In this document: piece by piece, positions 1-64,000 of the stretch | Position numbering within the stretch: the stretch's first letter is position 1 | Layout of the letters: each line of letters starts with the position of its first letter | Source: Oculina patagonica | Lineage: Eukaryota | Assembly (NCBI RefSeq): GCF_052425735.1 | Contig: NC_135761.1 | Location: 35,216,001-35,280,000, forward strand | Direction of reading: 5' to 3' | Length of the DNA stretch: 64,000 bases | Notes under the pieces: generated by a model | Told to the model about the DNA's origin: nothing | The model's database searches: none | What the model saw: the letters and a program-made list of their open reading frames with translations, nothing else | Made by a program: the position numbers and the translations under genes

Positions 1-1291
1 TACTAAAAACAGAACCCAACAAAAACGCTACTCGGGAATTAAACGGCAAAATTCACAACAAATAGAAAGCGGAAAAATTGCCAATAAATTTCGAACAAAT
101 ACAATTCCAAAAAATTACCGTATGAAACTGACACTTGCAAATAACTTTGAATGAAAACAAACGAGCTGAGATTGTAACTATCAACAGCTTTGCCTTTTGC
201 GAAGTTGCAAAAAAAGTTTCCGTTCTCAGGTAGCCGGCCGGCGCCGGCTAAGGCGGGAAAATGGTTGGCAGCCGGCGTGTCTTTCCCGCCATACAAGCAA
301 GCCAAAGCTACATGAATTTTACAGTGCTCAACTTCGAATATAAGATCAAAGACAAGACAAAGAATATATGTAAACAACTGTTCATTATTTAATTGTAAAA
401 CAACAAACATTCCTAGCTTACAATAAACATTTGTAAACGTCATTATTTCTGGAAATCCAATCTCAAAATCCGATCTAAACGAACGATTAAAAATCTGCCG
501 ACAGACACAATTTCCTTCGCCTACAGGCCATACTGCTTAGAACCGAAAATACGGTACAAATACACTGGACTCACCGCTTCTAAAGCTTCGTCGAAGCTTC
601 CCAGATCTTCCTCCCGACGTAACCGAGTAAAACTTCGAATAAAATCGTTCATAACTCGCCCACTTTCAACAAAAACATCACAAAACCGCTCTCCCTTCTC
701 ATCGAACAACATGGACGCGCGTTCTGATCGAAAGTGAAATGCGCGCGCAAGTTCTTATGGGATTTTTGACCGCTGGCCTCTTGCATTGCTCGAAGTTCAA
801 AAAAATCTCGTCTTAACAATTTAAAAATTAAAGTTCTAGTTGCCATGGCAACAGAATGTTCACTTAGCCCACAACTGAAATAAAACTCACTGAAAATGTT
901 CAATATTGTTTTCCGCTTCCCAATTTTAAAAATTGGGATAAAAATAAACATCAACACTAAAGCTCACCCATTTGCAGATCACTTGAGCACACTCTGGGAT
1001 AAATAATCCAGCTAAGGAAAATTTCAGAGCTTCCTCGATGACTCCTCTTCGGTAGTGAAATCACCAACTTAACACATTGAGTCTTAAAACTTTCATACAT
1101 CGCATTGTTCAAACATCATTTTCACTGAAATGCAAACAAAGGGTCATGTTCAATTTTAGACAAAAGTTGCAGCTGATTTATGCTTTAAATGTTTAGCCGT
1201 TGCCACGACAACAATAGTTATTAAGTGTAAGTAATAGGGTTCAAAAAAATTTAAACCAATTTTCATGCCAACAGTCAAGTACAATAAACTT

Positions 1292-3357
1292 TTAAAATTT
1301 TTGCGAAGAGTACTTTAAAATGAAAGTTATTTGATAGTGGCTAATGGCTACGAGTTTTTTACCTGTCGCTATCTTCATCGTCATCTTCATCATCTCTGGC
1401 AGGGACAACATCGTTGTCTTCATCTGACCTGTTGGTACATGTCGGCACATGTCAGTGCATTTAAGACCATTGGCGATGCAAGAGCATGATGGAGGTTTGC
1501 AAGCCCTACTGCATTGACATGAAAGAAGCTCCAGGACTGCTTGTGGAGCTGGCTGGCCACCCATCCAGTCTACAACCAGTTTGTTATCCACGGTGCACCA
1601 GCCAGCTCCTTCTGGTGGTGGGATGACTGGACATCTTTCTAAGCACCGTCGCCATACTGCAGCTTGATAGTTTGCCTTCGAGAGTGTTTTCGCAGCGTGT
1701 CTCGGCATGGTGGCAGCTGATTAGATTCAACGTCTCCTCTCTTCAAGCAAAACAGTCGGTATGGAAGCTCGTTTATGTCGCTTGTTCCCGGGTTGCTGCA
1801 GTACATAGAGCAAGTGAATTTCTCAAGACTACAGTATAGGTGATCGAAATGTCCCATTCTGTACCCAGTTGTAGGAAGATTTCTTGAAATTCTGCAATTC
1901 GTGACACAATTCGATATGCTGATACCTTGCCCCGTCCAGCAAAGGCACTAACCGTATCACAACCGGTGAACGCATGAAAGCCTGGTAGTGATCTGCATAT
2001 ATCTGCTCCAAACGTCAATGTACTTGACTCTGGTCTGTGAACCACATTTGACGAACAGCGAGGAAGAAATGGAACCCTTGAAGGCCAGAAGAAGTATTTA
2101 AAACATCCGTATCTTCTGATACTACGACAACGGAAACGAACCTTGATCGAGCTGCATGGGCTGCATGTAAGATAACTCGGGTATCGGCCTCCTCTTGAGT
2201 AGATTCGAGCCCACTGATAGGTTGCACCATTCCAAAGGATAACTGATAACATTTGTCGCCACAGGTGATAACAAGTGTCTTTCCTAAAAGCTTCTCTTTT
2301 TTTTTCTTCCACTCGCTAGTCACAAACACAATGAATGCTTGTTTGTTCTTTGAGTTAAATAGAAATCTTCTCCACTGTTTGACCTTGTGATCGTCTTAAA
2401 TGTTGCAGTATTCGCTTCCTGATCCTTCACCTATGTTTACTCTTTCTGCATTCTTTATGGGTTCCTCTCTGTAATCATCAAAGACGACATCAATCCTGTC
2501 ACTCGTTCCACCTTCATTTAGAACTCTGCCAAGCAAAGTTTCAGCAACTGCGGCAAATGCCTTCTGATCACCTTTGAGACTCTGAACTAGAGCCATCCCG
2601 TCTATTACACACGCAGAAGGCTGGGGAATAGCATCTGAGGCTGGGACATTTTTCTGGAGTTCTTTTGCCAGGGACGCCTTGTTTGTTTTACGGAGCAAGC
2701 CATCTGGGGTAGCTAATGACCATGGGAGTGGTCCCAGAGGATGGGATAACACGTCTCTCATCTGTAAGTTTCTGCTTTCTGCAATGACAATCATTTGCGC
2801 AAACAATCTTCTGTCGGCTTTGAGGATTACCTCTTGGTTCTTACCAGCCTTATATCGTTACCTTTTTGGTCAGGTGAGTAAAGGTCTTCAGCTTGGCTTT
2901 GGTGATTGCATCATGGAACTTGACTTTGGGTGAATTACATTGTAGTCGTTGTTCTCTGAATGCCTTATAGGCTTCCTTGCCAATATCTTTAGCTCCTAGC
3001 AAGTCACGCTCTACATCAGGCGTGGCTACCTTTCCTGTGGAAAGACAGACAAGATCTTGAAGATCAGGGTTGAATGGGTTGAGCCAAGTGTCTTGAAGAA
3101 TTGACAGTATGGACTTAACATCAGCTTCATCCCTGGCGATTCTTGAAGGCTGTAGATCATTGTGTTGGGAAGACGATCGACTGATGTGTAACATATCTTT
3201 GAGTTGCCTCAGGAACATGCTTCGGTATTCAGCGACTAAGTAGAATTTGCTAACTGCATTCGGCTTCAGGCTGAAACCTTTGGTTCCTGCTGACGTTTGA
3301 GTGTCTTTGTTGACGGTTTCCTCACACGTCTGATCAACAGGTATTCTCCCGAAAGGC
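1292..3357 (-). pseudogene. AcademX-type DNA transposon protein, 5'-truncated and frameshifted (transposase C-terminus, XPG/PIN nuclease, Cys-rich zinc finger)
   Basis: Successive minus-strand ORF pieces give PVDQTCEETVNKDTQ (transposase C-terminal motif), VIDGMALV...IDVVFDDY, EEADTRVILHAAHA...SEDTDV, HAFTGCDTVSAFAGRGK (XPG/FEN1-like) and SCQCSRACKPPSCSCIANGLKCTDMC. This domain order matches Academ elements. Several frameshifts. Confidence 0.8.
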
Positions 3358-4208
3358 TATATGATGCTTCGAAAGCTTTGGTGAAGGAATGTTACGCATC
3401 ATTTACAAGTCATCACTTGACAACTTTCTAAATAGAAGTCCTGGCGTAATATATTTTTAGCAAGCAGGCGTAGCAGCGCTACATGTATTTATAAGTCTCA
3501 TTAAAAGGAGGTGAAAAGAAATTTATAGTGAATTCGTTTGCTTTCAAGAATGTAGTCCGCTATTTTAAAAGTTTGGCCAAAACTACGTCTTTGTCTTGAA
3601 TGTAAAAAAATATATATTTTTTTGGACTGAAGCTGCAGTCTAGCAAGCTGATGTTGTCAACACCTACGTTGATGTGGATCAATTTTCGTCTCTAGCGGTA
3701 GAATAAATTATGTTTTGCGGCGCGCGGACTCGCTAGGCAAAAAAAATTCAGGTATGCAATATGGACATTGATCAAATCAGTGATCATTCGAATTCTAGCG
3801 AAGTTGCATTAAAATGGTGATTTACAGCGGTGTGCACGGGCGCCATCATTAAGAAGCTTTAAGATATTGCCAAATCTTTCATATGGTACTTGCATACGAA
3901 AAGAGAATTGTTCTGTCGGCAGTAGAAAAGGTTTGTTGTGCCTGTTATAAAAAAGCAACTGTATAAGGTTGTATGCGGCTCTTCAGAATGTTGTGTTTCG
4001 ATCAGATTGGCTTTTCACATCGATGGACCGGATTGAATACACTGTGTCCAGGTAAGTCTGTTCCGTGCTTTGTTTTCAACGTAGTCAAACAAGTGATGCG
4101 GGTCAAAATCGAAAATATGGATTGTTGCGAGAATTGTTCTACTCTGACTAATTATTATTCGGTTCTTTCTAATACACGTTTTTGTGCTGCAATTTCCTAA
4201 TTATATGA

Positions 4209-4343
4209 TCAGTAGTCGATAGCGTATTTATCGTACGCGTTTTCCGGTTCCCTTTCACATTTGAGCAGGTCGCCAATGCAGTTAGGTAAGGAAGCTTCAT
4301 GCTGTCCCTTCAATACGGCTGAAAATTGTATTTTTGCAGACAT
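4209..4343 (-). pseudogene. Truncated stand-alone HIRAN-like ORF
   Basis: MSAKIQFSAVLKGQH...GDLLKCEREPENAYDKYAI fits the HIRAN L-x-x-x-REP-x-N-x-YD-x-x-AI motif. It stops before the second half of the domain. Confidence 0.55.
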
Positions 4344-4615
4344 TTTATCAGGATATCTCTTCTCAATTCTTGCAGAGCAAAAACTCTTCACTTTGCGGAA
4401 AGTTCCGAAAAAGCAATCACTCACAGAAAGGCTCGAATTTAATGTCCCATTGTTTGATAATGAAGTGTCATTTTTACACCTCAATTTCGTGAAAAAAGCA
4501 CGTGGATCGACCGGAAATTGGTATCCCAATACGCGGTGTTCCTGGTGTTATAAGCTGATCAGATACAGTAGTACTGGACTGACAAAGAAGTTTACTTGAG
4601 AGTTATTTTGACGCA

Positions 4616-5734
4616 ATGGCAGACGTTATGGAGACTGAAGAGGTCAGCCTGCCAGTGAAGGTATTATTATAGAAGTGTCTATGGTTCATTTAAGAAGATG
4701 ACTGAAGAAACTTCATATAATTTCCAGTTGAACGCGCTCTCGGTTTTTTCACTAATTCATTTTCGTTGCAATCCAGGTAGAAATCTCTCTTCCAAGGAAT
4801 AAGATGTCGAAGCTTAACGAATTCCTTGTGAAGCATGGAGGAACACTCATCTCTGACATCAGTTCAGTTCAAGCGCAAAACACTGGCGGAAAACAACTGT
4901 TGAACGTATTGCGAATCTTAGTGAATCCATGAAAATGATTTAGGCATACATATTTCATTGCAATCAATAAGTAGTTTTATTCTTCTACTGTCTTACAGAT
5001 TCCCCAAACGGCGGGCAGAGCAATTTAAGCGCATCGCCTGGCTCTGCATTAGACACAGCAGAAATTAACCAACAAGCACTGCGCCTTTTGCGAGACAACA
5101 AAATTCCAATCGCGCAGTTTGCTGCGAACGTGTTGGAAAGATCCCAGGGTAGAGGATCCGAAATTCTAAACAAACCTAAGATGTTTGAGCAATTATCGGA
5201 GGAGGGAAGAGAGCCCTACCGAAGGATCAAGAACTGGTTGCAGCAAGAAGATCCCATAGCGGATCTGAGGGGGAAAATCAAAGGTACATGAATCACTTAT
5301 CTGACTTATGAATACGTGTAAAATCAATTCGCAAGACATATTTCCGGACTTTCCGTTGCTTGCTCAATCCATATGCCCGACTGTCATTATTCAATTACGT
5401 CGTTCCTGACGTTTTCCTTATTCTTCGCTTTGCATATAAATTAATACATGTTCAACTAAATTTAACTAGTTTTGTTTTGTTTTTTTTTGCTTACAGGGAA
5501 AAGGAAAAGGGCAGGTTCTACCACTACAAACACAAGAACTAAATTTTCGCATTTGCAGAAAATGGCCCTTGAGGCCCTCTTCAAAGAAAGTAGATACTCT
5601 CTTAAGGAGTGATCAAAGAATTTGCTAAGTTGAACAACCTTGACGGGGCAACCGTCAAGGTTTGGTTCAACAACAAAAGGCAGCAAGATGCTGGGGAACC
5701 AAATACAAATGGAAATAGGCCTTCTGACTCTTAA
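4616..5734 (+). pseudogene. Divergent CUT-class homeobox gene (single CUT domain + homeodomain), frameshifted
   Basis: Putative exons 4616-4660, 4777-~4905, 4999-5283, 5497-5734. Exon 3 reads LDTAEINQQALRLLRDNKIPIAQFAANVLERSQGRGSEILNKPKMFEQLSEEGREPYRRIKNWL (CUT). Exon 4 reads RTKFSHLQKMALEALFKESRY//GVIKEFAKLNNLDGATVKVWFNNKRQ (homeodomain), with a 1-nt deletion near 5600. Exon 3-4 phases agree; the exon 2-3 junction does not. Confidence 0.8.
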
Positions 5735-5854
5735 CACATGTTCTTGTAAGCTGTATAAGATAAACCTGGAGACATTTAACAAGTTGTTTTTATTTTGTTC
5801 TTATACGCCAAATATGGTTTTCAGCCACGAAATGATATCGATGAGTAATGAATG

Positions 5855-6047
5855 AAATCAATGACTAATCGATGCAATCGATGACTAATCGATGAACAAA
5901 AATTTTGTGGCCTATCGATTAGTCATCGATTACTCATTGATCATCGCCAATAATCAATGACTAATCAACTGATTACCCATTGATTACCTATTGATTACTC
6001 ATTGATTTCATTGATGTCATTGATGTCATCGATTAGTTGTGCCTGGC
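5855..6047. repeat. MITE-like terminus with internal ATCGAT/TGACTAATC direct and inverted motifs
   Basis: Repeated gactaatcgat / atcgattagtc motifs ending in ...gattagttgtgcctgg. No partner end found. Confidence 0.45.
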
Positions 6048-6648
6048 AGATAATATTCTGTGAGAAAGCTGGAAGTACCATCACTATTTTAGTCTTAAAT
6101 GGTGGGGTGTTCTTGATTAGTATTATAGAAGTGTTAACTTTTTAATAGTTGTTAAGACTAGGGTAGAGCAAATCGATAAGTTGGAGAAATATGTCCTTCC
6201 ACATTTATTTATTATGTTTGTTAAGACTGTTACGTTTTGCTATGTAGATTTGGAAATAAAAAATATACAGTTTTTTAATACACCTGTTTTGTAAGTGATT
6301 GTTTCACCGCTTTTCAAGTACTGACAAGCTTACTGTGCTTGTCATATATTTTTTGGACTTTTAAATCACAACCTAATGAGTCAGTTTACACCGTGGGTAG
6401 GTAATTAACAGGAGTGCTCAGTGGAGCCGATATGCACAAAAGCCGCTCCTCAGGCAGCACGATGCTGGCTGGAAAGTATCATATCTTGGATATATATTTG
6501 GCTGGGAATTCGGTGGGAATTATTGCTGGCTGGCGATTTTTTTAACCAAAGCTATTGTTGGCTGGAAAATGACAGGATACGCCCACTTCCTGGCTCACAC
6601 CCCGGCCTTCATACGCAGTTTGCGGAAACTTGTTTGCGTCTACAGTAT

Positions 6649-6847
6649 TCTCACTAAAAGGTCATAAGGAGGCTAACCCGGCCGGGTCTGCACGTCAAAT
6701 GTTTGACAGTTGGGCGTAATCTACAGGGCACTAACAATAGACAGTATTTACCTGTCTATTGTTAGTGCCCTGTAGATTACGCCCAACTGTCAAACATTTG
6801 ACGTGCAGACCCGGCCAGGTTAGCCTCCTTATGACCTTTTAGTGAGA
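6649..6847. repeat. Near-perfect palindrome (foldback MITE), ~96-bp arms, 7-nt loop
   Basis: 6649-6744 is the reverse complement of 6752-6847 with one mismatch; loop tatttac. Confidence 0.9.
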
Positions 6848-8279
6848 CAAGCATCCGTCTTTTCAATACACCGGTATATCCAGAAAGAGTGGCAGAAATA
6901 ACTTAAAGATAGACCTTGGAAGTTTCTATCTAAGATTTGCTTTTTTGAGCCTAATCTACGAATCAAACTCTGAAACGGTAAGCACCTACTTACTTTCGGC
7001 TAATGGAATTGTAGGAATACTTGTGAGCGGTGCGGCTGAGCGTTGGCGGACTCGAACGGTGTTCTGAACCACACTAAAATATAACACTTCCGATTTTTCT
7101 CAGATCAAGTGGACCTGGAAACTCAGTACTGTAACAGTGAGTGGAAAAAGGACCGGAACGTTGCAGGGTAAGAAAGAAATTATTTAAACTTGGCTCAAAA
7201 TAGTCTCCGTAGCTGGTATTTTCACAATTTGTGGTGCGCGCGCGTCAGTAGACATTGTAATTAGTGAAGCGGGCCTTTAAGGTTCATTGCTGGTTTTTTT
7301 TTTTTCGCGGCTTCACCGCTGGCTATTTTAGCTTGCGCTCTTCCTAACAAAAGGCCAGCTACGCTGGTTACGTATGCAAGGCTTCTTAATGTTTCACCAC
7401 TGCTCTAAAACCGGGATCTACATTCCCGCGTTGCGCGATCGAGCTGCAGGACTAACTGATCATGCCAGTTCTAGCTAGTTATGAAAGGGAGCCTTTTTCT
7501 TTCTGTTCACAGCCAGCGATCACATACAGAACTTAATTGCAGTTTTCCATTCTTAGCTGTGCGATTCGTTATTTATGGTACGTTTTATTTTTTCAAAGAA
7601 CGTGAATTAGCAAGGCAAATAGGGTGAAACGAATCTCCCTGATCATTTGCAACATGCGTAGAATATGATACCGGCGGTAAAACATTTTGGTTTCTGGCCA
7701 TTGCAAATGTATGTGCTTGCGAGCCCACTGGTATTCCCTGATTACTACAAACTGATCCAAATTTCTTCAGAGGTTTTCATGTGTAGCGTTTGCTTATCAA
7801 CACAATAGATTCTTTTATTTTACTCGAAGCTCTGGTCTTTTCCCGGCAATTACCAAATTATCCGCTTCTTCTAACCGTCTCTGACTAGTGAAATAGGATA
7901 TATAAGTTATTGCCGGAGCACTGATTGTGTGTTTTTGATATTATTTTAGCTAGTCATAGTCGTGAAAGTATGGAAAATGCAGAAAATTGCTTGGACTGTG
8001 TGCGAACTACTTTTACAAGGAAAAACAAGTGTCTGTTTGTTGTCTTTACGACCGGAAATTCGTGCAAAAAGGCTTCAGAGGTTGTGTTTTCACTAGAACA
8101 ATTTTTGCTAGATAAAGTTGGAAAAGTCCGGAAATACAGTGAAAACACTTTGTCTAGTGTTAAGCGAGTTAAAAATGCAAACTGTTTTCAAAAGGAAAAA
8201 CAGAGGGTTTTCTCGCCTTTTCTACAGGAAATTCATGCAGAGTTATACTACCTCGCAAGATGGTTTAACTTGTCCTGAC

Positions 8280-8790
8280 AAATACCGCAGCCAATTGTAT
8301 TGCGTGTAGTGACAGATGCCTGCCAAATGATCTGCCAAATATTATTTGCTAGACGCTCTCCCCATGGTTCAGTTTGCAAAACAAAACTTTTTAAACGGCA
8401 AACGAGCTCAAAAAAAAATCCCGTTTCTTTCGATTTACAATTCCACCGGCTCCGTTACCTTTCCTTTTTCACGGCACCAGTGTCGTGCGCTTTCGGCGAG
8501 GATTGTTCAATGTTGTTTTGCTGCTGGATCAACAGCATATCGTCGCATACTCCTCATTTGTATAGACGTTTACTGCATCCTATAAAAGAGAGTCCTTCTC
8601 CTTCGCGTAAATTTTGCACGAGAAGTCATTAAAAGCGCTTCATCTCCCGTATTTTCTGACTGTTGCGCGCTTTTGTAATTTGAATCTTCTGAGATAGTGG
8701 CTTAAATTTTCACAGTGAAAACAGTTGTCACGTTTAACTAGTTAATGTCGGTCTGTAAACAAACACCTAGAAAGAATGTTCAGTTAGTTG
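8280..8790 (+). repeat. Dispersed repeat copy 1 (copy 2 at ~11902-12394 plus 13188-13208)
   Basis: Long high-identity direct match from aaataccgcagccaat... to ...gtaaacaaacacctagaaagaatgtt. This copy is the empty site for the insertion at 12395. Confidence 0.85.
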
Positions 8791-9328
8791 ATCGGCCAAG
8801 TGAAAACACAACCAGAATACCGTAACCAATCGTGACAGTTGCCGCAGTCAAATAGTCAGGAAACTCAAACGAACCCCTCTCTGCCGTATTTTTTTCGGCT
8901 AATCAAATATTGCCGCTTTTCAAAATCGTCAACGACATATCAAAATTGATTTTTTTTTTCGATAAGGTTTCCACTTGTCTTTTTTTTGCATATGAAAGAA
9001 TTTGAGTTGGATTTCTTTAGGTTTTGAATATAAATTAGGGAATAGTTTAAATATTTTCAGGAATTTTCCCTGTGTTTTCAGTTATTCTGTTTTGATTACC
9101 TCGGTTTTTAAGCTTTTAAAATGGTAAAAAAATAGTCTTGCATTTTAACGTACAGTTTGCTTTTAAATCGATGTCTCTCAAATTTTCGTATCTCGTTACA
9201 AAATGCCCTAGTTTTACAGAGCAAAGACAGCAAACTCGGCGTGAGTAATTTTTTTTGGCGAGCGATTGCAGGCATTAATATTATGTGACACTTCCTCAGT
9301 TCCAATTTTAAATGCACAGCGAACGTTT

Positions 9329-9394
9329 TAACCTGCGATCAGGCGTTCTGTTGACCCTTCTGCCGCGAGAAAAGTAACGCCTGATCGGAGGTTA
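9329..9394. mobile_element. 66-bp solo-hairpin AcademH-type MITE
   Basis: taacctgcgatcaggcgtt...aacgcctgatcggaggtta inverted ends. Same family as the right end of 12395-13178 and the partial copy at 11080-11139. No clean TSD. Confidence 0.6.
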
Positions 9395-9549
9395 GCGTTG
9401 TTTTCGCTTTGTAAACCAAAGTATAATGACAGATACATCCGGTTTCAGTTAGGTAGTTGCGACGTGTTACATATTACAGTAACTAGGTTTCCCGTACTGG
9501 CACTGGCGTAACTACAAATTCCCATGCAACTTTATACCAAGACACGAAT

Positions 9550-10088
9550 ATGGGTGAGCAAGGTAGAACCCAACATGTAGAAGTAAAAATTAAGGAAAAA
9601 CCGGACGCCGTACCAGGAGAACGCATTCGCGCTGTTGGCATGTGCTTTTACAAGCCTGTTATCGACCTTGTTCCTGGGAATGTCTACCAATTGTGCCGAA
9701 ACCCTCAAAATCCACGTGATTCTTCGTGTATAGAAATTAAAGATGGATCGCGCGTTAGAGCCACCTTAAACAGAGATATATCTCAACTACTTTCCTCGTA
9801 CTTGGATACAAATACGGTTGAAGAGCCGACCTGGTGAGTATCCTTTTTCGTTGCTCGTAAATTCTGGAATGTTTTAGCACCAAGTGAACACAACGAATTA
9901 TGATCTAAGATTCCTTTTCTTTCGTTTTGTTTAGCTTGGTTCTGGACGATGCACGGTGGAGTCGTGGAGACTCAAGAAGACCTGCCAGGGCACACAAGGT
10001 TTCCATTTCAATCCGCGTGAGTTCCACGAAGCTGTGCCTTATTCTAGATAATTTCAAATTATATGACTTGACAGTGGTCCAGAAATAG
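9550..10088 (+). CDS. Intact two-exon stand-alone HIRAN-like protein (~145 aa)
   Basis: Exon 1 9550-9833 (donor gtgagt), exon 2 9935-10088 (acceptor ttttgtttag); phase-2 junction keeps the frame to TAG. IRAVGMCFY...GNVYQLCRNPQNPRDSSCIEIK...RATLNRDISQLLSSYLD follows the HIRAN pattern. Confidence 0.65.
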
Positions 10089-12394
10089 ACATTTGCTTTA
10101 ATATTTGAAACATCTGTGACGCGTTTGAGATAACAGATCCTTCAAACAAATATAAACTGTAACTTCCAAACGACATTTTTTTCACAATATAGAACAAATC
10201 TGCCAGTCAGGGAAAATGCTTTGTGGGTGTTAAACCAGATTATTTTTATTATTCGCTTTATAAAACAATGCGTTAGCAGTTAGAGGGACCATGGAGAACA
10301 TCGAAGGCTGGTTTTCGTTTCTTACTATCACCAGCAATTCGGAAGTTATTATTGTTTTGTTAAACTGAAAAGAAGTTGCTGTGATCAATCTGTAGAAAAT
10401 CTATGTGATTTCGTTTGCAAAAATAAATTCAACGCTTTATACTACATTTTTTTAAATTGTTTTGACATGTCACCTTTTGACTTATTGTTACCAAGTGTAA
10501 AACCACGGAATTAACGGGACTCGAGGGACAAAAGATTGTGGTTCGAGCCTCAGCGAACTTTGAGATCAGTAACCTGCTAGCAGGCTCTTTTGTTTAGGGG
10601 GAACGCGAGTCTTGGATCGAAAGTGGCGAATCAGATAAATCGGGAGAGAATCGGTCCACTAGAAGGTCACCGCAGCGATCTGAATGGTTCATATGTACAC
10701 ATTCCATGACCAACACAAAAACCAACCAGCTCCACTAGTATAACCACAACACATTTCTTAAATTCACGCAAAATTCCGTCTGCGAGTGACGAAGGAGCGT
10801 TCCGAAGCGAAACCAAATCATGTTTCCCACCAAAAGCAAGAGGTATCAATGATCAGGGGGCGGTCCTTCTTTGAGCACGTGTCTTTACTAACTGGTGTCG
10901 TTTCTGGACTTTTTGTTTGTGATCACTGACTAGCAGCAGGTCAACAATCTCCGACTAAAACTCTCATGCTTGTTGCCGTTTCCCAGGCTCAAAAGAGCAG
11001 ATTTGTTTTCTTCGAGCCAAAGAAGTGTTTTTACAACGATTTCAGATAGGGAAAATTGCTCCCATTTATTGACAATGAATAACCTGCGATCTGGCGTTCT
11101 TTTTTTCTCGGCGGGAGAAAAGAGAAAAAAGGAACGCCCCCAATTAAAGTATCTGTCAACGGGAACGTCAGCGATACTATCAGATAAACGATGTTCTTTG
11201 CTGGCGGAAATTCGATTGTCTTTTGTTTCATTCACGCGTGAAACTTAAGCAAATAACTCGAGTCGGATTTTATTCAATTAATTTTGACGTGTAAAGATGT
11301 AGAAGATTGTTTCAATTTTTTAAAGCACGCAATTTAAAAAGTTCTTTGACTCAAGAAAATCAGAAAATCGGGCAGCTCAGAAAAAAAAAATTGAACTTGC
11401 TTCGTAGTATTAACAAACTACGGTATGCTACAGGAGACCAATTCTTTTTTCATCTTTGAGTGTTCAAAAAATCGATCTCCAAATCCAGCTCAACAGGCCT
11501 GAATACTGGTCTCTACCCCAAAAATAGATATGTTACGCATATGTATGCTGCACCTTAGTAACGCTTGTTTGCAAATCCACAGCGCGACTGGGGCGTGGTC
11601 GTCATCTCAAATCTCAGAAGTAAAACATTTCATACGCATTTCTACCAGTAAATATTACTTTAGGCTGCAGTCATTTATGATATTTGCGACAGAACACCAA
11701 TAACAGCAAACGCTTATTCAAATGTCTGCGTGCGTCGATTTCCGTTTGCATGTCAGTTTTTTTAGGAGAAATCGGCTTTGATTGGCCGCAGATATAAATA
11801 ATTCACCGACGTGTTTTTGGTTAGGTAAAATATTGGCGCCCTGCAAGTTGGAAAAGTCCTTGGAGCGTGACATACCTAAACCGCGCGTCGAAGGACTTTG
11901 ATAAATACCGCAGCCAATCGCATTGCGTGTAGTGACAGATGCCTGCCAGACGCTCTTTCCATGGTTCAGTTTGCAAAACAAAACTTTTTAAACGGCAAAC
12001 GAGCTCAAAAATTCTGTCCACTCTTTCGATTTACAATTTCACCAGCTCTGTTGTTAACATTTTCCAGTTTGTCGGCCAAGACCTTTTCAATTTCACGGCG
12101 CCGGCGTCTTGAGCTTACGGCGAGGATTGTTCAATCATGTTCTTTTGCTGCTGGATCAACAGCATATCATCGCACACTCCTCATTTGTAGAGACGTTTAC
12201 TGCATCCTATAAAAGAGAGTCCTATTCCTTCGCATAAATATTGCATGAGAGGTCATTAAAAGCGCTTCGTCTCCCGTATTTTCTGACTGTTGCGCGCTTT
12301 TGTAATTTGAATCTTCTGAGTTAGCGGCATAAATTTTCACAGTGAAAACAGTTGTCACGTTTAACTAGTTAATGTCGGTCTGTAAACAAACACC

Positions 12395-13178
12395 TAACCT
12401 GAAATCATACCCTCCCTCCCTCCCTACTGCTGCAGGGGAAGGAGGGCATGATACATTTGCTTGTCGAAAGTCATGTAAAAAAACCAGATTCTGGTTTTTT
12501 GTCTGATTGGTCGAGAAACAATACTCAATGGAGTGGTGTGGACTGATTGGTTGTCGTATCTCAAAGAGACTTCCGGTCAGAAGCTGGTAATGGCAAAGAC
12601 GAGTCACGTTTACTGCAAGGACGAGTTCTTTTCGACGTTAGCTGAAGCCCTAACAGATTTCAAGTGTAACTCTCTGAAGGCAGAACAAATAGAGTGAGCG
12701 ACAATGCGTAATTTGGTTCCGTGAAGTGGTTTTGATGTTCTTCGAAAACAATATTCCAGAGATGTTGGAATGTTTACAAAAGCGACCGATGCTATCTGCC
12801 GTAAAACAGCTCTTGTCGGTGAATTCCTTTTTTTTTGTGTGTGTAAGCTGAAATAAAGGGACGGCATCTAGTACAACTGATAAATATATGTTCGCAAGCG
12901 CCATCTCACCCAGCTACTAAAAGCATTTTTATCTCAACACGGCGAAGTTTAAATACAGGCTGTACATGTACAATTTTTTTTGCAGACGTTTTTCACGCCT
13001 TGTGGAAATCCGAGTCTCGAATTTGCCGCCAACTACAAAGAGTGGTTTGACAGTTCGACGACACATTAGTTTATGTAAATTAGGGGGCGGCTGGCGGCCG
13101 GTTAAATAAATGTATCAGGCGTTCTTTTTTTCCCTCTCGCTTTCGTAAAAAGAAAAAAGAACGCCTGATCGCAGGTTA
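12395..13178. mobile_element. 784-bp non-autonomous AcademH-type DNA transposon with 9-bp TSD
   Basis: Ends taacctgaaatc...gatcgcaggtta. TSD acaaacacc at 12386-12394 and 13179-13187. The empty site is visible in the paralogous repeat at ~8759. Each end has a subterminal hairpin. Confidence 0.85.
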
Positions 13179-14139
13179 ACAAACACCTAGAAAGAATGTT
13201 TAGCTAGTTAACAAACAAGCTCAAAAAAGTCGGCGATTCATAACAAAGCGTTTCACGGCTTGCGTCGCGCTTTGTGATTTAATTTCGCTAACTGATACAA
13301 TTTAAACATCTCTGCATGCAGCTACTGTCATGTTTGTTTGCATTTTGCTAAGCTTCTCCTAGTGAATTGACACCTCACAAAGTGCAAAATGCAAATTTCG
13401 CTTCATTCCTTTTTGCCGTCGCCTCACAAAAGCGGCCAAGGTACCGGTCGGCGAAATGTTGTTTATTTTGCAAAAATATCTTATCATCAGCCCTGTTCTT
13501 CAAGTGCGACAGGGAGTTTTAATTTCCTTCCGAATTTTGTCAAACTGAAACAAATTTGACAATAGAAACTGTATTAGTATCGTGTCAAGATCACACACGT
13601 TAGAATGGAGCAATAGCCGCCGAGCCTGAATTTACAGTGTCAATAGATTTCTTTTGTGACGTAATAACCACCGCGGTTAACAACTCGGTATTTTTAATAA
13701 AAACTTTGTTTTCAATGTTTTTACTCTAAATTGTGGGAAATTGCGCTGATGACATTATTGCTTTCAGTAATTCTTTAGTTCATTGTTTATGTAAAAATTG
13801 TTCAATAATAGTAAATACATATTACTTTGGATGAGTGTGTACTTCAGGACCGTGATATTTGTAAGAAGACTGCTTTGAAACATATCCGCGGCGTGACTTT
13901 GCCAGACTGTTCAATGCTCGCAAAACATCTTCATACAGGTTGGCTTGTGGTGACGTTTTTTTGACTTCTGTAACTGTGTTTGTGAATGTCAAATGTCGAT
14001 TATATTGAGTATTAAGTATACAGCTAGTATCCCCGAGCATTTCAACCGTACGCAACCCACCGGGCAATGACTACACCATAACACCGAGAACACCATGCCC
14101 TACTTTTTATGATACGCGTGTGGGTTATTTAACATCTCC

Positions 14140-15318
14140 TGTGACTTCTGTAAAGACCTCTAAAAACATCAGCGAGGTTGACTTCTCTCAGTTTAGATCT
14201 TGCAAAACATCAGCGATGTCTCTGTGACTTCTGTTCAGATCTTGCAAAACATCAGTGATGTCTTTGTGACTTCTGTTTAGATCTTGCAAAACATCAGCGA
14301 TGTCTTTGTGACTTCCGTTTAGATCTTGCAAAACATCAGTGATGTCTTTGTGACTTCTGTTTATTTTTGGTCTTTGTGACTTCTGTTTATTTAGATCTTG
14401 CAAAACATCAGTGATGTCTTTGTGACTTCTGTTTATTTTTGGTCTTTGTGACTTCTGTTTATTTAGATCTTGCAAAACATCAGTGATGTCTTTGTGACTT
14501 CTGTTTATTTAGATCTTGCAAAACATCAGTGATGTCTTTGTGACTTCTGTTTAGATCTTGCAAAACATTGGCGATGTCTTTGTGACTTCCGCTTAGATCT
14601 TGCAAAACATCAGCGATGTCTTTGTGACTTCTGTTCAGATCTTGCAAAACATTGGCGATGTCTTTGTGACTTCTGTTTAGATCTTGCAAAACATCGTCAA
14701 TGTCTTTTTAACTAGCTTCTGTTTAGATCCTGGAAAACATTTTTGGTTGGTTGGTGTTTGTTGTTAGATAAGGTTGTGCGAAATAATTTTTTAGATCTTG
14801 CAAAACATCAGTGATGTCTCTGTGACTTCTGTTTATTCAGATCTTGCAAAACATCAGTGATGTCTCTGTGACTTCTGTTTATTCAGATCTTGCAAAACAT
14901 CAGCGATGTCTTTGTGACTTCTGTTTAGATCTTGCAAAACATCAGCGATGTCTTTGTGACTTCTGTTTAGATCTTGCAAAACATCAGTGATGTCTTTGTG
15001 ACTTCTGTTTATTTTTGGTCTTTGTGACTTCTGTTTAGATCTTGCAAAACATCAGTGATGTCTTTGTGACTTCTGTTTAGATCTTGCAAAACATTGGCGA
15101 TGTCTTTGAGACTTTCGCTTAGATCTTGCAAAACATCAGCAATGTCTTTGTGACTTCTGTTCAGATCTTGCAAAACATTGGCGATGTCTTTGTGACTTCT
15201 GTTTAGATCTTGCAAAACATCGCCAATGTCTTTTTAACTAGCTTCTGTTTAGATCCTGGAAAACATTTTTGGTTGGTTGGTGTTTGTTGTTAGATAAGGT
15301 TGTGCGAAATAATTTTTA
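14140..15318. repeat. 42-bp minisatellite with higher-order duplication
   Basis: Unit ttagatcttgcaaaacatcagtgatgtctttgtgacttctgt. Two blocks each end in the same ~90-bp tail (14700-14792 and 15227-15317). Confidence 0.95.
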
Positions 15319-15389
15319 AGATTGATGTAATATTTTTAAGAAGGGAAGTGATACGCTTATAGGTTTCCATTATCCGATGGTTATTTTTT

Positions 15390-16365
15390 TAAATTACAGG
15401 TTTATCTTTGAAACATCCTTCATCTGACTTGGAATACGAAACTATAGAGTTATCGGTTTTACGTGTTTGAAATAAGGTAAGAAAAATTAATTTAATATTC
15501 CTTGCAAGGTAGCCCATAGTAAACTGAGAAAAATCGAAAGTGGTTTGCGCAAAGGTTCTTTTTCTGACATTATTTTTGTCATTTTTTTACAGTTTTAACT
15601 TTGAATCAAGCAGCAATTTACCTGGAACGTAAAGCTGAATTTTGAGTATTGGAGAGAGTACAGTGGATACAAGGTAAGAATAGTTAGTAAACTTCTCTTT
15701 GCATGGTAGCCCATAGAAATCAAAACATGATGCCCATATACTAGGTGTCTTTTCCGATAGAAAATTGATTTAAATCAATGGAAAGTGATGCCCATATAGG
15801 TTCCTTTTTAATAGTTTTTTTTTTTTTGGTTTCCTTTTTAACAGATTTAACTTCGAATTAAACATCAACTAACCTGAAACGCAAAGCTACAGATGTTGGT
15901 ATTGAAGGATGCACATTAGATACAAGGTAAAAAAAGTTTATTAAAAGTGATTATAAAAAGGAAATTGATGCATGCATAGGTGCCTTGACGATGGAAAAGG
16001 ATACGTGTATTTTTGGATACTGACGATTTCACTTCGTTACAGGTTTATTCTGAAATCACCTTCAGCTACCCTGGAAAGCGAGGCGAGCGTTGTTGGTTTT
16101 AAGGACAGTATACTGGAGGTATGGTTAGATAAAATCATGAAACATTTCATACGTTTCTTCCATGGTAGCCCATATAAAGAAAAAAGGAAATTGATGGGTG
16201 CAAAGTTGCATTTGCTGATTGTAATTTTCTTTTCTCCATAACAGGCCTATCCTTGATTCAAGCTTGAACTAACTGGTATGCGAAGCTAGAGTTAATGGTA
16301 CCAAAGGCGGTATACTGGATATAAGGTAACAAAAGTGAAGTAACATTTCTTCCATTGTAGCCGAT
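15390..16365 (+). repeat. Five diverged tandem units, each shaped like an ~80-nt exon plus intron
   Basis: Each unit has (T)n-ACAG, then ~77-82 nt ending AAG|GTAA (ATG|GTTA in unit 4), then a conserved gtagcccata-like motif. Exon-like starts near 15400, 15593, 15845, 16043, 16244. Confidence 0.6.
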
Positions 16366-16983
16366 AAAAAACAGGTCCATGTTCTGCACCATTAATACTT
16401 ATTTTTTTGTCTTTCCGGGGTACATGTCAATTCTATAAGCTGAAGTGTGTTTTTTAGATTTTGGCCACCGACAAATGTCGTATCAGAACACTGAATGGGA
16501 ATCTACCTCTGTTTCTATGAGAACGCATGCCTAATTGCAACTTAACAAACTGAATGGGTTTCTTTATGACCGAATAGCTATCGGAAATTCCTCGGAAATC
16601 TGCAGCAATCCCCTAACAATTTTCGAATCGCATCAATAACCTTCAGAAATCACCCATTACAAGTTTATTGAATATATATTTATATAAAAAAGAATAAATG
16701 GAACGCTAAGAGATTTATCTTCTAGCTTCGAAATAGATTTGAGAACCTTAAGAACCTTAAGATAAATTGGATGTCTCCAAGCACTTACGTCAAAAGTGAC
16801 TATATTTGGCACTCTCTGTGATCTGTAAAGTTTCATTCTAGATACAGCCTTTAGAAATGGAATGAGAAATCTGACATTTCGCCATTTATTCACCACTGAA
16901 AGTAAAACAATTTGATTGGCATGCCACTTGTACAGTTGCTAGTTATACAAATGTAGTTAAACTTTTTATTACAGTACGTGACC

Positions 16984-18411
16984 ATGGAAGAGACAATCGT
17001 TTCCTGGCTAAATGTAAATTACGAAACTGGAAAAGACACAGATTTTATCCCTAAAGAAAGCTTATGGGATGAATTTGTCAATGAAAGAGTAGTCAACTTC
17101 AGCAGAGAAGAGTTTTTCACGCGTCTCGAGCGATGTATAGGTCAAAGTTCATTGAAGGGAATCAAGTCAACGCGCTGTAAAGGCAAAAGAAATGGCTACA
17201 AAGGCTTGCGAAAGAAACAGGGGCGAAACGAAGTACAAAGTTGTCACAGTGATTTCAATAGTAAGAAAAGAAACAAGGAAGAGAGTAGCAAAAGTAGAGG
17301 GGATGATGCTGAGGTTCCACCAGATGATAAATTAGAAGACAGTCAGTTCTCTTCAGAAAAAATGCGTGGGGTCTGTCAAGAAAACGCACATAAGGAAGAA
17401 GCTGGTACCTAAGAGAATAGCAGGCAAGATGGCAAGAAAGAAAGTAGCGTAGTTACACGGGATAATGCTGAGGTACCAACAAATGAAAATTTAGACGACC
17501 TGCAAATCTCTTCAGGAATAGATGGAGAAGCCTTCCAAGAAAACGCACTGAAAGACCAAGTGGATTGCTTGGGAGAAACCATTTTTGAAGATGTAGTCAC
17601 GGGCGCCGAAGCGTGGACTGATGATGAGAGCAATGATGATGATGAGGCTATTAAGTGCCAAAAATCGAAAAAGCGAAAACCAAGCAGCTCCAGTTCCTCC
17701 TCAAGTACACTGGGTTTGGGCTCTTCGAAGTCTTGGAAACGAAAAACCAGGCATCAAATCAAACGGAAGCCAGTTTTGGTTAGCTCGGAGGAGGAGGAAC
17801 ATTCTCCTGAAAGATTTTACCAAAACCACCACAGGAAATTTAAATGTCTTCTACCCAAGCATCTACCAAATCGTCCTAGGACGTTCCGTGATTATTTGTG
17901 CAGTATTCTGAAAATGCCAAAGACAGAAAATCCACGACGAATTGATATTCATAGCCATTCAGCTGGTGTAGTAACCAATGACAGTGCTCTTCGCCGATCG
18001 TTTATTGCTGCATCCTTCCCTCCTGTCAAAGTTGGTCAGGTAGCCGGTGTCGAGATAAAACATACCTTCCCCGGTGACATGTTTCCACAGTTTACTCATC
18101 ATGGGAAAAGTAATTATCATTGCGAGATATGCATCCCCTTCCAGAGGTGGGCCACGACAAACGGTGTGAAACATTCTGCGTTAAAGTCTAAGCAACTTAC
18201 CATCGACGACATAATAAATGACACTGCCATCTTGAATTTTTCTGGTGTGGTTCAGGTTCATGAGCACTCTAATTCTAAATCTCACCAAGAAGCCATTGAC
18301 TTTTTCAAACGAGATCTCACAGAAAAGGTTGCCAAGGCACATGGAGGAAAACCGGTGAACAAGGTAGTGACCATCACCGATTACTTTGGGTCAAAGAAGC
18401 CTTTAAACTGA
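16984..18411 (+). CDS. ORF-A of large transposase gene: RFX-like winged helix, acidic duplicated repeat, C2H2-like Zn finger, PIP-like motif; one in-frame TAA at 17410
   Basis: ATG in accATGg just after acceptor ttttattacag (16974). WLNVNYE...IPKESLWDEF...FFTRL...KGKRNGYKGLRKK resembles the RFX wHTH. YHCEIC...HEHSNSKSHQEAI is the Zn finger; VTITDYFGSKK is PIP-like. ORFs 16978 and 17560 are in the same frame, separated by a single TAA. Confidence 0.65.
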
Positions 18412-18491
18412 GTACGACCTCTGGTTCCACTGAAGACGATAACAAACCACGCAGTGTCAGGTGTCTTTATTACTGGGATCCAGAGGTCGTA
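18402..18491 (+). promoter_or_regulatory. Candidate -1 programmed ribosomal frameshift signal (T TTA AAC slippery heptamer + downstream stem-loop)
   Basis: ORF-A ends cct tta aac tga, giving X XXY YYZ in the correct phase (18402-18408). tacgacctctgg (18413-18424) pairs perfectly with ccagaggtcgta (18480-18491). The -1 frame is open from 18300 to 23639. Confidence 0.75.
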
Positions 18492-21400
18492 AAACATTTC
18501 GAAAATGACAAACAAATTAGACGCACCACATCTCAATCGCTGTTCAAGAAAAGGCTTTATGAAGGTGTCGTACGATGCTACAAAGACTCCGTAAATCATA
18601 AGCAGTGTTACAGGTACAAGGATTGGACGAAAAAACATCCAGGGGAGCGAAAACTCCTTGTGGAAGAAGCAAGCAAACACCCAAAATCGGTGTACATTCC
18701 ACTTCAGGAAACGATTAGAGTCCACGGAAAGGCCATCGCGGTAACCGGAGGTATCAAAAGCCTAGATCCTCCATGCTTAGAGAAAGCAATGTCGCATGGC
18801 AAATATCCATTCACTTGCTCAAACTGTGCCAGACAGGATAGAGATTTGAAGAATACTCTTCAGCACCGACACGGTGGAAGTCTCAAAGATAACAAGAACC
18901 GAATTGGTCTAAGCGGTTTCAACAAACGGTACGCCAGAAAAGGTGAGATAGACGATGCCCTTGAAAAAGCAGAATATGGCCGCAGATCTGCACAAAAGAA
19001 AATAAAGGAAATGGCCAAGGTTAAACTTGCCCCAAGGGAGATTGAGGACTGTTTGCTTGACTCTTGTATCGCTGGAGACGAGCAAAAACTCGTCATCGAC
19101 CTGGTTCGTTTGTTAAAATCAGATATGGCAAAAAGAAAGCCAGTGCAAATCCTTGTGTTGCAAAATTTGGTCTCAAAGCTACTCAAGAACAATAACCATC
19201 ACTACGCTTCATTAATCAAAGATTTCAGTGCACTATTTAAGAATGAGCTGGGTCCAACCAATTACTCGCTCTTAGCAGAAGCTTTTGGCCTAGCTCGGGC
19301 AACAACAGCAGCAAGCCATGGCTCTGAAACGCGTCTTGATCCTGGTATCAACAATGAGGCCCTTGAGACGGCTGCAAATCTTTTCAAGAAATTGCCTGTA
19401 AACGAAGCAAGTGATGGAGCACGGGCACTCAGATTTTTGCAAGCACGAAAGAACGCCAATGGAGAGGTCATGCTAGTTGGTCAAGGGTGGGACCCGAATG
19501 TTCAACGCTGGAATCTTCAAGAAGTTCCACTCCCCAGGAAAGATGCTAAGAAGGGCGACAAAGATGACTTTACAGCTCTCAAACGGTACATTGACAATGT
19601 TATCGAACATGATTCCCTCGCCAAGACAGTATCGATACATAATCTTAACTGCCTAACGTCTATGGAACAACCCTCCATCATTTACTGTTTGTGGCCAACT
19701 AAAGACAAGGGGTATACTGGAAAGCACCTGCTCAATTATTGGCAAGAGTTACGAAGATTGTGTTATTACAACGAGAAAGGAGAAGTCAGAGAAGAGCCAA
19801 TACATTTGCTGGGCTATTCTACTGACTCTGCTGGGTTCTCACTATCTGCGGCTGTTCATTTAATGACCCCACGTGCAGAAGATATTGCCAATGGTGTTCG
19901 TTATCTTGGACTGGGTGTTGAAGATGAGAAATTTATGTCTCCTTATTACTGGTTTCTGCCTGCAATCTGTTTCCTAGATTATGATCACGAACAGAGGCTG
20001 TTTCTCAAAAATCTGAAGTACGAGACAAGGGAGCTAACGTTTTGGAAAGAAGAGGATTCTACCACTCGAATGGCTTCAATTCAACATTTGAAAGATCTCA
20101 GACAGCGATGCCAAGAGAAAGGGTTGGATTCCGGTCTCAAAGCAACCGACCTTATTCTGATCTATTTTTGCGATCAGAACTCAGATGCCTGTGAACGCTT
20201 ATTCACAGAACGGATTGCTGACCTTCTTGACACCCACGTAAATGGCTCACAGGGCACCAGCCTCTATATCCGCTCCGTGTTTCATTTGATCCAACCTTTC
20301 AGAAAACCTGATTTTGGTTCACCGTTTGATGTCCAGAAGTCTGTGTCCTGTGGCATAACTATATTGCGTTTGTGGAGAAAAGTCGTTGAGCTTCAAAAGC
20401 GACTCCTTCATTCAAAACCTGGTGCCAAGAAGATACCAGCAAACAGAGGACATTATATTACCCGTGGATGTTATCTCACTGCGGAAGTCTTATTTGCAGC
20501 GGCCACCCTACATCAACTTGCGATGTTTCTGCACTTTCCCAACGAAGCCGAAGCATGGGCTTCACCTCACAACTCGGGAACGAAAACAACGGAGAGAATT
20601 ATAAGCGAACTACAAGGAAAAACAACAGAATTACAGTCTCTAGATTCGCAGCCAACGTTTGGTGACATGCTTGACAAGAGTGGGAAGGTGCAGTTTAATT
20701 TAAATGCCAAGAGAAGAATTGCAGCAGCCGGCATAAACGTGAAATCGTCTTCAAAGAGGAAGCAAATGGCATTTGCATTCAAGCCCTGTGGGCGACCTAG
20801 AGAATCAGCAGGTCTCCACGAGTTCACATCATACACAGCTTTCAGAGAGATGCAGAAAAAAGCACACCATGAAGGGGTGAGAGATGGGCAAGACCTTTTC
20901 GAAAAATACATGCCTCGGTCATGTGTTGACCTCCTCAAGGAGAATGACAGTTGGGACTTTCCCTACAAATTCAACCATCCAAGTGACTTGCAGCTGTGTG
21001 ATGGAGACCTTCCAGAGAATTACAACAAACTTGATTTGGACGTAAGTGCAGGATCTCTTGTTGAAGATATTGCACTTGAATTGTCGAAGGATCAAGATGA
21101 AGACGACTGTGTTACAACCTCAACCGATTCTCTACTTGACCTAGAGCAGGAAGACCTGGAACAAGAACTAGATGCAGATTCAAAAAGCGAAAAATGGATG
21201 ATTTCAAAGATGGAGCAGGGAAAGCTGAGTAACATCCATATTAGTCAAGCAATTAAAATCTTATTGCCAAGAGAGTATATCGCAAGATGCCGGCAGAAAA
21301 GACACTGGGCTGCCAAGTATTTACCTGGTAAGGAACCTCTAAATCCCGAGCACGATATATTCGTTTTTGGAAATGTTGCTCTAAAGAGAAAGAAGGAAGG

Positions 21401-23639
21401 TGTCAACACATTTTTAATATCACGTGTGGAAAGAATTGAGTCAATCAAAGATGGAGCAGAGGTATTAAGCTTTAAGCTTAAAAACAGTCCACAAGTACGA
21501 TTACGTTGTGCCTTGTATGCCCGTGTTACGTGTGATGATGCTGATGACGAATACCAAGTGGGAGATGAAATAGTGTTGACGCCTTGGAGATCACCTTCTG
21601 GAATTTTGGGTCCAGTTCAATTGCTTCCCATTGCAGAAAAACCAGGTGGCTACTTGTTACACGAAGAATCGAAGAAGTGGCTAAAGAGTGTAGGCTATGT
21701 TCCATTTGATGAAAACATCAATAAAAGAGAAGAAGTTGCTGAAATATCTTCCCATGAACAGGAACTTGAAGAAGGATTTTACGAAGTAGAAGACGTGCTG
21801 GAAAGAAGGCTGTGTAAAGACATGACGTATCAATTTCACGTCAGATTCAAGGGTTACGGACCAGAAGATGATATGTGGTTGCCAGCATCAGCATTTAACA
21901 GATCAGTGGCTTTCGAGTCAACATCACGCTTTGGAAGAAAGCGGAAACACAGGACTGACGAGACATCCCTTTTGCTTAATACAAGCAAAGACGAAACCTG
22001 TAGGGAAACACAAAGATCATCTAAACGAATGAAGGACGGGGAGAATACAAAGACAAAAAATGATAAAGCTCACAACAGCCAAGCAGACCGAGAATCTACA
22101 CCGCCGCTCAAACATAGTTCATCAAAACGCAAGGGACAGCAGGAACTACCAAAGAAGAAGGAGAAGAAGACAAACGTGGCAAAAGGGAAAGGCTTTCGCC
22201 AAAGTCTTCTAAATTCACAGGGCGGCAAGATCACTGAAAGTGAAACAATGGACAAATCCCCCGACCATGCTAGTGAAGAAGAGTACGCTCACCACAGCCA
22301 TGCAGACCGAGAATCTACACCGCTGTTCAAAGATAGCTTATCAAAACGCAAGGGACAAAAGGCGCTGTCGAAGAAGAAGGGGGAAAACATAGCAAAAGGG
22401 AAACACTTTCGCCAGAGTTGTCCAGATTCACAAGGCGGCAAGATCAATGAAAATGAATCAATGGACAAATCCTCCGATCATGCTATCACCCTCTCTAGCG
22501 ACGAAGAGAACGAAGAGTTAATGAAAACGCCATCCTTTAGCTATGATGTGAGGTATTGGACTTTAGAAGACCTCAGGTGCCGAGATGACAACTTCGCAAC
22601 CCCACGTAGGCAATTAGCTAAGGCAGAACTTCCAACTGTTGACAGAGGTATTCAACATTACAGTATCAAATCCTTTACAAGTAAGAACAATGTAAAGCCT
22701 CAAGATCCTCTTGCTGTTGATAGAGTTCCTCCAATGTCTGTGTTGGATCAGTCTATGGAGGCACTTCGTGAAATAGTGAACAAGAAGGCAAGACAGAAAC
22801 GAAATGACTACGTCATAGAATATCAACACTATGGATGCTTCACACTAGAAGGATTGCGAATACTCAGTAGGTACAACACAATACGAAGTGTGGCTAGACA
22901 AGTACCTGAAGAAATAAGGTGGATGACAACGGCCTTTGAAACATTTCCTGAGATGGACAGGACGTTGGTGGCTGGAGCCTTGCTTGACCGGTGGAATACA
23001 AGTGGCAACCTGCTGGTGGATTTTAAAGGCTATAAGATAACTTCGCAGGATTTGTCCGTTTTATGCTGCGAGCGATACCTGAATGACGAGGTAATGAACT
23101 TACTTATTATCAAGTACTGTGAAGAGGCAAATAAGCGTCGTCAAGGAGAAGTCTTCACCATGCTACCCAGTTATGTGACATCACTCTTTGGAACTAACGC
23201 AATCCACCAAGTTTGCGCGAATGTTGATATGAGCAAGGTAGATATAGTATTTCTTCCTATGCATCTACACGGTTGTCACTGGGGACTTGCTGTTTTCTAT
23301 GTCAAGAAGCAGGAGGTGCAGTTTGACGACGGCTATCATTGCCCGATCACTAACGAGATGGAAAGCACCATCAACGGTATCTTAAGAACTTTCCACCAAG
23401 CTACCAGCCTGCCGTGTTTTGAACCCTCTTGTTGGAGTGGAGTTCAAAGATTCAAAATACCAATGCCAGATCAGCCTGCAGTCTCTGCAAGTTTTCTAAA
23501 TGGTACAGGCAGTTGTGGGGTTGGAGTTTTGTGTTGTGTGCGAGACATTTGTAACGGGTTTCGTGAAGCATTCACATGGACCTTTGATGATGCCCCGCAT
23601 CTACGAGCTCAGCTTATGGTGGAATTGTTGAAAGCATAA
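18408..23639 (+). CDS. ORF-B: P-element-superfamily-like DDE transposase fused to chromodomain and Ulp1/SENP (C48) protease
   Basis: 1743 uninterrupted codons. Motifs EASDG, YSTDSAG, DYDHEQRLFLKN (DxxH), DQNSDACERLF and SGTKTTERIISELQG parallel P-element transposase motifs. Chromodomain YEVEDVLERR...FHVRFKGYGPEDDMWLPASAF (~21780-21900). Ulp1 YLNDEVMN...HWGLAVF...FDDG...PDQ...GSCGVGV (~23030-23636). ~70-aa internal duplication at 22068-22490. Element termini not found. Confidence 0.8.
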   Translation: MSTTSGSTEDDNKPRSVRCLYYWDPEVVKHFENDKQIRRTTSQSLFKKRLYEGVVRCYKDSVNHKQCYRYKDWTKKHPGERKLLVEEASKHPKSVYIPLQETIRVHGKAIAVTGGIKSLDPPCLEKAMSHGKYPFTCSNCARQDRDLKNTLQHRHGGSLKDNKNRIGLSGFNKRYARKGEIDDALEKAEYGRRSAQKKIKEMAKVKLAPREIEDCLLDSCIAGDEQKLVIDLVRLLKSDMAKRKPVQILVLQNLVSKLLKNNNHHYASLIKDFSALFKNELGPTNYSLLAEAFGLARATTAASHGSETRLDPGINNEALETAANLFKKLPVNEASDGARALRFLQARKNANGEVMLVGQGWDPNVQRWNLQEVPLPRKDAKKGDKDDFTALKRYIDNVIEHDSLAKTVSIHNLNCLTSMEQPSIIYCLWPTKDKGYTGKHLLNYWQELRRLCYYNEKGEVREEPIHLLGYSTDSAGFSLSAAVHLMTPRAEDIANGVRYLGLGVEDEKFMSPYYWFLPAICFLDYDHEQRLFLKNLKYETRELTFWKEEDSTTRMASIQHLKDLRQRCQEKGLDSGLKATDLILIYFCDQNSDACERLFTERIADLLDTHVNGSQGTSLYIRSVFHLIQPFRKPDFGSPFDVQKSVSCGITILRLWRKVVELQKRLLHSKPGAKKIPANRGHYITRGCYLTAEVLFAAATLHQLAMFLHFPNEAEAWASPHNSGTKTTERIISELQGKTTELQSLDSQPTFGDMLDKSGKVQFNLNAKRRIAAAGINVKSSSKRKQMAFAFKPCGRPRESAGLHEFTSYTAFREMQKKAHHEGVRDGQDLFEKYMPRSCVDLLKENDSWDFPYKFNHPSDLQLCDGDLPENYNKLDLDVSAGSLVEDIALELSKDQDEDDCVTTSTDSLLDLEQEDLEQELDADSKSEKWMISKMEQGKLSNIHISQAIKILLPREYIARCRQKRHWAAKYLPGKEPLNPEHDIFVFGNVALKRKKEGVNTFLISRVERIESIKDGAEVLSFKLKNSPQVRLRCALYARVTCDDADDEYQVGDEIVLTPWRSPSGILGPVQLLPIAEKPGGYLLHEESKKWLKSVGYVPFDENINKREEVAEISSHEQELEEGFYEVEDVLERRLCKDMTYQFHVRFKGYGPEDDMWLPASAFNRSVAFESTSRFGRKRKHRTDETSLLLNTSKDETCRETQRSSKRMKDGENTKTKNDKAHNSQADRESTPPLKHSSSKRKGQQELPKKKEKKTNVAKGKGFRQSLLNSQGGKITESETMDKSPDHASEEEYAHHSHADRESTPLFKDSLSKRKGQKALSKKKGENIAKGKHFRQSCPDSQGGKINENESMDKSSDHAITLSSDEENEELMKTPSFSYDVRYWTLEDLRCRDDNFATPRRQLAKAELPTVDRGIQHYSIKSFTSKNNVKPQDPLAVDRVPPMSVLDQSMEALREIVNKKARQKRNDYVIEYQHYGCFTLEGLRILSRYNTIRSVARQVPEEIRWMTTAFETFPEMDRTLVAGALLDRWNTSGNLLVDFKGYKITSQDLSVLCCERYLNDEVMNLLIIKYCEEANKRRQGEVFTMLPSYVTSLFGTNAIHQVCANVDMSKVDIVFLPMHLHGCHWGLAVFYVKKQEVQFDDGYHCPITNEMESTINGILRTFHQATSLPCFEPSCWSGVQRFKIPMPDQPAVSASFLNGTGSCGVGVLCCVRDICNGFREAFTWTFDDAPHLRAQLMVELLKA

Positions 23640-24783
23640 TGGTCAAAATTTATTCTTCACTTAAACTCAAGCCTTCATTACTACGAGAGATATTGCTCAA
23701 GACAATCAATTGGTTATGTAAAGCGTCGCAAATGCTCCACTGCGTACCTATAATTAAGGATCTTGGCCATTTCTCTTTAGTCTAAGTGTTCAGGAGAGCG
23801 TGACACTTACGTGACTTTGTCGTGAGGTTTTGTTTAATGTCATTTTAAATGAGTGACAGATGTCAAGAGAAGGTTCGCGCGGTTTTGACTAGTTTTCACG
23901 AGGTTGGATATGTTTTTGACCGATTAAAAGTTGTGTTTATTTCCATCGTCGCAAGATGCCTTTCCATCGTTGCAACACTAAGCGTCGGAAGTCTTTTTTT
24001 TACGTAAATGAAGTATCTTCCCGTCCTCGAGTTATGCCCTTTTAGAAATTCTCCCACACAAAACCAAGGAAGAGAGTAATCTATTCGTTTAATAAATGTT
24101 GTAAACCGTTAGGTAATTCAGATATTTTTTTGGCCTATTTTCTATATAATTTATTTGAAAAAGCGGCTTAAAAACATCCTGGCGACAATGAGTTGGGTTG
24201 GTGACCCAATGATACCCCCTGTTAAGACTGAAATCTTTCGTCTTGTTGTGGTTTGTCAGGGAAAACAGGCGAGCTAGGGTAACCAATCCCTGGGGAGTCC
24301 CCCACAAATAACACAAGTGGCAAGCCTTCAGTCTCAGGATAATACCCTCGTGTATACAGTATGAAGTAGCCTGAATTTCAGCGGCTTCCTCGTGTCGCTT
24401 GCTCCCGAAACGAAATCAATTCGAAAACAAAAGCTGCTAATGCCGACGGTATCGTCACTACAGCTTATCTCATTGTATGTTAATTAAGATATTCGCATAA
24501 TTATGTGCAATTTTGAATCAACTCCAGCGCGGACAAGAATTCGAGTTTCTCCAAATCGAACTATCAAATTTGGAAGTCGAAATTTCGACAAATTATATCG
24601 TTAACTGGAAATTGAACTTTGTTAGTTCTACATCGACTATACGCCTTTTTTAATATGCTTTCGAATGAAACATTAATATAATTGTAATAGAAAGCCGATA
24701 AGTTTAACAGAATATTATTTGCAGTTAAATATGATGCAAGTTTGCCAAAATGCAATCAAAGTCAGCTTTAAGGTTTTCAAAAT

Positions 24784-25080
24784 TTAAGGTGGCTATGAAC
24801 CTCTCTAGATAGAAATTTTACTGTGCACAAAGTTGTATCACGACATGCTTATCATAACTCAGAAATAATAAATGGGGTTTACTGAGTTCGTTTTTGAGTT
24901 ATTAGCACTGAAAACTAAAGATTAAGGGTGTTTCTAACCGTTTATAACCATTAAGCAGATGACCACAATTTCTTTATCAATGATTAGACATTTGTTTGCT
25001 ACCATTACTGAAACAGCAACTGATAAAGGATGGTAGTACTGGCCATCAAAATTCAAGAACTGGAAAATGCTGGAAACCCT
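24784..25080. mobile_element. Possible Kolobok-type non-autonomous fragment
   Basis: Begins TTAA|GGTGGCT, a Kolobok-like end. Other end not located. Confidence 0.3.
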
Positions 25081-26404
25081 AACAACATGATCTGCATATA
25101 AATAAATAAAAAAATGGCGCAATGTTACCGGCAGCATTAGCGGCTCATGTTTTCAGACCTCGTATCAGGGCCGTGCGACTCGAGGAGACAGCTTAAAGTC
25201 AGGCTATGAATAAATATACGAGGGGAGGACCGGGAAACCAAAACATAACTACTCATTTAAATTTCAGATGGCTGCAAGTTAAACTGTACTTACATTTTCG
25301 CATTGTTGCTGTCTATTTGTAAAGGTAAAATACATAAATAAAATGTCTTTATTGCGCTTATTAAAGTACGTAACACATGGGAAGGCACATGAGAAGGCAC
25401 TTGATGGCTTCCTTTTACTCAGGTTAGTGACCTTTATTTGATTTATCATCACCGATCATACAGTTAAAGCATGCAGAAACGGATTTCTCGCAAATTTAAC
25501 ATATAAGAGGGTACGAAAAAAACCGGCTGTGATATCGCGTTATGTCATTACAGTGTGATACCTGTCGTCGTTCTGTCATTTAAGCATACTTGAGGTACAT
25601 TTTGCTACGAGATAAAAAGAACATACAAAACAACAAATTAAAACCCTCTTCAAGAATCCGGGCTGGAAGTTAAAAAAATTGCTGGCAAAATCAGCATTAA
25701 AATCAGTCACCTTGCTGGCAAATGAGCTATATAAACATCTCCTGGCTGGAAATTGGAATACTATTAAACCTGGCTGGCAACAACACCTTTGTAATCCCTT
25801 TCCTTGCTGGGGCTGAGGAGCGGCTCTTTTTTTCCCACGGTAGTTAAATATTTAACAAGGAGCACTCTACTGGTGCGTAAAACTCGTCAAACGTTATTGT
25901 AGAGCTTTTGGTGAAAATTCGTCGTTGAGCACTCCTGAATTAATTCAAATGAAATTAGAACTGAGGTTGAAAGATTTGGTCCTGTCAGCAAGAAACAACT
26001 GCTGACTTTATCTCCACTGTGTTCTTATTTGTTTATTGTTAGCACAAAAAGTAATAAAAAATTGAATGTTGAACTTGATAGATGCACACATAAAAGGCAG
26101 GTTAATAGAGCTAATTAATATGTAAAAGTGTCATTTAATATATGTGAAAGAAGTTGATCAGATCGTTTTTTATTGTGTTAAGACATTTTTAGTCAGATCA
26201 ATCGATTGTCGTTAGTCTGGCAGTAAATGCCTTTCCTTATGTGGGTTCAGTAGTTTCACCAAGTACAATTGAGTCAACATGAGGATGAGTATGACAGTTC
26301 ACAAACTTTGTTCCTTGAAGTGGAGCAGAATTGAGCAATGAATGATGCCATGTTGCCATAAGGACATAAGGAAATTCTGCTGCAATGAGTAGGGGAGAAA
26401 TTCA

Positions 26405-28182
26405 CCATTCTGTGTTGATATGACATTCAACCTTGGAAACTTTTATGTGGTCGTTACTACATACAGACATTTACAATTACAAACCAAACGTTGTGGGAAA
26501 GAACCAGTGATCTTGGGCCTAGTCATGATGTGCATGAAGAAAGCTAGGGCAACCTACCAATCGCTGTTCCAGAAAATAGCTGCCTATTGTCCTGAAATCA
26601 AACATCAACTGAAAGCTTACAGAACGGATGCCGAGTCTCTACTTCGACCAGCTCTTGAACTGGAATTCCCTTTTGCTCTGGGCTTCATCTGCAGGACACA
26701 CATCGTACGAAACCTGAACACAAAATTAAGTCTGAACGGAATTAAAATTCTTTAGGAAAGTAGTTGCAGATGTGTTTGGATGCAAAACCCATGAAGGTTT
26801 GGTCCACTGCAAGACTCGGCAAGAGTATGACTTTCTCCTTTCTAAGCTGTCTTCCAAATGGGACAAAGAGGAAACTGAAGAACGTAAAAAGAAAGGAGAT
26901 ACCTGTACTCAAGAACCAAAGGCATCAAAGTTTTTCTTGAAAAACAAGGTAGACATTGTCTACCATCACTGTAGATCTGGAGCACTCCGTGAGGTTGGCA
27001 TTGAGGAGGAATTATTTGACTACAATGATCCTGAAAGCATAAATGCACTGCTGAAGAAATGGGAAAACAGAGAAAAGAGTGACATTCCAAAGTTTGTTGA
27101 TGACATTAAAGAGTTACAAAGGCATGGCATTGCCAGAACATTTTGTGGTACTTCTGGCTTGTACACTGTTAAGGAAGAGTATGCCGAGTTTTGGAACCTC
27201 GGCCAGAGTGATAGGAAAGAGTATCTGAACAAAGTTTCAGATCTACCTCTGATTTCACTACAAACAAGAAAGAATCCACTGGAGCCCATTGGTCAGTTGT
27301 CCCAAACATTCTTACCCAGTTAAGTGTGAGCCATTGAAGCAAACGTGGCAAGAATTTTGGATGGCAATATACGCCTTGGCTTCTCCGGCCCAAAATCCCG
27401 CATAGTTTGCAGTGACTCTGGTTCCAAACGCCATTTAGTCTCTGCAGTTGGCACTCGCAAATACAGCTGTGATGCTTCCTGCCTGCAGTTCAAATCCTGA
27501 AAAATATGTTCACACACATTTGCTGCAGCCGCTGACAACAAACAACTACGGGAATTTGTTGATGAGTACCTCTGCAGTAACATCCCCCATAATGTGACAC
27601 AAGCCGCCACTGCTGGAGGGAACAAGATGGCAGGTCAGAAGGCTAGCGATCGCCCAAGGGTGAGAAAGAGGTGCAGTGAGGTGGAAATGTGCAAGTGCCA
27701 GATGCACCCTAGGAGAGGTGCTCTCTAATGTTCAACCCGATTTCGATCAATTAAACTACCAAAGTAAACACCAAGGTGGACTGAAAATGGTATTTAAAAG
27801 AGTATCAGCAGAGAGGCCGCCTAAACCTGCAACAACAAATTCTGGAGCAGACAAGCCATTTCAGTTAATTGAAATTCAAGGGAACATTCGGAAATGTTTT
27901 GGATGTGGACTTCTGCTCAAGGATGGCCCTTCGAGGCGCAGTGTGGATCCTTTAGATTCTAACTATTGTTTGCGTCATCAGGAGCAAGATCACTCAGAGA
28001 AGCACTGGAAGTGGATTCCAAAGTGGGAAAACAAGCATTACCACATTGCAAAAGAATGCGTCTTGAACAAAAATCAACAGTTTCAGGCATCCACAGTTAA
28101 AGTTTGTTTAAGCCACACTCTAACATCTAATTTCAAAACATTTTTGTCGGCCAGGCTTACCAAGATGACACTTTGCATATAA
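26405..28182 (+). pseudogene. MULE/Mutator-type transposase pseudogene with SWIM finger
   Basis: VDMTFNLGNFYVVVTTYRH...PVILG...LKAYRTDAESLL...EFPFALGFICRTHI (MULE DDE with CxxH). SWIM-like YSCDASCLQFKS*KICSHTFAA at ~27460-27530. C-terminal KCFGCG...HYHIAKEC. Stops and frameshifts. Confidence 0.75.
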
Positions 28183-28619
28183 TGGCGCCCAAATTTGAAT
28201 AACAATACTATGTACATCCTTAGCCTTGTGTGGATGTTTTACGAAATATAAGTATTGTCATTGAAATACATAAGTCGTTTATGCAAAGGGTCTATGTTAG
28301 TTGTGTTTAAATTCTCCTTTAGCTTCAAGCAAATCAGTATCAAGTGATTTCTAAAAGGAGGAGCAAAGTAGTTTTAGATTTTAGTACCTTAAGGTTACTA
28401 TTGTAAGCAGCTACTACTTTGAGCGATTTTAGCAAGGTGGGCAAAATCGTGTAATTTAATGCTCGCTGGTACTCGTAAATTAAGCATAGTGGACTTGAAA
28501 AATTCTTCAATCGAAAAGATCTTTCATATTTTATATTTCCTACGGATAAGAGGCTAAGTAAATGGTTAAAATTCTGGCGCCAAAAAGCAGTAGACAGAAA
28601 GTTTTCAGACGAGGCGATA

Positions 28620-29253
28620 AAGGCTTAAGATAAGCAATCATTTTCATCCTAGTGCCTACAGAAAAACATTGAACGGCATAAGAAAAACAAATGGTACTGC
28701 CCTGCCGACGATTTTCCACCCCATCGAGGAACGAACACCAAGAAGTGAGCAGTACGAAACAGTTACTAAGAAAAGACGACTCGATGTGGAGGCCCATGTG
28801 AATGACACGCACAACATCAAAAGATGCCTGTCAGTTGATTTAAATGGCATAGAAGTCGAAAATTCTGCTGCTGCAAACGATGTTTCTTAGTATTTTGGCG
28901 ATTTCCATGATGTTCAGCACGACCACTCTTACAGTTTGTGAGAAACCATTAGTAAACATCCACATGGTGAGCTTCAAGAATCTGAAGAATCGGAGCCTGT
29001 GTTCAAATCTGTAAGCTGTCAAACTGAAATGAGCATGCTTGATATAGAGCGATTACAGAGGGAATTAGAAAGCCTTCAAAATAAGCTTTCAGAAAAGGCT
29101 AGTCTGAAACGTGACTTGTCTATAGAAGATGTTCTTAAAGATGACGATTCTGTGAAATTTTACACAGGTATCCCAACACTGGGCTGTTTCAATATGGTAG
29201 TGTGGCTGATAACACCAGAAGCTAAAAAAACTAAAATACTGGGACAAAAATAA
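28620..29253 (+). pseudogene. ISL2EU/Harbinger-like transposase N-terminal remnant
   Basis: THAP-tail-like LPTIF, coiled coil after SVSCQT, then LKDDDSVKFYTGIPTLGCF, typical of the region upstream of DDE_Tnp_4 cores. No catalytic core present. Confidence 0.55.
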
Positions 29254-29274
29254 AGCGAGAAATGTCGTACGCCT

Positions 29275-29770
29275 GTGAAGATTCAACGGTTCACTCATAC
29301 TTCTGATGGAGAGAAGGTGATAATAAATGACATGACTCAGATATCTGTACCTAGTCAAACTTATTACTCTTTCCAGTTTAAAGAGAGCATCTCACGTACC
29401 CAGCATGTTTCAATTGGAGATATATTGAGTCGTTGCAATGAATGGGAGAACGTTACTTTGAAAGGCAAAGTTGTACGTGTTGGTGACACTAAAATCGTTG
29501 GTGCAAAAGAACTGAAGTTGGCGGAGGTTACGTTAGCAGATTCGACTGAAAGTATTGCTGTAGATGTGTGGGAACAGCACATTCCAATGATTAAGAATGG
29601 GAAAGTTTATCGCGTTACTCCTGTTCAAGTGCGTTCTTGGGGTGGTAAGAAGAAACTGTCTACCACTGTACATTCAGTCATAACAGCAATTACAGACGAA
29701 ACACTTTCAAAGGTATTCGTTTCTGAAGAACACTTATTAACAGACCAGTGTAATGAAATAGCAGTTAATG
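29275..29770 (+). pseudogene. OB-fold ssDNA-binding-like ORF, truncated by a LINE tail
   Basis: VTLKGKVVRVGDTKIV...LAEVTLADSTESIAVDVWE...NGKVYRVTPVQVRSWGGKKKLST follows the RPA/SSB-type OB-fold pattern. Confidence 0.65.
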
Positions 29771-30086
29771 CTCAGATGCCACTGAGCATCCGAAGACATT
29801 TTTAAGAAGAACCTAAAAACTTATCTTTTTAAAGAAGCTTATGACATTTAATTTTTATTTCTTATACACGTTTACTTTAAGTCCAGTTAAATAATCATGA
29901 TATTTTTAGTTTTTAAATTTTTAACTTTTAAAACTTCACTCTCTGCATGTATAGATATTTTAGCTCAATAGATTAATTTAGTTAGGTATTTTTATATTTT
30001 ATTTTTATATTTTAGCATAGTGATTGTAAAGCGCTATGAAAGACTAGCTAAATAGCGCTATAGAAATGATTATTGATTGATTGATT
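29770..30086 (+). mobile_element. 3' end of a CR1/L2-type LINE
   Basis: FKKNLKTYLFKEAY-like terminus, AT-rich UTR, gtaaagcgct...tagcgctata motif and (ttga)n tail. Confidence 0.6.
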
Positions 30087-30136
30087 AAAATGCCAAATAT
30101 TTTTTCCGTTAAGAGTGTTGAGAATTTTATTTAGAA

Positions 30137-30460
30137 ATGTCTTTTGATCTGTTACATAGCCCAAATGCAGTAGATGTCCGTGTAAAAGTTGAACCTGAAC
30201 CCAACAATGAAAAGGACAAGAATGCCGTAGCAGTATATGTCGAATATGGGTTTGACTGGAAACGGATTGGTTATGTAGCATCTGAACTAACACCGCATGT
30301 ACATCAAGCTATTAATTTAGGGGATTTGGTGAGGAGCGAATTTGGTCACATTAAATTTCGGGTTCACTGGATGGGACCAGGATTCTATATGAAACTGCTT
30401 CTCACAAAAAGGGGAGTATGGGACCACTACGTTTCATTCAAAAGCCGCAGTGTCTTGTAG
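30137..30460 (+). CDS. Stand-alone HIRAN-domain ORF (possibly the 3' part of a disrupted gene)
   Basis: VKVEPEPNNEKDKNAVAVYV...RIGYVASELTPHVHQAI is a clear HIRAN signature. Confidence 0.7.
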   Translation: MSFDLLHSPNAVDVRVKVEPEPNNEKDKNAVAVYVEYGFDWKRIGYVASELTPHVHQAINLGDLVRSEFGHIKFRVHWMGPGFYMKLLLTKRGVWDHYVSFKSRSVL

Positions 30461-31594
30461 AGACAAACCTTACCAATTTAAAACATGGTTTTAATTGTCA
30501 TATTATTAGTTGGTAAAAAATTGAAGTAAATGCATTTACATATTTTGCTTTGAAACACATGTACATACCGGTAGTTTGCTTTGATTTGTGGTATTTATTA
30601 GCTACAACATACCAATACTTAAGCTGAATACAATTATTTACAATTATTTACAAAGCAATGTAAAAATCAGCATTTACCAGTTTGCTGGTGTGAATAATGC
30701 ATTAAAAGCATTTCAAAGTACAACATTGTCTCCCATTAAATGTGTAACCATTTGCATAGGGCTATGCAAACAATGTCATAAAGAGTCACTGGATTTCCTT
30801 GGTTCCCTCTTTTTTACACTTATATGCAAGTATGAAAGAAAATGTAAGACACTTCAAGATGATGTTAAGCCCCTGGCCTGCTGTTTTGGTGGACAAAAAC
30901 TTATTTAATCTCTGAAACATCTCCTTGTGTTTGCATAAGTTTACCTTGAATATAACTTACTAAACTTCACCTACACTTTGTTTTCTCCTGTATCATGACT
31001 CAGTTTGCCAATATTATGTTCAAATCTGCCAAAACAATTGTAGACACAGCAAAAACAATTTTTTAAATTTAGTTCTGCCCAATTCAGGAATATGTTTCAT
31101 CCAACTTACATATCAAACTATTGCAGTTATGCCACCTCGTAACTAGTGTCAACATGCGAACTCGACACAGTTTTCATTCCTTGTGCCCAAAGCCCTTACT
31201 TATTGTTCACTATCTTCATGGAATCAGCCATATTACCCTTTTATTGACCTATTAACCATTAAAGGCACATACTGTGCCAAAAAAGAAAGAAAACATGCTA
31301 GGTGAACCACCTTCTATGGAATAGAAGTAGTAAAGCATCTTGAACATATAGTGAACATTCATGGATGGCGGAGCCGGGGGTTTGGGGTTGCTGCGATCGC
31401 CTAAATTTTTGGCTTAAAGGCTAGACTCTCGGTGTCCTCTCAGCTCGAGTCTTGCCGTTATATAGCTTACTTCGCATGTTCGGCTTATCCAGCCAATAGC
31501 AGAAAGTTTATTTATGGTGCCAATTTTCCACGCGAAATCTGAAGAAAAAGTACGCAACTACACAAGTACATCCCGGTACAGCGACAGGTACATC

Positions 31595-32040
31595 ATGGCT
31601 TCCTGTACTCCTAAGCAAGTGCGTTTAACAAAAACCACGAAAGTAGACGATGAAAGAATTAACGAAGTAGCTGTCAAAGCAGCCGAGCACACTATGCGAT
31701 GGGATGAAATTGCTCCGCTATATTTTACCTCATGGCTCAAAATATTCTCAAAAGCTCATGGGGCAGCGAAGGAGCTAATGTTCATGTCGATCCTGCCGGC
31801 CGTTTCTGCACTCCTCGGGCTAATATAGAAAATTTAAGCTTGTTTACTCTTTGCATTTGCCCTCCATAGGGTGGCAAGAACCAATGCTTTTCATTCGGAT
31901 GTAAACAGCCAGTTACATCGGTCGAAGACAAACATGCGAAGTGTTTACTTCTCGACAAATTTACTGAAGCTGGTCTTTGACAGCATATCATGCAAAACGA
32001 TGGCATCGCTCTTATAATGAATGAAGAAATGGAGGACACA
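31595..32040 (+). pseudogene. DUF3987/YfjI-like P-loop protein remnant
   Basis: WLKIFSKAHGAAKELMFMSILPAVSALLG then, in another frame, LFTLCICPP*GGKNQCF...LDKFTEAGL*QH...ALIMNEEMED (degenerate Walker A and B). Confidence 0.5.
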
Positions 32041-34099
32041 TTCAATCTGAACGAGAATGTGGGACACTTTGCCGGCTTTTCGACACGGACTCTGTGTATA
32101 CCAACAATCGAAGTCATGGGAGCCGGCAAACTATTGAGCACACCAGTGTTTCGATTGGTGGATTTATGCAAGTAAGCTTAAGTTGTTTTTGAGTATTATT
32201 GCACTGTCTGGGTATTTGCAGCTATTACAGACCAAACATCCACTATTTTTTTTTTAAATTCCATGTCTATTTAGAACGAATGATAAGGAAAAAAAAAACC
32301 CTTTTTGAAATAAAATTCAATATTTTCAACTTCTTGGCACCTTTAACACCCCTCAAGACATTAAAGTTTATGATTTTTTTTTAATTTAGTTTAAGCCCAC
32401 AGTGTAAACTTGGTCAACAATTGGTAAAAACAAGAACTATTAAAAACTCCCAACTTCATGTGAGGCTTGGGTCCAGTTATCCAAATAGGATAATTCTGGT
32501 GACAATTAAGTGATCTCACTTATAGTAAGGGGCTGATGTAAGTTCTTTTAAGGTTACTCTAGACCTTTACAGGCCAAATTTTGCGAAAAAAATTTCAATG
32601 CTCATTCTAAAGCTAAAACACTAATTTATAGTTTGGTGAAAAAAGTAATGTAAAATTGTCAAATGGTCGCGAGTTATTGAGGAAAAACCTCTTTTCAGAA
32701 GAGTTAATAAATAGCTAAAGGTGTAAGAACAAATCGAACAAAAACACCAGAAGCATATGATATGCTTCTGAAACACTCAAGAGCTTTCCTGAGCGAATTC
32801 ATCCACGCTACGGCGCTTTGGTCACTTTGTTTGGGATTGCCGGTCAGCCGATTTTGACTGCTATTTCGCCGCTGGTTTCCCGTTCTTTCCCGCTTGCTAG
32901 CGCTTCATTTTCTTTTTGTTTCCTGTGTTAGAATCCATTTTGGTTGTCCTTACTTTCCACATTACTAGCTGCTAGTACTCCAAATATTCGGGCCAAATTT
33001 ACGGTTCTGGGAACTTTTTTGTCCCCTTAAGCCACCGTACAAATCAATACGACCATGATTTGATTGCGAAATAATGCAATGGGCTATTTTGGTGAGGAGT
33101 CTCTGGGGGACGCAAGCTTGTGTTTCATTGGTTAGCGGCATGACTGCGTTGAAAACCACTTTGATGAGGTGTGATAAGCTTGCAAACCTTTTAGGAGCAA
33201 AAAACTCGGGCTTTATTTTTGCCATTTCTTTACTTCAAGCGAATTAATAGGGTATGTAGATTTGACAGATTTTTACAAAACTTGGCCAAAATGTTTCTTG
33301 GTTATTAACGCGCCAAAGTGTGTGAGGCTTTTTTAATATTTCAAATATTCCGTGTTTTACGCCTTCTTACGTGAAGAAGATTGGCAAATATTCTATTCGC
33401 CGACTTTACAATAGATTTTCTCAGCAACCAATAGGAATATCCAAAAAGCCTCACATACTTTTGTATTCCATTACCTGCTGATTGACACTGTCCAGTTTGT
33501 TTGGTCGTACGTGCGAACACGAAAACGGGTAATTCAATTTAGCATACATCATCAGTTAAGGCTTGCGCAAGCTTACCATTAGACCTAATCTTTAAAATAG
33601 TTATTTCTTTAGATTCTAAATTTTATTCGCTTTACAGTGATATATACTTTTTCAAGGTTTTGTAAAAAGAAACGCACATATGATTGATTTTCCGGAAGAC
33701 ACCCCTGAAGGTCTACAGTAACCTTCAGTGACCCTTTTTGCAAATTATTTGTATCTTTGAATGGTGAGAACCTTTCAGTAACTTTTTCAAAATATTTATT
33801 TGTGAACGCACGTATCCACCTGTTTGTTGTAAAAGTACACTGGTCAGGTTATTTTTATAAATTTCAAACCAACGTTAAAAATAAAGCTAATTACTCTTTT
33901 CAGAGCTTATTGATTGTCTCATCAATCTTAATACAATGATCATGAGATTCAGTCCATGCCCACAAAACAATATTTAACAATTAAAAGTGCTTGGTTGAAA
34001 AATAAACAAAATTAATAAATAATGCAAATATTTTTGTCTAAATAGTGTAAAAAGTGTAATATTATTTAACTGTCATTGGTTCAGTAAAGTCAATATTGT

Positions 34100-34815
34100 G
34101 AGTCACGCACCACAAACCAATTGAATGAAGGAAACAATTCTTAAGGAACTTTGTAAACCAAAAAGTAAATGTCGAGTTGTCTTGGCTGCTTTGGTTTTGT
34201 TAATGGATGTGGACATTCCGTGTGTACGACAGGTTATCCACATTGGTCCACCAAGGTCAGTGCGAGAGTACTATCAGGAAACAGGCCGGGCTGGCAGAGA
34301 CAACCAGAAGTCCTGGGCCACCCTCTACTACAACAATTATGATATAGCAGCTAACAAAGCAGGCATGACAGATAACATGCGGTTGTATTGCGGGAACACT
34401 GGTGTGTGTTAAAGGAAACAACTTCTGCAATTTTTAGATGCCTCCCCCCCTCAGGTGCCCTGCAGAAATCTTCATGACCGCTGTGATGTGTGTAGATCTA
34501 AATGTAGTTGTAGTGGTTGTCAAGAAGGCATTGTATCAAGTGACGAGCGAACCTCATTAACAACTTACTCAAACCTGTCAGAGGCAGCTGTTGAAAATGA
34601 TGATGCGCTAATGGATATTCTAGCAAAATATTTATCATCCCTTAAAACTAAGGGAAAACCTGTCAAACTACGATCTGGTCTGCAGTGTATTGACAGTAAA
34701 ATTTTGAGAGACATTGTTTCTAAAAGGCAAGAAATTTTTGTCATATTTGATGGCCAATTTTCAAGTATTTCCCAAGGCAGTTGCCAGAAGGAATTTTAAA
34801 AATCATTTCTAAGTA
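34100..34815 (+). pseudogene. RecQ-like SF2 helicase C-terminal fragment (AcademH-type)
   Basis: RVVLAALVLLMDVDIPCVRQVIHIGPPRSVREYYQETGRAGRD (motifs V-VI), followed by C...C-R-like and HDRCDVC Zn-binding region. Stop at 34410. Confidence 0.8.
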
Positions 34816-35286
34816 AACATTTCATTGAAAACTTTGTCATGGCCAAAAATTTCTAAGTCAGAGATCCAGTTCCTCATCATGATTGAACTTTAAAATACAG
34901 AAAGAACTTGAAGTAGCTAATTTATTCCTTCCGTTAACACTATTTACTGGTATGGGTTTTAGTTAAAATATAAAATATTCTCCGGTTCAATTTTACTTCC
35001 CCCTCTATTTTCTACTCCTCCCCCATTCCTAATGCTCCCATTTTCTGCTCCATTCCTATTCCTCCCATTTATTTTTCTCCCATTCATTCCTCCAATTCCA
35101 TCACACAGATTCACTTCCCTTTCCACTTTTTTTAAGATGAACAAAAACATATTTGCACACATGCCTACTGCTCACATTTTTCCACTCCATTCCTATTCCC
35201 CCCATTTATTTTTCTCTCATTCATTCCTCCAGTTCCATCACACAGATTCACATCCCTTAGTCCCTCTCCACTTTTTTAAGATGAAC

Positions 35287-35921
35287 CAACCTCGTCCCCA
35301 GGGTGCTTTTTCCTTTAGAGCGGGAGGGACAGGAAAAGGCCCTGGTCTCGGCCGGTCACATGGCCACAAAACACCCAAGAATCGCAGGTGTTTTAAGTTA
35401 TGTAAATTTCTGAGCGGCAACTAACATGCAAGATGACGGATCTTCATCAGTCAGCTGATCGCAGTCAAACCATAGTTAATAGAGGGAAGTGGTTAGGAAG
35501 CCGGGCAAAGTTCTTTGTTGTATGTTTTTGTTCGCTATTTTGGGGGTTGACCCTGCACAAAACCTGAGAAAATACAATAGGTGGTAACGTGTGTTCATGC
35601 AACTAACCAATAGAATCATAGCGATTACGTATTTCATGCATAGTGTATGAGTGCAAAACAAAAGATGTGCAGGGTCGTGGACCTTCCAACATAAATATTG
35701 GCCTCTTTGTTTGCTCCTTTGATGTTTGCCGGGCTTCCTAACCATTTTCCTATATTAACTATGGTCAAACAAAGTTCTTAACCGTGCTTCGCCAAATTAA
35801 GATCGCTTTAAACTACGGCGAATTTCTGTCTCTTTTTCAAAAACTGCTTCAGGTCAAGTGCTTCGAATATATTCTCAAAGGACACGATGTTATTGGCGTT
35901 CTTCCAATGGGATTTAGAAAA
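35287..35921 (+). mobile_element. Left end of an AcademH-type element with RecQ motif 0/I fragment, interrupted at ~35922
   Basis: Starts caacctcgtccccagggtgc with a subterminal hairpin (…ggaaaaggccctgg). 35841-35921 reads KLLQVKCFEYILKGHDVIGVLPMGFRK, a degenerate RecQ LPTGFGKS. Confidence 0.65.
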
Positions 35922-36042
35922 TAATAAGGCATATACTTCATGGTAGAAAGCCACGAGTGCACCCGAGGTATATACTTCATGTAATAGTAATTGTACTGTC
36001 GCTTGCTCGGTGTATTGATGGTAGTTATCGTTATTGTTTGCA

Positions 36043-37312
36043 ATTGTTGGTAGTTGTTGGTTGTTACTAGTAGTTGCTGGTTGTTATTAGTAGTTACTGG
36101 TAGTTGCTGGTAGTTACTAGTAGTTGTTGGTTGTTACTAGTAGTTGTTGGTTGTTAATAGTAGTTGCTGGTAGTTGCTAGTAGTTACTAGTGGTTGATGG
36201 TTGTTAATAGTAGTTGCTGGTTGTTAATAGTAGTTGTTGGTTGTTAATAGTAGTTGTTGGTTGTTAATAGTAGTTACTAGTAGTTGCTGGTAGTTGCTAG
36301 TAGTTACTAGTGGTTGATGGTTGTTAATAGTAGTTGCTGGTTGTTAATAGTAGTTGTTGGTTGTTAATAGTAGTTGTTGGTTGTTAATAGTAGTTACTAG
36401 TAGTTGCTGGTAGTTGCTAGTAGTTACTAGTGGTTGATGGTTGTTACTAGTAGTTGTTGGTTGTTACTAGTAGTTGCTGGTAGTTGTTGGTTGTTACTAG
36501 TAGTTGTTGGTTGTTACTAGTAGTTGTTGGTAGTTACTGGTAGCTGTTTGTTGTTACTAGTAGTTACTGGTAGTTACGGGTAGTTGTTGGTTGTTACTAG
36601 TAGTTGCTGGTAGTTACTAGTAGTTGTTGGTTGTTAATAGTAGTTGCTGGTAGTTTTTGTAGTTACTAGTAGTTGCTGGTAGTTGCTAGTAGTTACTAGT
36701 GGTTGATGGTTGTTGCTGGTAGTTGTTGGTTGTTACTAGTAGTTGCTGGTAGTTACTGGTAGTTGTTGGTTGTTACTAGTAGTTGCTGGTAGTTAATGGT
36801 AGTTGTTGGTAGTTACTAGTAGTTGTTGGTAGTTGTTGGTTGTTACTAGTAGTTGTTGGTAGTTGCTGGTAGTTACTGGTAGTTGTTGGTAGTTACTGGT
36901 AGTTGTTGGTAGTTACTGGTAGTTGTTGGTTGTTACTGGTAGTTGTTGGTTGTTGCTGGTAGTTACTGGTAGTTGTTGGTAGTTACTAGTAGTTGTTGGT
37001 AGTTACTAGTAGTTGTTGCTGGTAGTTACTGGTAGTTATTGGTTGTTACTAGTAGTTGCTGGTAGTTACTGGTAGTTACTGGTAGTTGTTGGTAGTTACT
37101 GGTAGTTGTTGGTTGTTACTAGTAGTTGCTGGTAGTTGTTGGTAGTTACTGGTAGTTGTTGGTTGTTATTAGTAGTTGCTGGTAGTTGATGGTTATTACT
37201 AGTAGTTGTTGGTAGTTACTGGTAGTTGTTGGTTGTTACTAGTAGTTGCTGGTAGTTACTGGTAGTTATTGGTTGTTACTAGTAGTTGCTGGTAGTTGTT
37301 GGTAGTTACTAG
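36043..37312 (-). repeat. 10-bp minisatellite array A, (GGTAGTTACT)n and variants; reverse complement of array B
   Basis: Direct inspection of ~1.27 kb of 10-bp periodic sequence. Confidence 0.97.
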
Positions 37313-38252
37313 TTGTGTTATTACATTTGTTTTGAATTTTCAATAAAAGTCACCAATAGTTCCTTTATTTTTGGGAGGACTTCCATGACGCAAAAAGTTC
37401 CTTTTTAACACGAAATGAAGTGTGTGTGTGTTTTTTTTTACCGAAAAAAGCGAATTCGGTTAAAAGGCGATATGCATTTTGCACCTGTGATTTTATTCGC
37501 ACTGCGTTACCCTTTATAAATATGCTTGTACAAAGAAGGAAAATCGCTTGAAGTTTACAATGGTTGAGGTATCGTAATATATGGATTAACAAATTACAGC
37601 AAAGAATTTGCTTTGTACGAATTTTTATCCACTCATTGCGAAACTTCGAAACATTCACTCATTGTCTGTCTCACCTGCGCTTTGCAATTTGTGTATAAAA
37701 ATCCGTAAGCACGTTCTTTAAGGCCATCTGTATGCCATCTGTATGTTCTTTTTATAATTAAAGAACAATTAAAATTTACGATTTTTATCCTTTTAACTAG
37801 CTAGATTTTTTCATTCACTACTTGAAGGCTCGTCTCTAGATATGTTTCTAGTCTTTTTCTTTTATATTCGAGTTTTCCACTTATTTGTTGGAGCTTCTTC
37901 TTGTTAAATTTCACTCCAAGATCCTTTGCTGCATTACTTTCAATCACATAATTATATAAAGTGCAAATATGCTCATTGCTTGGCTACAAATTGCGTTCAC
38001 GCTCGCGCACATAAAAAGACCTTAAAATTTAGAATCACCGATCACGAAAAACTAAAAGCCCAAATCACGTTTCACGACAAATAAATAGCCACAATCACGC
38101 TTCACGTCAAAAGTGTAAGGGACCCTGTTTGCACTCTAGAAATATAATTTGTGTTTCTTTGGTTTGCATTTTCTATTTTCTTTTTTCAAATTGCTCGGTT
38201 ACCTCTGTCGTCTAAGCGATGACATATAAACTCTTAACACTTTTACAAAACT

Positions 38253-38350
38253 CAACTCGTTTCCCGGGGGTCTCTATCCCGCTACTCAGGGGAGAGAGAG
38301 AAAGAGAGGGACCATGGGGCGGAGAGAAAGACACCCTGGCAACGAGGATG
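38253..38350. mobile_element. Degenerate solo-hairpin AcademH-type MITE
   Basis: caactcgtttcccgggggtctct...gacaccctggcaacgaggatg; imperfect inverted ends of the CAACCTCG family. Confidence 0.5.
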
Positions 38351-40853
38351 ATACTAAATGCTTGTTACGCACGAGAAAATCTCTTTGTCCCATTGTCTCT
38401 GTCATAATAAGCAATTTCAAGTGGCTAATGACAGACGATCCGCAGTAAGCCAGTTAGAACGCGTGATGCAGAAAGTGCTTCCTAGATTAAAAAAAAACTA
38501 ATTATTTTTTACCCCCTCCCACATCCAAGAAATTGGTGCTTGAAAAATAACCAGTTTAGGCCAATCATTATGCGTGACCTTGAATACCTTCCAATGAGCC
38601 GCCTATGCCTCTTGTAATTTCCGAAATACCACATCAAATAGACGCCTCTTTTCGTGTTACACAAACCCAAATGTTCCTAATTTTTACGCAACGTTTGTTA
38701 AGGCTTAAATGCAAGGATGTTGGATGTACAGAATCAGTGCAGAATAATTTTTAACAAGTATTTTTCTGTATGTATCAGACACATTAAAATTCCCCTTGCT
38801 AAAAGTTTTTGTGATACTACCTATCAGAACAATTAGGTTGTTTTGTTTAACATTCGGCAAGTCAGAAAAGTGAAAATCTAACTGGTACGTAGTGCGGTGT
38901 ACATGTCTCCATCACACATCTGGAAAGAAAAGGCTCCCGACATTGTGAAAACAAACCGGAGTGATGTTATCTTCTTGGCCTAAATGAACCCCTGGACTAT
39001 CTTCTTCAACACCTGACAAAGGTACATGAAGCTTACCTATTGCCATTTTCATAAAAAAAACCATTAGTTTTCATTGTAACGAGTTCAGCTCCTCATAAGC
39101 ATTGAAATCAGACTTCAGACTCTAACAAGTTGGCATGATTGGCCTAAGCCCGTTGACGATTGTGCAACTTTTCTGTTTAAGTTGACTGCCATTAGACAAC
39201 GCTAACAAGGACAACATTCGTGTTTTTGTCTGACCGAAAATTAAGATATGATATCCACCACTGACGGCATTAAAGAGAAAATCCAAATTAATTGTTCAAG
39301 CAAAATAAATACTACAGATGGGGGAAAAATGCATAAACTTCATTGGTTTAAGTAAAGGAGCGTACGGCTATCAAATTTTGCGTAACTGTAACTGTTGTTT
39401 TGCAATGGTAACTGATAACGCTTTGCCAGTCAGTTACGTCATGTTAAATGTAATTGCTACATTCTACCTCGATTGAATGACGACATCCATAATGATGTCT
39501 GTTTGCGTTGATAACTTATGAAAACAAGTAATTTCGCCGAGAAAAAAACAAAACAAAAGAGCAACAATGGCAAAGCCGAAAAAATACCTTACTGTAGGAC
39601 ATAAACGCGATTAACACAAGGAGAATCAGCTGTGTCGACAACAAGAAAATTTTCTATAACATTTTTTTGGCCAAAATCACACGAAATTGATGTGTTAGAT
39701 GACGAACAAGTTAACATTATCTGGACAGGAACAAGAAAATGGGGCGAAAACAATAGGATTTAGGAACACGCTATTTTTACTGACAAAAATTAACGCGACT
39801 TAACTACATTGAGCAATAGCTTCCTATATTAAGGTACATCTTAAACCTCAACGACAGACAAAAACTGAGCGATATTCAACGAAAATTAGGAATAAAGTTG
39901 GGTATAGTTAAAGATGCATTGATATTTTTAAACTGACCTTGAAATCACTAGCTCACTCTCTATTTCCTCTTTTCTGGAGTCAGTATAAGATGGTTGACGC
40001 GACTAGCTTGTATTTCCTTTTGTTCAGCCGATTCAAAGTGTACTTAATAAGCATACACTGATCATGAAATGAAAAAATCTTCCCGTCATTATACTTTGTC
40101 ACCCGATTAGAATCTTGATTGCTTAATAACATGGGTTGGCCAATTATTTCAAATATTTCACAAGTGCATGACGGAGTTGGATGATGTCAGGAGACTTCCC
40201 TTCTTTGGAGTTTTATTTTTTTGACTGTTGAATGAGGCCACATACTTTAAATCACGTGGAATTATGCAATTCAGTTAACATTATCACTGGATGTTTTTTT
40301 TAGTTAAGCAATTTCTTTAAATATTTCACAAGTGCACGCTGGAGATGGATGATATGAGGAAATTTCTCCGTTTGTAGTATTGTTACGGTGTATTCCTATT
40401 GGTAATTGAATGAGACCATGCATGGCCGTTCCCGAAACACGTGAACTTGAGCAAGGCAAACTGTGATATCACTGGCTTTTTTTTAGTTCATTACCAGATC
40501 CTATATTTAGTATTGACTATTATGATTGGACAGTTGCATCTATATTACCAGCTACTTTAATCGCGATCTAGTCAATAGCTACATCTCCAAAGACGGATTG
40601 TACCTAGACACCAGTGTTGGAACGGAACACCTCTATCGTCAAACTTTTCCTTTGCTTTGGTATATAAAGGTTAGTAACATATACCTATTTATTGTTTACG
40701 GCTGTGTTCTTCACGTTGCAGAGGCTTGATTTGAACAGTAACACATTTTGTTTTACTAAAAAAGAAAGAAAAAGAAATTTCGTTATCGAACCTCAATCTA
40801 CATTATTTTTTTGTCCTTTTGTGGAATAAATTTTGCATTTTTAAGGACCCCTC

Positions 40854-41429
40854 AGAATGCACATGAAGCTTTTTACTATTATTATTCTCGTATATGCCAA
40901 TCAAATGTATGGGTAATTTTTTACTTAAAAAATTAGCGACATTTTAAACATCGTTTCGACGTCGTTTACTATGTCATTATTAAGAAAAATGCTTTCTTAT
41001 CAAGTAAAATTGTTTTTGTAATTGGCATTGTTACCATATAGTCACCTCAGTTGTCGATTTTTATAAATTACCTAATAAGCATAATTTGAAGATCTACTTA
41101 AACGACACCTACTGACCTACGCATCGTGAATGATGTTGAAAAGAATGCACATGAAGCTTTTTACTATTATTATTCTCGTATATGCCAATCAAATGTATGG
41201 GTAATTTTTTACTTAAAAAATTAGCGACATTTTAAACATCGTTTCGACGTCGTTTACTATGTCATTATTAAGAAAAATGCTTTCTTATCAAGTAAAATTG
41301 TTTTTGTAATTAGCATTGTTACCATATAGTCACCTCAGTTGTCGATTTTTATAAATTACCTCATAAGCATAATATGAAGATCTACTTAAACGACACCTAC
41401 TGACCTACGCATCGTGAATGATGTTGAAA
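40854..41429 (+). repeat. Recent tandem duplication, 288-bp unit x2
   Basis: 40854-41141 is nearly identical to 41142-41429. Confidence 0.9.
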
Positions 41430-41474
41430 CGTTATTTTTCAATTGAACTAAAAATAATATTATTTTTCGTAAGT

Positions 41475-41680
41475 CTTTCTTTTTTTTTTTTTTTTTTTTT
41501 TTTATTAGATTTCCCAACATTACAAAAAATATTTACAACAAAAAAGATAAAATATATAATAATAATAAAAAAATAGTGGGAGGATAACAGCAGGGGGAAA
41601 CTGAATTCCCATGTAAAAGCTGTTATCCTAGATAAAGCTAAAAATTTACAAATAAATTTACTAATGAATAAATTTACTAA
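41475..41680 (-). mobile_element. Poly(A)-tailed retroposon 3' fragment
   Basis: Long T run on the + strand followed by AT-rich sequence with a small hairpin (aggataacagc...gctgttatcct). Confidence 0.4.
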
Positions 41681-42025
41681 TGAATAAAATTTTTTTCGCT
41701 TTTGTACATATGAACGTTTTACTTCATGGTCAGTTTTGAGTCCCTTATTACGTTAATAATTGTAGAATAATTTTGTGATGCTTGTTGTCGTCTTAACAAT
41801 ATCCCTCATTACTCAAACGCCGTATCGTTGAATCTTTCAGCGGGTAATACTGACACTTGCTTAATACATACATCCACTATTCGATTTAAACTGCAAACAT
41901 CCCCGGCCACGTGGTTATGTATTCGAGAACACCTGTTTGATTTTAGCGCGAGATCCTTACTAAACTAAACTAAGATTCGCTAGGGAATTTCTATACGTAG
42001 CATTTGGCTCTTAACGGGACTGAGT

Positions 42026-42444
42026 CCCGGGAGGAGGGGGGGGTACTCTCCATAATGGCCTATATGGGGAAGCTCCGCCCGAAAGGGGTACCTTTTTCAG
42101 GCTTCAGGTACATAAAAGGGTAGGGATTTTACGTGTTTAGGTATACAGAAGGGTATGGAAATCTGGCATTTAAGTTTTTAAAAGGGCCTTTAATTGAAAT
42201 ATTTTGTACAGATGCAAATTATGGCTGTATTATTTTATTAAGCGCTACATGAAAATGATAAGAAAACGTCGTGTTATTCGCCTATTCCAAGTCTTTCAGG
42301 TACATGAAAGGGGTACCTTTTTTCAGAAAAAGGTATACGAAAGGGGTACAATTTCTTTTAAAATGGTATATAAAAGGGTAAGGGGTTAGAGCTCGGGGTA
42401 GAGCCTCCCCGTTTAAAACTTTTTTGAGTGCCCCCCCCCCCCTG
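42026..42444. mobile_element. MITE with CCCGGG-G-run-TACTC / GAGTG-C-run ends
   Basis: cccgggaggaggggggggtactc...gagtgcccccccccccctg, with internal gaaaggggtacc repeats. Confidence 0.65.
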
Positions 42445-43209
42445 AGTTCCTACACAGGAATGTATTTAATAAACCGGCTAAAGGTTAGACACCCTTGGCG
42501 GCACGCCGGTATTCGAATGTGTTAAGTGCCAGTCATATTCTAATAAACGAGGTGTCTACTTCCAATGTGAAAGAGGAGTAGCTGGACTTAAGAAAGAAAA
42601 TCCTTGGCTTTGGGTTAACTTGTAACTGGCCTTCATTGTATTACAGGAAGCATCAGATAAGTCCATGGAATAAGTCAAAACGTTTAAAGAGGACTCCACC
42701 AATCACAACTTTGGGTTTGTAAACAAGAAAACTGGAGCTTAAAGTCTGACTTCACTTTTAAGCTTAAAATCCTGCGAAGATCTGCTGAGGTCACTGGTTA
42801 CATATGCAGCATAACAGGGGAAAACGAGGAGTTTTCAAGGTAAATGATAGTGTATAGTGATATTTTAGCATTTTATTTAAAGCGAGATAACGTATTTTAA
42901 AAAAAAAAAAAAACGAAAAAAAAAAAAACGAAGTATGCCATGCTTCCTTCACATAAATCAATAACCTCGCAAAGCCGGCTGGGCAGACGTTTTTCAGTCA
43001 CTCAATTGACTAAGTTCATGATTATCTTTTCCCTTGATTTCTAACAGTATGTTTTTGAGCAGTTGCCTTGTCGAAGCAATTACACTGTCAAAACAAACTT
43101 AAAGCTCAAGATTGTTTTCAAGTTGCTTTGTCCACAAGAATCTTTAAACAACCTCAGTGTGATTTCAAGAATTTAAAAATACATCATATTTCTATTTTTG
43201 TTGTTTTAG

Positions 43210-46200
43210 GCTAGGCTTTTTCTCCATGGAGTCAACCAACGCTAAGCGCGATTTCGTGAAGATGATAAATCAGACCTGTGGTGGGGGTAACTTTACGTGC
43301 TCGTTCAACGATCGCGAAATGAGCGAATACATCCAGTTTCGGAAACGAAAGGATCAGGTGGACGTAAAAGGCGTGGCAACCATTCTTGGAGAGCAGCCGA
43401 ACTCAAACGTGTGGATAATGAACAAGGAGTGTTACTTGGATGAGGATGGGTGTACTCTCGACCCAAGTGACTCTCCTTTTTGTTGGATATCCGATTACTT
43501 GAGCGGCCCAGGTATCGCCCCAGCAGGAAGCAGCTGTGTAGTTAAGTTCCCTCAGGAAGCTTACGTTCTTCGTGAAATTATCTTGACCTTGTTTTCAGTG
43601 ATAGAGCACAACGCTATTAGCACCATACTGATGCTGGGTGCCAGCGCCATGTCCCTGCAATACAAGACGATCCTGGAGACGAATTTGAACTGCCCTGTCC
43701 CTGTGGCCCATGGACCAAGTGGTACGGGTAAAACTACAGCTTTGCTGATGGCACTGTCTATCCTTGGGGCCCACAAGAATAATTTTTATTCAAGGGGTAC
43801 CAAGGAAAGTTTTGTTTCTATCCTGTCAAGACAAACAATACCAATTGGCCTGGACGATCCCCAGTCCGTTAAAAATATAAGCGAACTGCTGATAGACCTA
43901 CACGGTGGAGTGAAGGCTACCAGTATAAAGAGGGGAGGAAGTAAGCCTCTTGGAACTGTCTTAACCAGCGCTAACTTCACTCCAACTGAAAGTGCAAGGT
44001 ATTATTTTATTTATTCTTGAGGCAAATGTGTTTTGTTTTTTTCAGAACAATGTGATACCGTGTTTGTGGGGATAGATTATAGGGGGAAGGTGGGAGGGGC
44101 ATCAAAGTACGCGGTTCCTTTCTTGAAGGGAAAGGGGGGGGGGTGAAATATCTCCGCTTCGGATTGAACTATTTCAATAACTGAATAGCCGGTGAGACCG
44201 GCGTAAGACAACTTTTAAATTTTCAGATTCAACCTTGTGCTTCTCTGTAATGAAAAAGGCGCATTATGTAAAGCTTAAAGCATTTTTACTCAAATAGAAG
44301 GTTTTCTAAGAACTAGTTCTAAGAAGCAAAACAAAAGGAAATTTTGCAATGATCGAACTTCAATGTTCTGCTTGCTAGGTACGCCTCGAGATGCCTTCTG
44401 ATCCCCTTCTGCCATCCGCCGTTAAACATCAACACACCTGCCAAGAGAGTGGGCTACTCGCGCCTGACCCGCCTCATGGAAGAAGGCAGTAAGGCGATAG
44501 GAGCAATAGTATGTTTGAAGAAAAAGTATATTGGAGAGGGTGAGCAGGAAATCAGACAAAATATTGAGCCCTACGTGTCGGATCTTCTAAACGCGGCCTA
44601 CCCGAGGACACACAGAGGTTACTCTACCCTGCTGTGGTTCACATTTCAGGTACGAACAATTATGAAGTAACAAAAACACAATAGATCCTATTTCTCGATA
44701 CAATTAACGCTCGCATATTAAAAAACTATTACCTCGTTCGATTTGCTATTGTTATCAATATCTTGACCGGCCCAAGCCGTAAATTTCTTATTCTCAGTTC
44801 ACCGGAAGTGCTAGTGTGGCAACAATGGTAGTTAATTAATACTGTTCGATAACTACCTATTAACATTTCTTCATTATTATTATTATTTGTTTTCAGATCC
44901 TAGGGGCAGCCGATTTAAGTTTCCTTAAAGAGGAAGTGCTACAATATTTTGAAAATGTTGTGGCAGTCAATGTCTTAAAGTATCAGAGTTTGTCCAAGCC
45001 TCCTCGAGGAAAAACCGTGACACAAGAAAAAAATGCCACTGGAGAAATCGCCAAACCATCTGGTGGTGAAGAAAGGCCATTTATCGTCTTCCTTGCCGAG
45101 ACGCTAATCGATGGGTTAGAAAAGCTATCGATTCAGGAGGTGCGTGCCCGAGAGCTTGAGTGAAACATTTTTTGACAGAAAATATAACCTTCATTTACTT
45201 AAAATAATCAGTCCACACGCAATTCTCTATTGAACTCTGGTTAAAAAGAAAATATACAAATTTTGTTTTTCCTTAAGTTGTTCCCATGAGATAATTTCAG
45301 TTAAAATGTCAATAGTCTACCAACATAATAACACTCTAAAAGCTTTTACATGCTCTAAGCTTCTATGTACACAAGTTATAATATCACAAATTCAGGTGAA
45401 TTATTACGAAATTAACATATAAACATATAAACTTGTTTTTTTGGTAAAATCTTATTTTCGTTTACATCATTATTATTTCAAAATCAAATTTTACAAACAG
45501 TGAATTTAAAAGAAAAGAAAAGCTATAAAAATTCTACACGTATTATTCTCGCTTCATATATAACTCAAGAATCTTTTAAAACTATTGGATTCGTGCTCAA
45601 CCTTTCTCTATTTCTATATCAATGTCATTAACGTTTAGATTGGTCCTTCTCCTGATAGTGCGTGAACCTCTAAGGCATAGAAGCGTTGATCTCAAGATTG
45701 CAAACGAGACTCGAGTTGAAACCCAAGCGATAGTCGTGGAGTAGGCTTCCCCTTTCTTCTTCTTCTTCTTCTTATGATTATGATTATTATAAATATTATA
45801 TTTTCTCAGATAATGACGTTTTGCCGTGATGAACGCGACAGATTTAAAGGTCGAGACGCGTTCGCACTTCACTATTTCGTGTCATTCGCCGAATTCTTGC
45901 TTCCACATATGGGCAAGATTCGGTATATGATACAAAGCGAAGTTTGCGGCGAGGTGAACTGTACAAGAAATTTTCTTGATATGGCGCACGCCGAAAATAA
46001 AGAAGTAAAAAAGGTAGGGGAAAAAGTACATTGATTATGAGAATTGCTTAAGATCAATCACTTCTAAAGATGTCTTACTTTAAATTTATAGTAAGTCATT
46101 TTCATGGAGGAGAGTAATGATCACGCGAAAGAAAATTGCAAAGCGATATAACGCTAAGAAAGTAATTCCAACGATTATTTATAATGATTTATCTCTTGCA

Positions 46201-47418
46201 GATCTATGCTAGCGGACAGCAGAAGAATGTCAAACAAAAGAAATGTGATTTACTCTGCTGGGATATTTTCCCAGAAGACCAAAGACTCAAGTTGAAGACA
46301 GGTATCGTCATATGCATGTTAGCAATAATTGCACGTATATAGACATTAATTTTCATTGTTTTTGAAAGATTTATTTCCATTGCTTTAAAAAGGTAAACTG
46401 AGTCAATTTGAAAAACATATTTTAAGGTCTCAGGTCTTCCCGCTAAGTTCCACGAGGCAGTTAAGTTTCAGGCCAAATACCTCTTTGGCTTAGTCGTTAC
46501 GGTCAACATATTTTATGACTAATGTTTAAAAGTTTTAAATTTTTACGCCTAACGGCTCATTTTTGGCTCATATTACGGCTTACGGTAAACCCAATTGAAA
46601 CCTCTTAGAATGATGACGATAACTGGTTTCTAGTGACCAAGTATTTTAAGTAATTTAAAAAAAAAGCCTTCAATTAAAGTTAAGTTAATTAACATTTCAG
46701 CAATGTCCGGTCAGAAAAATGAAGATCCCGCTCCAGAAAATCATACAACAACTATCACCGCCACAGCGCAACCAGAGTCTGAACAACAGACAACTACCAC
46801 AAATATGCCTGTGGCATCTTCCAATGTCGACCAACAGACAGCTGGTCCAATGGCAGCGTCCCCTGACCAAGACACAATGCCAGTGGCAGAGTTCAATGAC
46901 CAAGCAACAGTGATCGAAGACCACACCTCTGTGGTTGAAGAACCAAAACAGAAACGCAAGAAGAGAGGTAATTGAAACCAAGTTATTATATAACGGCGTT
47001 CTAAATAGTTACATTTGTCGGCCAAGCTGATTTTAATAAAGTGCTACAATGAGGGAACTGTTCGCATTTTTCCTTAAGCAGTTTTATGACATTAACATAA
47101 GAAAGAATACGTCATATGATGTTTTCAAATAGCGCTTTTCTTGCCAGAGGTATTCAAGTTATTAATATGCTAATTGGAGAAGATAAAGATAAAATAAGAT
47201 AACCTCATAATGACCTTGTAGACTAAACCAAATTATAACCTGTAAAAAAGGTTTTTAAAAGGGTCACCAAATATAACAGAAACTTAAAATAGCATCCGTA
47301 TACTAATTGCTTTTTAATTTACTTGAATTTTTTTAAAGGGCCAAAGGGACAAGCAACACTTAAGTCGACAGTGACCCGCAGTAAGGCGCGAAGAACACGA
47401 CAGAATCTTGAAGACTAA
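43210..47418 (+). CDS. Spliced SF3/DUF927-like AAA+ helicase gene (7 exons, ~650 aa; 5' end uncertain)
   Basis: Exons 43210-43998, 44379-44649, 44897-45139, 45810-46013, 46202-46301, 46701-46967, 47339-47418; all GT-AG, phase-consistent, no stops. Walker A GPSGTGKT, Walker B IGLDD, motif C TSANF, Arg-finger-like YASRCLLIPF, basic tail KQKRKKR. A phase-compatible upstream exon ends at 42839 but has stops near its 5' end. Confidence 0.8.
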
Positions 47419-49970
47419 AAGAAAACATTACACGATGATCATAATCAGTGTCCATTGAATACATTCAAAACTTAAACACTTTTGAAATTATGTGTGAATA
47501 TGTCAAAAAAAAATGATATTTCGAAAAATTTTCAGCGCTATGGAATCCAGAAAAAAGAAAAAATATTGTATTCGTGAAAAATGTTAATTTTGTTGTCACT
47601 AAGCGTGTTTCATTGAATAGGTTCAGTAAACAATAAATACTTCAAATGATTAATTTAGCTTTAGTTGTTGAACAGGTTGAGATTTCACCTTAGCGAACTC
47701 AATTATTTTTGTAAACAATAAATCCGAATTTATTAGGCGAATATGCATGTACACTCATGTGTACTCACGAACATACATTTTGCCTTTACATTCTGTCCGA
47801 TGCCCATAATTTATCATTGATTAATTTGAAAAGAAAACTAGAAAATAATACATGGTAGGTTTGCAATCATTCAGAACTGAAAAGAATAACTAGGTAAAAA
47901 CAATTGAATTCTTTATCTGTATTTTAGTTTGTGTTCTGTAGATGAAGTAAGCAGAGTCTCCGTAATAATGAAAGCGAACAACCTCATCCGAAAGAAATAA
48001 CCTTAATTTGTGACGATTTATCGCAATTTGGATAAAGATTTTAAACGTTCAAATAAACATACCATAACAACAAGCGTTTGCCTCTTTATAATTAGTTGTA
48101 AGTTAAAAAAATTCAAAACCGACAACTAACAGAAACAATCACTAGCAACTACCAACAACAACCTGAAAAAACAAAAATTAGACACAAATACCAGCCGCTC
48201 CCGACAAATACCCAAAAATACCAGCAACTACCAACAACTACCAGTAACAATCAACAACAATCAAGAACTAACAACAACTATCAACACCAACCAACAACTA
48301 ACAACAACTACCAAGAACTACCAGTAACAACCAACAACTACTAGTAACTACCAGAAACTACCAGTGACAACCAACAACTACTAGTAACAACCAACAAATA
48401 CCAGCAACTACCAAAAACTACCAGCAATTAGTAGTAACAACCAACAACTACTAGTAACAACTAACAACTACTAGCAACTACTAGTAACAACCAACAACTA
48501 CTAGTAACTACCAGAAACTACCAGTGACAACCAACAACTACTAGTAACAACCAACAAATACCAGCAACTACCAAAAACTACCAGCAATTAGTAGTAACAA
48601 CCAACAACTACTAGTAACAACTAACAACTACTAGCAACTACTAGTAACAACCAACAACTACTAGTAACAACTAACAACTACTAGCAACTACTAGTAACAA
48701 CCAACAACTACTAGTAACTACCAGAAACTACCAGTGACAACCAACAACTACTAGTAACAACCAACAAATACCAGCAACTACCAAAAACTACCAGCAATTA
48801 CTAGTAACAACCAACAACTACTAGTAACAACTAACAACTACTAGCAACTACTAGTAACAACCAACAACTACTAGTAACAACTAACAACTACCAGCAATTA
48901 CTAGTAACAACCAACAACTACTAGTAACAACCAATAACTACCAGCAACTACTAGTTACAACCAACAGCAACTACTAGTAACAACTACCAATAACTAGTAG
49001 TAACAACCAGTAACTACCAATAACTAGTAATAACAACCAACAACTACCAGTAACTACCAATAACTACCAGCAACTACTAGTAACTACTAATAACTACCAG
49101 CAACTACTAGTAACAACCAACAACTACCAGTAACTACCAACAACTATAGGCAACTACTAGTAACTACTAATAACTACCAGCAACTACTAGTAACAACCAA
49201 CAGCAACTACTAGTAACAACCAACAACAACCAATAACTACCAGTAACAACCAGCAACTACTAGTAACTACCAGCAACTACTAGTAACAGCCAATAACTAC
49301 CAATAACTACCAGTAACTACCATCAACTACTAGTAACAACCAACAACTACCAGAAACAACCAACAACTACCAGTAACTACCAATAACTACCAGTAACTAC
49401 CAGGAACTACTAGTAACAACCAATAATTACCAATAACTACCAGTAACTACCAGCAACTACTAGTAACAACGAACAACTACCAGTAACAACTACCAGTAAC
49501 TACCAATAACTACCAGCAACTACCAGTAACTACTAGTAACAACCAACAGCAACTACTAGTAACAACCAACAACTACCAATAACTACCAGTAACTACCAGC
49601 AACTACTAGTAACAACCAAAAACTACCAGTAACAACTACCATTAACTACCAATAACTACCAGTAACTACTAGTAACAACCAACAACTACCAACAACTACC
49701 AGCAACAACCAGTAACTACCAACAACTACCAGCAACTATCAGTAACAACCAGTAACTACCAGCAACTACCAGTAACAACCAGTAACTACCAACAACTACT
49801 AGTAACAACCAGTAACTACCAGTAACTACTATTAACAACCAACAACTACCAGCAACTACTAGTAACAACCAGTAACTACCAATTACTACCAGCAACTACC
49901 AGTAACAACCAATAACTACCAGCAACTACCAGTAACAACCAGTAACTACCAACAACTACTAGTAACAACC

Positions 49971-52774
49971 CAGCCTCGTCCCCAGTCGTCCCCGGCGAAT
50001 TTGGATGTGACGTCACCCGCCAAGCTTGTCGGGGAAGTTCGCCTAGGACGCCTGGCAATAAACGGCAAATCCAATATGGCGGAGCCTGTCCAACGATTGA
50101 ACTTCAGTCAACTTCTTGAAGAACTTAAAAACGCGTCAGAATTAGGCTGGGATTCCTTCATCCATGTCTGCCAGCAAACTCGTGAAGTAATTGGAGATTT
50201 TTTATTTAAGGTAGAAAAATTAAATGTCGATTTTTATGCGCAGCAAATTGTACCATCTAAAGAGCTTTATAAAGAATATGTTCCACTAACTGTAACTGGC
50301 GATGGGAGCTGTCTCTATCGATCGATTTCTCTGTTGGTGTCTTGGTGAACGGAGATAGAATAGTGGTCGTTCGTGGAAAGTTGTATGATGAGTATTTTTG
50401 CTTCTCGCTAACACAACAACAGCGGTGAAAAGATAAAAGGCTCAAAGCTGATATCCATCAGTACTTTCAACTGTGCTTTCGTGTGTGCTTTGTTTGTTCC
50501 TTTGCCTTCGCTTTTTTCGAAAATTTTTCGCAGTTTTATCCAAGGTAAGTGAAGTTGTAACTATTTATTCGAAGTATCAGTAGCGAAATATATGACTAAA
50601 GCTACTTATCAGAAAATTAGAAAGCTGTGTAGTGGTTTGTTTTCTGGGAAACAAACGCTGCAATTCGCCTACTGTTGGTGACGATACCGAGTTGTAATGT
50701 GTCAACTCAGCTGCTTAACAGATTCAACTTCTCTCTTGTGAACTTCAGACTTGTGAGACTCTATAACATACCAAATTCCCTTCGGCCACTAAGCATTGAC
50801 AAGATTATGATTGTAAGGAAACAAAAAACTGTTCCGAATGGACTGGTATCAAAATGTTTAGAATGGCTTCATTTCAGTTTAAAAGTCGTTTCTTACTGTT
50901 AGTTAATGTTATATTTATATTGTTACTATTGTTACTATACAAACATTATCCAGAGTATCTTCTAGATATACAATGTACTCTATTTGGATTCATTAAAGAC
51001 CTTTAGCCACTTAGCTTGGCACAATCAATCAAAAGGCTTTATTCTTCTCTTATGCTTTAGAAAGATGGGTTGGTACAAGCAGATCAGGTTTCATCAGCTG
51101 GCAATGTCATACATTTTCTATGGGCAGACCTCAAATATCAAGAGAATATGAAAACATAATATAACACTTTCCACTGCCTCCAGCTTTCCCTGCCTCCTCC
51201 CCAAATCACCCCACCCTACCAAATGCACTCCCCTAAATTCCAATAACTACTAGTTTTAGTATATATTGCAAGAGTTGAATACATGTAAATACTTTTGTAT
51301 ACTGCACTGTGTTTATGTGTGTGTGTGTGTGTGTGTCAGTCAAGCTCAGTTTAATATCCCTGCAAGTAGGAGTTAAAAAGGTGGTAGTTTAAGGAATGGG
51401 AAAAATAGCCAGTGTACCCATGTGAGGAAAAATACAAATATTTTTGGGCTATCAAAAATGCAGAATGGGGCTCACAAATTAAAAAGAAACTGGTCCAAAA
51501 GCCCCAGTAACCAGCTTTTCTGGAGCAGTTCAAACAATATTTAAACATTATATATTTTGATATTTTAATTTATTTGCAAATAAACATATAAACACAGTAT
51601 ATATATATATATTGTGTTTGTGTTTCTTTGCAAGTAAAATGTCAGGGAGAATAGCAGAAGAATCATACTTTGTTAAACAAGCTATGTCTACAATGATGCA
51701 GTATGTACCTTGTCTAAAGGGGAAAGCAGTGCACTTCTGTTTCTTTTTGAACATCTCAGCAGGTAAATTTGTCAAAACTACACGAAAATTGGCAGCAAAA
51801 TATATAAACTTCAGCTGAAATGCTAACTCTGCAACTGAGGGAAATTGAAATAAATTTCCACACCTTTTGGGCTGACAAGAACTGTTGGCTATTTAGTGGT
51901 GCTACACAATGGAAATGTTATCAATTCACACTTGGAATCTGCAATAAGTCATGACCAGCTGTAATTTTTATTTAATAAGCTCATTGAATTGACGAAAATG
52001 ATTGAAGCATACTTGTTATATATAACCTGAACATGGCCCAGGATTTGGATTAACATTTCCTGCTAATGAAATGAACCAGAGTATACAAGAAAAAGACAGG
52101 CTACATCAAGATCAAATAAAGTTTTGGCTTACGAGAGTTAGATTATTTTTTTTCTTTCTCTAAAAAGCTAAATAAAAAATTACAGGTAATCAATGACAAG
52201 CTTTAATACATGCATCGGGGGATTAGCCCTCTTCTCTCAAGTAAGCTGAATTGTTTCTTTGTTTTCGCACATAAATTTGTAAACAACAAAGGTCGAAAAT
52301 CCCGACCCTAGCTCTATAAACATTGAGATCGACGTCTTTCAGGTTTAAATAAAACTAACACAGTTACTAGTACCTGGCGAACGTAATTTGCTTACCACAA
52401 AGAACTTCTAGATACATGTAGACCCATGTATCACTACGAGTAGTGAACGAAAACAATGATGACAGAATAATTTTCTTAACTCTATTAAATACGACCAATA
52501 CCATTCTGCAAGGCAGGAAAAAACGGCATTACAGTTCGTCTCCGCCATCTAAAATAGTCCACAAATGTTCAAAAGGGATGCAGTTTCCTCATGAACCAGA
52601 AATATTTTCTTTTACTCGCAGAAAAACGTATATTTTCGTCGAGCTATATCTGGGACTTTTTCTCGCTAAACTGGGACTTTTTTGCCATTTTGTGCCAGGC
52701 CTCGCGCTATCGCGCTCGGTTCCAGTCCTCCTGCGCTCACTCGCATAGCGCGGTATGGCCTGGGGACGAGGCTG
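49971..52774. mobile_element. 2.8-kb non-autonomous AcademH-type transposon
   Basis: Perfect 15-bp TIR cagcctcgtccccag / ctggggacgaggctg. 9-bp TSD gtaacaacc (49962-49970, 52775-52783). Subterminal GC-rich hairpins. Confidence 0.85.
50076..50348 (+). pseudogene. Vertnin-like OTU protease N-terminal fragment inside the AcademH-type element
   Basis: MAEPVQ...VDFYAQQIVP...YVPLTVTGDGSCLYRSISLLV matches the OTU catalytic Cys motif GDGxCLxRS; truncated after it. Confidence 0.6.
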
Positions 52775-54252
52775 GTAACAACCAGTAACTACTAGTAACA
52801 ACCAACAACTACCAGTAACTACCAATAACTACTAGTAACAACCAACAACTACCAGCAACTACTAGTAACAACCAACAATTACCAGTAACTACCAACAACT
52901 ACAAGTAACAACCAGTAACTACCAATAACTAGTAGTAACAACCAACAACTACCAATAACTAGTAGTAACAACCAGTAACTACCAATAACTAGTAGTAACA
53001 ACCAACAACTACCAGTGACTACCAATAACTACCAGCAACTACTAGTAACTACTAATAACTACCAGCAACTACTAGTAACAACCAACAACTACCAGTTACT
53101 ACCAACAACTACCAGCAACTACTAGTAACTACTAATAACTACCAGCAACTACTAGTAACAACCAACAACAACCAATAACTACCAGTAACAACCAGCAACT
53201 ACTAGTAACTACCAGCAACTACTAGTAACAACCAATAACTACCAATAACTACCAGTAACTACCAGCAACTACTAGTAACAACCAACAACTACCAGAAACA
53301 ACCAACAACTACCAGTAACTACCAATAACTACCAGTAACTACCAGCAACTACTAGTAACAACCAATAACTACCAATAACTACCAGTAACTACCAGCAACT
53401 ACTAGTAACAACGAACAACTACCAGTAACAACTACCAGTAACTACCAATAACTACCAGCAACTACCAGTAACTACTAGTAACAACCAACAGCAACTACTA
53501 GTAACAACCAACAACAACCAATAACTACCAGTAACAACCAGCAACTACTAGTAACTACCAGCAACTACTAGTAACAACCAATAACTACCAATAACTACCA
53601 TTAACTACCAGCAACTACTAGTAACAACCAACAACTACCAGAAACAACCAACAACTACCAGTAACTACCAATAACTACCAGTAACTACCAGCAACTACTA
53701 GTAACAACCAATAACTACCAATAACTACCAGTAACTACCAGCAACTACCAGTAACTACTAGTAACAACCAACAGCAACTACTAGTAACAACCAACAACTA
53801 CCAATAACTACCAGTAACTACCAGCAACTACTAGTAACAACCAACAACTACCAGTAACAACTACCAGTAACTACCAATAACTACCAGCAACTACTAGTAC
53901 AACCAACAGCAACTACTAGTAACAACCAACAACTACCAGTAACAACCAATAACTACCAGTAACAACCAGCAACTACTAGTAACTACCAGCAACTACTAGT
54001 AACAACCAATAACTACCAATAACAACCAGTAACTACCAGTAACTACTAGTAACAACCAACAACTACCAGCAACTACTAGTAACAACCAGTAACTACCAAT
54101 AACTACCAGCAACTACCAGTAACAACCAGTAACTACCAGCAACTACCAGTAACAAGCAGTAACTACCAACAACTACTAGTAACAACCAGTAACTACCAGT
54201 AACTACTAGTAACAACCAACAACTACCAGTAACTACCAGCAACTACTAGTAA

Positions 54253-57139
54253 TAGTCAGGTGCCCAGGAGTCCAAAATGTGACACCCACGGGCATTTTTG
54301 TCTGATTTTTGGCAACATAGCTATTTTTACTAAATCGAGTACGCTGATTTCGAAAATAAATGTTGCCAAGCTTTATTCTTGCGTTAAGATGATGTTTTGA
54401 TGCATTTAATTATGACGTCATCGTCCAAATAAGGAATTTTCTTTCTTTTAGCTATTTTAAGCATAATACATCCAGAAATTTATTTAAAGCATTGTTAATG
54501 TGCTGTAAAAATGATTTAAAGAATTTTCCGAGAGTTCTTACGCTGTTTCTGTGAAAATCAAGCCCTTCAGTGACAATTGACCACGCCCTCTTAAACAAAA
54601 TTTACCCTATCGCGGGAACCTTATCACGGGTGTAGTTTTGTTATTTTGTCAAAGGACAAATGCGATTTTTGTATTAACAAATCGCTATAGTTGCAATAAG
54701 AAAGAAAAATATTGTCGTCGTGCCACGCTGAAGCTACGAGCTAGCGAGCATCAAGAACGACGCCATTACAATTTTCATATATCGAGTTTCCCTTGTTTCA
54801 GCATTTCGTTTAATTTTTGTGGTAAAATAAATGGAAATAACATCATAGTTAATGTCGAATTATATCATCGTTGTTATAGTTAGAGATAAAACTTTATTGA
54901 TTGTCTTGTATATTGCTGAATCTAACTTATTTCACAATGCACTTTGTCTGTTATAGGCTCATGATAAAGACTTTGGTTGAACGCATGTAAAATTAACGAA
55001 TTCAAAATGATCATAACATTGCTCCTTGCTTTCAGGTTTAAAACTGTCTATAATATTTTTAATCAATATCGGTAAATATTTTTAATATATTTTCTAAACT
55101 TTTTAATAAACACTGAACTAATATTTCTTTTTAAACAAGTTTCTTTAAAGCACTTTAGCGCAGGTTGATATAGCAATTAGCGTCGGTCTTGGTGCATCCA
55201 CAAAGCCCAGTGCACATGGCATGTGTTTTCTAAATTCATAGCGAAGAGGCACATATATAGCCAGTGGTCAGATCGGATTTCATACATTCAACAAAGAAAC
55301 GTTTTCTGCGGAGGTAGTGGTGTCACCTTCAAGGACATCTTCGCCGACCGAGAAGAGAAGAACAAAGTGTTCTGTGAAAACTCTCCACAAATGAAAGAGG
55401 TGCTGTTACAGCCGGTGATGGTGTGAGATGGTAACAATGAACTTGACGAGTTATTAGGAATATTTGCTGAGACACCCTCTAAAGTTATTTACGTTGGATT
55501 CTCTGAAGTTCCTGCCCATATCCACACTGTTGATGAGAGCTTAGCGCGATCGATGTGCCAGGAGAAGTAACAGCAAGTCTGTGCCTCGAGTGGAAACTAT
55601 TATGTTGACGACATGCCCGCTATGACTGACTGCATAACGAACAAACTTCGTATCGGCTTCCTCTTGGTTGGATCTCAAAAAGGCTACATCTAGGTCAGGA
55701 TCTGAGTAGAATCCACTTCGTACGAAAAACCACGAGATAAACTACGATTGCAGAGTCAGTGCCTGCGAGATAAGTTCATCTGAGAGAATCCGTGCAAAGT
55801 CCGCTTTATTGTCTCCTAGTGCCATAAAAAAGCTCGTCACTTCATCGGCCGCAACTGAACCTCTCTTACGTACTTCAATGACTCTGCTCACAGGCCGCGC
55901 CGTGTTCCCGGAGCGTCGATTTCTTGTCGTTGCTTTTATGGAGTGCCTCCCATCGAGTAACTCATCAATCCTCTGGTATCCAGGACCTTTCCGTAAAACA
56001 GTTCCGCAAACCCACCGAAAGCATTTACATTTTTTGGTTTCCCAATAGCTGCCACCATAATTAGTATGCTGCCACCAGGGGCGAAGCCATCGAAGAACAA
56101 ACTGACTCTAGGCAGATGACCTTTTCTTCTGAGAACGTCTTCTAAAATTGACTTGTTTCACACTTGGTGGGTTCATTTCTGCGAGAAACAGTGGCACCGG
56201 CATTGAACCTCAGATGCTACAATATGGCTTGCTGTTTATCTTGCGCCTGCCTTTATACACCGTCACTAGACAACATAGAATACTCTGGTTTCTATGCAAA
56301 TTTAAAGTCTTTCTCTTTTTGCGGCTAGTTGCAGCACTTTTAACTTCATAAAGGCTGGCAAATAGAGGTGGATTATTCTTGCGAACAGGGTCACGAAAGT
56401 TTGTCTTCCACCCCTTCTTCCCGTTCCCGTTTTTCCTCTCTGTCTGAAGATAGTAGCCTCCATTCCACGAATTGTTCAAGCTGAGTCTGTCCAATCGAAG
56501 ATCTTGTTTTATTTCTAGAGTCATGAGATCTTTCTTGGCAATTTTTTGCAATGTCTCATTTGTCCGTGACAAGAACAACCCGGATTTTGTTGTGTGGAAT
56601 GTAGAGAATTCTCAGCTTCATTATCTTGCTTCTGTCTCTCCTTGTCACTCTCTTTGTGGATAAAAGCAGTCGTTATGGTGTATGTCAAACATCGCTGATG
56701 TTTGTGGAGCAATTCAATTACAACTCTCTATTAATACAAGAATCACATTCATTTTTAAACAAAATGTTTACACTATACCCGTGATAAAGTGAATTTTTAT
56801 GAGAGGGCGTGGTCAATTCTCACTGGACGGCTTGATATTTATAGAAACGGTATAAAAACTATCAGAAAATTCTTAAAATCATTTTACAGTATACTAATAA
56901 TGTTTTGAACAAATTTCTGGATGAATTATGCTTTAAATAGCTAAGGGAAGGAAAATTCCTTATTTGGACCATGACGTCATAATTAAATGCATCAAAACAT
57001 CATCTTAACGCAAGAATTAAGCTTGGCAACATTGATTTTCGAAATCAGTGTACTCGTTTTAGTAAAAATAGCTATGTTGCCAAAAATCAGACAAAAATGC
57101 CCGTGGGTGTCACATTTTCGACTCCTGGGCACCTGACTA
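54253..57139 (-). mobile_element. 2.9-kb internally deleted AcademX-type transposon
   Basis: TAG...CTA termini; ~370-385-bp imperfect TIRs (54253-~54636 vs ~56772-57139); 3-bp TSD TAA (54250-54252, 57140-57142) restores an agtaacaacc unit. Decayed minus-strand coding remnants inside (e.g. HVHWALWMHQ). Confidence 0.85.
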
Positions 57140-59942
57140 TAACAACCAACAACTACCAGCAACTACTAGTAACAACCAACAACTACCAGTAACTACCAAC
57201 AACTACCAGTAACAACCAGTAACTACCAATAACTAGTAGTAACAACCAACAACTACCAATAACTAGTAGTAACAACCAGTAACTACCAATAACTAGTAGT
57301 AACAACCAACAACTACCAGTAACTACCAATAACTACCAGCAACTACTAGTAACTACTAATAACTACCAGCAACTACTAGTAACAACCAACAACTACCAGT
57401 AACTACCAACAACTACCAGCAACTACTAGTAACTACTAATAACTACCAGCAACTACTAGTAACAACCAACAACTACCAGTAACTACCAGCAACTAGTAGT
57501 AACAACCAACAACTACCAGTAACTACTAGTAACAACCAACAACTACCAGCAACTACTAGTAACAACCGACAACTACCAGTAACTACCAATAACTACCAGC
57601 AACTACTAGTAACTACTAATAACTACCAGCAACTAGTAGTAACAACCAACAACTACCAGCAACTACTAGTAACAACCAACAACTACCAATAACTACCAGC
57701 AACTAGTAGTAACAACCAACAACTACCAGTAACTACCAGTAACTACCAGCAACTACTAGTAACAACCAACAACTACCAGTAACTACCAGCAACTACTAGT
57801 AACAACCATTAACTACCAATAACTACCAGAAACTACTAGTAACAACCAACAACTACCAGTAACAACTACCAGTAACTACCAGTAACTACCAATAACTACC
57901 AGTAACTACCAATAACTACCAGCAACTACTAGTAACAACCAACTACCAGTAACAACCAACAACTACTAGTAACAACCAACAACTACCAGTAACAACCAAT
58001 AACTACCAGTAACAACCAGCAACTACTAGTAAATACCAGCAACTACTAGTAACAACCAATAACTACCAATAACTACCAGTAACTACCAGCAACTACTAGT
58101 AACAACCAACAACTACCAGAAACAACCAACAACTACCAGTAACTACCAATAACTAGCAGTAACTACCAGCAACTACTAGTAACAACCAATAACTACCAAT
58201 AACTACCAGTAACTACCAGCAACTACTAGTAACAACCAACAACTACCAGTAACTACCAATAACTACCAATAACTACCAGTAACTACTAGTGACAACCAAC
58301 AACTACCAACAACTACCAGCAACTACCAGTAACAACCAGTAACTACCAACAACTACCAGCAACTACCAGTAACAACCAGTAACTACCAGCAACTACCAGT
58401 AACAACCAGTAACCACCAACAACTACTAGTAACAACCAGTAACTACCAGTAACTACTAGTAACAACCAACAACTACCAGCAACTACTAGTAACAACCAGT
58501 AACTACCAATAACTACCAGCAACTACCAGTAACAACCAGTAACTACCAGCAACTACCAGTAACAACCAGTAACTACCAACAACTACTAGTAACAACCAGT
58601 AACTATCAGTAACTACTAGTAACAACCAACAACTACCAGTAACTACCAATAACTACCAGCAACTACTAGTAACAACCAACAACTACCAGCAACTACTAGT
58701 AACAACCAACAACTACCAGTAACTAGTAGTAACAACCAACAACTACCAATAACTAGTAGTAACAACCAACAACTACCAATAACTAGTAGTAACAACCAGT
58801 AACTACCAATAACTAGTAGTAACAACCAACAACTACCAATAACTAGTAGTAACAACCAACAACTACCAGTAACTACCAATAACTACCAGCAACTACTAGT
58901 AACTACTAATAACTACCAGCAACTACTAGTAACAACCAACAACTACCAGCAACTACTAGTAACAACCAACAACTATCAGTAACTACCAATAACTAGTAGT
59001 AACAACCAACAACTACCAATAACTAGTAGTAACAACCAGTAACTACCAATAACTAGTAGTAACAACCAATAACTACCAATAACTAGTAGTAACAACCAAC
59101 AACTACCAGTAACTACGAATAACTACCAGCAACTACTAGTAACTACTAATAACTACCAGCAACTACTAGTAACAACCAACAACTACCAGTAACTACCAAC
59201 AACTACCAGCAACTACTGGTAACTACTAATAACTACCAGCAACTACTAGTAACAACCAACAACTACCAGCAACTAGTAGTAACAACCAACAACTACCAGT
59301 AACTACTAGTAACAACCAACAACTACCAGCAACTACTAGTAACAACCGACAACTACCAGTAACTACCAATAACTACCAGCAACTACTAGTAACTACTAAT
59401 AACTACCAGCAACTAGTAGTAACAACCAACTACCAGCAACTACTAGTAACAACCAACAACTACCAATAACTACCAGCAACTAGTAGTAACAACCAACAAC
59501 TACCAGTAACTACCAGCAACTACTAGTAACAACCAACAACTACCAGTAACTACCAGCAACTACTAGTAACAACCAACAACTACCAATAACTACCAGCAAC
59601 TACTAGTAACAACCAACAACTACTAGTAACTACCAGCAACTACTAGTAACAACCAACAACTACTAGTAACAACCAACAACTACTAGTAACTACTAGTAAC
59701 AACCAACAACTACCAGTAACTACCAGCAACTACTAGTAACAACCAACAACTACTAGTAACAACCAACAACTACTAGTAACTACCAGCAACTACTAGTAAC
59801 AACCAACAACTACTAGTACACAACGAATACACAGAGGGAACCACAATCAAACGCAGGGGAAGCCAGCGAAGCTATTCCTGAAGAAGATGCCACGCACGAT
59901 GATGAAATCAGAGAAACGACAGAAACAACAGAAACCCGCGAG

Positions 59943-61520
59943 ATGTCAGATTTAACTAAACCTCTCACATTTACACCAAATAAATTAAAGACAATAACTA
60001 CGCTACGAAATACAGTGGGAAACCTGGAAGCTGAATTTATTCAGTTTAAAATGACCACTTCTGGAAACATCGAACAACTAAAGGACAAAACTGTACAACA
60101 AGATCATCTATTTAAAGTACACAAGACAACCGTGGGAGGCCTTTCTGACGACGTGACAAATAATAACAAGCTACTCACAGAAGAATTATCTCAAAACTCA
60201 AAACTGCAGGATGATCACCAGGCACTACAGAAGAAACACGCCAAAATAACTGAAGATAACGTAACAATGCTAAGAAAACAACGCCAGCTGGAAGAAGAAG
60301 TCGTTTTCCTTAAAAATCAGGTTAAAGCTTTATGGGAGAAATTGAATTCGCAACCACCGAAAGCAATCAGTAAGACCAATGCATCGAGCCAGACAACCCC
60401 TGTCGCCGCGAAAAACGACACTTCTTCAACGATTACGAAGGACAATACAATTTCCACTTCGCCACTTGCTGCGTGCAAAGCTGATGAATTAATAATTGTC
60501 GACCTACCAACATTTAACTCTTTCTCTCCCCTACAAGAACACCCAACAGAACCCCTTGAACAAGATAAACAAGAGAATACACGTAACTCCAGGCACCCAA
60601 CTGCGCCTACTACTGCCATCGACGACACGCTCTCTAATGAGGTGTTTTTTCTATGTGATTCAAATGGAAAATTTTTGGATACGAGGCCAATGTTTTCTTC
60701 GAGTCATGAAGTCAAATATGTCAGAGCCCCCTTGATTAAACACGCTAGAGCCTGCGTACAAAACGACATTCGCACCGCTCCCCAAATGATTGTAATACAC
60801 ACAGGAACAAACGATCTGGAAAAAGTCAATTCTCCTGATGAACTGATCGCTAATATTTTAACACTGATTACTGAGACCTCGACGAAGTTCCCCTCAAGCA
60901 AGATACTCTTCTCAACCCTTCTACCTCGCAAAGACATTTCAGCAGCAACGATTATATCAATTAATAATCAACTTATCACTAGCTGCTCACAGTTGTCCAA
61001 TGTAAAATTAATTTCACACGAAAACCTCTTCGTTAACGGACTCAACATTCTTCACGATAATAAACATATTTTGAGACACATTGGCCTTTTCGCCAAAAAT
61101 CTTAAGGATGCCATCCACGGCCGCACTAGACCCCGAGCAACCTCATCTTCACACATGACGCCAGGGCACCGATCGCCACACGATCACTCTACAACTCCCC
61201 AAATTCCCAATATGATGCGTCATGCCTCATACAGTACCGCAGTTAAAAGCACACCACCTTTTTGTGCGCCTTACCACCCTCAGATGCAGCCCACGCCTAT
61301 ACCAACTCAGCATTTCAAGCCAACACTTCAACAGCAGATACCTCTCGCCCCACATCAAACAGGCCAAGCACCACATCAACTTCCCCACGCCTCTCATCAG
61401 ACGTTCCCGCATGCCGCGAAAATGGAAACTGCCCACGAACTGCCTTCAAATCATGCAACAAATACGCAGATGCCACAGGAACTAATATCCTTTCTTCGAT
61501 TTGTCAAATCATTTCTATAA
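59943..61520 (+). CDS. LINE ORF1p with coiled coil and SGNH/GDSL esterase-like domain
   Basis: Heptad region, then FFLCDSNG, IHTGTNDL, STLLPRKD and DNKH motifs. Confidence 0.85.
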   Translation: MSDLTKPLTFTPNKLKTITTLRNTVGNLEAEFIQFKMTTSGNIEQLKDKTVQQDHLFKVHKTTVGGLSDDVTNNNKLLTEELSQNSKLQDDHQALQKKHAKITEDNVTMLRKQRQLEEEVVFLKNQVKALWEKLNSQPPKAISKTNASSQTTPVAAKNDTSSTITKDNTISTSPLAACKADELIIVDLPTFNSFSPLQEHPTEPLEQDKQENTRNSRHPTAPTTAIDDTLSNEVFFLCDSNGKFLDTRPMFSSSHEVKYVRAPLIKHARACVQNDIRTAPQMIVIHTGTNDLEKVNSPDELIANILTLITETSTKFPSSKILFSTLLPRKDISAATIISINNQLITSCSQLSNVKLISHENLFVNGLNILHDNKHILRHIGLFAKNLKDAIHGRTRPRATSSSHMTPGHRSPHDHSTTPQIPNMMRHASYSTAVKSTPPFCAPYHPQMQPTPIPTQHFKPTLQQQIPLAPHQTGQAPHQLPHASHQTFPHAAKMETAHELPSNHATNTQMPQELISFLRFVKSFL

Positions 61521-61569
61521 ACACCATACTCTTATCTTGAACATTAAGGATAAATTTTATACCAGTATA

Positions 61570-64000
61570 ATGGATAATTAAGATTAGATTGATACGAAAG
61601 ATTATTCCATTATTTCAAGCAAACTGTCCTTTTGTGCTTGGAATATCAATGGCTTATCCTCTAAAAATTTTGGAAACAAGCTGCAAAATATTGATTTTTT
61701 AAACGTAATTAATAATTTTCATTTTATAGTATTAACAGAAATTGGGAATTGCTGTGACTTAGAAATAGAGGGATATAAATCATTTATTCAATGTCCTACT
61801 CCAAACCAATCGAAAAAGGGTGGTCGAAATTCCGGAGGAATAGCTTTGCTTTATAAGAAAGAGCTTCAGAAATATATTTCAATTACGAAAACAACTGATA
61901 ATTTTATATGGTTCAAAATCGACAAATCTCTCCTAAATTCGGTAAAGGATATTTTTGTTTGCGGTGTATATATACCTCCGTGTAACTCAAAATATTTCGA
62001 TACTGAAATATTTGATCAATTCGAGCAAGATATTCTACATTTCTCCTCTTCAGGATCAGTTATTCTTATGGGTGACTTTAATTCAAGAACCGGCAAATAC
62101 TCCGACACTGTTTCCCAAGAAGGAAACAACATTATCACCAATGATCAGTCAGAATCAGCTTTCCAAACACCACAAAGAAACAGTTTCGACAATGTATTAA
62201 ATAATCATGGGAAAAAACTACTTGAATTATGCAAAAACTTTGACCTAAGAATAGTCAATGGAAGAGTTAATGGAGATACTCTCGGTAGACCCACCTTTCA
62301 TGGAAGAAACGGGACAAGTGTCATCGACTACATTATATGTGATCAGAGCACATTTTTGAATATTACCGGCTTTGTTGTTAAACCGTCCTACTTGTCGGAC
62401 CACAGTGCTATTGCAGCATGGTTTAACCTCAGCACGAACTTACCAGAAAGCGAAACCCAATCTTTACATTCTACCAGCAGTTTACTACGTTTACCACGGC
62501 AGTTCTGTTGGGAAAATGATTCATACTCAAAATTTAGAAACACATTACGTACGGAACCAATTCAAATTCTAATCAGAGAATATTTGGATCGAAGCTCTGA
62601 AGATGTAAACGTCTCGTTAGCTGATACTATGAACATTCTTACTGCGACATCAAAAATTTGCCTCAAGATTAAAAGTAAAAGAATTCGTAAACGTATAAAA
62701 AAAACATCTAATAAAAAATGGTTTGACCGTGAATGTCGACTAAAAAGACATGAATTGCGAAAATTATCAAACAGAAAACATCGCAATCCTCTAGACCCTG
62801 AATTACGGGAGAAATTTCACAAAACCTTGAATGATTATAAAAAGCTAATTGACTCAAAAAGGAAAAAGTTTCAGGACGAAAAAACGATGAGCGACACTAT
62901 CGACGAAAACGCTCCCGCCCCAATCTCAGAAGAAACATGGCTTAATCATTTCCAATCCTTACATTCCAAAAACACGACGGTTTCCATACCTGAGCATGAA
63001 GTTTGTGAACTGCAAAGATTAGAAAATGGAAAAGAACAGATTAACAACTTAGATCACGAAATAAATGAGCAAGAAATACGTCAAGCGGTAAAGAAACTGA
63101 AGAACAAAAAATCGCCATTTGCTGACAAAATAAGAAATGAAATGATCAAAGCGAGCCTTGAATCACTTATGCCTGTTTATATCAAACTTTTCAACCTTAT
63201 TCTGCGATCAGGACATATGCCAGATGTTTGGTGTCAAGGCCTTATAACCCCAATCTACAAATCAGGTGACAAGAGTGATCCGACAAACTATAGAGGCATA
63301 TGTGTTTCTAGTTGTCTTGGTAAGCTATTTTGTTCCATTCTGAATCAAAGATTATACTTATATTTTGAAGACAACAAGATTTTACATAATTCACAAATTG
63401 GCTTTCTGCTGAAAACCGCACTGCAGACCATGTTTTTACCTTACGAACCCTAATAGATAAATATGTCCACTACCACAAAGAGAAAATCTATGCTTGCTTC
63501 GTAGATTTCCGCAAAGCTTTCGACTCCGTTTGGCACGAGGGATTATTTTATAAGTTACTCAAAGTAAACATAGGAGGAAATTTTTACAATTTAATTAAAA
63601 GCCTTTACTGCAACTCTTCATGCTCAATAAGAGTCGGAGAAAACAAAACACGATCTTTCGCATACTCACGAGGTGTACGTCAAGGGTGTATCCTAAGCCC
63701 CCTTTTATTTAATCTCTTTATAAATAATTTGCCATATTTATTTGAAAACACTCTATCTGATCCATTTGTACTTCCAAATGGAACAAAAATAAACTCCCTG
63801 TTGTACGCAGATGATTTGATTATACTATCAAGATCCAAAGTTGGATTGCAGAACTGTTTAAACGTCCTTTCGTCCTATTGCGAAACGTGGATGCTAAAAA
63901 TCAATCCAAAGAAAACAAAAATAATGATATTTCAAAAACGCCAAAGAAAGTCCATTGACATCAGCCTCAATATAGGCACTGAATCAATTGAAATTGTTCA
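61570..64000 (+). pseudogene. LINE ORF2p: AP endonuclease + reverse transcriptase, disrupted
   Basis: AWNING, LTE, SGGIA, VYIPP, MGDFNSR, SVIDY, LSDH (APE). PIYKSGD...NYRGI, frameshift ~63410, then FVDFRKAFDSV, GVRQGCILSPLLF, LLYADD (RT). Stops at 61579 and 61585 follow the ATG at 61570. Confidence 0.92.

Follow-up and report, generated by a model that had tools for sequence, protein, structure and literature searches.

Very probable programmed -1 ribosomal frameshifting in a transposase-like gene of the P superfamily from the coral Oculina patagonica

In the bacterial insertion sequences of the IS3 and IS1 families, OrfA and the OrfAB transposase are produced by programmed -1 ribosomal frameshifting (PRF). 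Coronaviruses use UUUAAAC as their slippery heptamer, which is functional on eukaryotic ribosomes, and the canonical spacer of -1 PRF signals measures 5-9 nt. Animal nuclear genomes contain PEG10 and the PNMA/Ma3 genes, which stem from mobile elements, use a heptamer-plus-structure -1 PRF signal and give short and fusion products. To our knowledge, animals have very few cellular -1 frameshift sites with good support, and every known one derives from a retroelement gag-pol gene. Background on the PNMA/Ma3 gene family is available (PMC3406341). Among eukaryotic DNA transposases, the domesticated hAT/Roamer transposase KAT1 of Kluyveromyces lactis needs a programmed -1 frameshift for its coding, which limits its expression (PMC4763223; PMC4316626), and P elements make truncated N-terminal repressors through alternative splicing (for background, PMC7776569).

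Here we describe a gene of Oculina patagonica that, judged from its sequence and that of its relatives, very likely contains a programmed -1 ribosomal frameshift site; the window, that is, the whole stretch of DNA analysed, covers 64,000 nt. The likeness to IS3/IS1 lies in the presence of two overlapping frames, with an upstream module of nucleic-acid-binding type and a downstream -1 frame carrying a DDE core, in a stem located after a slippery heptamer, and in a full transposase reached only via frameshifting, as is proposed for the coral gene. It is a likeness of gene organisation only: the structural neighbours of the coral protein are the P element and RAG/Transib, the gene is eukaryotic (cnidarian) and belongs to a P-like superfamily, its heptamer is U_UUA_AAC as against the usual A_AAA_AAG, and the predicted fusion is far larger (2218 aa), with an added chromodomain and Ulp1 protease. 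With the ORF1a/1b junction of coronaviruses and arteriviruses the locus shares an identical heptamer and a stable structure a few nucleotides downstream, whereas the coral stimulator seems to be a long-loop hairpin in place of a demonstrated pseudoknot, the 0-frame stop abuts the heptamer, and the signal lies in a cellular DNA locus and not in an RNA virus.

KAT1 resembles the coral gene in being a eukaryotic gene derived from a DNA transposase with a -1 frameshift (proposed for the coral); however, KAT1 is a single domesticated fungal gene of the hAT superfamily, whereas the coral genes form an animal P-superfamily family in which a canonical heptamer-plus-hairpin signal is conserved over many paralogues and species. 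The statement in an earlier note on this DNA that no described case was known for P-like eukaryotic transposons holds, in the literature searched, for P-like and animal DNA transposons; KAT1 is a precedent among eukaryotic DNA transposases. The likeness to the Drosophila P element and THAP9 consists of the ORF-B catalytic core fold with its insertion domain and may extend to a candidate acidic triad, which is invariant and falls at the expected secondary-structure positions; the coral gene differs in lacking a THAP domain and in having gained a chromodomain and a Ulp1 protease, and its short and long products would differ by frameshifting, where those of the P element differ by intron retention. 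PEG10 and PNMA/Ma3, in turn, derive from LTR retrotransposon gag-pol with PRF as an ancestral trait, unlike the coral gene, which is of DNA-transposon type and in which PRF would have arisen within the family.

Proposed frameshift junction and downstream hairpin

The features of the locus are collected in the table. ORF-A ends in the 0 frame with ...AAG CCT TTA AAC TGA, which bears out the earlier reading of a heptamer in phase with the stop directly adjacent. No stop interrupts the -1 frame between 18300 and the TAA at 23637-23639; its 1743 codons counted from the slip position, with no ATG before about 18789, were also as described. After a slip the junction would read ...KKPLN-LSTTSGS..., and the transframe length of about 2218 aa follows from 475 + 1743 = 2218.

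Table. Features of the proposed frameshift locus (positions in the window)
Feature	Position	Strand	Remarks
ORF-A, 0 frame, 475 codons	16984-18411	+	ATG at 16984, TGA at 18409-18411
In-frame TAA in ORF-A	17410-17412	+	polymorphic or private to the assembly
Zinc-finger core C-x2-C ... H-x5-H, ORF-A C-terminal domain	18121-18285	+	alignment A3
Slippery heptamer T_TTA_AAC	18402-18408	+	in X_XXY_YYZ phase of ORF-A
ORF-B, -1 frame, 1743 codons	18408-23639	+	CTG at 18408 to TAA at 23637-23639
0-frame stop TGA	18409-18411	+	abuts the heptamer; in homologues TGA, TAG or TAA 0-7 codons past AAC
7-nt spacer, heptamer to conserved stem	18409-18415	+	alignment A1 columns 20-26
5' arm, conserved 13-bp stem	18416-18428	+	window copy adds 18413-18415; GACCTC invariant
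3' arm, conserved stem	18476-18488	+	window copy adds 18489-18491
P-element-transposase-like RNase H core with insertion domain	19344-20981	+	AlphaFold, Foldseek
Chromodomain	21780-21890	+	Pfam PF00385, E 1.2e-5, 25.5 bits (cut-off 25.1)
Ulp1/SUMO-protease (C48), best-matching stretch, C-terminus	23193-23312	+	PF02902, E 0.004, below gathering score

TTTAAAC alone occurs 18 times on the + strand of the window, so that the heptamer on its own says little. The full cassette (heptamer, then GACCTC, then GAGGTYG), in contrast, has eight occurrences in the 529-Mb genome, all of them in this gene family, against none for a reversed control pattern. The frameshift arrangement is kept at 12 loci, four in the O. 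patagonica genome (the window and its C1, C1841 and C6 paralogues) with a further eight from other coral assemblies or metagenomes (L044, L045, L046, L047, L049, L050, L052 and L055); the O. patagonica set amounts to four lineages, or six copies when the decayed L039 and a second C1841 copy are counted. Protein identity to the window among the frameshift-type loci is 40-88%. All 12 read NCT TTA AAC and then meet a 0-frame stop within 0-7 codons, and the distance from heptamer to 3' arm is 74, 77, 83 or 89 nt, each of which equals 2 mod 3. The heptamer CTTTAAAC is invariant in 16/16 aligned junctions: TTA and AAC, which account for only 15% and for 45% of the Leu and Asn codons, respectively, never vary there. 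At these loci the open stretch of the -1 frame begins no more than 4-36 codons before the heptamer, which confines the permitted shift to a window of about six codons around it, and the -1-frame peptide is conserved directly from the heptamer on, upstream of any ATG. Values of dN/dS (0.14 for ORF-A against L047, 0.06-0.08 for ORF-B, with pS of 0.7-0.9, that is, saturated) indicate that both ORFs are under purifying selection.

The strong hairpin that had been placed 4 nt after the heptamer is present, but the conserved stem starts 7 nt after it; the shorter spacer results from 3 bp by which the stem is lengthened in the window copy alone, whose extended arms (18413-18428 and 18476-18491) pair over 16 nt with 94% complementarity. 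The window hairpin has an MFE of -33.6 kcal/mol (z = -4.2), and none of 200 dinucleotide shuffles folded equally well; all the frameshift-type junctions fold into the conserved stem (MFE -25 to -42, z -3.8 to -8). Across the aligned junctions 90% of the cells of the 13-bp stem are paired, against 23-61% in slid-register controls. Double compensatory changes occur at three stem pairs (alignment columns 33-93: UA 8, AU 5, CG 2, UG 1; columns 35-91: GC 11, AU 5; columns 36-90: GC 5, AU 3), including a U-G intermediate that links U-A and C-G. This covariation was reached by 0/500 shuffles, the compensatory changes representing about five evolutionary events only, in arms that are both also coding. 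The GACCTC of the 5' arm is translated as T-S in the frameshift-type clade but as G-P or R-P in a clade with re-fused frames (see below), and its invariance across two reading frames suggests that the RNA itself is constrained. In structure the stimulator seems a simple hairpin whose loop is long. An Rfam search of the junction gave no family, frameshift-element families included, and a single chance snoRNA row (E 0.81).

Reading frames and predicted products

The product of about 475 aa ascribed to ORF-A agrees with its span from ATG to TGA, but in the assembly this is not an uninterrupted run of 475 codons because of the in-frame TAA. Runs X2 and X8 carry a T at 17411 (A>T), which replaces TAA with TTA (Leu). 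The NCBI model P0039 (438 aa, O. patagonica) equals ORF-A minus a segment of 111 nt (about 17406-17514, GT..AG) that contains the TAA and is treated as an intron. In the C-terminal domain, whose structure model has a pLDDT of 86.6, C125, C128, H173 and H179 (numbered in window:17749-18408) are invariant in the alignment. A Foldseek search with this fold gave no match, and with an exhaustive aligner the best structural matches of the CCHH domain were weak, to U1/matrin-type zinc fingers (Z 4.5 or below). The THAP DNA-binding domain had no Pfam match, the CCHH finger being of a different type. A PIP-box-like motif lies close to the C-terminal end of the predicted short ORF-A protein, only a few residues from it.

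ORF-B is annotated by NCBI only as an internal-Met version (P0001, 1616 aa). Its label as a P-like transposase was upheld by the predicted fold: the AlphaFold model of the catalytic core (m3a95e75af7ad, pLDDT 78) had as its top Foldseek matches 6pe2_A (E 1.6e-9, probability 1.00, TM 0.60 by target length) and 6p5a_A (E 4.2e-9), both entries of the Drosophila P element transposase; RAG1 and Transib came next, with E values of 1e-3 or weaker. A candidate DDE triad, D308 (19413), D445 (19824) and E701 (20592), is invariant in 29 homologues; in the model D308 lies on strand 1, D445 just past strand 4 and E701 on a helix. The Pfam TNP-like families PF21787/8/9 and PF12017 gave no match in ORF-B at E up to 5, which argues for a distant relative of the P superfamily and not a Pfam-level member; TNP-like RNaseH/GBD families are carried by the protein-atlas language-model neighbours of ORF-B. 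Searching PDB sequences with a sequence profile of ORF-B gave nothing useful. Close to the N-terminus there is a zinc-finger-like motif with C109 and C112 invariant and weak C2H2 matches. At the other end, the homologous C-terminal ORFs in L045 and L047 have an unmarked PF02902 match. A Zisupton/KDZ identity, guessed from the Ulp1 protease, was rejected, there being no KDZ Pfam match and a fold that points to the P element.

A scan for terminal inverted repeats gave nothing convincing, the 31-bp repeats of P type were not found, and neither were 8-bp target-site duplications around the copies compared. Similarity to the loci of other species is confined to the coding regions. Copies sit in segmental duplications with tandem arrays flanking them, and the C1/C1841 and C4/C8 copy comparisons showed only large segmental duplications or truncated copies.

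In the proposed mechanism, ribosomes translating ORF-A would meet U_UUA_AAC and pause at a hairpin of 13-16 bp located 7 nt on (4 nt in the window copy). The majority would terminate at the adjacent UGA, giving the product of about 475 aa with its N-terminal domain and CCHH zinc-finger domain. A fraction would slip one base back (UUA to UUU, AAC to AAA) and resume with CUG in the -1 frame, yielding a 2218-aa fusion that adds the P-like DDE transposase core, the chromodomain and the Ulp1 protease. What the sequences show is the anatomy of the signal, its conservation in distant homologues with covariation, purifying selection on both frames, the lack of another conserved route to ORF-B expression, and the ORF-B fold; slippage itself, and its efficiency, are inferred. 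By analogy with OrfA of IS1/IS3 and with the truncated P element repressors, the short product may regulate the long one.

Alternative readings of the split gene

The related coral genes keep the split-frame arrangement, and for this reason the programmed -1 frameshift is very probably real. It is very improbable that ORF-B is instead translated apart from ORF-A, from a separate transcript, by internal or non-AUG initiation or by termination-reinitiation, with the heptamer and hairpin conserved for mRNA stability, pausing or coding. NCBI does list two separate genes (P0039 and P0001), an ATG or GTG happens to sit in the hairpin loop of P0003, P0014 and P0007, and ORF-B has the zinc-finger-like motif of its own; start codons near the junction are, however, not conserved, and the window is without one for about 126 codons, over which the -1-frame peptide is nevertheless conserved. 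Moreover, the outgroup and the re-fused clade encode both parts as one protein, and the invariant TTTAAAC at saturated synonymous sites would be left unexplained. About as improbable is an event at the RNA level that restores a single frame, be it transcriptional slippage, RNA editing or an unconventional short intron (length 2 mod 3). Introns do occur in this eukaryotic genome, the window offers a GT after the stop and a CCAG at the 3' arm, and gene predictors in Porites and Desmophyllum bridge the junction with introns (P0058, P0035). Yet neither GT nor AG occupies a fixed position in the 12 junctions, the bases after the stop vary (GTAC, ATGG, CTAA, CTTC, AATC and so on), the re-fused clade translates a collinear segment of 87 nt, the -1-frame peptide is conserved from the heptamer on, and the T3A3 run is too short for polymerase slippage. 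The GT/AG pairs of the window, with phase checked by hand, either retain the stop or lead into a wrong frame, and an intron at the junction was thereby rejected. No joints were found in contigs of four runs placed on 16800-22700, where the RNA contigs do not reach across the junction. Parts of the C1 paralogue are present in RNA-labelled coral metatranscriptome runs, which indicates that this paralogue is transcribed.

The chance is slighter still that the locus is a decayed or broken copy, with a private indel in a dead transposon and a heptamer and hairpin brought together by accident. The in-frame TAA in ORF-A, the terminal repeats and target duplications that were not found and the clear decay of several paralogous fragments in the genome (e.g., L039) would fit such a copy, but the TAA site reads TTA in other individuals, and a 6.3-kb contig from another individual has an identical junction and no indel. 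A private indel or pseudogene is contradicted by the homologues sharing the -1 geometry, at 12 loci in several species where the flanking ORFs are both long and intact, and by dN/dS values of 0.06-0.14; the other assemblies stem from different platforms and projects and are unlikely to have one systematic error in common. The comparison of homologues suggested in the earlier note thus favoured the frameshift reading, the -1 junction, heptamer and compensated stem being conserved in related loci, and ORF-A and ORF-B share one continuous frame only in a minority of them, namely a nested clade and a distant outgroup.

Origin of the arrangement and its significance

One nested clade (L037, L053, L054 and others) has re-fused frames with the heptamer and stem retained, while in distant hydrozoan relatives the frames are fused and there is no heptamer/stem signal; both encode the ORF-A and ORF-B parts as one protein. 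Frameshift-type lineages bracket the re-fused clade in the tree, which indicates that the arrangement is old. Since the nested clade manages without a change of frame, frameshifting is dispensable for the family. As far as can be read from these sequences, the frameshift is a trait that evolved inside the family, whose ancestor had fused frames. A more specific scenario is offered tentatively and may well be wrong: the stony-coral P-like family would have acquired a canonical -1 PRF cassette de novo, starting from fused frames, and this cassette would govern how much of the short protein is made relative to the giant fusion; in the re-fused clade the retained signal may divert some ribosomes to a dead-end frame of 16 codons, yielding the short form. 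If true, the family is a natural experiment in which one recoding signal gives opposite default products in two clades.

In current coral annotations the gene appears as two unrelated "hypothetical proteins" or is bridged by invented introns; once the recoding is recognised, the gene models of Oculina, Porites, Desmophyllum and further species can be corrected. In the literature searched, this would be the first programmed -1 frameshift found for an animal gene of DNA-transposon type and, if true, an independent invention of the OrfA/OrfAB logic of bacterial insertion sequences. The lineages that never had the signal, those that have it and those that re-fused their frames with the signal kept are dated natural variants which, together with the compensatory stem variants, make the evolution and mechanism of the frameshift signal directly testable.

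The probable frameshift cassette and its conservation

The earlier note read the upstream ORF-A as ending CCT TTA AAC TGA, with the heptamer T_TTA_AAC phased X_XXY_YYZ immediately before the 0-frame stop, and the downstream transposase-type ORF-B as a -1 frame of 1743 codons. All of these features were recovered in the window sequence, where ORF-A closes with ...AAG CCT TTA AAC TGA and the 1743 codons count from the slip position, the -1 frame being free of stops from position 18300 to the ORF-B terminator. Folding also reproduced the downstream hairpin, its 92-nt segment reaching -33.6 kcal/mol (z = -4.2), a value equalled by none of 200 dinucleotide shuffles. The stem had been placed 4 nt past the heptamer; the stem itself stands, but its conserved part begins later, after a conserved spacer of 7 nt. 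The heptamer alone is commonplace, with 18 occurrences on the same strand of the window. The full cassette, searched over the whole 529-Mb genome as heptamer, GACCTC and GAGGTYG at the proper spacing, gave 8 matches, every one in this transposase gene family, and a reversed control pattern gave none.

Features of the window gene (window positions) and of its paralogues in the O. patagonica genome
Feature	Location	Description
42-bp tandem repeat	14191-15266	about 25 copies, 1.7 kb upstream of ORF-A
Contig from a run guessed to be RNA	17316-17571	unspliced
Annotated ORF-A intron	about 17406-17514	111 nt, GT..AG
In-frame TAA of ORF-A	17410-17412	
Contig from run X2 or X8	17547-22700	6.3 kb; 12 substitutions, 0 indels
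PIP-box-like motif	18364-18387	VVTITDYF, degenerate
Slippery heptamer	18402-18408	T_TTA_AAC
0-frame stop	18409-18411	TGA
Hairpin arms	18413-18428, 18476-18491	conserved part from 18416
Contig of run X1	19008-19110	minus strand
Tandem-duplicated coding segment	22068-22485	213 bp, 1.9 copies, 82% matches
ORF-B stop	23637-23639	TAA
Non-coding 62-nt element	24247-24308	600 nt downstream of ORF-B
C1 copy	C1:19322000-19341999	AAT CCT TTA AAC TAG, then perfect 12-bp stem; ORF-B in -1 frame
Two C1841 copies	C1841:110500-160199	as C1 copy
C6 copy	27.1 Mb	TCT TTA AAC TGA and stem; ORF-B in -1 frame
Decayed C4 copy		CCT TTA AAC TGC TAG and stem; ORF-B in -1 frame
C4 copy and truncated C8 duplicate	33.99 Mb (C4)	CCT TTA AAC kept; single continuous frame
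C6 copy, most divergent paralogue	14.0 Mb	no slippery site; single frame

Protein searches revealed several paralogues at 40-60% identity in the same genome (see table). The C1 paralogue lies within a segment of at least 14 kb that recurs twice, inverted, on the small contig C1841, the two copies there being 99.4% identical to each other and 97.5% to C1; the recurrence reflects either recent segmental duplication or a haplotig that was left unplaced.

DNA fetched around homologues from the protein collection, in coral assemblies and coral-associated metagenomes, contained eight further frameshift-type junctions (loci L044, L045, L046, L047, L049, L050, L052 and L055; protein identity to the window 49-88%), and NCT TTA AAC is present in 8/8. 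The 0-frame stop of frameshift-type loci is TGA, TAG or TAA and lies 0, 1 or 7 codons past AAC. Between the heptamer and the end of the 3' arm these loci have 74, 77, 83 or 89 nt (2 mod 3 in every case), as against 87 nt (0 mod 3) in four fused loci (L037, L038, L053, L054). The -1 frame becomes open only between 4 and 36 codons before the heptamer, varying by copy, and the rescuing shift is therefore confined to about six codons that include the heptamer. A search with ORF-A added many more independently called ORF-A proteins with the ...PLN end, one of which has a sense codon in place of the first stop and ends at the following 0-frame stop.

Constraint on the RNA and on both reading frames

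In the junction nucleotide alignment of 16 sequences, CTTTAAAC, GACCTC and GAGGT are invariant and the flanks vary freely. The 13-bp helix formed by columns 27-39 with 87-99 is paired in 90% of cells, and sliding the partner by 1-3 columns lowers pairing to 23-61%. At pair 33-93 the alignment has eight U-A, five A-U, two C-G and one U-G; pair 35-91 occurs as G-C (11 sequences) or A-U (5), and pair 36-90 as G-C (5) or A-U (3). The C1 paralogue carries an A-U/A-U version of the stem. The covariation observed was matched by 0/500 shuffles, and the stem changes, placed on the tree, correspond to about five compensatory events, a modest but real signal. The prediction that homologues would keep the -1 junction, heptamer and stem, with compensatory changes, was thus borne out in both the frameshift-type paralogues and the eight loci of other assemblies. 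Moreover, all frameshift-type junctions fold into one same long stem (MFE -25 to -42 kcal/mol, z -3.8 to -8). The 5' arm encodes T-S-G/E-S in frameshift-type genes and G-P-P or R-P-L in fused ones; because its nucleotides are kept across these different peptides, the arm appears to be constrained as RNA and not as protein.

Compared with loci L047 and L044, dN/dS is 0.14 for ORF-A and 0.06-0.08 for ORF-B, with pS of 0.7-0.9 (saturated); pS is saturated in all deeper comparisons too. TTA accounts for 15% of the family's Leu codons and AAC for 45% of its Asn codons, yet TTA, AAC and the T before them are fixed in every junction. Low dN/dS, saturated pS and these fixed codons show that both frames encode functional protein and that the heptamer is maintained at the nucleotide level.

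The explanations that compete with a programmed -1 shift, namely a conserved intron, transcriptional slippage, independent initiation of ORF-B and pseudogene decay, are jointly improbable. An intron would remove the junction, but neither GT nor AG occurs at a fixed position across the aligned junctions, the collinear segment is translated in the fused clade, and the -1-frame peptide is conserved from the first base past the heptamer. In addition, small runs guessed to be RNA yielded contigs over parts of the window ORF-A and ORF-B outside the junction, and within that coverage they contain no joints. Slippage of the polymerase at T3A3 would need longer homopolymer runs than this one, and initiation of ORF-B independently of ORF-A would call for a start codon, which is conserved nowhere near the junction; the window gene has no ATG for about 126 codons, yet this stretch is conserved protein. 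Decay is excluded by the selection data (dN/dS 0.06-0.14, saturated pS, fixed TTA/AAC).

For the C1 paralogue, 19-33% of the words of a 701-nt junction-centred stretch were found in five metatranscriptomic RNA-Seq-labelled runs from two studies, and 81% in a 149-Mb run, which indicates that this paralogue is transcribed. A small contig of sequencing run X1 aligns within ORF-B and continues into 91 unrelated bases beginning TTGCAAGATCTAAGC, which resembles the reverse complement of the 42-bp repeat unit upstream of ORF-A; this contig may be a chimera or derive from a related locus.

Gene models and predicted products

ORF-A had been described as encoding a protein of about 475 aa; its end and junction hold, but in this assembly an in-frame TAA interrupts it. 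Since runs X2 and X8, which carry the same organism label, have T at position 17411 (codon TTA, Leu), this TAA is polymorphic or private to the assembly. The contig from one of these two runs spans the frameshift junction with no indel, so the junction is not an assembly slip. NCBI annotates ORF-A and ORF-B as two unrelated genes, the former as 438 aa with the segment around the TAA taken out as an intron, the latter as 1616 aa beginning at an internal Met, and one public protein is 100% identical ('hypothetical protein ACROYT_G014688 [Oculina patagonica]'), which makes the host a stony coral. The annotated intron may be genuine or may only serve to get the gene model past the TAA; a single contig of a run guessed to be RNA crosses the region unspliced (see table). 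In two published gene models, P0035 (Desmophyllum pertusum) and P0058 (Porites evermanni), sequence of ORF-A type is joined to sequence of ORF-B type across a skipped junction region; the introns there are probably predictor artefacts for bypassing the frameshift.

Pfam recognised in ORF-B a chromodomain (E 1.2e-5), a weak Ulp1/C48 protease in the C-terminal half and nothing else, with neither Pfam-level P-family membership nor a THAP domain; homologous C-terminal ORFs of other species have clear C48 scores. The N-terminal 836 residues, modelled from a 29-sequence alignment (pLDDT 78), best match the Drosophila P element transposase structures 6pe2 (E 1.6e-9) and 6p5a (4.2e-9), with a TM of 0.60 by target, and RAG1, Transib and Hermes trail well behind. 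D308, D445 and E701 form a candidate DDE triad, being invariant in the alignment and lying in the model at the places expected in an RNase H fold, and the protein-atlas neighbours carry TNP-like RNaseH/GBD families. ORF-B is therefore a distant P-like transposase, and a Zisupton identity is rejected. Between chromodomain and protease, the tandem-duplicated segment encodes a lysine/serine-rich linker.

ORF-A comprises a conserved module at its N-terminus and, at its C-terminus, a domain in which PQF, C-x2-C and H-x5-H are invariant. The confident model of this domain (pLDDT 86.6) had no Foldseek match and is most like U1/matrin-type zinc fingers, weakly (Z <=4.5). The product plausibly binds nucleic acid and, by analogy with the OrfA proteins of insertion sequences and the repressors of P elements, might act as a repressor. 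Directly 5' of the slip site lies a PIP-box-like motif, Q-x-x-[IL]-x-x-[FY]-F, which in the last block of the ORF-A protein alignment has its canonical form in the re-fused clade (QQSIQKFF, QQSIAKFF), L052 and L040. Its predicted place is about 8-10 residues from the C-terminus of the 0-frame product, and a C-terminal position is usual for PCNA-interacting peptides.

History, mobility and precedents

In a maximum-likelihood tree built from 35 rows of the ORF-B core (midpoint root, arrangement known for all but 12), fused proteins without the signal (Clytia hemisphaerica and relatives) lie to one side of the root. Opposite them, the frameshift-type C6/L052 lineage branches first, and a fused, heptamer-bearing clade is sister to the large frameshift-type clade that includes the window. 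A fused ancestor, one gain of the frameshift arrangement and one later re-fusion would be the most parsimonious history; two independent gains would cost one more step. The re-fused clade (pS 0.53-0.79, largely saturated) still has the heptamer and the 13-bp stem, with an A·C mismatch in two loci (L037, L053) and a G·U pair in a third (L054). In these three loci the -1 frame stops after exactly 16 codons past the heptamer (...KS, then stop), the stop arising from main-frame GTT with the next codon starting GA or AA. This stop and the kept signal hint that frameshifting may still make a short product in this clade.

Neither terminal inverted repeats nor target duplications were found around the window gene. 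Similarity between the window and copies in other species stops at the ends of the coding region, and the near-identical copies in the O. patagonica genome lie inside 7-19 kb duplications or are truncated. The small number of copies, their divergence and the purifying selection on them would fit either transposon lineages of low activity or genes that have been domesticated. Besides the 42-bp repeat of the window, tandem arrays flank the C1 (period ~66-68 bp) and C4b (~190 bp) paralogues; they may be subterminal repeats of an element or mere local context. The 62-nt element matches, at 92% identity, a unit of which three copies with a period of 545 nt follow the homologous gene of another species (L047, positions 7789-7850, 8331-8392 and 8878-8939), the remaining flanks of the two genes showing no alignment.

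The bacterial IS1 and IS3 elements are the classical frameshift-dependent transposases. Full-text literature searches turned up no account of a ribosomal frameshift in DNA transposons of animals or in P-like genes, in agreement with the earlier note's statement on P-like eukaryotic transposons, nor of a fusion of P-like transposase, chromodomain and Ulp1 protease. A programmed -1 frameshift is known in another eukaryotic DNA-transposase gene, the domesticated hAT gene KAT1 of K. lactis (PMC4763223; PMC4316626), and +1 shifts are required in ciliate transposon-derived genes (PMC5009743). Signal and logic follow the canonical pattern; what is new is the class and kingdom of the host gene, and the origin is an independent one.

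Follow-up and report, generated by a model that had tools for sequence, protein, structure and literature searches.

A probable family of very large foldback-type DNA transposons in the stony coral Oculina patagonica, with a copy that encloses an SF3-type helicase gene

Two arrays of one 10-bp repeat family lie in opposite orientation on either side of a spliced helicase gene in a 64,000-nucleotide stretch of the Oculina patagonica genome (NCBI RefSeq assembly GCF_052425735.1, contig NC_135761.1, positions 35,216,001 to 35,280,000 of the forward strand). This whole stretch is referred to below as the window, and positions are counted from its first base. The locus raises the question whether the arrangement is a mobile or replicative unit, as a preliminary description had proposed, and what part the helicase plays in it. 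Arrays A and B form the two inverted arms of a single mobile element, which extends past the window, from position 35928 to approximately 66629 (30.7 kb). The whole is probably a family of very large, non-autonomous cut-and-paste DNA transposons of foldback type in this stony coral, with the helicase most likely a passenger.

The left arm (array A) occupies positions 36033-37316 on the + strand. Tandem Repeats Finder (TRF) resolves it into approximately 128 units of 10 bp (TGGTAGTTRC family) with higher orders of 20 and 70 bp. The array is GT-rich on the + strand, with a GC skew of +0.69, and gives inverted matches to array B. Complementarity between the arms is 76-83% across 600-1000 nt, in agreement with the earlier view of one repeat family in two orientations. 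Array B was previously described as one array at 48140-59818; its inverted repeat family was confirmed, but the array is split by inserts into blocks at 48141-49970, 52775-54252 and 57136-59824 (all - strand). The first insert is a 2.8-kb transposon (49971-52774), recognized by its 15-bp inverted ends (CAGCCTCGTCCCCAG) and junction sequences, with ORFs that have no Pfam match. The second is a non-coding transposon of 2.9 kb (54253-57135) with 354-bp inverted ends, 89% identical, and TA at both junctions. Block 3 ends at a LINE on the + strand (Pfam PF14529; (TTAC)n tail), which covers the window from 59825 to 64000 and continues to window-equivalent 65149; its ORF1 lies at 59943-61520, and ORF2 with an APE-type endonuclease starts at 61846. 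These three other transposons would have entered the right arm of the window copy after its insertion.

The right boundary had been regarded as lost under the LINE. Past the LINE the array resumes as a fourth block, outside the window (window-equivalent 65150-66524, L013:1150-2524), and runs up to an inverted terminal cassette at C4:35282525-35282629, equivalent to 66525-66629. Its counterpart, the left cassette or flanking domain, is located at 35928-36032 on the + strand. The two cassettes are 105 bp long each, inverted and 99% identical, with one mismatch. The left cassette starts with GGCATATACTTCATGG and has a subterminal repeat of 12-15 nt on each side of an imperfect palindrome; ATATACTTCATG occurs in it twice, at 35931 and 35970. 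Cassette termini start GGYATATAC, and the hexamer TGGTAG of the cassette tip is present in every array unit.

The left flank is an exon of a RecQ-like (pseudo)gene (35742-35927, + strand), with a translation that ends in LPMGFRK followed by two stops. The cassette begins sharply 6 nt past this degenerate Walker A motif; the left boundary first described is real. Beyond the LINE, where a matching terminus and a continuation of the RecQ frame had been thought possible, both were found: the frame cut at 35927 picks up directly after the right cassette (L013:2636-2908). The best PDB matches of this right-flank frame are to RECQ1 motif Ia and are weak (E 0.08), and the top six matches are all RecQ. 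The 7-mer AAATAAT is found at both junctions, with a 2-nt offset on the left, as an imperfect 7/8 target duplication. The window copy is probably inserted inside a RecQ-like pseudogene of the coral. A Helicase_C and Cys-rich piece upstream on the same strand (34125-34796) is part of a neighbouring copy.

At least 12 elements of this kind are present in the genome, spread over 8 chromosomes and each built in the order cassette, array, conserved core of 2.1-2.4 kb, inverted array and inverted cassette. Element sizes range from 12 to 47 kb and arm lengths from 1 to more than 20 kb, to be read with the caveat that long tandem arrays are easily misassembled. Twenty full or near-full cassettes were identified. 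They are 93-100% identical, share the same first base and have unrelated outer flanks; a precise common terminus with unrelated flanks is present at no fewer than nine sites. A long array in fixed orientation lies inward of 18 of the 20 cassettes; C4b has short array remnants only and C7 has none. The orientation switches from GT-rich to CA-rich in all seven loci having a switch, and at C9 and C12a without a spacer.

Because the flanks differ, the copies at most loci are not segmental duplications, and this origin was ruled out for them. The two C5 copies share inverted outer extensions: their inverted arms extend 1.07 kb past the cassette to a second outer end adjoining TTAA, which a simple insertion model leaves unexplained. 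A perfect 8-bp target duplication, GAAAACAA, was found at the C1 copy only. No target duplication was recognizable at three other cassette pairs, which counts against the simple model. Arrays of the repeat family also occur on their own, including an array of approximately 29 kb at C6 in a single orientation and with no cassette detected. Terminus-plus-flank duplications recur next to several copies, among them a tandem triplication at C4:35282525-35295325 and similar duplications at C12 and C5. A 6.3-kb pair of inverted ends with the first 16 nt of the cassette is located at C4:27064006-27070308, and further sites with this tip are C3:28841610, C6:38287038, C12:5849244 and C12:27915655. The cassette gave no exact match in JGI metagenome contigs.

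The conserved core, or middle domain, of the window copy (46083-48140, + strand) is common to the family and contains no substantial ORF; a 90-aa ORF in it has no codon-position bias (5/6/4). The core sits between arms at five loci, in either orientation. That of the window copy is 95-96% identical to the cores at C12:6.874 Mb, C12:6.995 Mb, C5:26.708 Mb and C5:29.420 Mb, and diverges by 4% from the others, whose mutual differences are 0.8-1.7%. In other copies the array meets the core directly at one constant junction. According to own-genome DNA searches, a middle segment of 8.77 kb (37317-46082) is missing from them. This segment occurs once in the genome, except for small SINE/MITE-like pieces (approximately 41476-41700, 42020-42443 and 45236-46082) and a 288-bp repeat present twice. 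It contains the helicase gene, and no other ORF was found in the 5.9 kb between the arm and the gene.

One long spliced gene had been proposed between the arrays. The gene is indeed spliced but more compact, with three exons at 43226-43998, 44379-44649 and 44897-45163 on the + strand (gene 43226-45163), GT-AG introns of phases 2 and 0, and a product of approximately 435 aa. A gene that runs on into the core (43210-47418) found no support: the three-exon reading ends in a stop at 45161-45163, its length fits a 430-aa homologue, and the core ORF is unbiased. This homologue, from Ptychodera, aligns to exons 1 and 2. The helicase motifs are intact (Walker A GPSGTGKT, Walker B DDP, motif C TSAN). 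Searches were run exon by exon. The match to Pfam PF00910 is weak, at 22.3 bits (cut-off 21.5); an Atlas search gave DUF927 and primase matches, and the best PDB match of the profile was 5dgk (E 0.02). The AF2 model has a pLDDT of 86. In Foldseek, exon 1 matched the D5N-plus-SF3 ATPase fold of SCCmec Cch, poxvirus D5/E5 and SaPI Rep, with probability 1.0 and E-values from 6e-7 to 1e-4. With Walker A, Walker B, motif C and this fold match, the helicase is of SF3 type, of the DUF927/poxvirus-D5 kind. The later exons and the core ORF gave nothing in PHROGs or Pfam, and neither a primase nor an origin-binding domain was recognized in the helicase.

The helicase belongs to an uncharacterized and large family (526 clusters) that is widespread among marine invertebrates, with members in sea star, amphioxus, acorn worm and octocoral. 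IMG/VR yielded no close viral relative. Positions 43000-48090 are covered by no poly(A) reads and by essentially no small-RNA reads in two small runs, which is no proof of silence. The 529 Mb genome contains one intact copy. The only other close fragment is 437 bp long, 91.5% identical and located 750 kb away, fused there to what remains of an inverted arm and to a cassette whose outer flank is different. Because a close fragment is joined to an arm remnant beside another cassette, the helicase-bearing form has moved at least once; and because it too lies inside such an element, the link between helicase and element is historical and real, and no accident of the window locus. Differences between the two copies are skewed to third codon positions (8/6/17), and this bias, together with the intact gene, hints at selection and hence at function, which weighs against a passenger. 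No arrays were found within 1.5 kb of twelve other helicase paralogue loci of the same genome (27-41% identity). The helicase does not define the element, as about ten copies share the cassettes, arrays and core with the window copy but have no helicase. Co-occurrence of the helicase with the arrays, put forward earlier as a test of a mobile unit, was found for the close fragment, but not for the distant paralogues or these elements.

A transposase was found in none of the element parts read, consistent with the earlier remark that no transposase or recombinase was seen inside; large parts of C1, C5a, C9, C13 and C6 lay outside this scope, and a coding copy could be present in their interiors. 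Genome-wide Pfam searches for Merlin, MULE, hAT and P-type domains had no match in any element interval. Merlin-type traits are present (GG start; 8-bp duplication, compared with 8-9 bp in Merlin), and none of the 44 matches to PF12762 (IS1595-type DDE) is in an element interval. The duplication length of the Mutator/MULE type (8-10 bp) agrees with the 8 bp seen here, and PF10551 is absent inside and next to the element intervals read and the sister-termini sites. Two superfamilies were rejected. For the P superfamily (Galileo-like), only the duplication length (7-8 bp) agrees; the GGYATATAC termini are not of the CANRG type, and no element interval has a PF21787 match. For hAT, the 8-bp duplication agrees but the YARNG termini do not, and PF05699 is absent from element intervals (150 of 386 candidates scored). 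A link to a giant P-like transposon at 17-24 kb of the window was likewise rejected, as it has no terminal sequence in common with the cassette tip. In ORF scans of all the loci read, unrelated inserts alone turned up (LINE, BEL/Pao, Tc1-like and Harbinger).

On the foldback reading, an element would have a non-coding core of 2.1-2.4 kb between two mutually inverted arms of 10-bp repeats (1 to more than 20 kb), each closed on the outside by a 105-bp cassette, likewise inverted. The cassette is presumably recognized by a transposase that acts in trans, as the doubled subterminal motif in the cassette and the TGGTAG tip hexamer in every array unit suggest. Insertion would produce a target duplication of approximately 8 bp, shown at one copy and imperfect at the window copy. 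The 8.8-kb helicase segment would be part of a long sub-lineage that is older within the family, given that a second copy with a helicase, now decayed, is present elsewhere in the genome. Most likely the helicase is a passenger, either a captured gene or a remnant of another mobile element, and probably does not itself mobilize the element.

Other readings give the helicase or the arrays a different role. The helicase-bearing long form could be the functional master, with the SF3 helicase as an accessory protein that replicates, unwinds or processes the hairpin arms during transposition or repair, the short copies as internal-deletion derivatives that use it in trans, and the transposase elsewhere. 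Two independent helicase-bearing copies at different sites would fit this, as would the single identical array/core junction of the short copies, as from one deletion ancestor, and the position of the window copy as outgroup to a young cluster of short copies. So would the intact gene, with all catalytic motifs and differences enriched at third codon positions, and a fold shared with replication helicases of mobile elements (SCCmec Cch, SaPI Rep and D5). Set against these are the single intact copy in 529 Mb, the lack of poly(A) reads on the helicase in the two small runs, the large and widespread helicase family with its twelve array-free paralogue loci, and the 5.9 kb free of other ORFs; we judge the master form unlikely. 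It also seems rather improbable that the helicase belongs to the long ancestral form as a dedicated gene, one that copes with kilobase hairpin arms or loads on the TGGTAG repeats and would define a helicase-carrying foldback class.

An SF3 replicative helicase between long inverted ends able to fold back also recalls a self-replicating unit, in which the arrays would be hairpin ends or helicase-loading origins (rolling-hairpin, as in parvoviruses) and not part of a cut-and-paste element. Nuclease, Rep, primase and polymerase domains are absent, about ten copies do without the helicase, IMG/VR holds no close viral relative, and the copies are insertions into chromosomes that show a target duplication and a host gene continuing on the far side. 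This makes self-replication very improbable. Of the earlier proposal of a mobile unit with arrays as TIRs or origins, the foldback-like element with tandem-repeat inverted ends is retained, with a discrete terminal cassette and an insertion site in a RecQ-like gene, but nothing shows an origin role. Least credible of all is a chance juxtaposition or local inversion in an ordinary satellite, with an unrelated host helicase gene caught between. The family does form satellite-like arrays at many loci, such as the one at C6. Chance is contradicted by the constant orientation order at seven of seven loci, identical cassettes at both outer ends with flanks unrelated between loci, the perfect duplication at one copy, and a RecQ frame that continues across the 30.7-kb unit.

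Foldback transposon architecture is already known from Drosophila FB, Galileo and Tetris; the unusual feature here is the probable passenger gene. FB elements have 9-bp duplications and repeats of 10, 20 and 31 bp, and some FB copies carry extra genes in the middle (FB-NOF), as the window copy does. The coral family resembles FB and Galileo in its long, internally repetitive inverted ends, in the variation of size and structure from copy to copy and in rearrangements next to copies (PMC3573991, PMC4168063). Galileo differs in its P-type transposase, 7-bp duplications and CA... termini (PMC3573991, PMC4168063); the coral elements have a GG start, 8 bp and no P-type domain in element intervals. 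Tetris of Drosophila virilis follows the same domain plan, with an outermost flanking domain, a tandem-repeat outer domain and a non-coding middle; its target duplications are 8-10 bp, and a search for autonomous copies found none (PMC4079207). As in Tetris, few coral copies are structurally complete, many are rearranged, and arm repeats also form satellite-like arrays alone (PMC4079207). Unlike the coral family, with 10-bp units and arms of 1 to more than 20 kb, Tetris has repeats of approximately 220 bp and arms of up to 1.7 kb (PMC4079207); it carries no gene and has no sequence similarity to the coral elements, and the coral host is a cnidarian. Tm1 Mutator/Foldback elements of root-knot nematodes are likewise foldback elements outside insects and tied to a cut-and-paste superfamily (PMC3169594). 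Tm1 has a Mutator-type transposase relative (PMC3169594), whereas no MULE domain lies in or near the coral copies. The coral helicase shares its predicted D5N-plus-SF3 fold, Walker A and B and motif C with SCCmec Cch (5dgk), SaPI Rep (8tch, 7ola) and poxvirus D5/E5. It differs from these in sequence (11-17% identity) and in having introns.

To our knowledge, foldback transposons are poorly understood, the mobilizing enzyme is not known for most families, and few have been described outside insects and nematodes. The coral family is a clean cnidarian case, with base-precise ends, a dozen copies and arms that reach tens of kilobases. Whether giant hairpin elements depend on their own helicase can be tested concretely in the helicase-bearing sub-lineage. 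As its ends are base-precise, its copies number a dozen and its repeats also stand alone as satellite, the family gives a direct view of how satellite DNA can be seeded by a transposon. It is also a likely driver of rearrangements in coral genomes, because of the terminus-plus-flank duplications beside several copies and the disrupted host gene.

The window copy is a single 30.7-kb insertion within a RecQ-like pseudogene, running from 35928 to about 66629 (window-equivalent). In the preliminary description its right boundary was lost under a LINE. The array restarts beyond that LINE and closes, as had been predicted, in a matching terminus, an inverted cassette at C4:35282525-35282629 with one mismatch to the left cassette. 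The expected resumption of the RecQ frame was also observed. Translation of the left flank gives ...KGHDVIGVLPMGFRK and then two stops, and that of the DNA directly past the right cassette gives K, a stop and LLFHLLPKFLPV..IVLVVYPLNSIIEDHLKVLKNRGVSVDVL. The six best PDB matches of the right-flank peptide are all RecQ helicases, aligned to the RECQ1 stretch after Walker A (weak, E 0.08). The 7-mer AAATAAT is present at both junctions, shifted by 2 nt on the left, and the target duplication of this copy is therefore imperfect. Stop codons were already present in the interrupted gene. A RecQ-like C-terminal piece (Helicase_C and a Cys-rich region; 34125-34796, + strand) lies upstream of the interrupted N-terminal exon, so RecQ-like genes stand in tandem here. 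Outside the element, a minisatellite with 42-bp units (about 25 of them) and higher-order periods occupies 14191-15267.

The short cassette reported at the left boundary (35928-36032) recurs in 20 full or near-full genome copies, all beginning at the identical base, GGYATATACTTCATGG..., while the DNA outside them is unrelated between loci. A long array in fixed orientation lies inward of 18 of the 20; the C4b cassette has short remnants only and the C7 cassette none. At array loci the cassette is on the + strand on the left side and on the - strand on the right. Elements bounded by a cassette pair measure 11.6 to 47 kb and include C1:8279489-8318855, C5:26687753-26734836, C5:29413546-29425118 and three on C12; one-ended or unpaired copies are located on C7, C8, C9 and C13. 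Around the C1 copy the 8-bp target duplication, GAAAACAA, is perfect. A long TRIM-like (RING/B-box) open frame is encoded on the opposite strand, and this copy lies immediately upstream of its start codon (C1:8277989-8279488, L035:1-1500).

The 10-bp repeat itself was found at many loci, on C1, C5, C6, C9, C12 and C13. In 160 kb taken around repeat loci, all seven loci with an orientation switch are GT-rich and then CA-rich on the + strand. With arrays masked, window 46083-48200 shares 95-98% identity with the inter-arm spacer of four other loci, which is placed in either orientation between the arms; this spacer is the conserved core of the family. At C6:36090533-36119800 (L025) about 29 kb of the repeat runs in a single orientation with no cassette detected, apparently a stand-alone satellite derived from the transposon arms.

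Array A (36033-37316, + strand, GT-rich 10-bp units) and array B (- strand) belong to one repeat family in opposing orientation, as first described, according to TRF, base composition and an arm-to-arm complementarity of 76-83% across 600-1000 nt. Array B had been given as one stretch, 48140-59818, but is split into blocks at about 48141-49970, 52775-54252 and 57136-59824. The interruptions are inserted elements, identified at their junctions: one with 15-bp inverted ends (49971-52774), and one bounded by 354-bp inverted ends, with TA at either junction (54253-57135). The LINE starts at 59825, encodes an APE-type endonuclease (Pfam) and ends at window-equivalent 65149 in a (TTAC)n tail. It is 99% identical (59825-64000, on to L013:1149, right of the window) to a second LINE, which lies in the C1 element's arm (L024:8311-10000). 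The two are oriented alike with respect to the 10-bp repeat, and their (TTAC)n tails abut GTAAC-containing units; the repeat may be a preferred target.

The inverted arms of both C5 copies extend 1.07 kb outside the cassette on either side (C5:26686253-26689355, 26733234-26736336, 29412046-29415148 and 29423516-29426618; L043-L046). The extensions stop at a common outer point between TTAA and GAGTGTGTCC, beyond which the DNA differs; this point resembles the second-level terminus of a TTAA-targeting element. The terminus and adjoining flank are tandemly repeated at three loci: three times on C4, twice at C12c (C12:6982348/6988871) and twice within the C5a element. The C4 unit comprises inverted array, right cassette and 4.6 kb of the remaining RecQ-like gene (C4:35281150-35300000; L013:1150-10000 and L014); its copies recur every 6.2-6.5 kb at 96.7-98.7% identity, and in the third one the first 55 bp of flank are missing. 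Aberrant transposition, unequal exchange or assembly error could be the source of these repeats.

The helicase gene has three exons (43226-43998, 44379-44649 and 44897-45163), the first being the ORF at 43226, with GT-AG introns in compatible phases and a product of about 435 aa; exons 1 and 2 align with a 430-aa Ptychodera homologue. All three motifs (Walker A, Walker B, motif C) are intact. Pfam yielded only a borderline PF00910 match, and PHROGs none. The protein is assigned to the DUF927/D5 kind of SF3 replication-type helicases because a language-model atlas indicated DUF927 and primase fragments, a profile of 26 relatives matched SCCmec Cch best in PDB (5dgk, E 0.02), and the AlphaFold model (pLDDT 86) matched Cch, poxvirus D5/E5 and SaPI Rep at Foldseek probability 1.0. 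The family is large and anonymous, with 526 clusters at E <= 0.001 and members in sea star, amphioxus, acorn worm and octocoral.

The helicase lies in an 8.77-kb segment between array A and core (37317-46082) that is missing from other copies, where array and core meet directly at a single, constant junction. The segment is single-copy in the genome except for small interspersed repeats. These are SINE/MITE-like: one of about 420 bp (42020-42443; 87-90% identity, thousands of first-look genome candidates) and one of about 210 bp (41476-41700; 90-99% identity). A 288-bp unit occurs twice upstream of the gene (40854-41429, 99% identity).

Exon-by-exon searches gave 12 matches in the own genome, all except one 26-41% identical, with no arrays within 1.5 kb of these. 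The sole close one, C4:36005848 (437 bp, 91.5% identical), is fused directly to an inverted-arm remnant just before Walker A; about 1 kb past it lies a - strand cassette with an outer flank unlike that of the window copy. This order and orientation are those expected for a deletion derivative of a helicase-bearing element at another site, and the helicase-bearing form has therefore moved at least once. The two helicase copies differ at 8/6/17 sites by codon position 1/2/3, a modest hint of constraint. The window core is 4% diverged from other cores, which differ by 0.8-1.7% among themselves; the long form is therefore the older one, and the short copies arose in a young burst. Two small runs contained no poly(A) reads on 43000-48090, a result of little weight.

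As in the preliminary description, no transposase was found. ORF scans of the fetched loci yielded unrelated inserts only, and genome-wide Pfam scans gave no match in element intervals for Merlin, MULE or P-type domains, nor for hAT among 150 scored of 386 candidates. In the C13 element, an insert within the arm carries an open Tc1/mariner-type transposase frame (DDE_3 and HTH, 374 aa; C13:5188708-5189829, L026:7708-8829). A second terminus set opens with the same 16 nt as the cassette (GGTATATACTTCATGG) and goes on to read ...GGGTG (GTG after the shared 16 nt). This set may represent either the autonomous partner or a sister family. Its inverted pair 6.3 kb apart, C4:27064006(+)/27070308(-), offers the best lead towards such a partner; further sites are C3:28841610, C6:38287038, C12:5849244 and C12:27915655.

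The coral family shares with foldback transposons a terminal domain, a tandem-repeat domain and a non-coding middle, an 8-bp duplication, few intact among many rearranged copies, and arm repeats that also occur as free satellite (here the C6 array). Tetris of Drosophila virilis is the nearest published parallel (PMC4079207); the classic examples are Galileo and FB (PMC3573991). The literature search found no publication on coral foldback elements or on an SF3 helicase within a foldback element. The coral family differs from known foldback elements in its 10-bp unit, its very large arms and elements, its cnidarian host and its helicase-bearing sub-lineage. The window copy is a genuine foldback transposon with well-defined limits; its helicase, historically linked to the element, is a passenger and probably non-essential.
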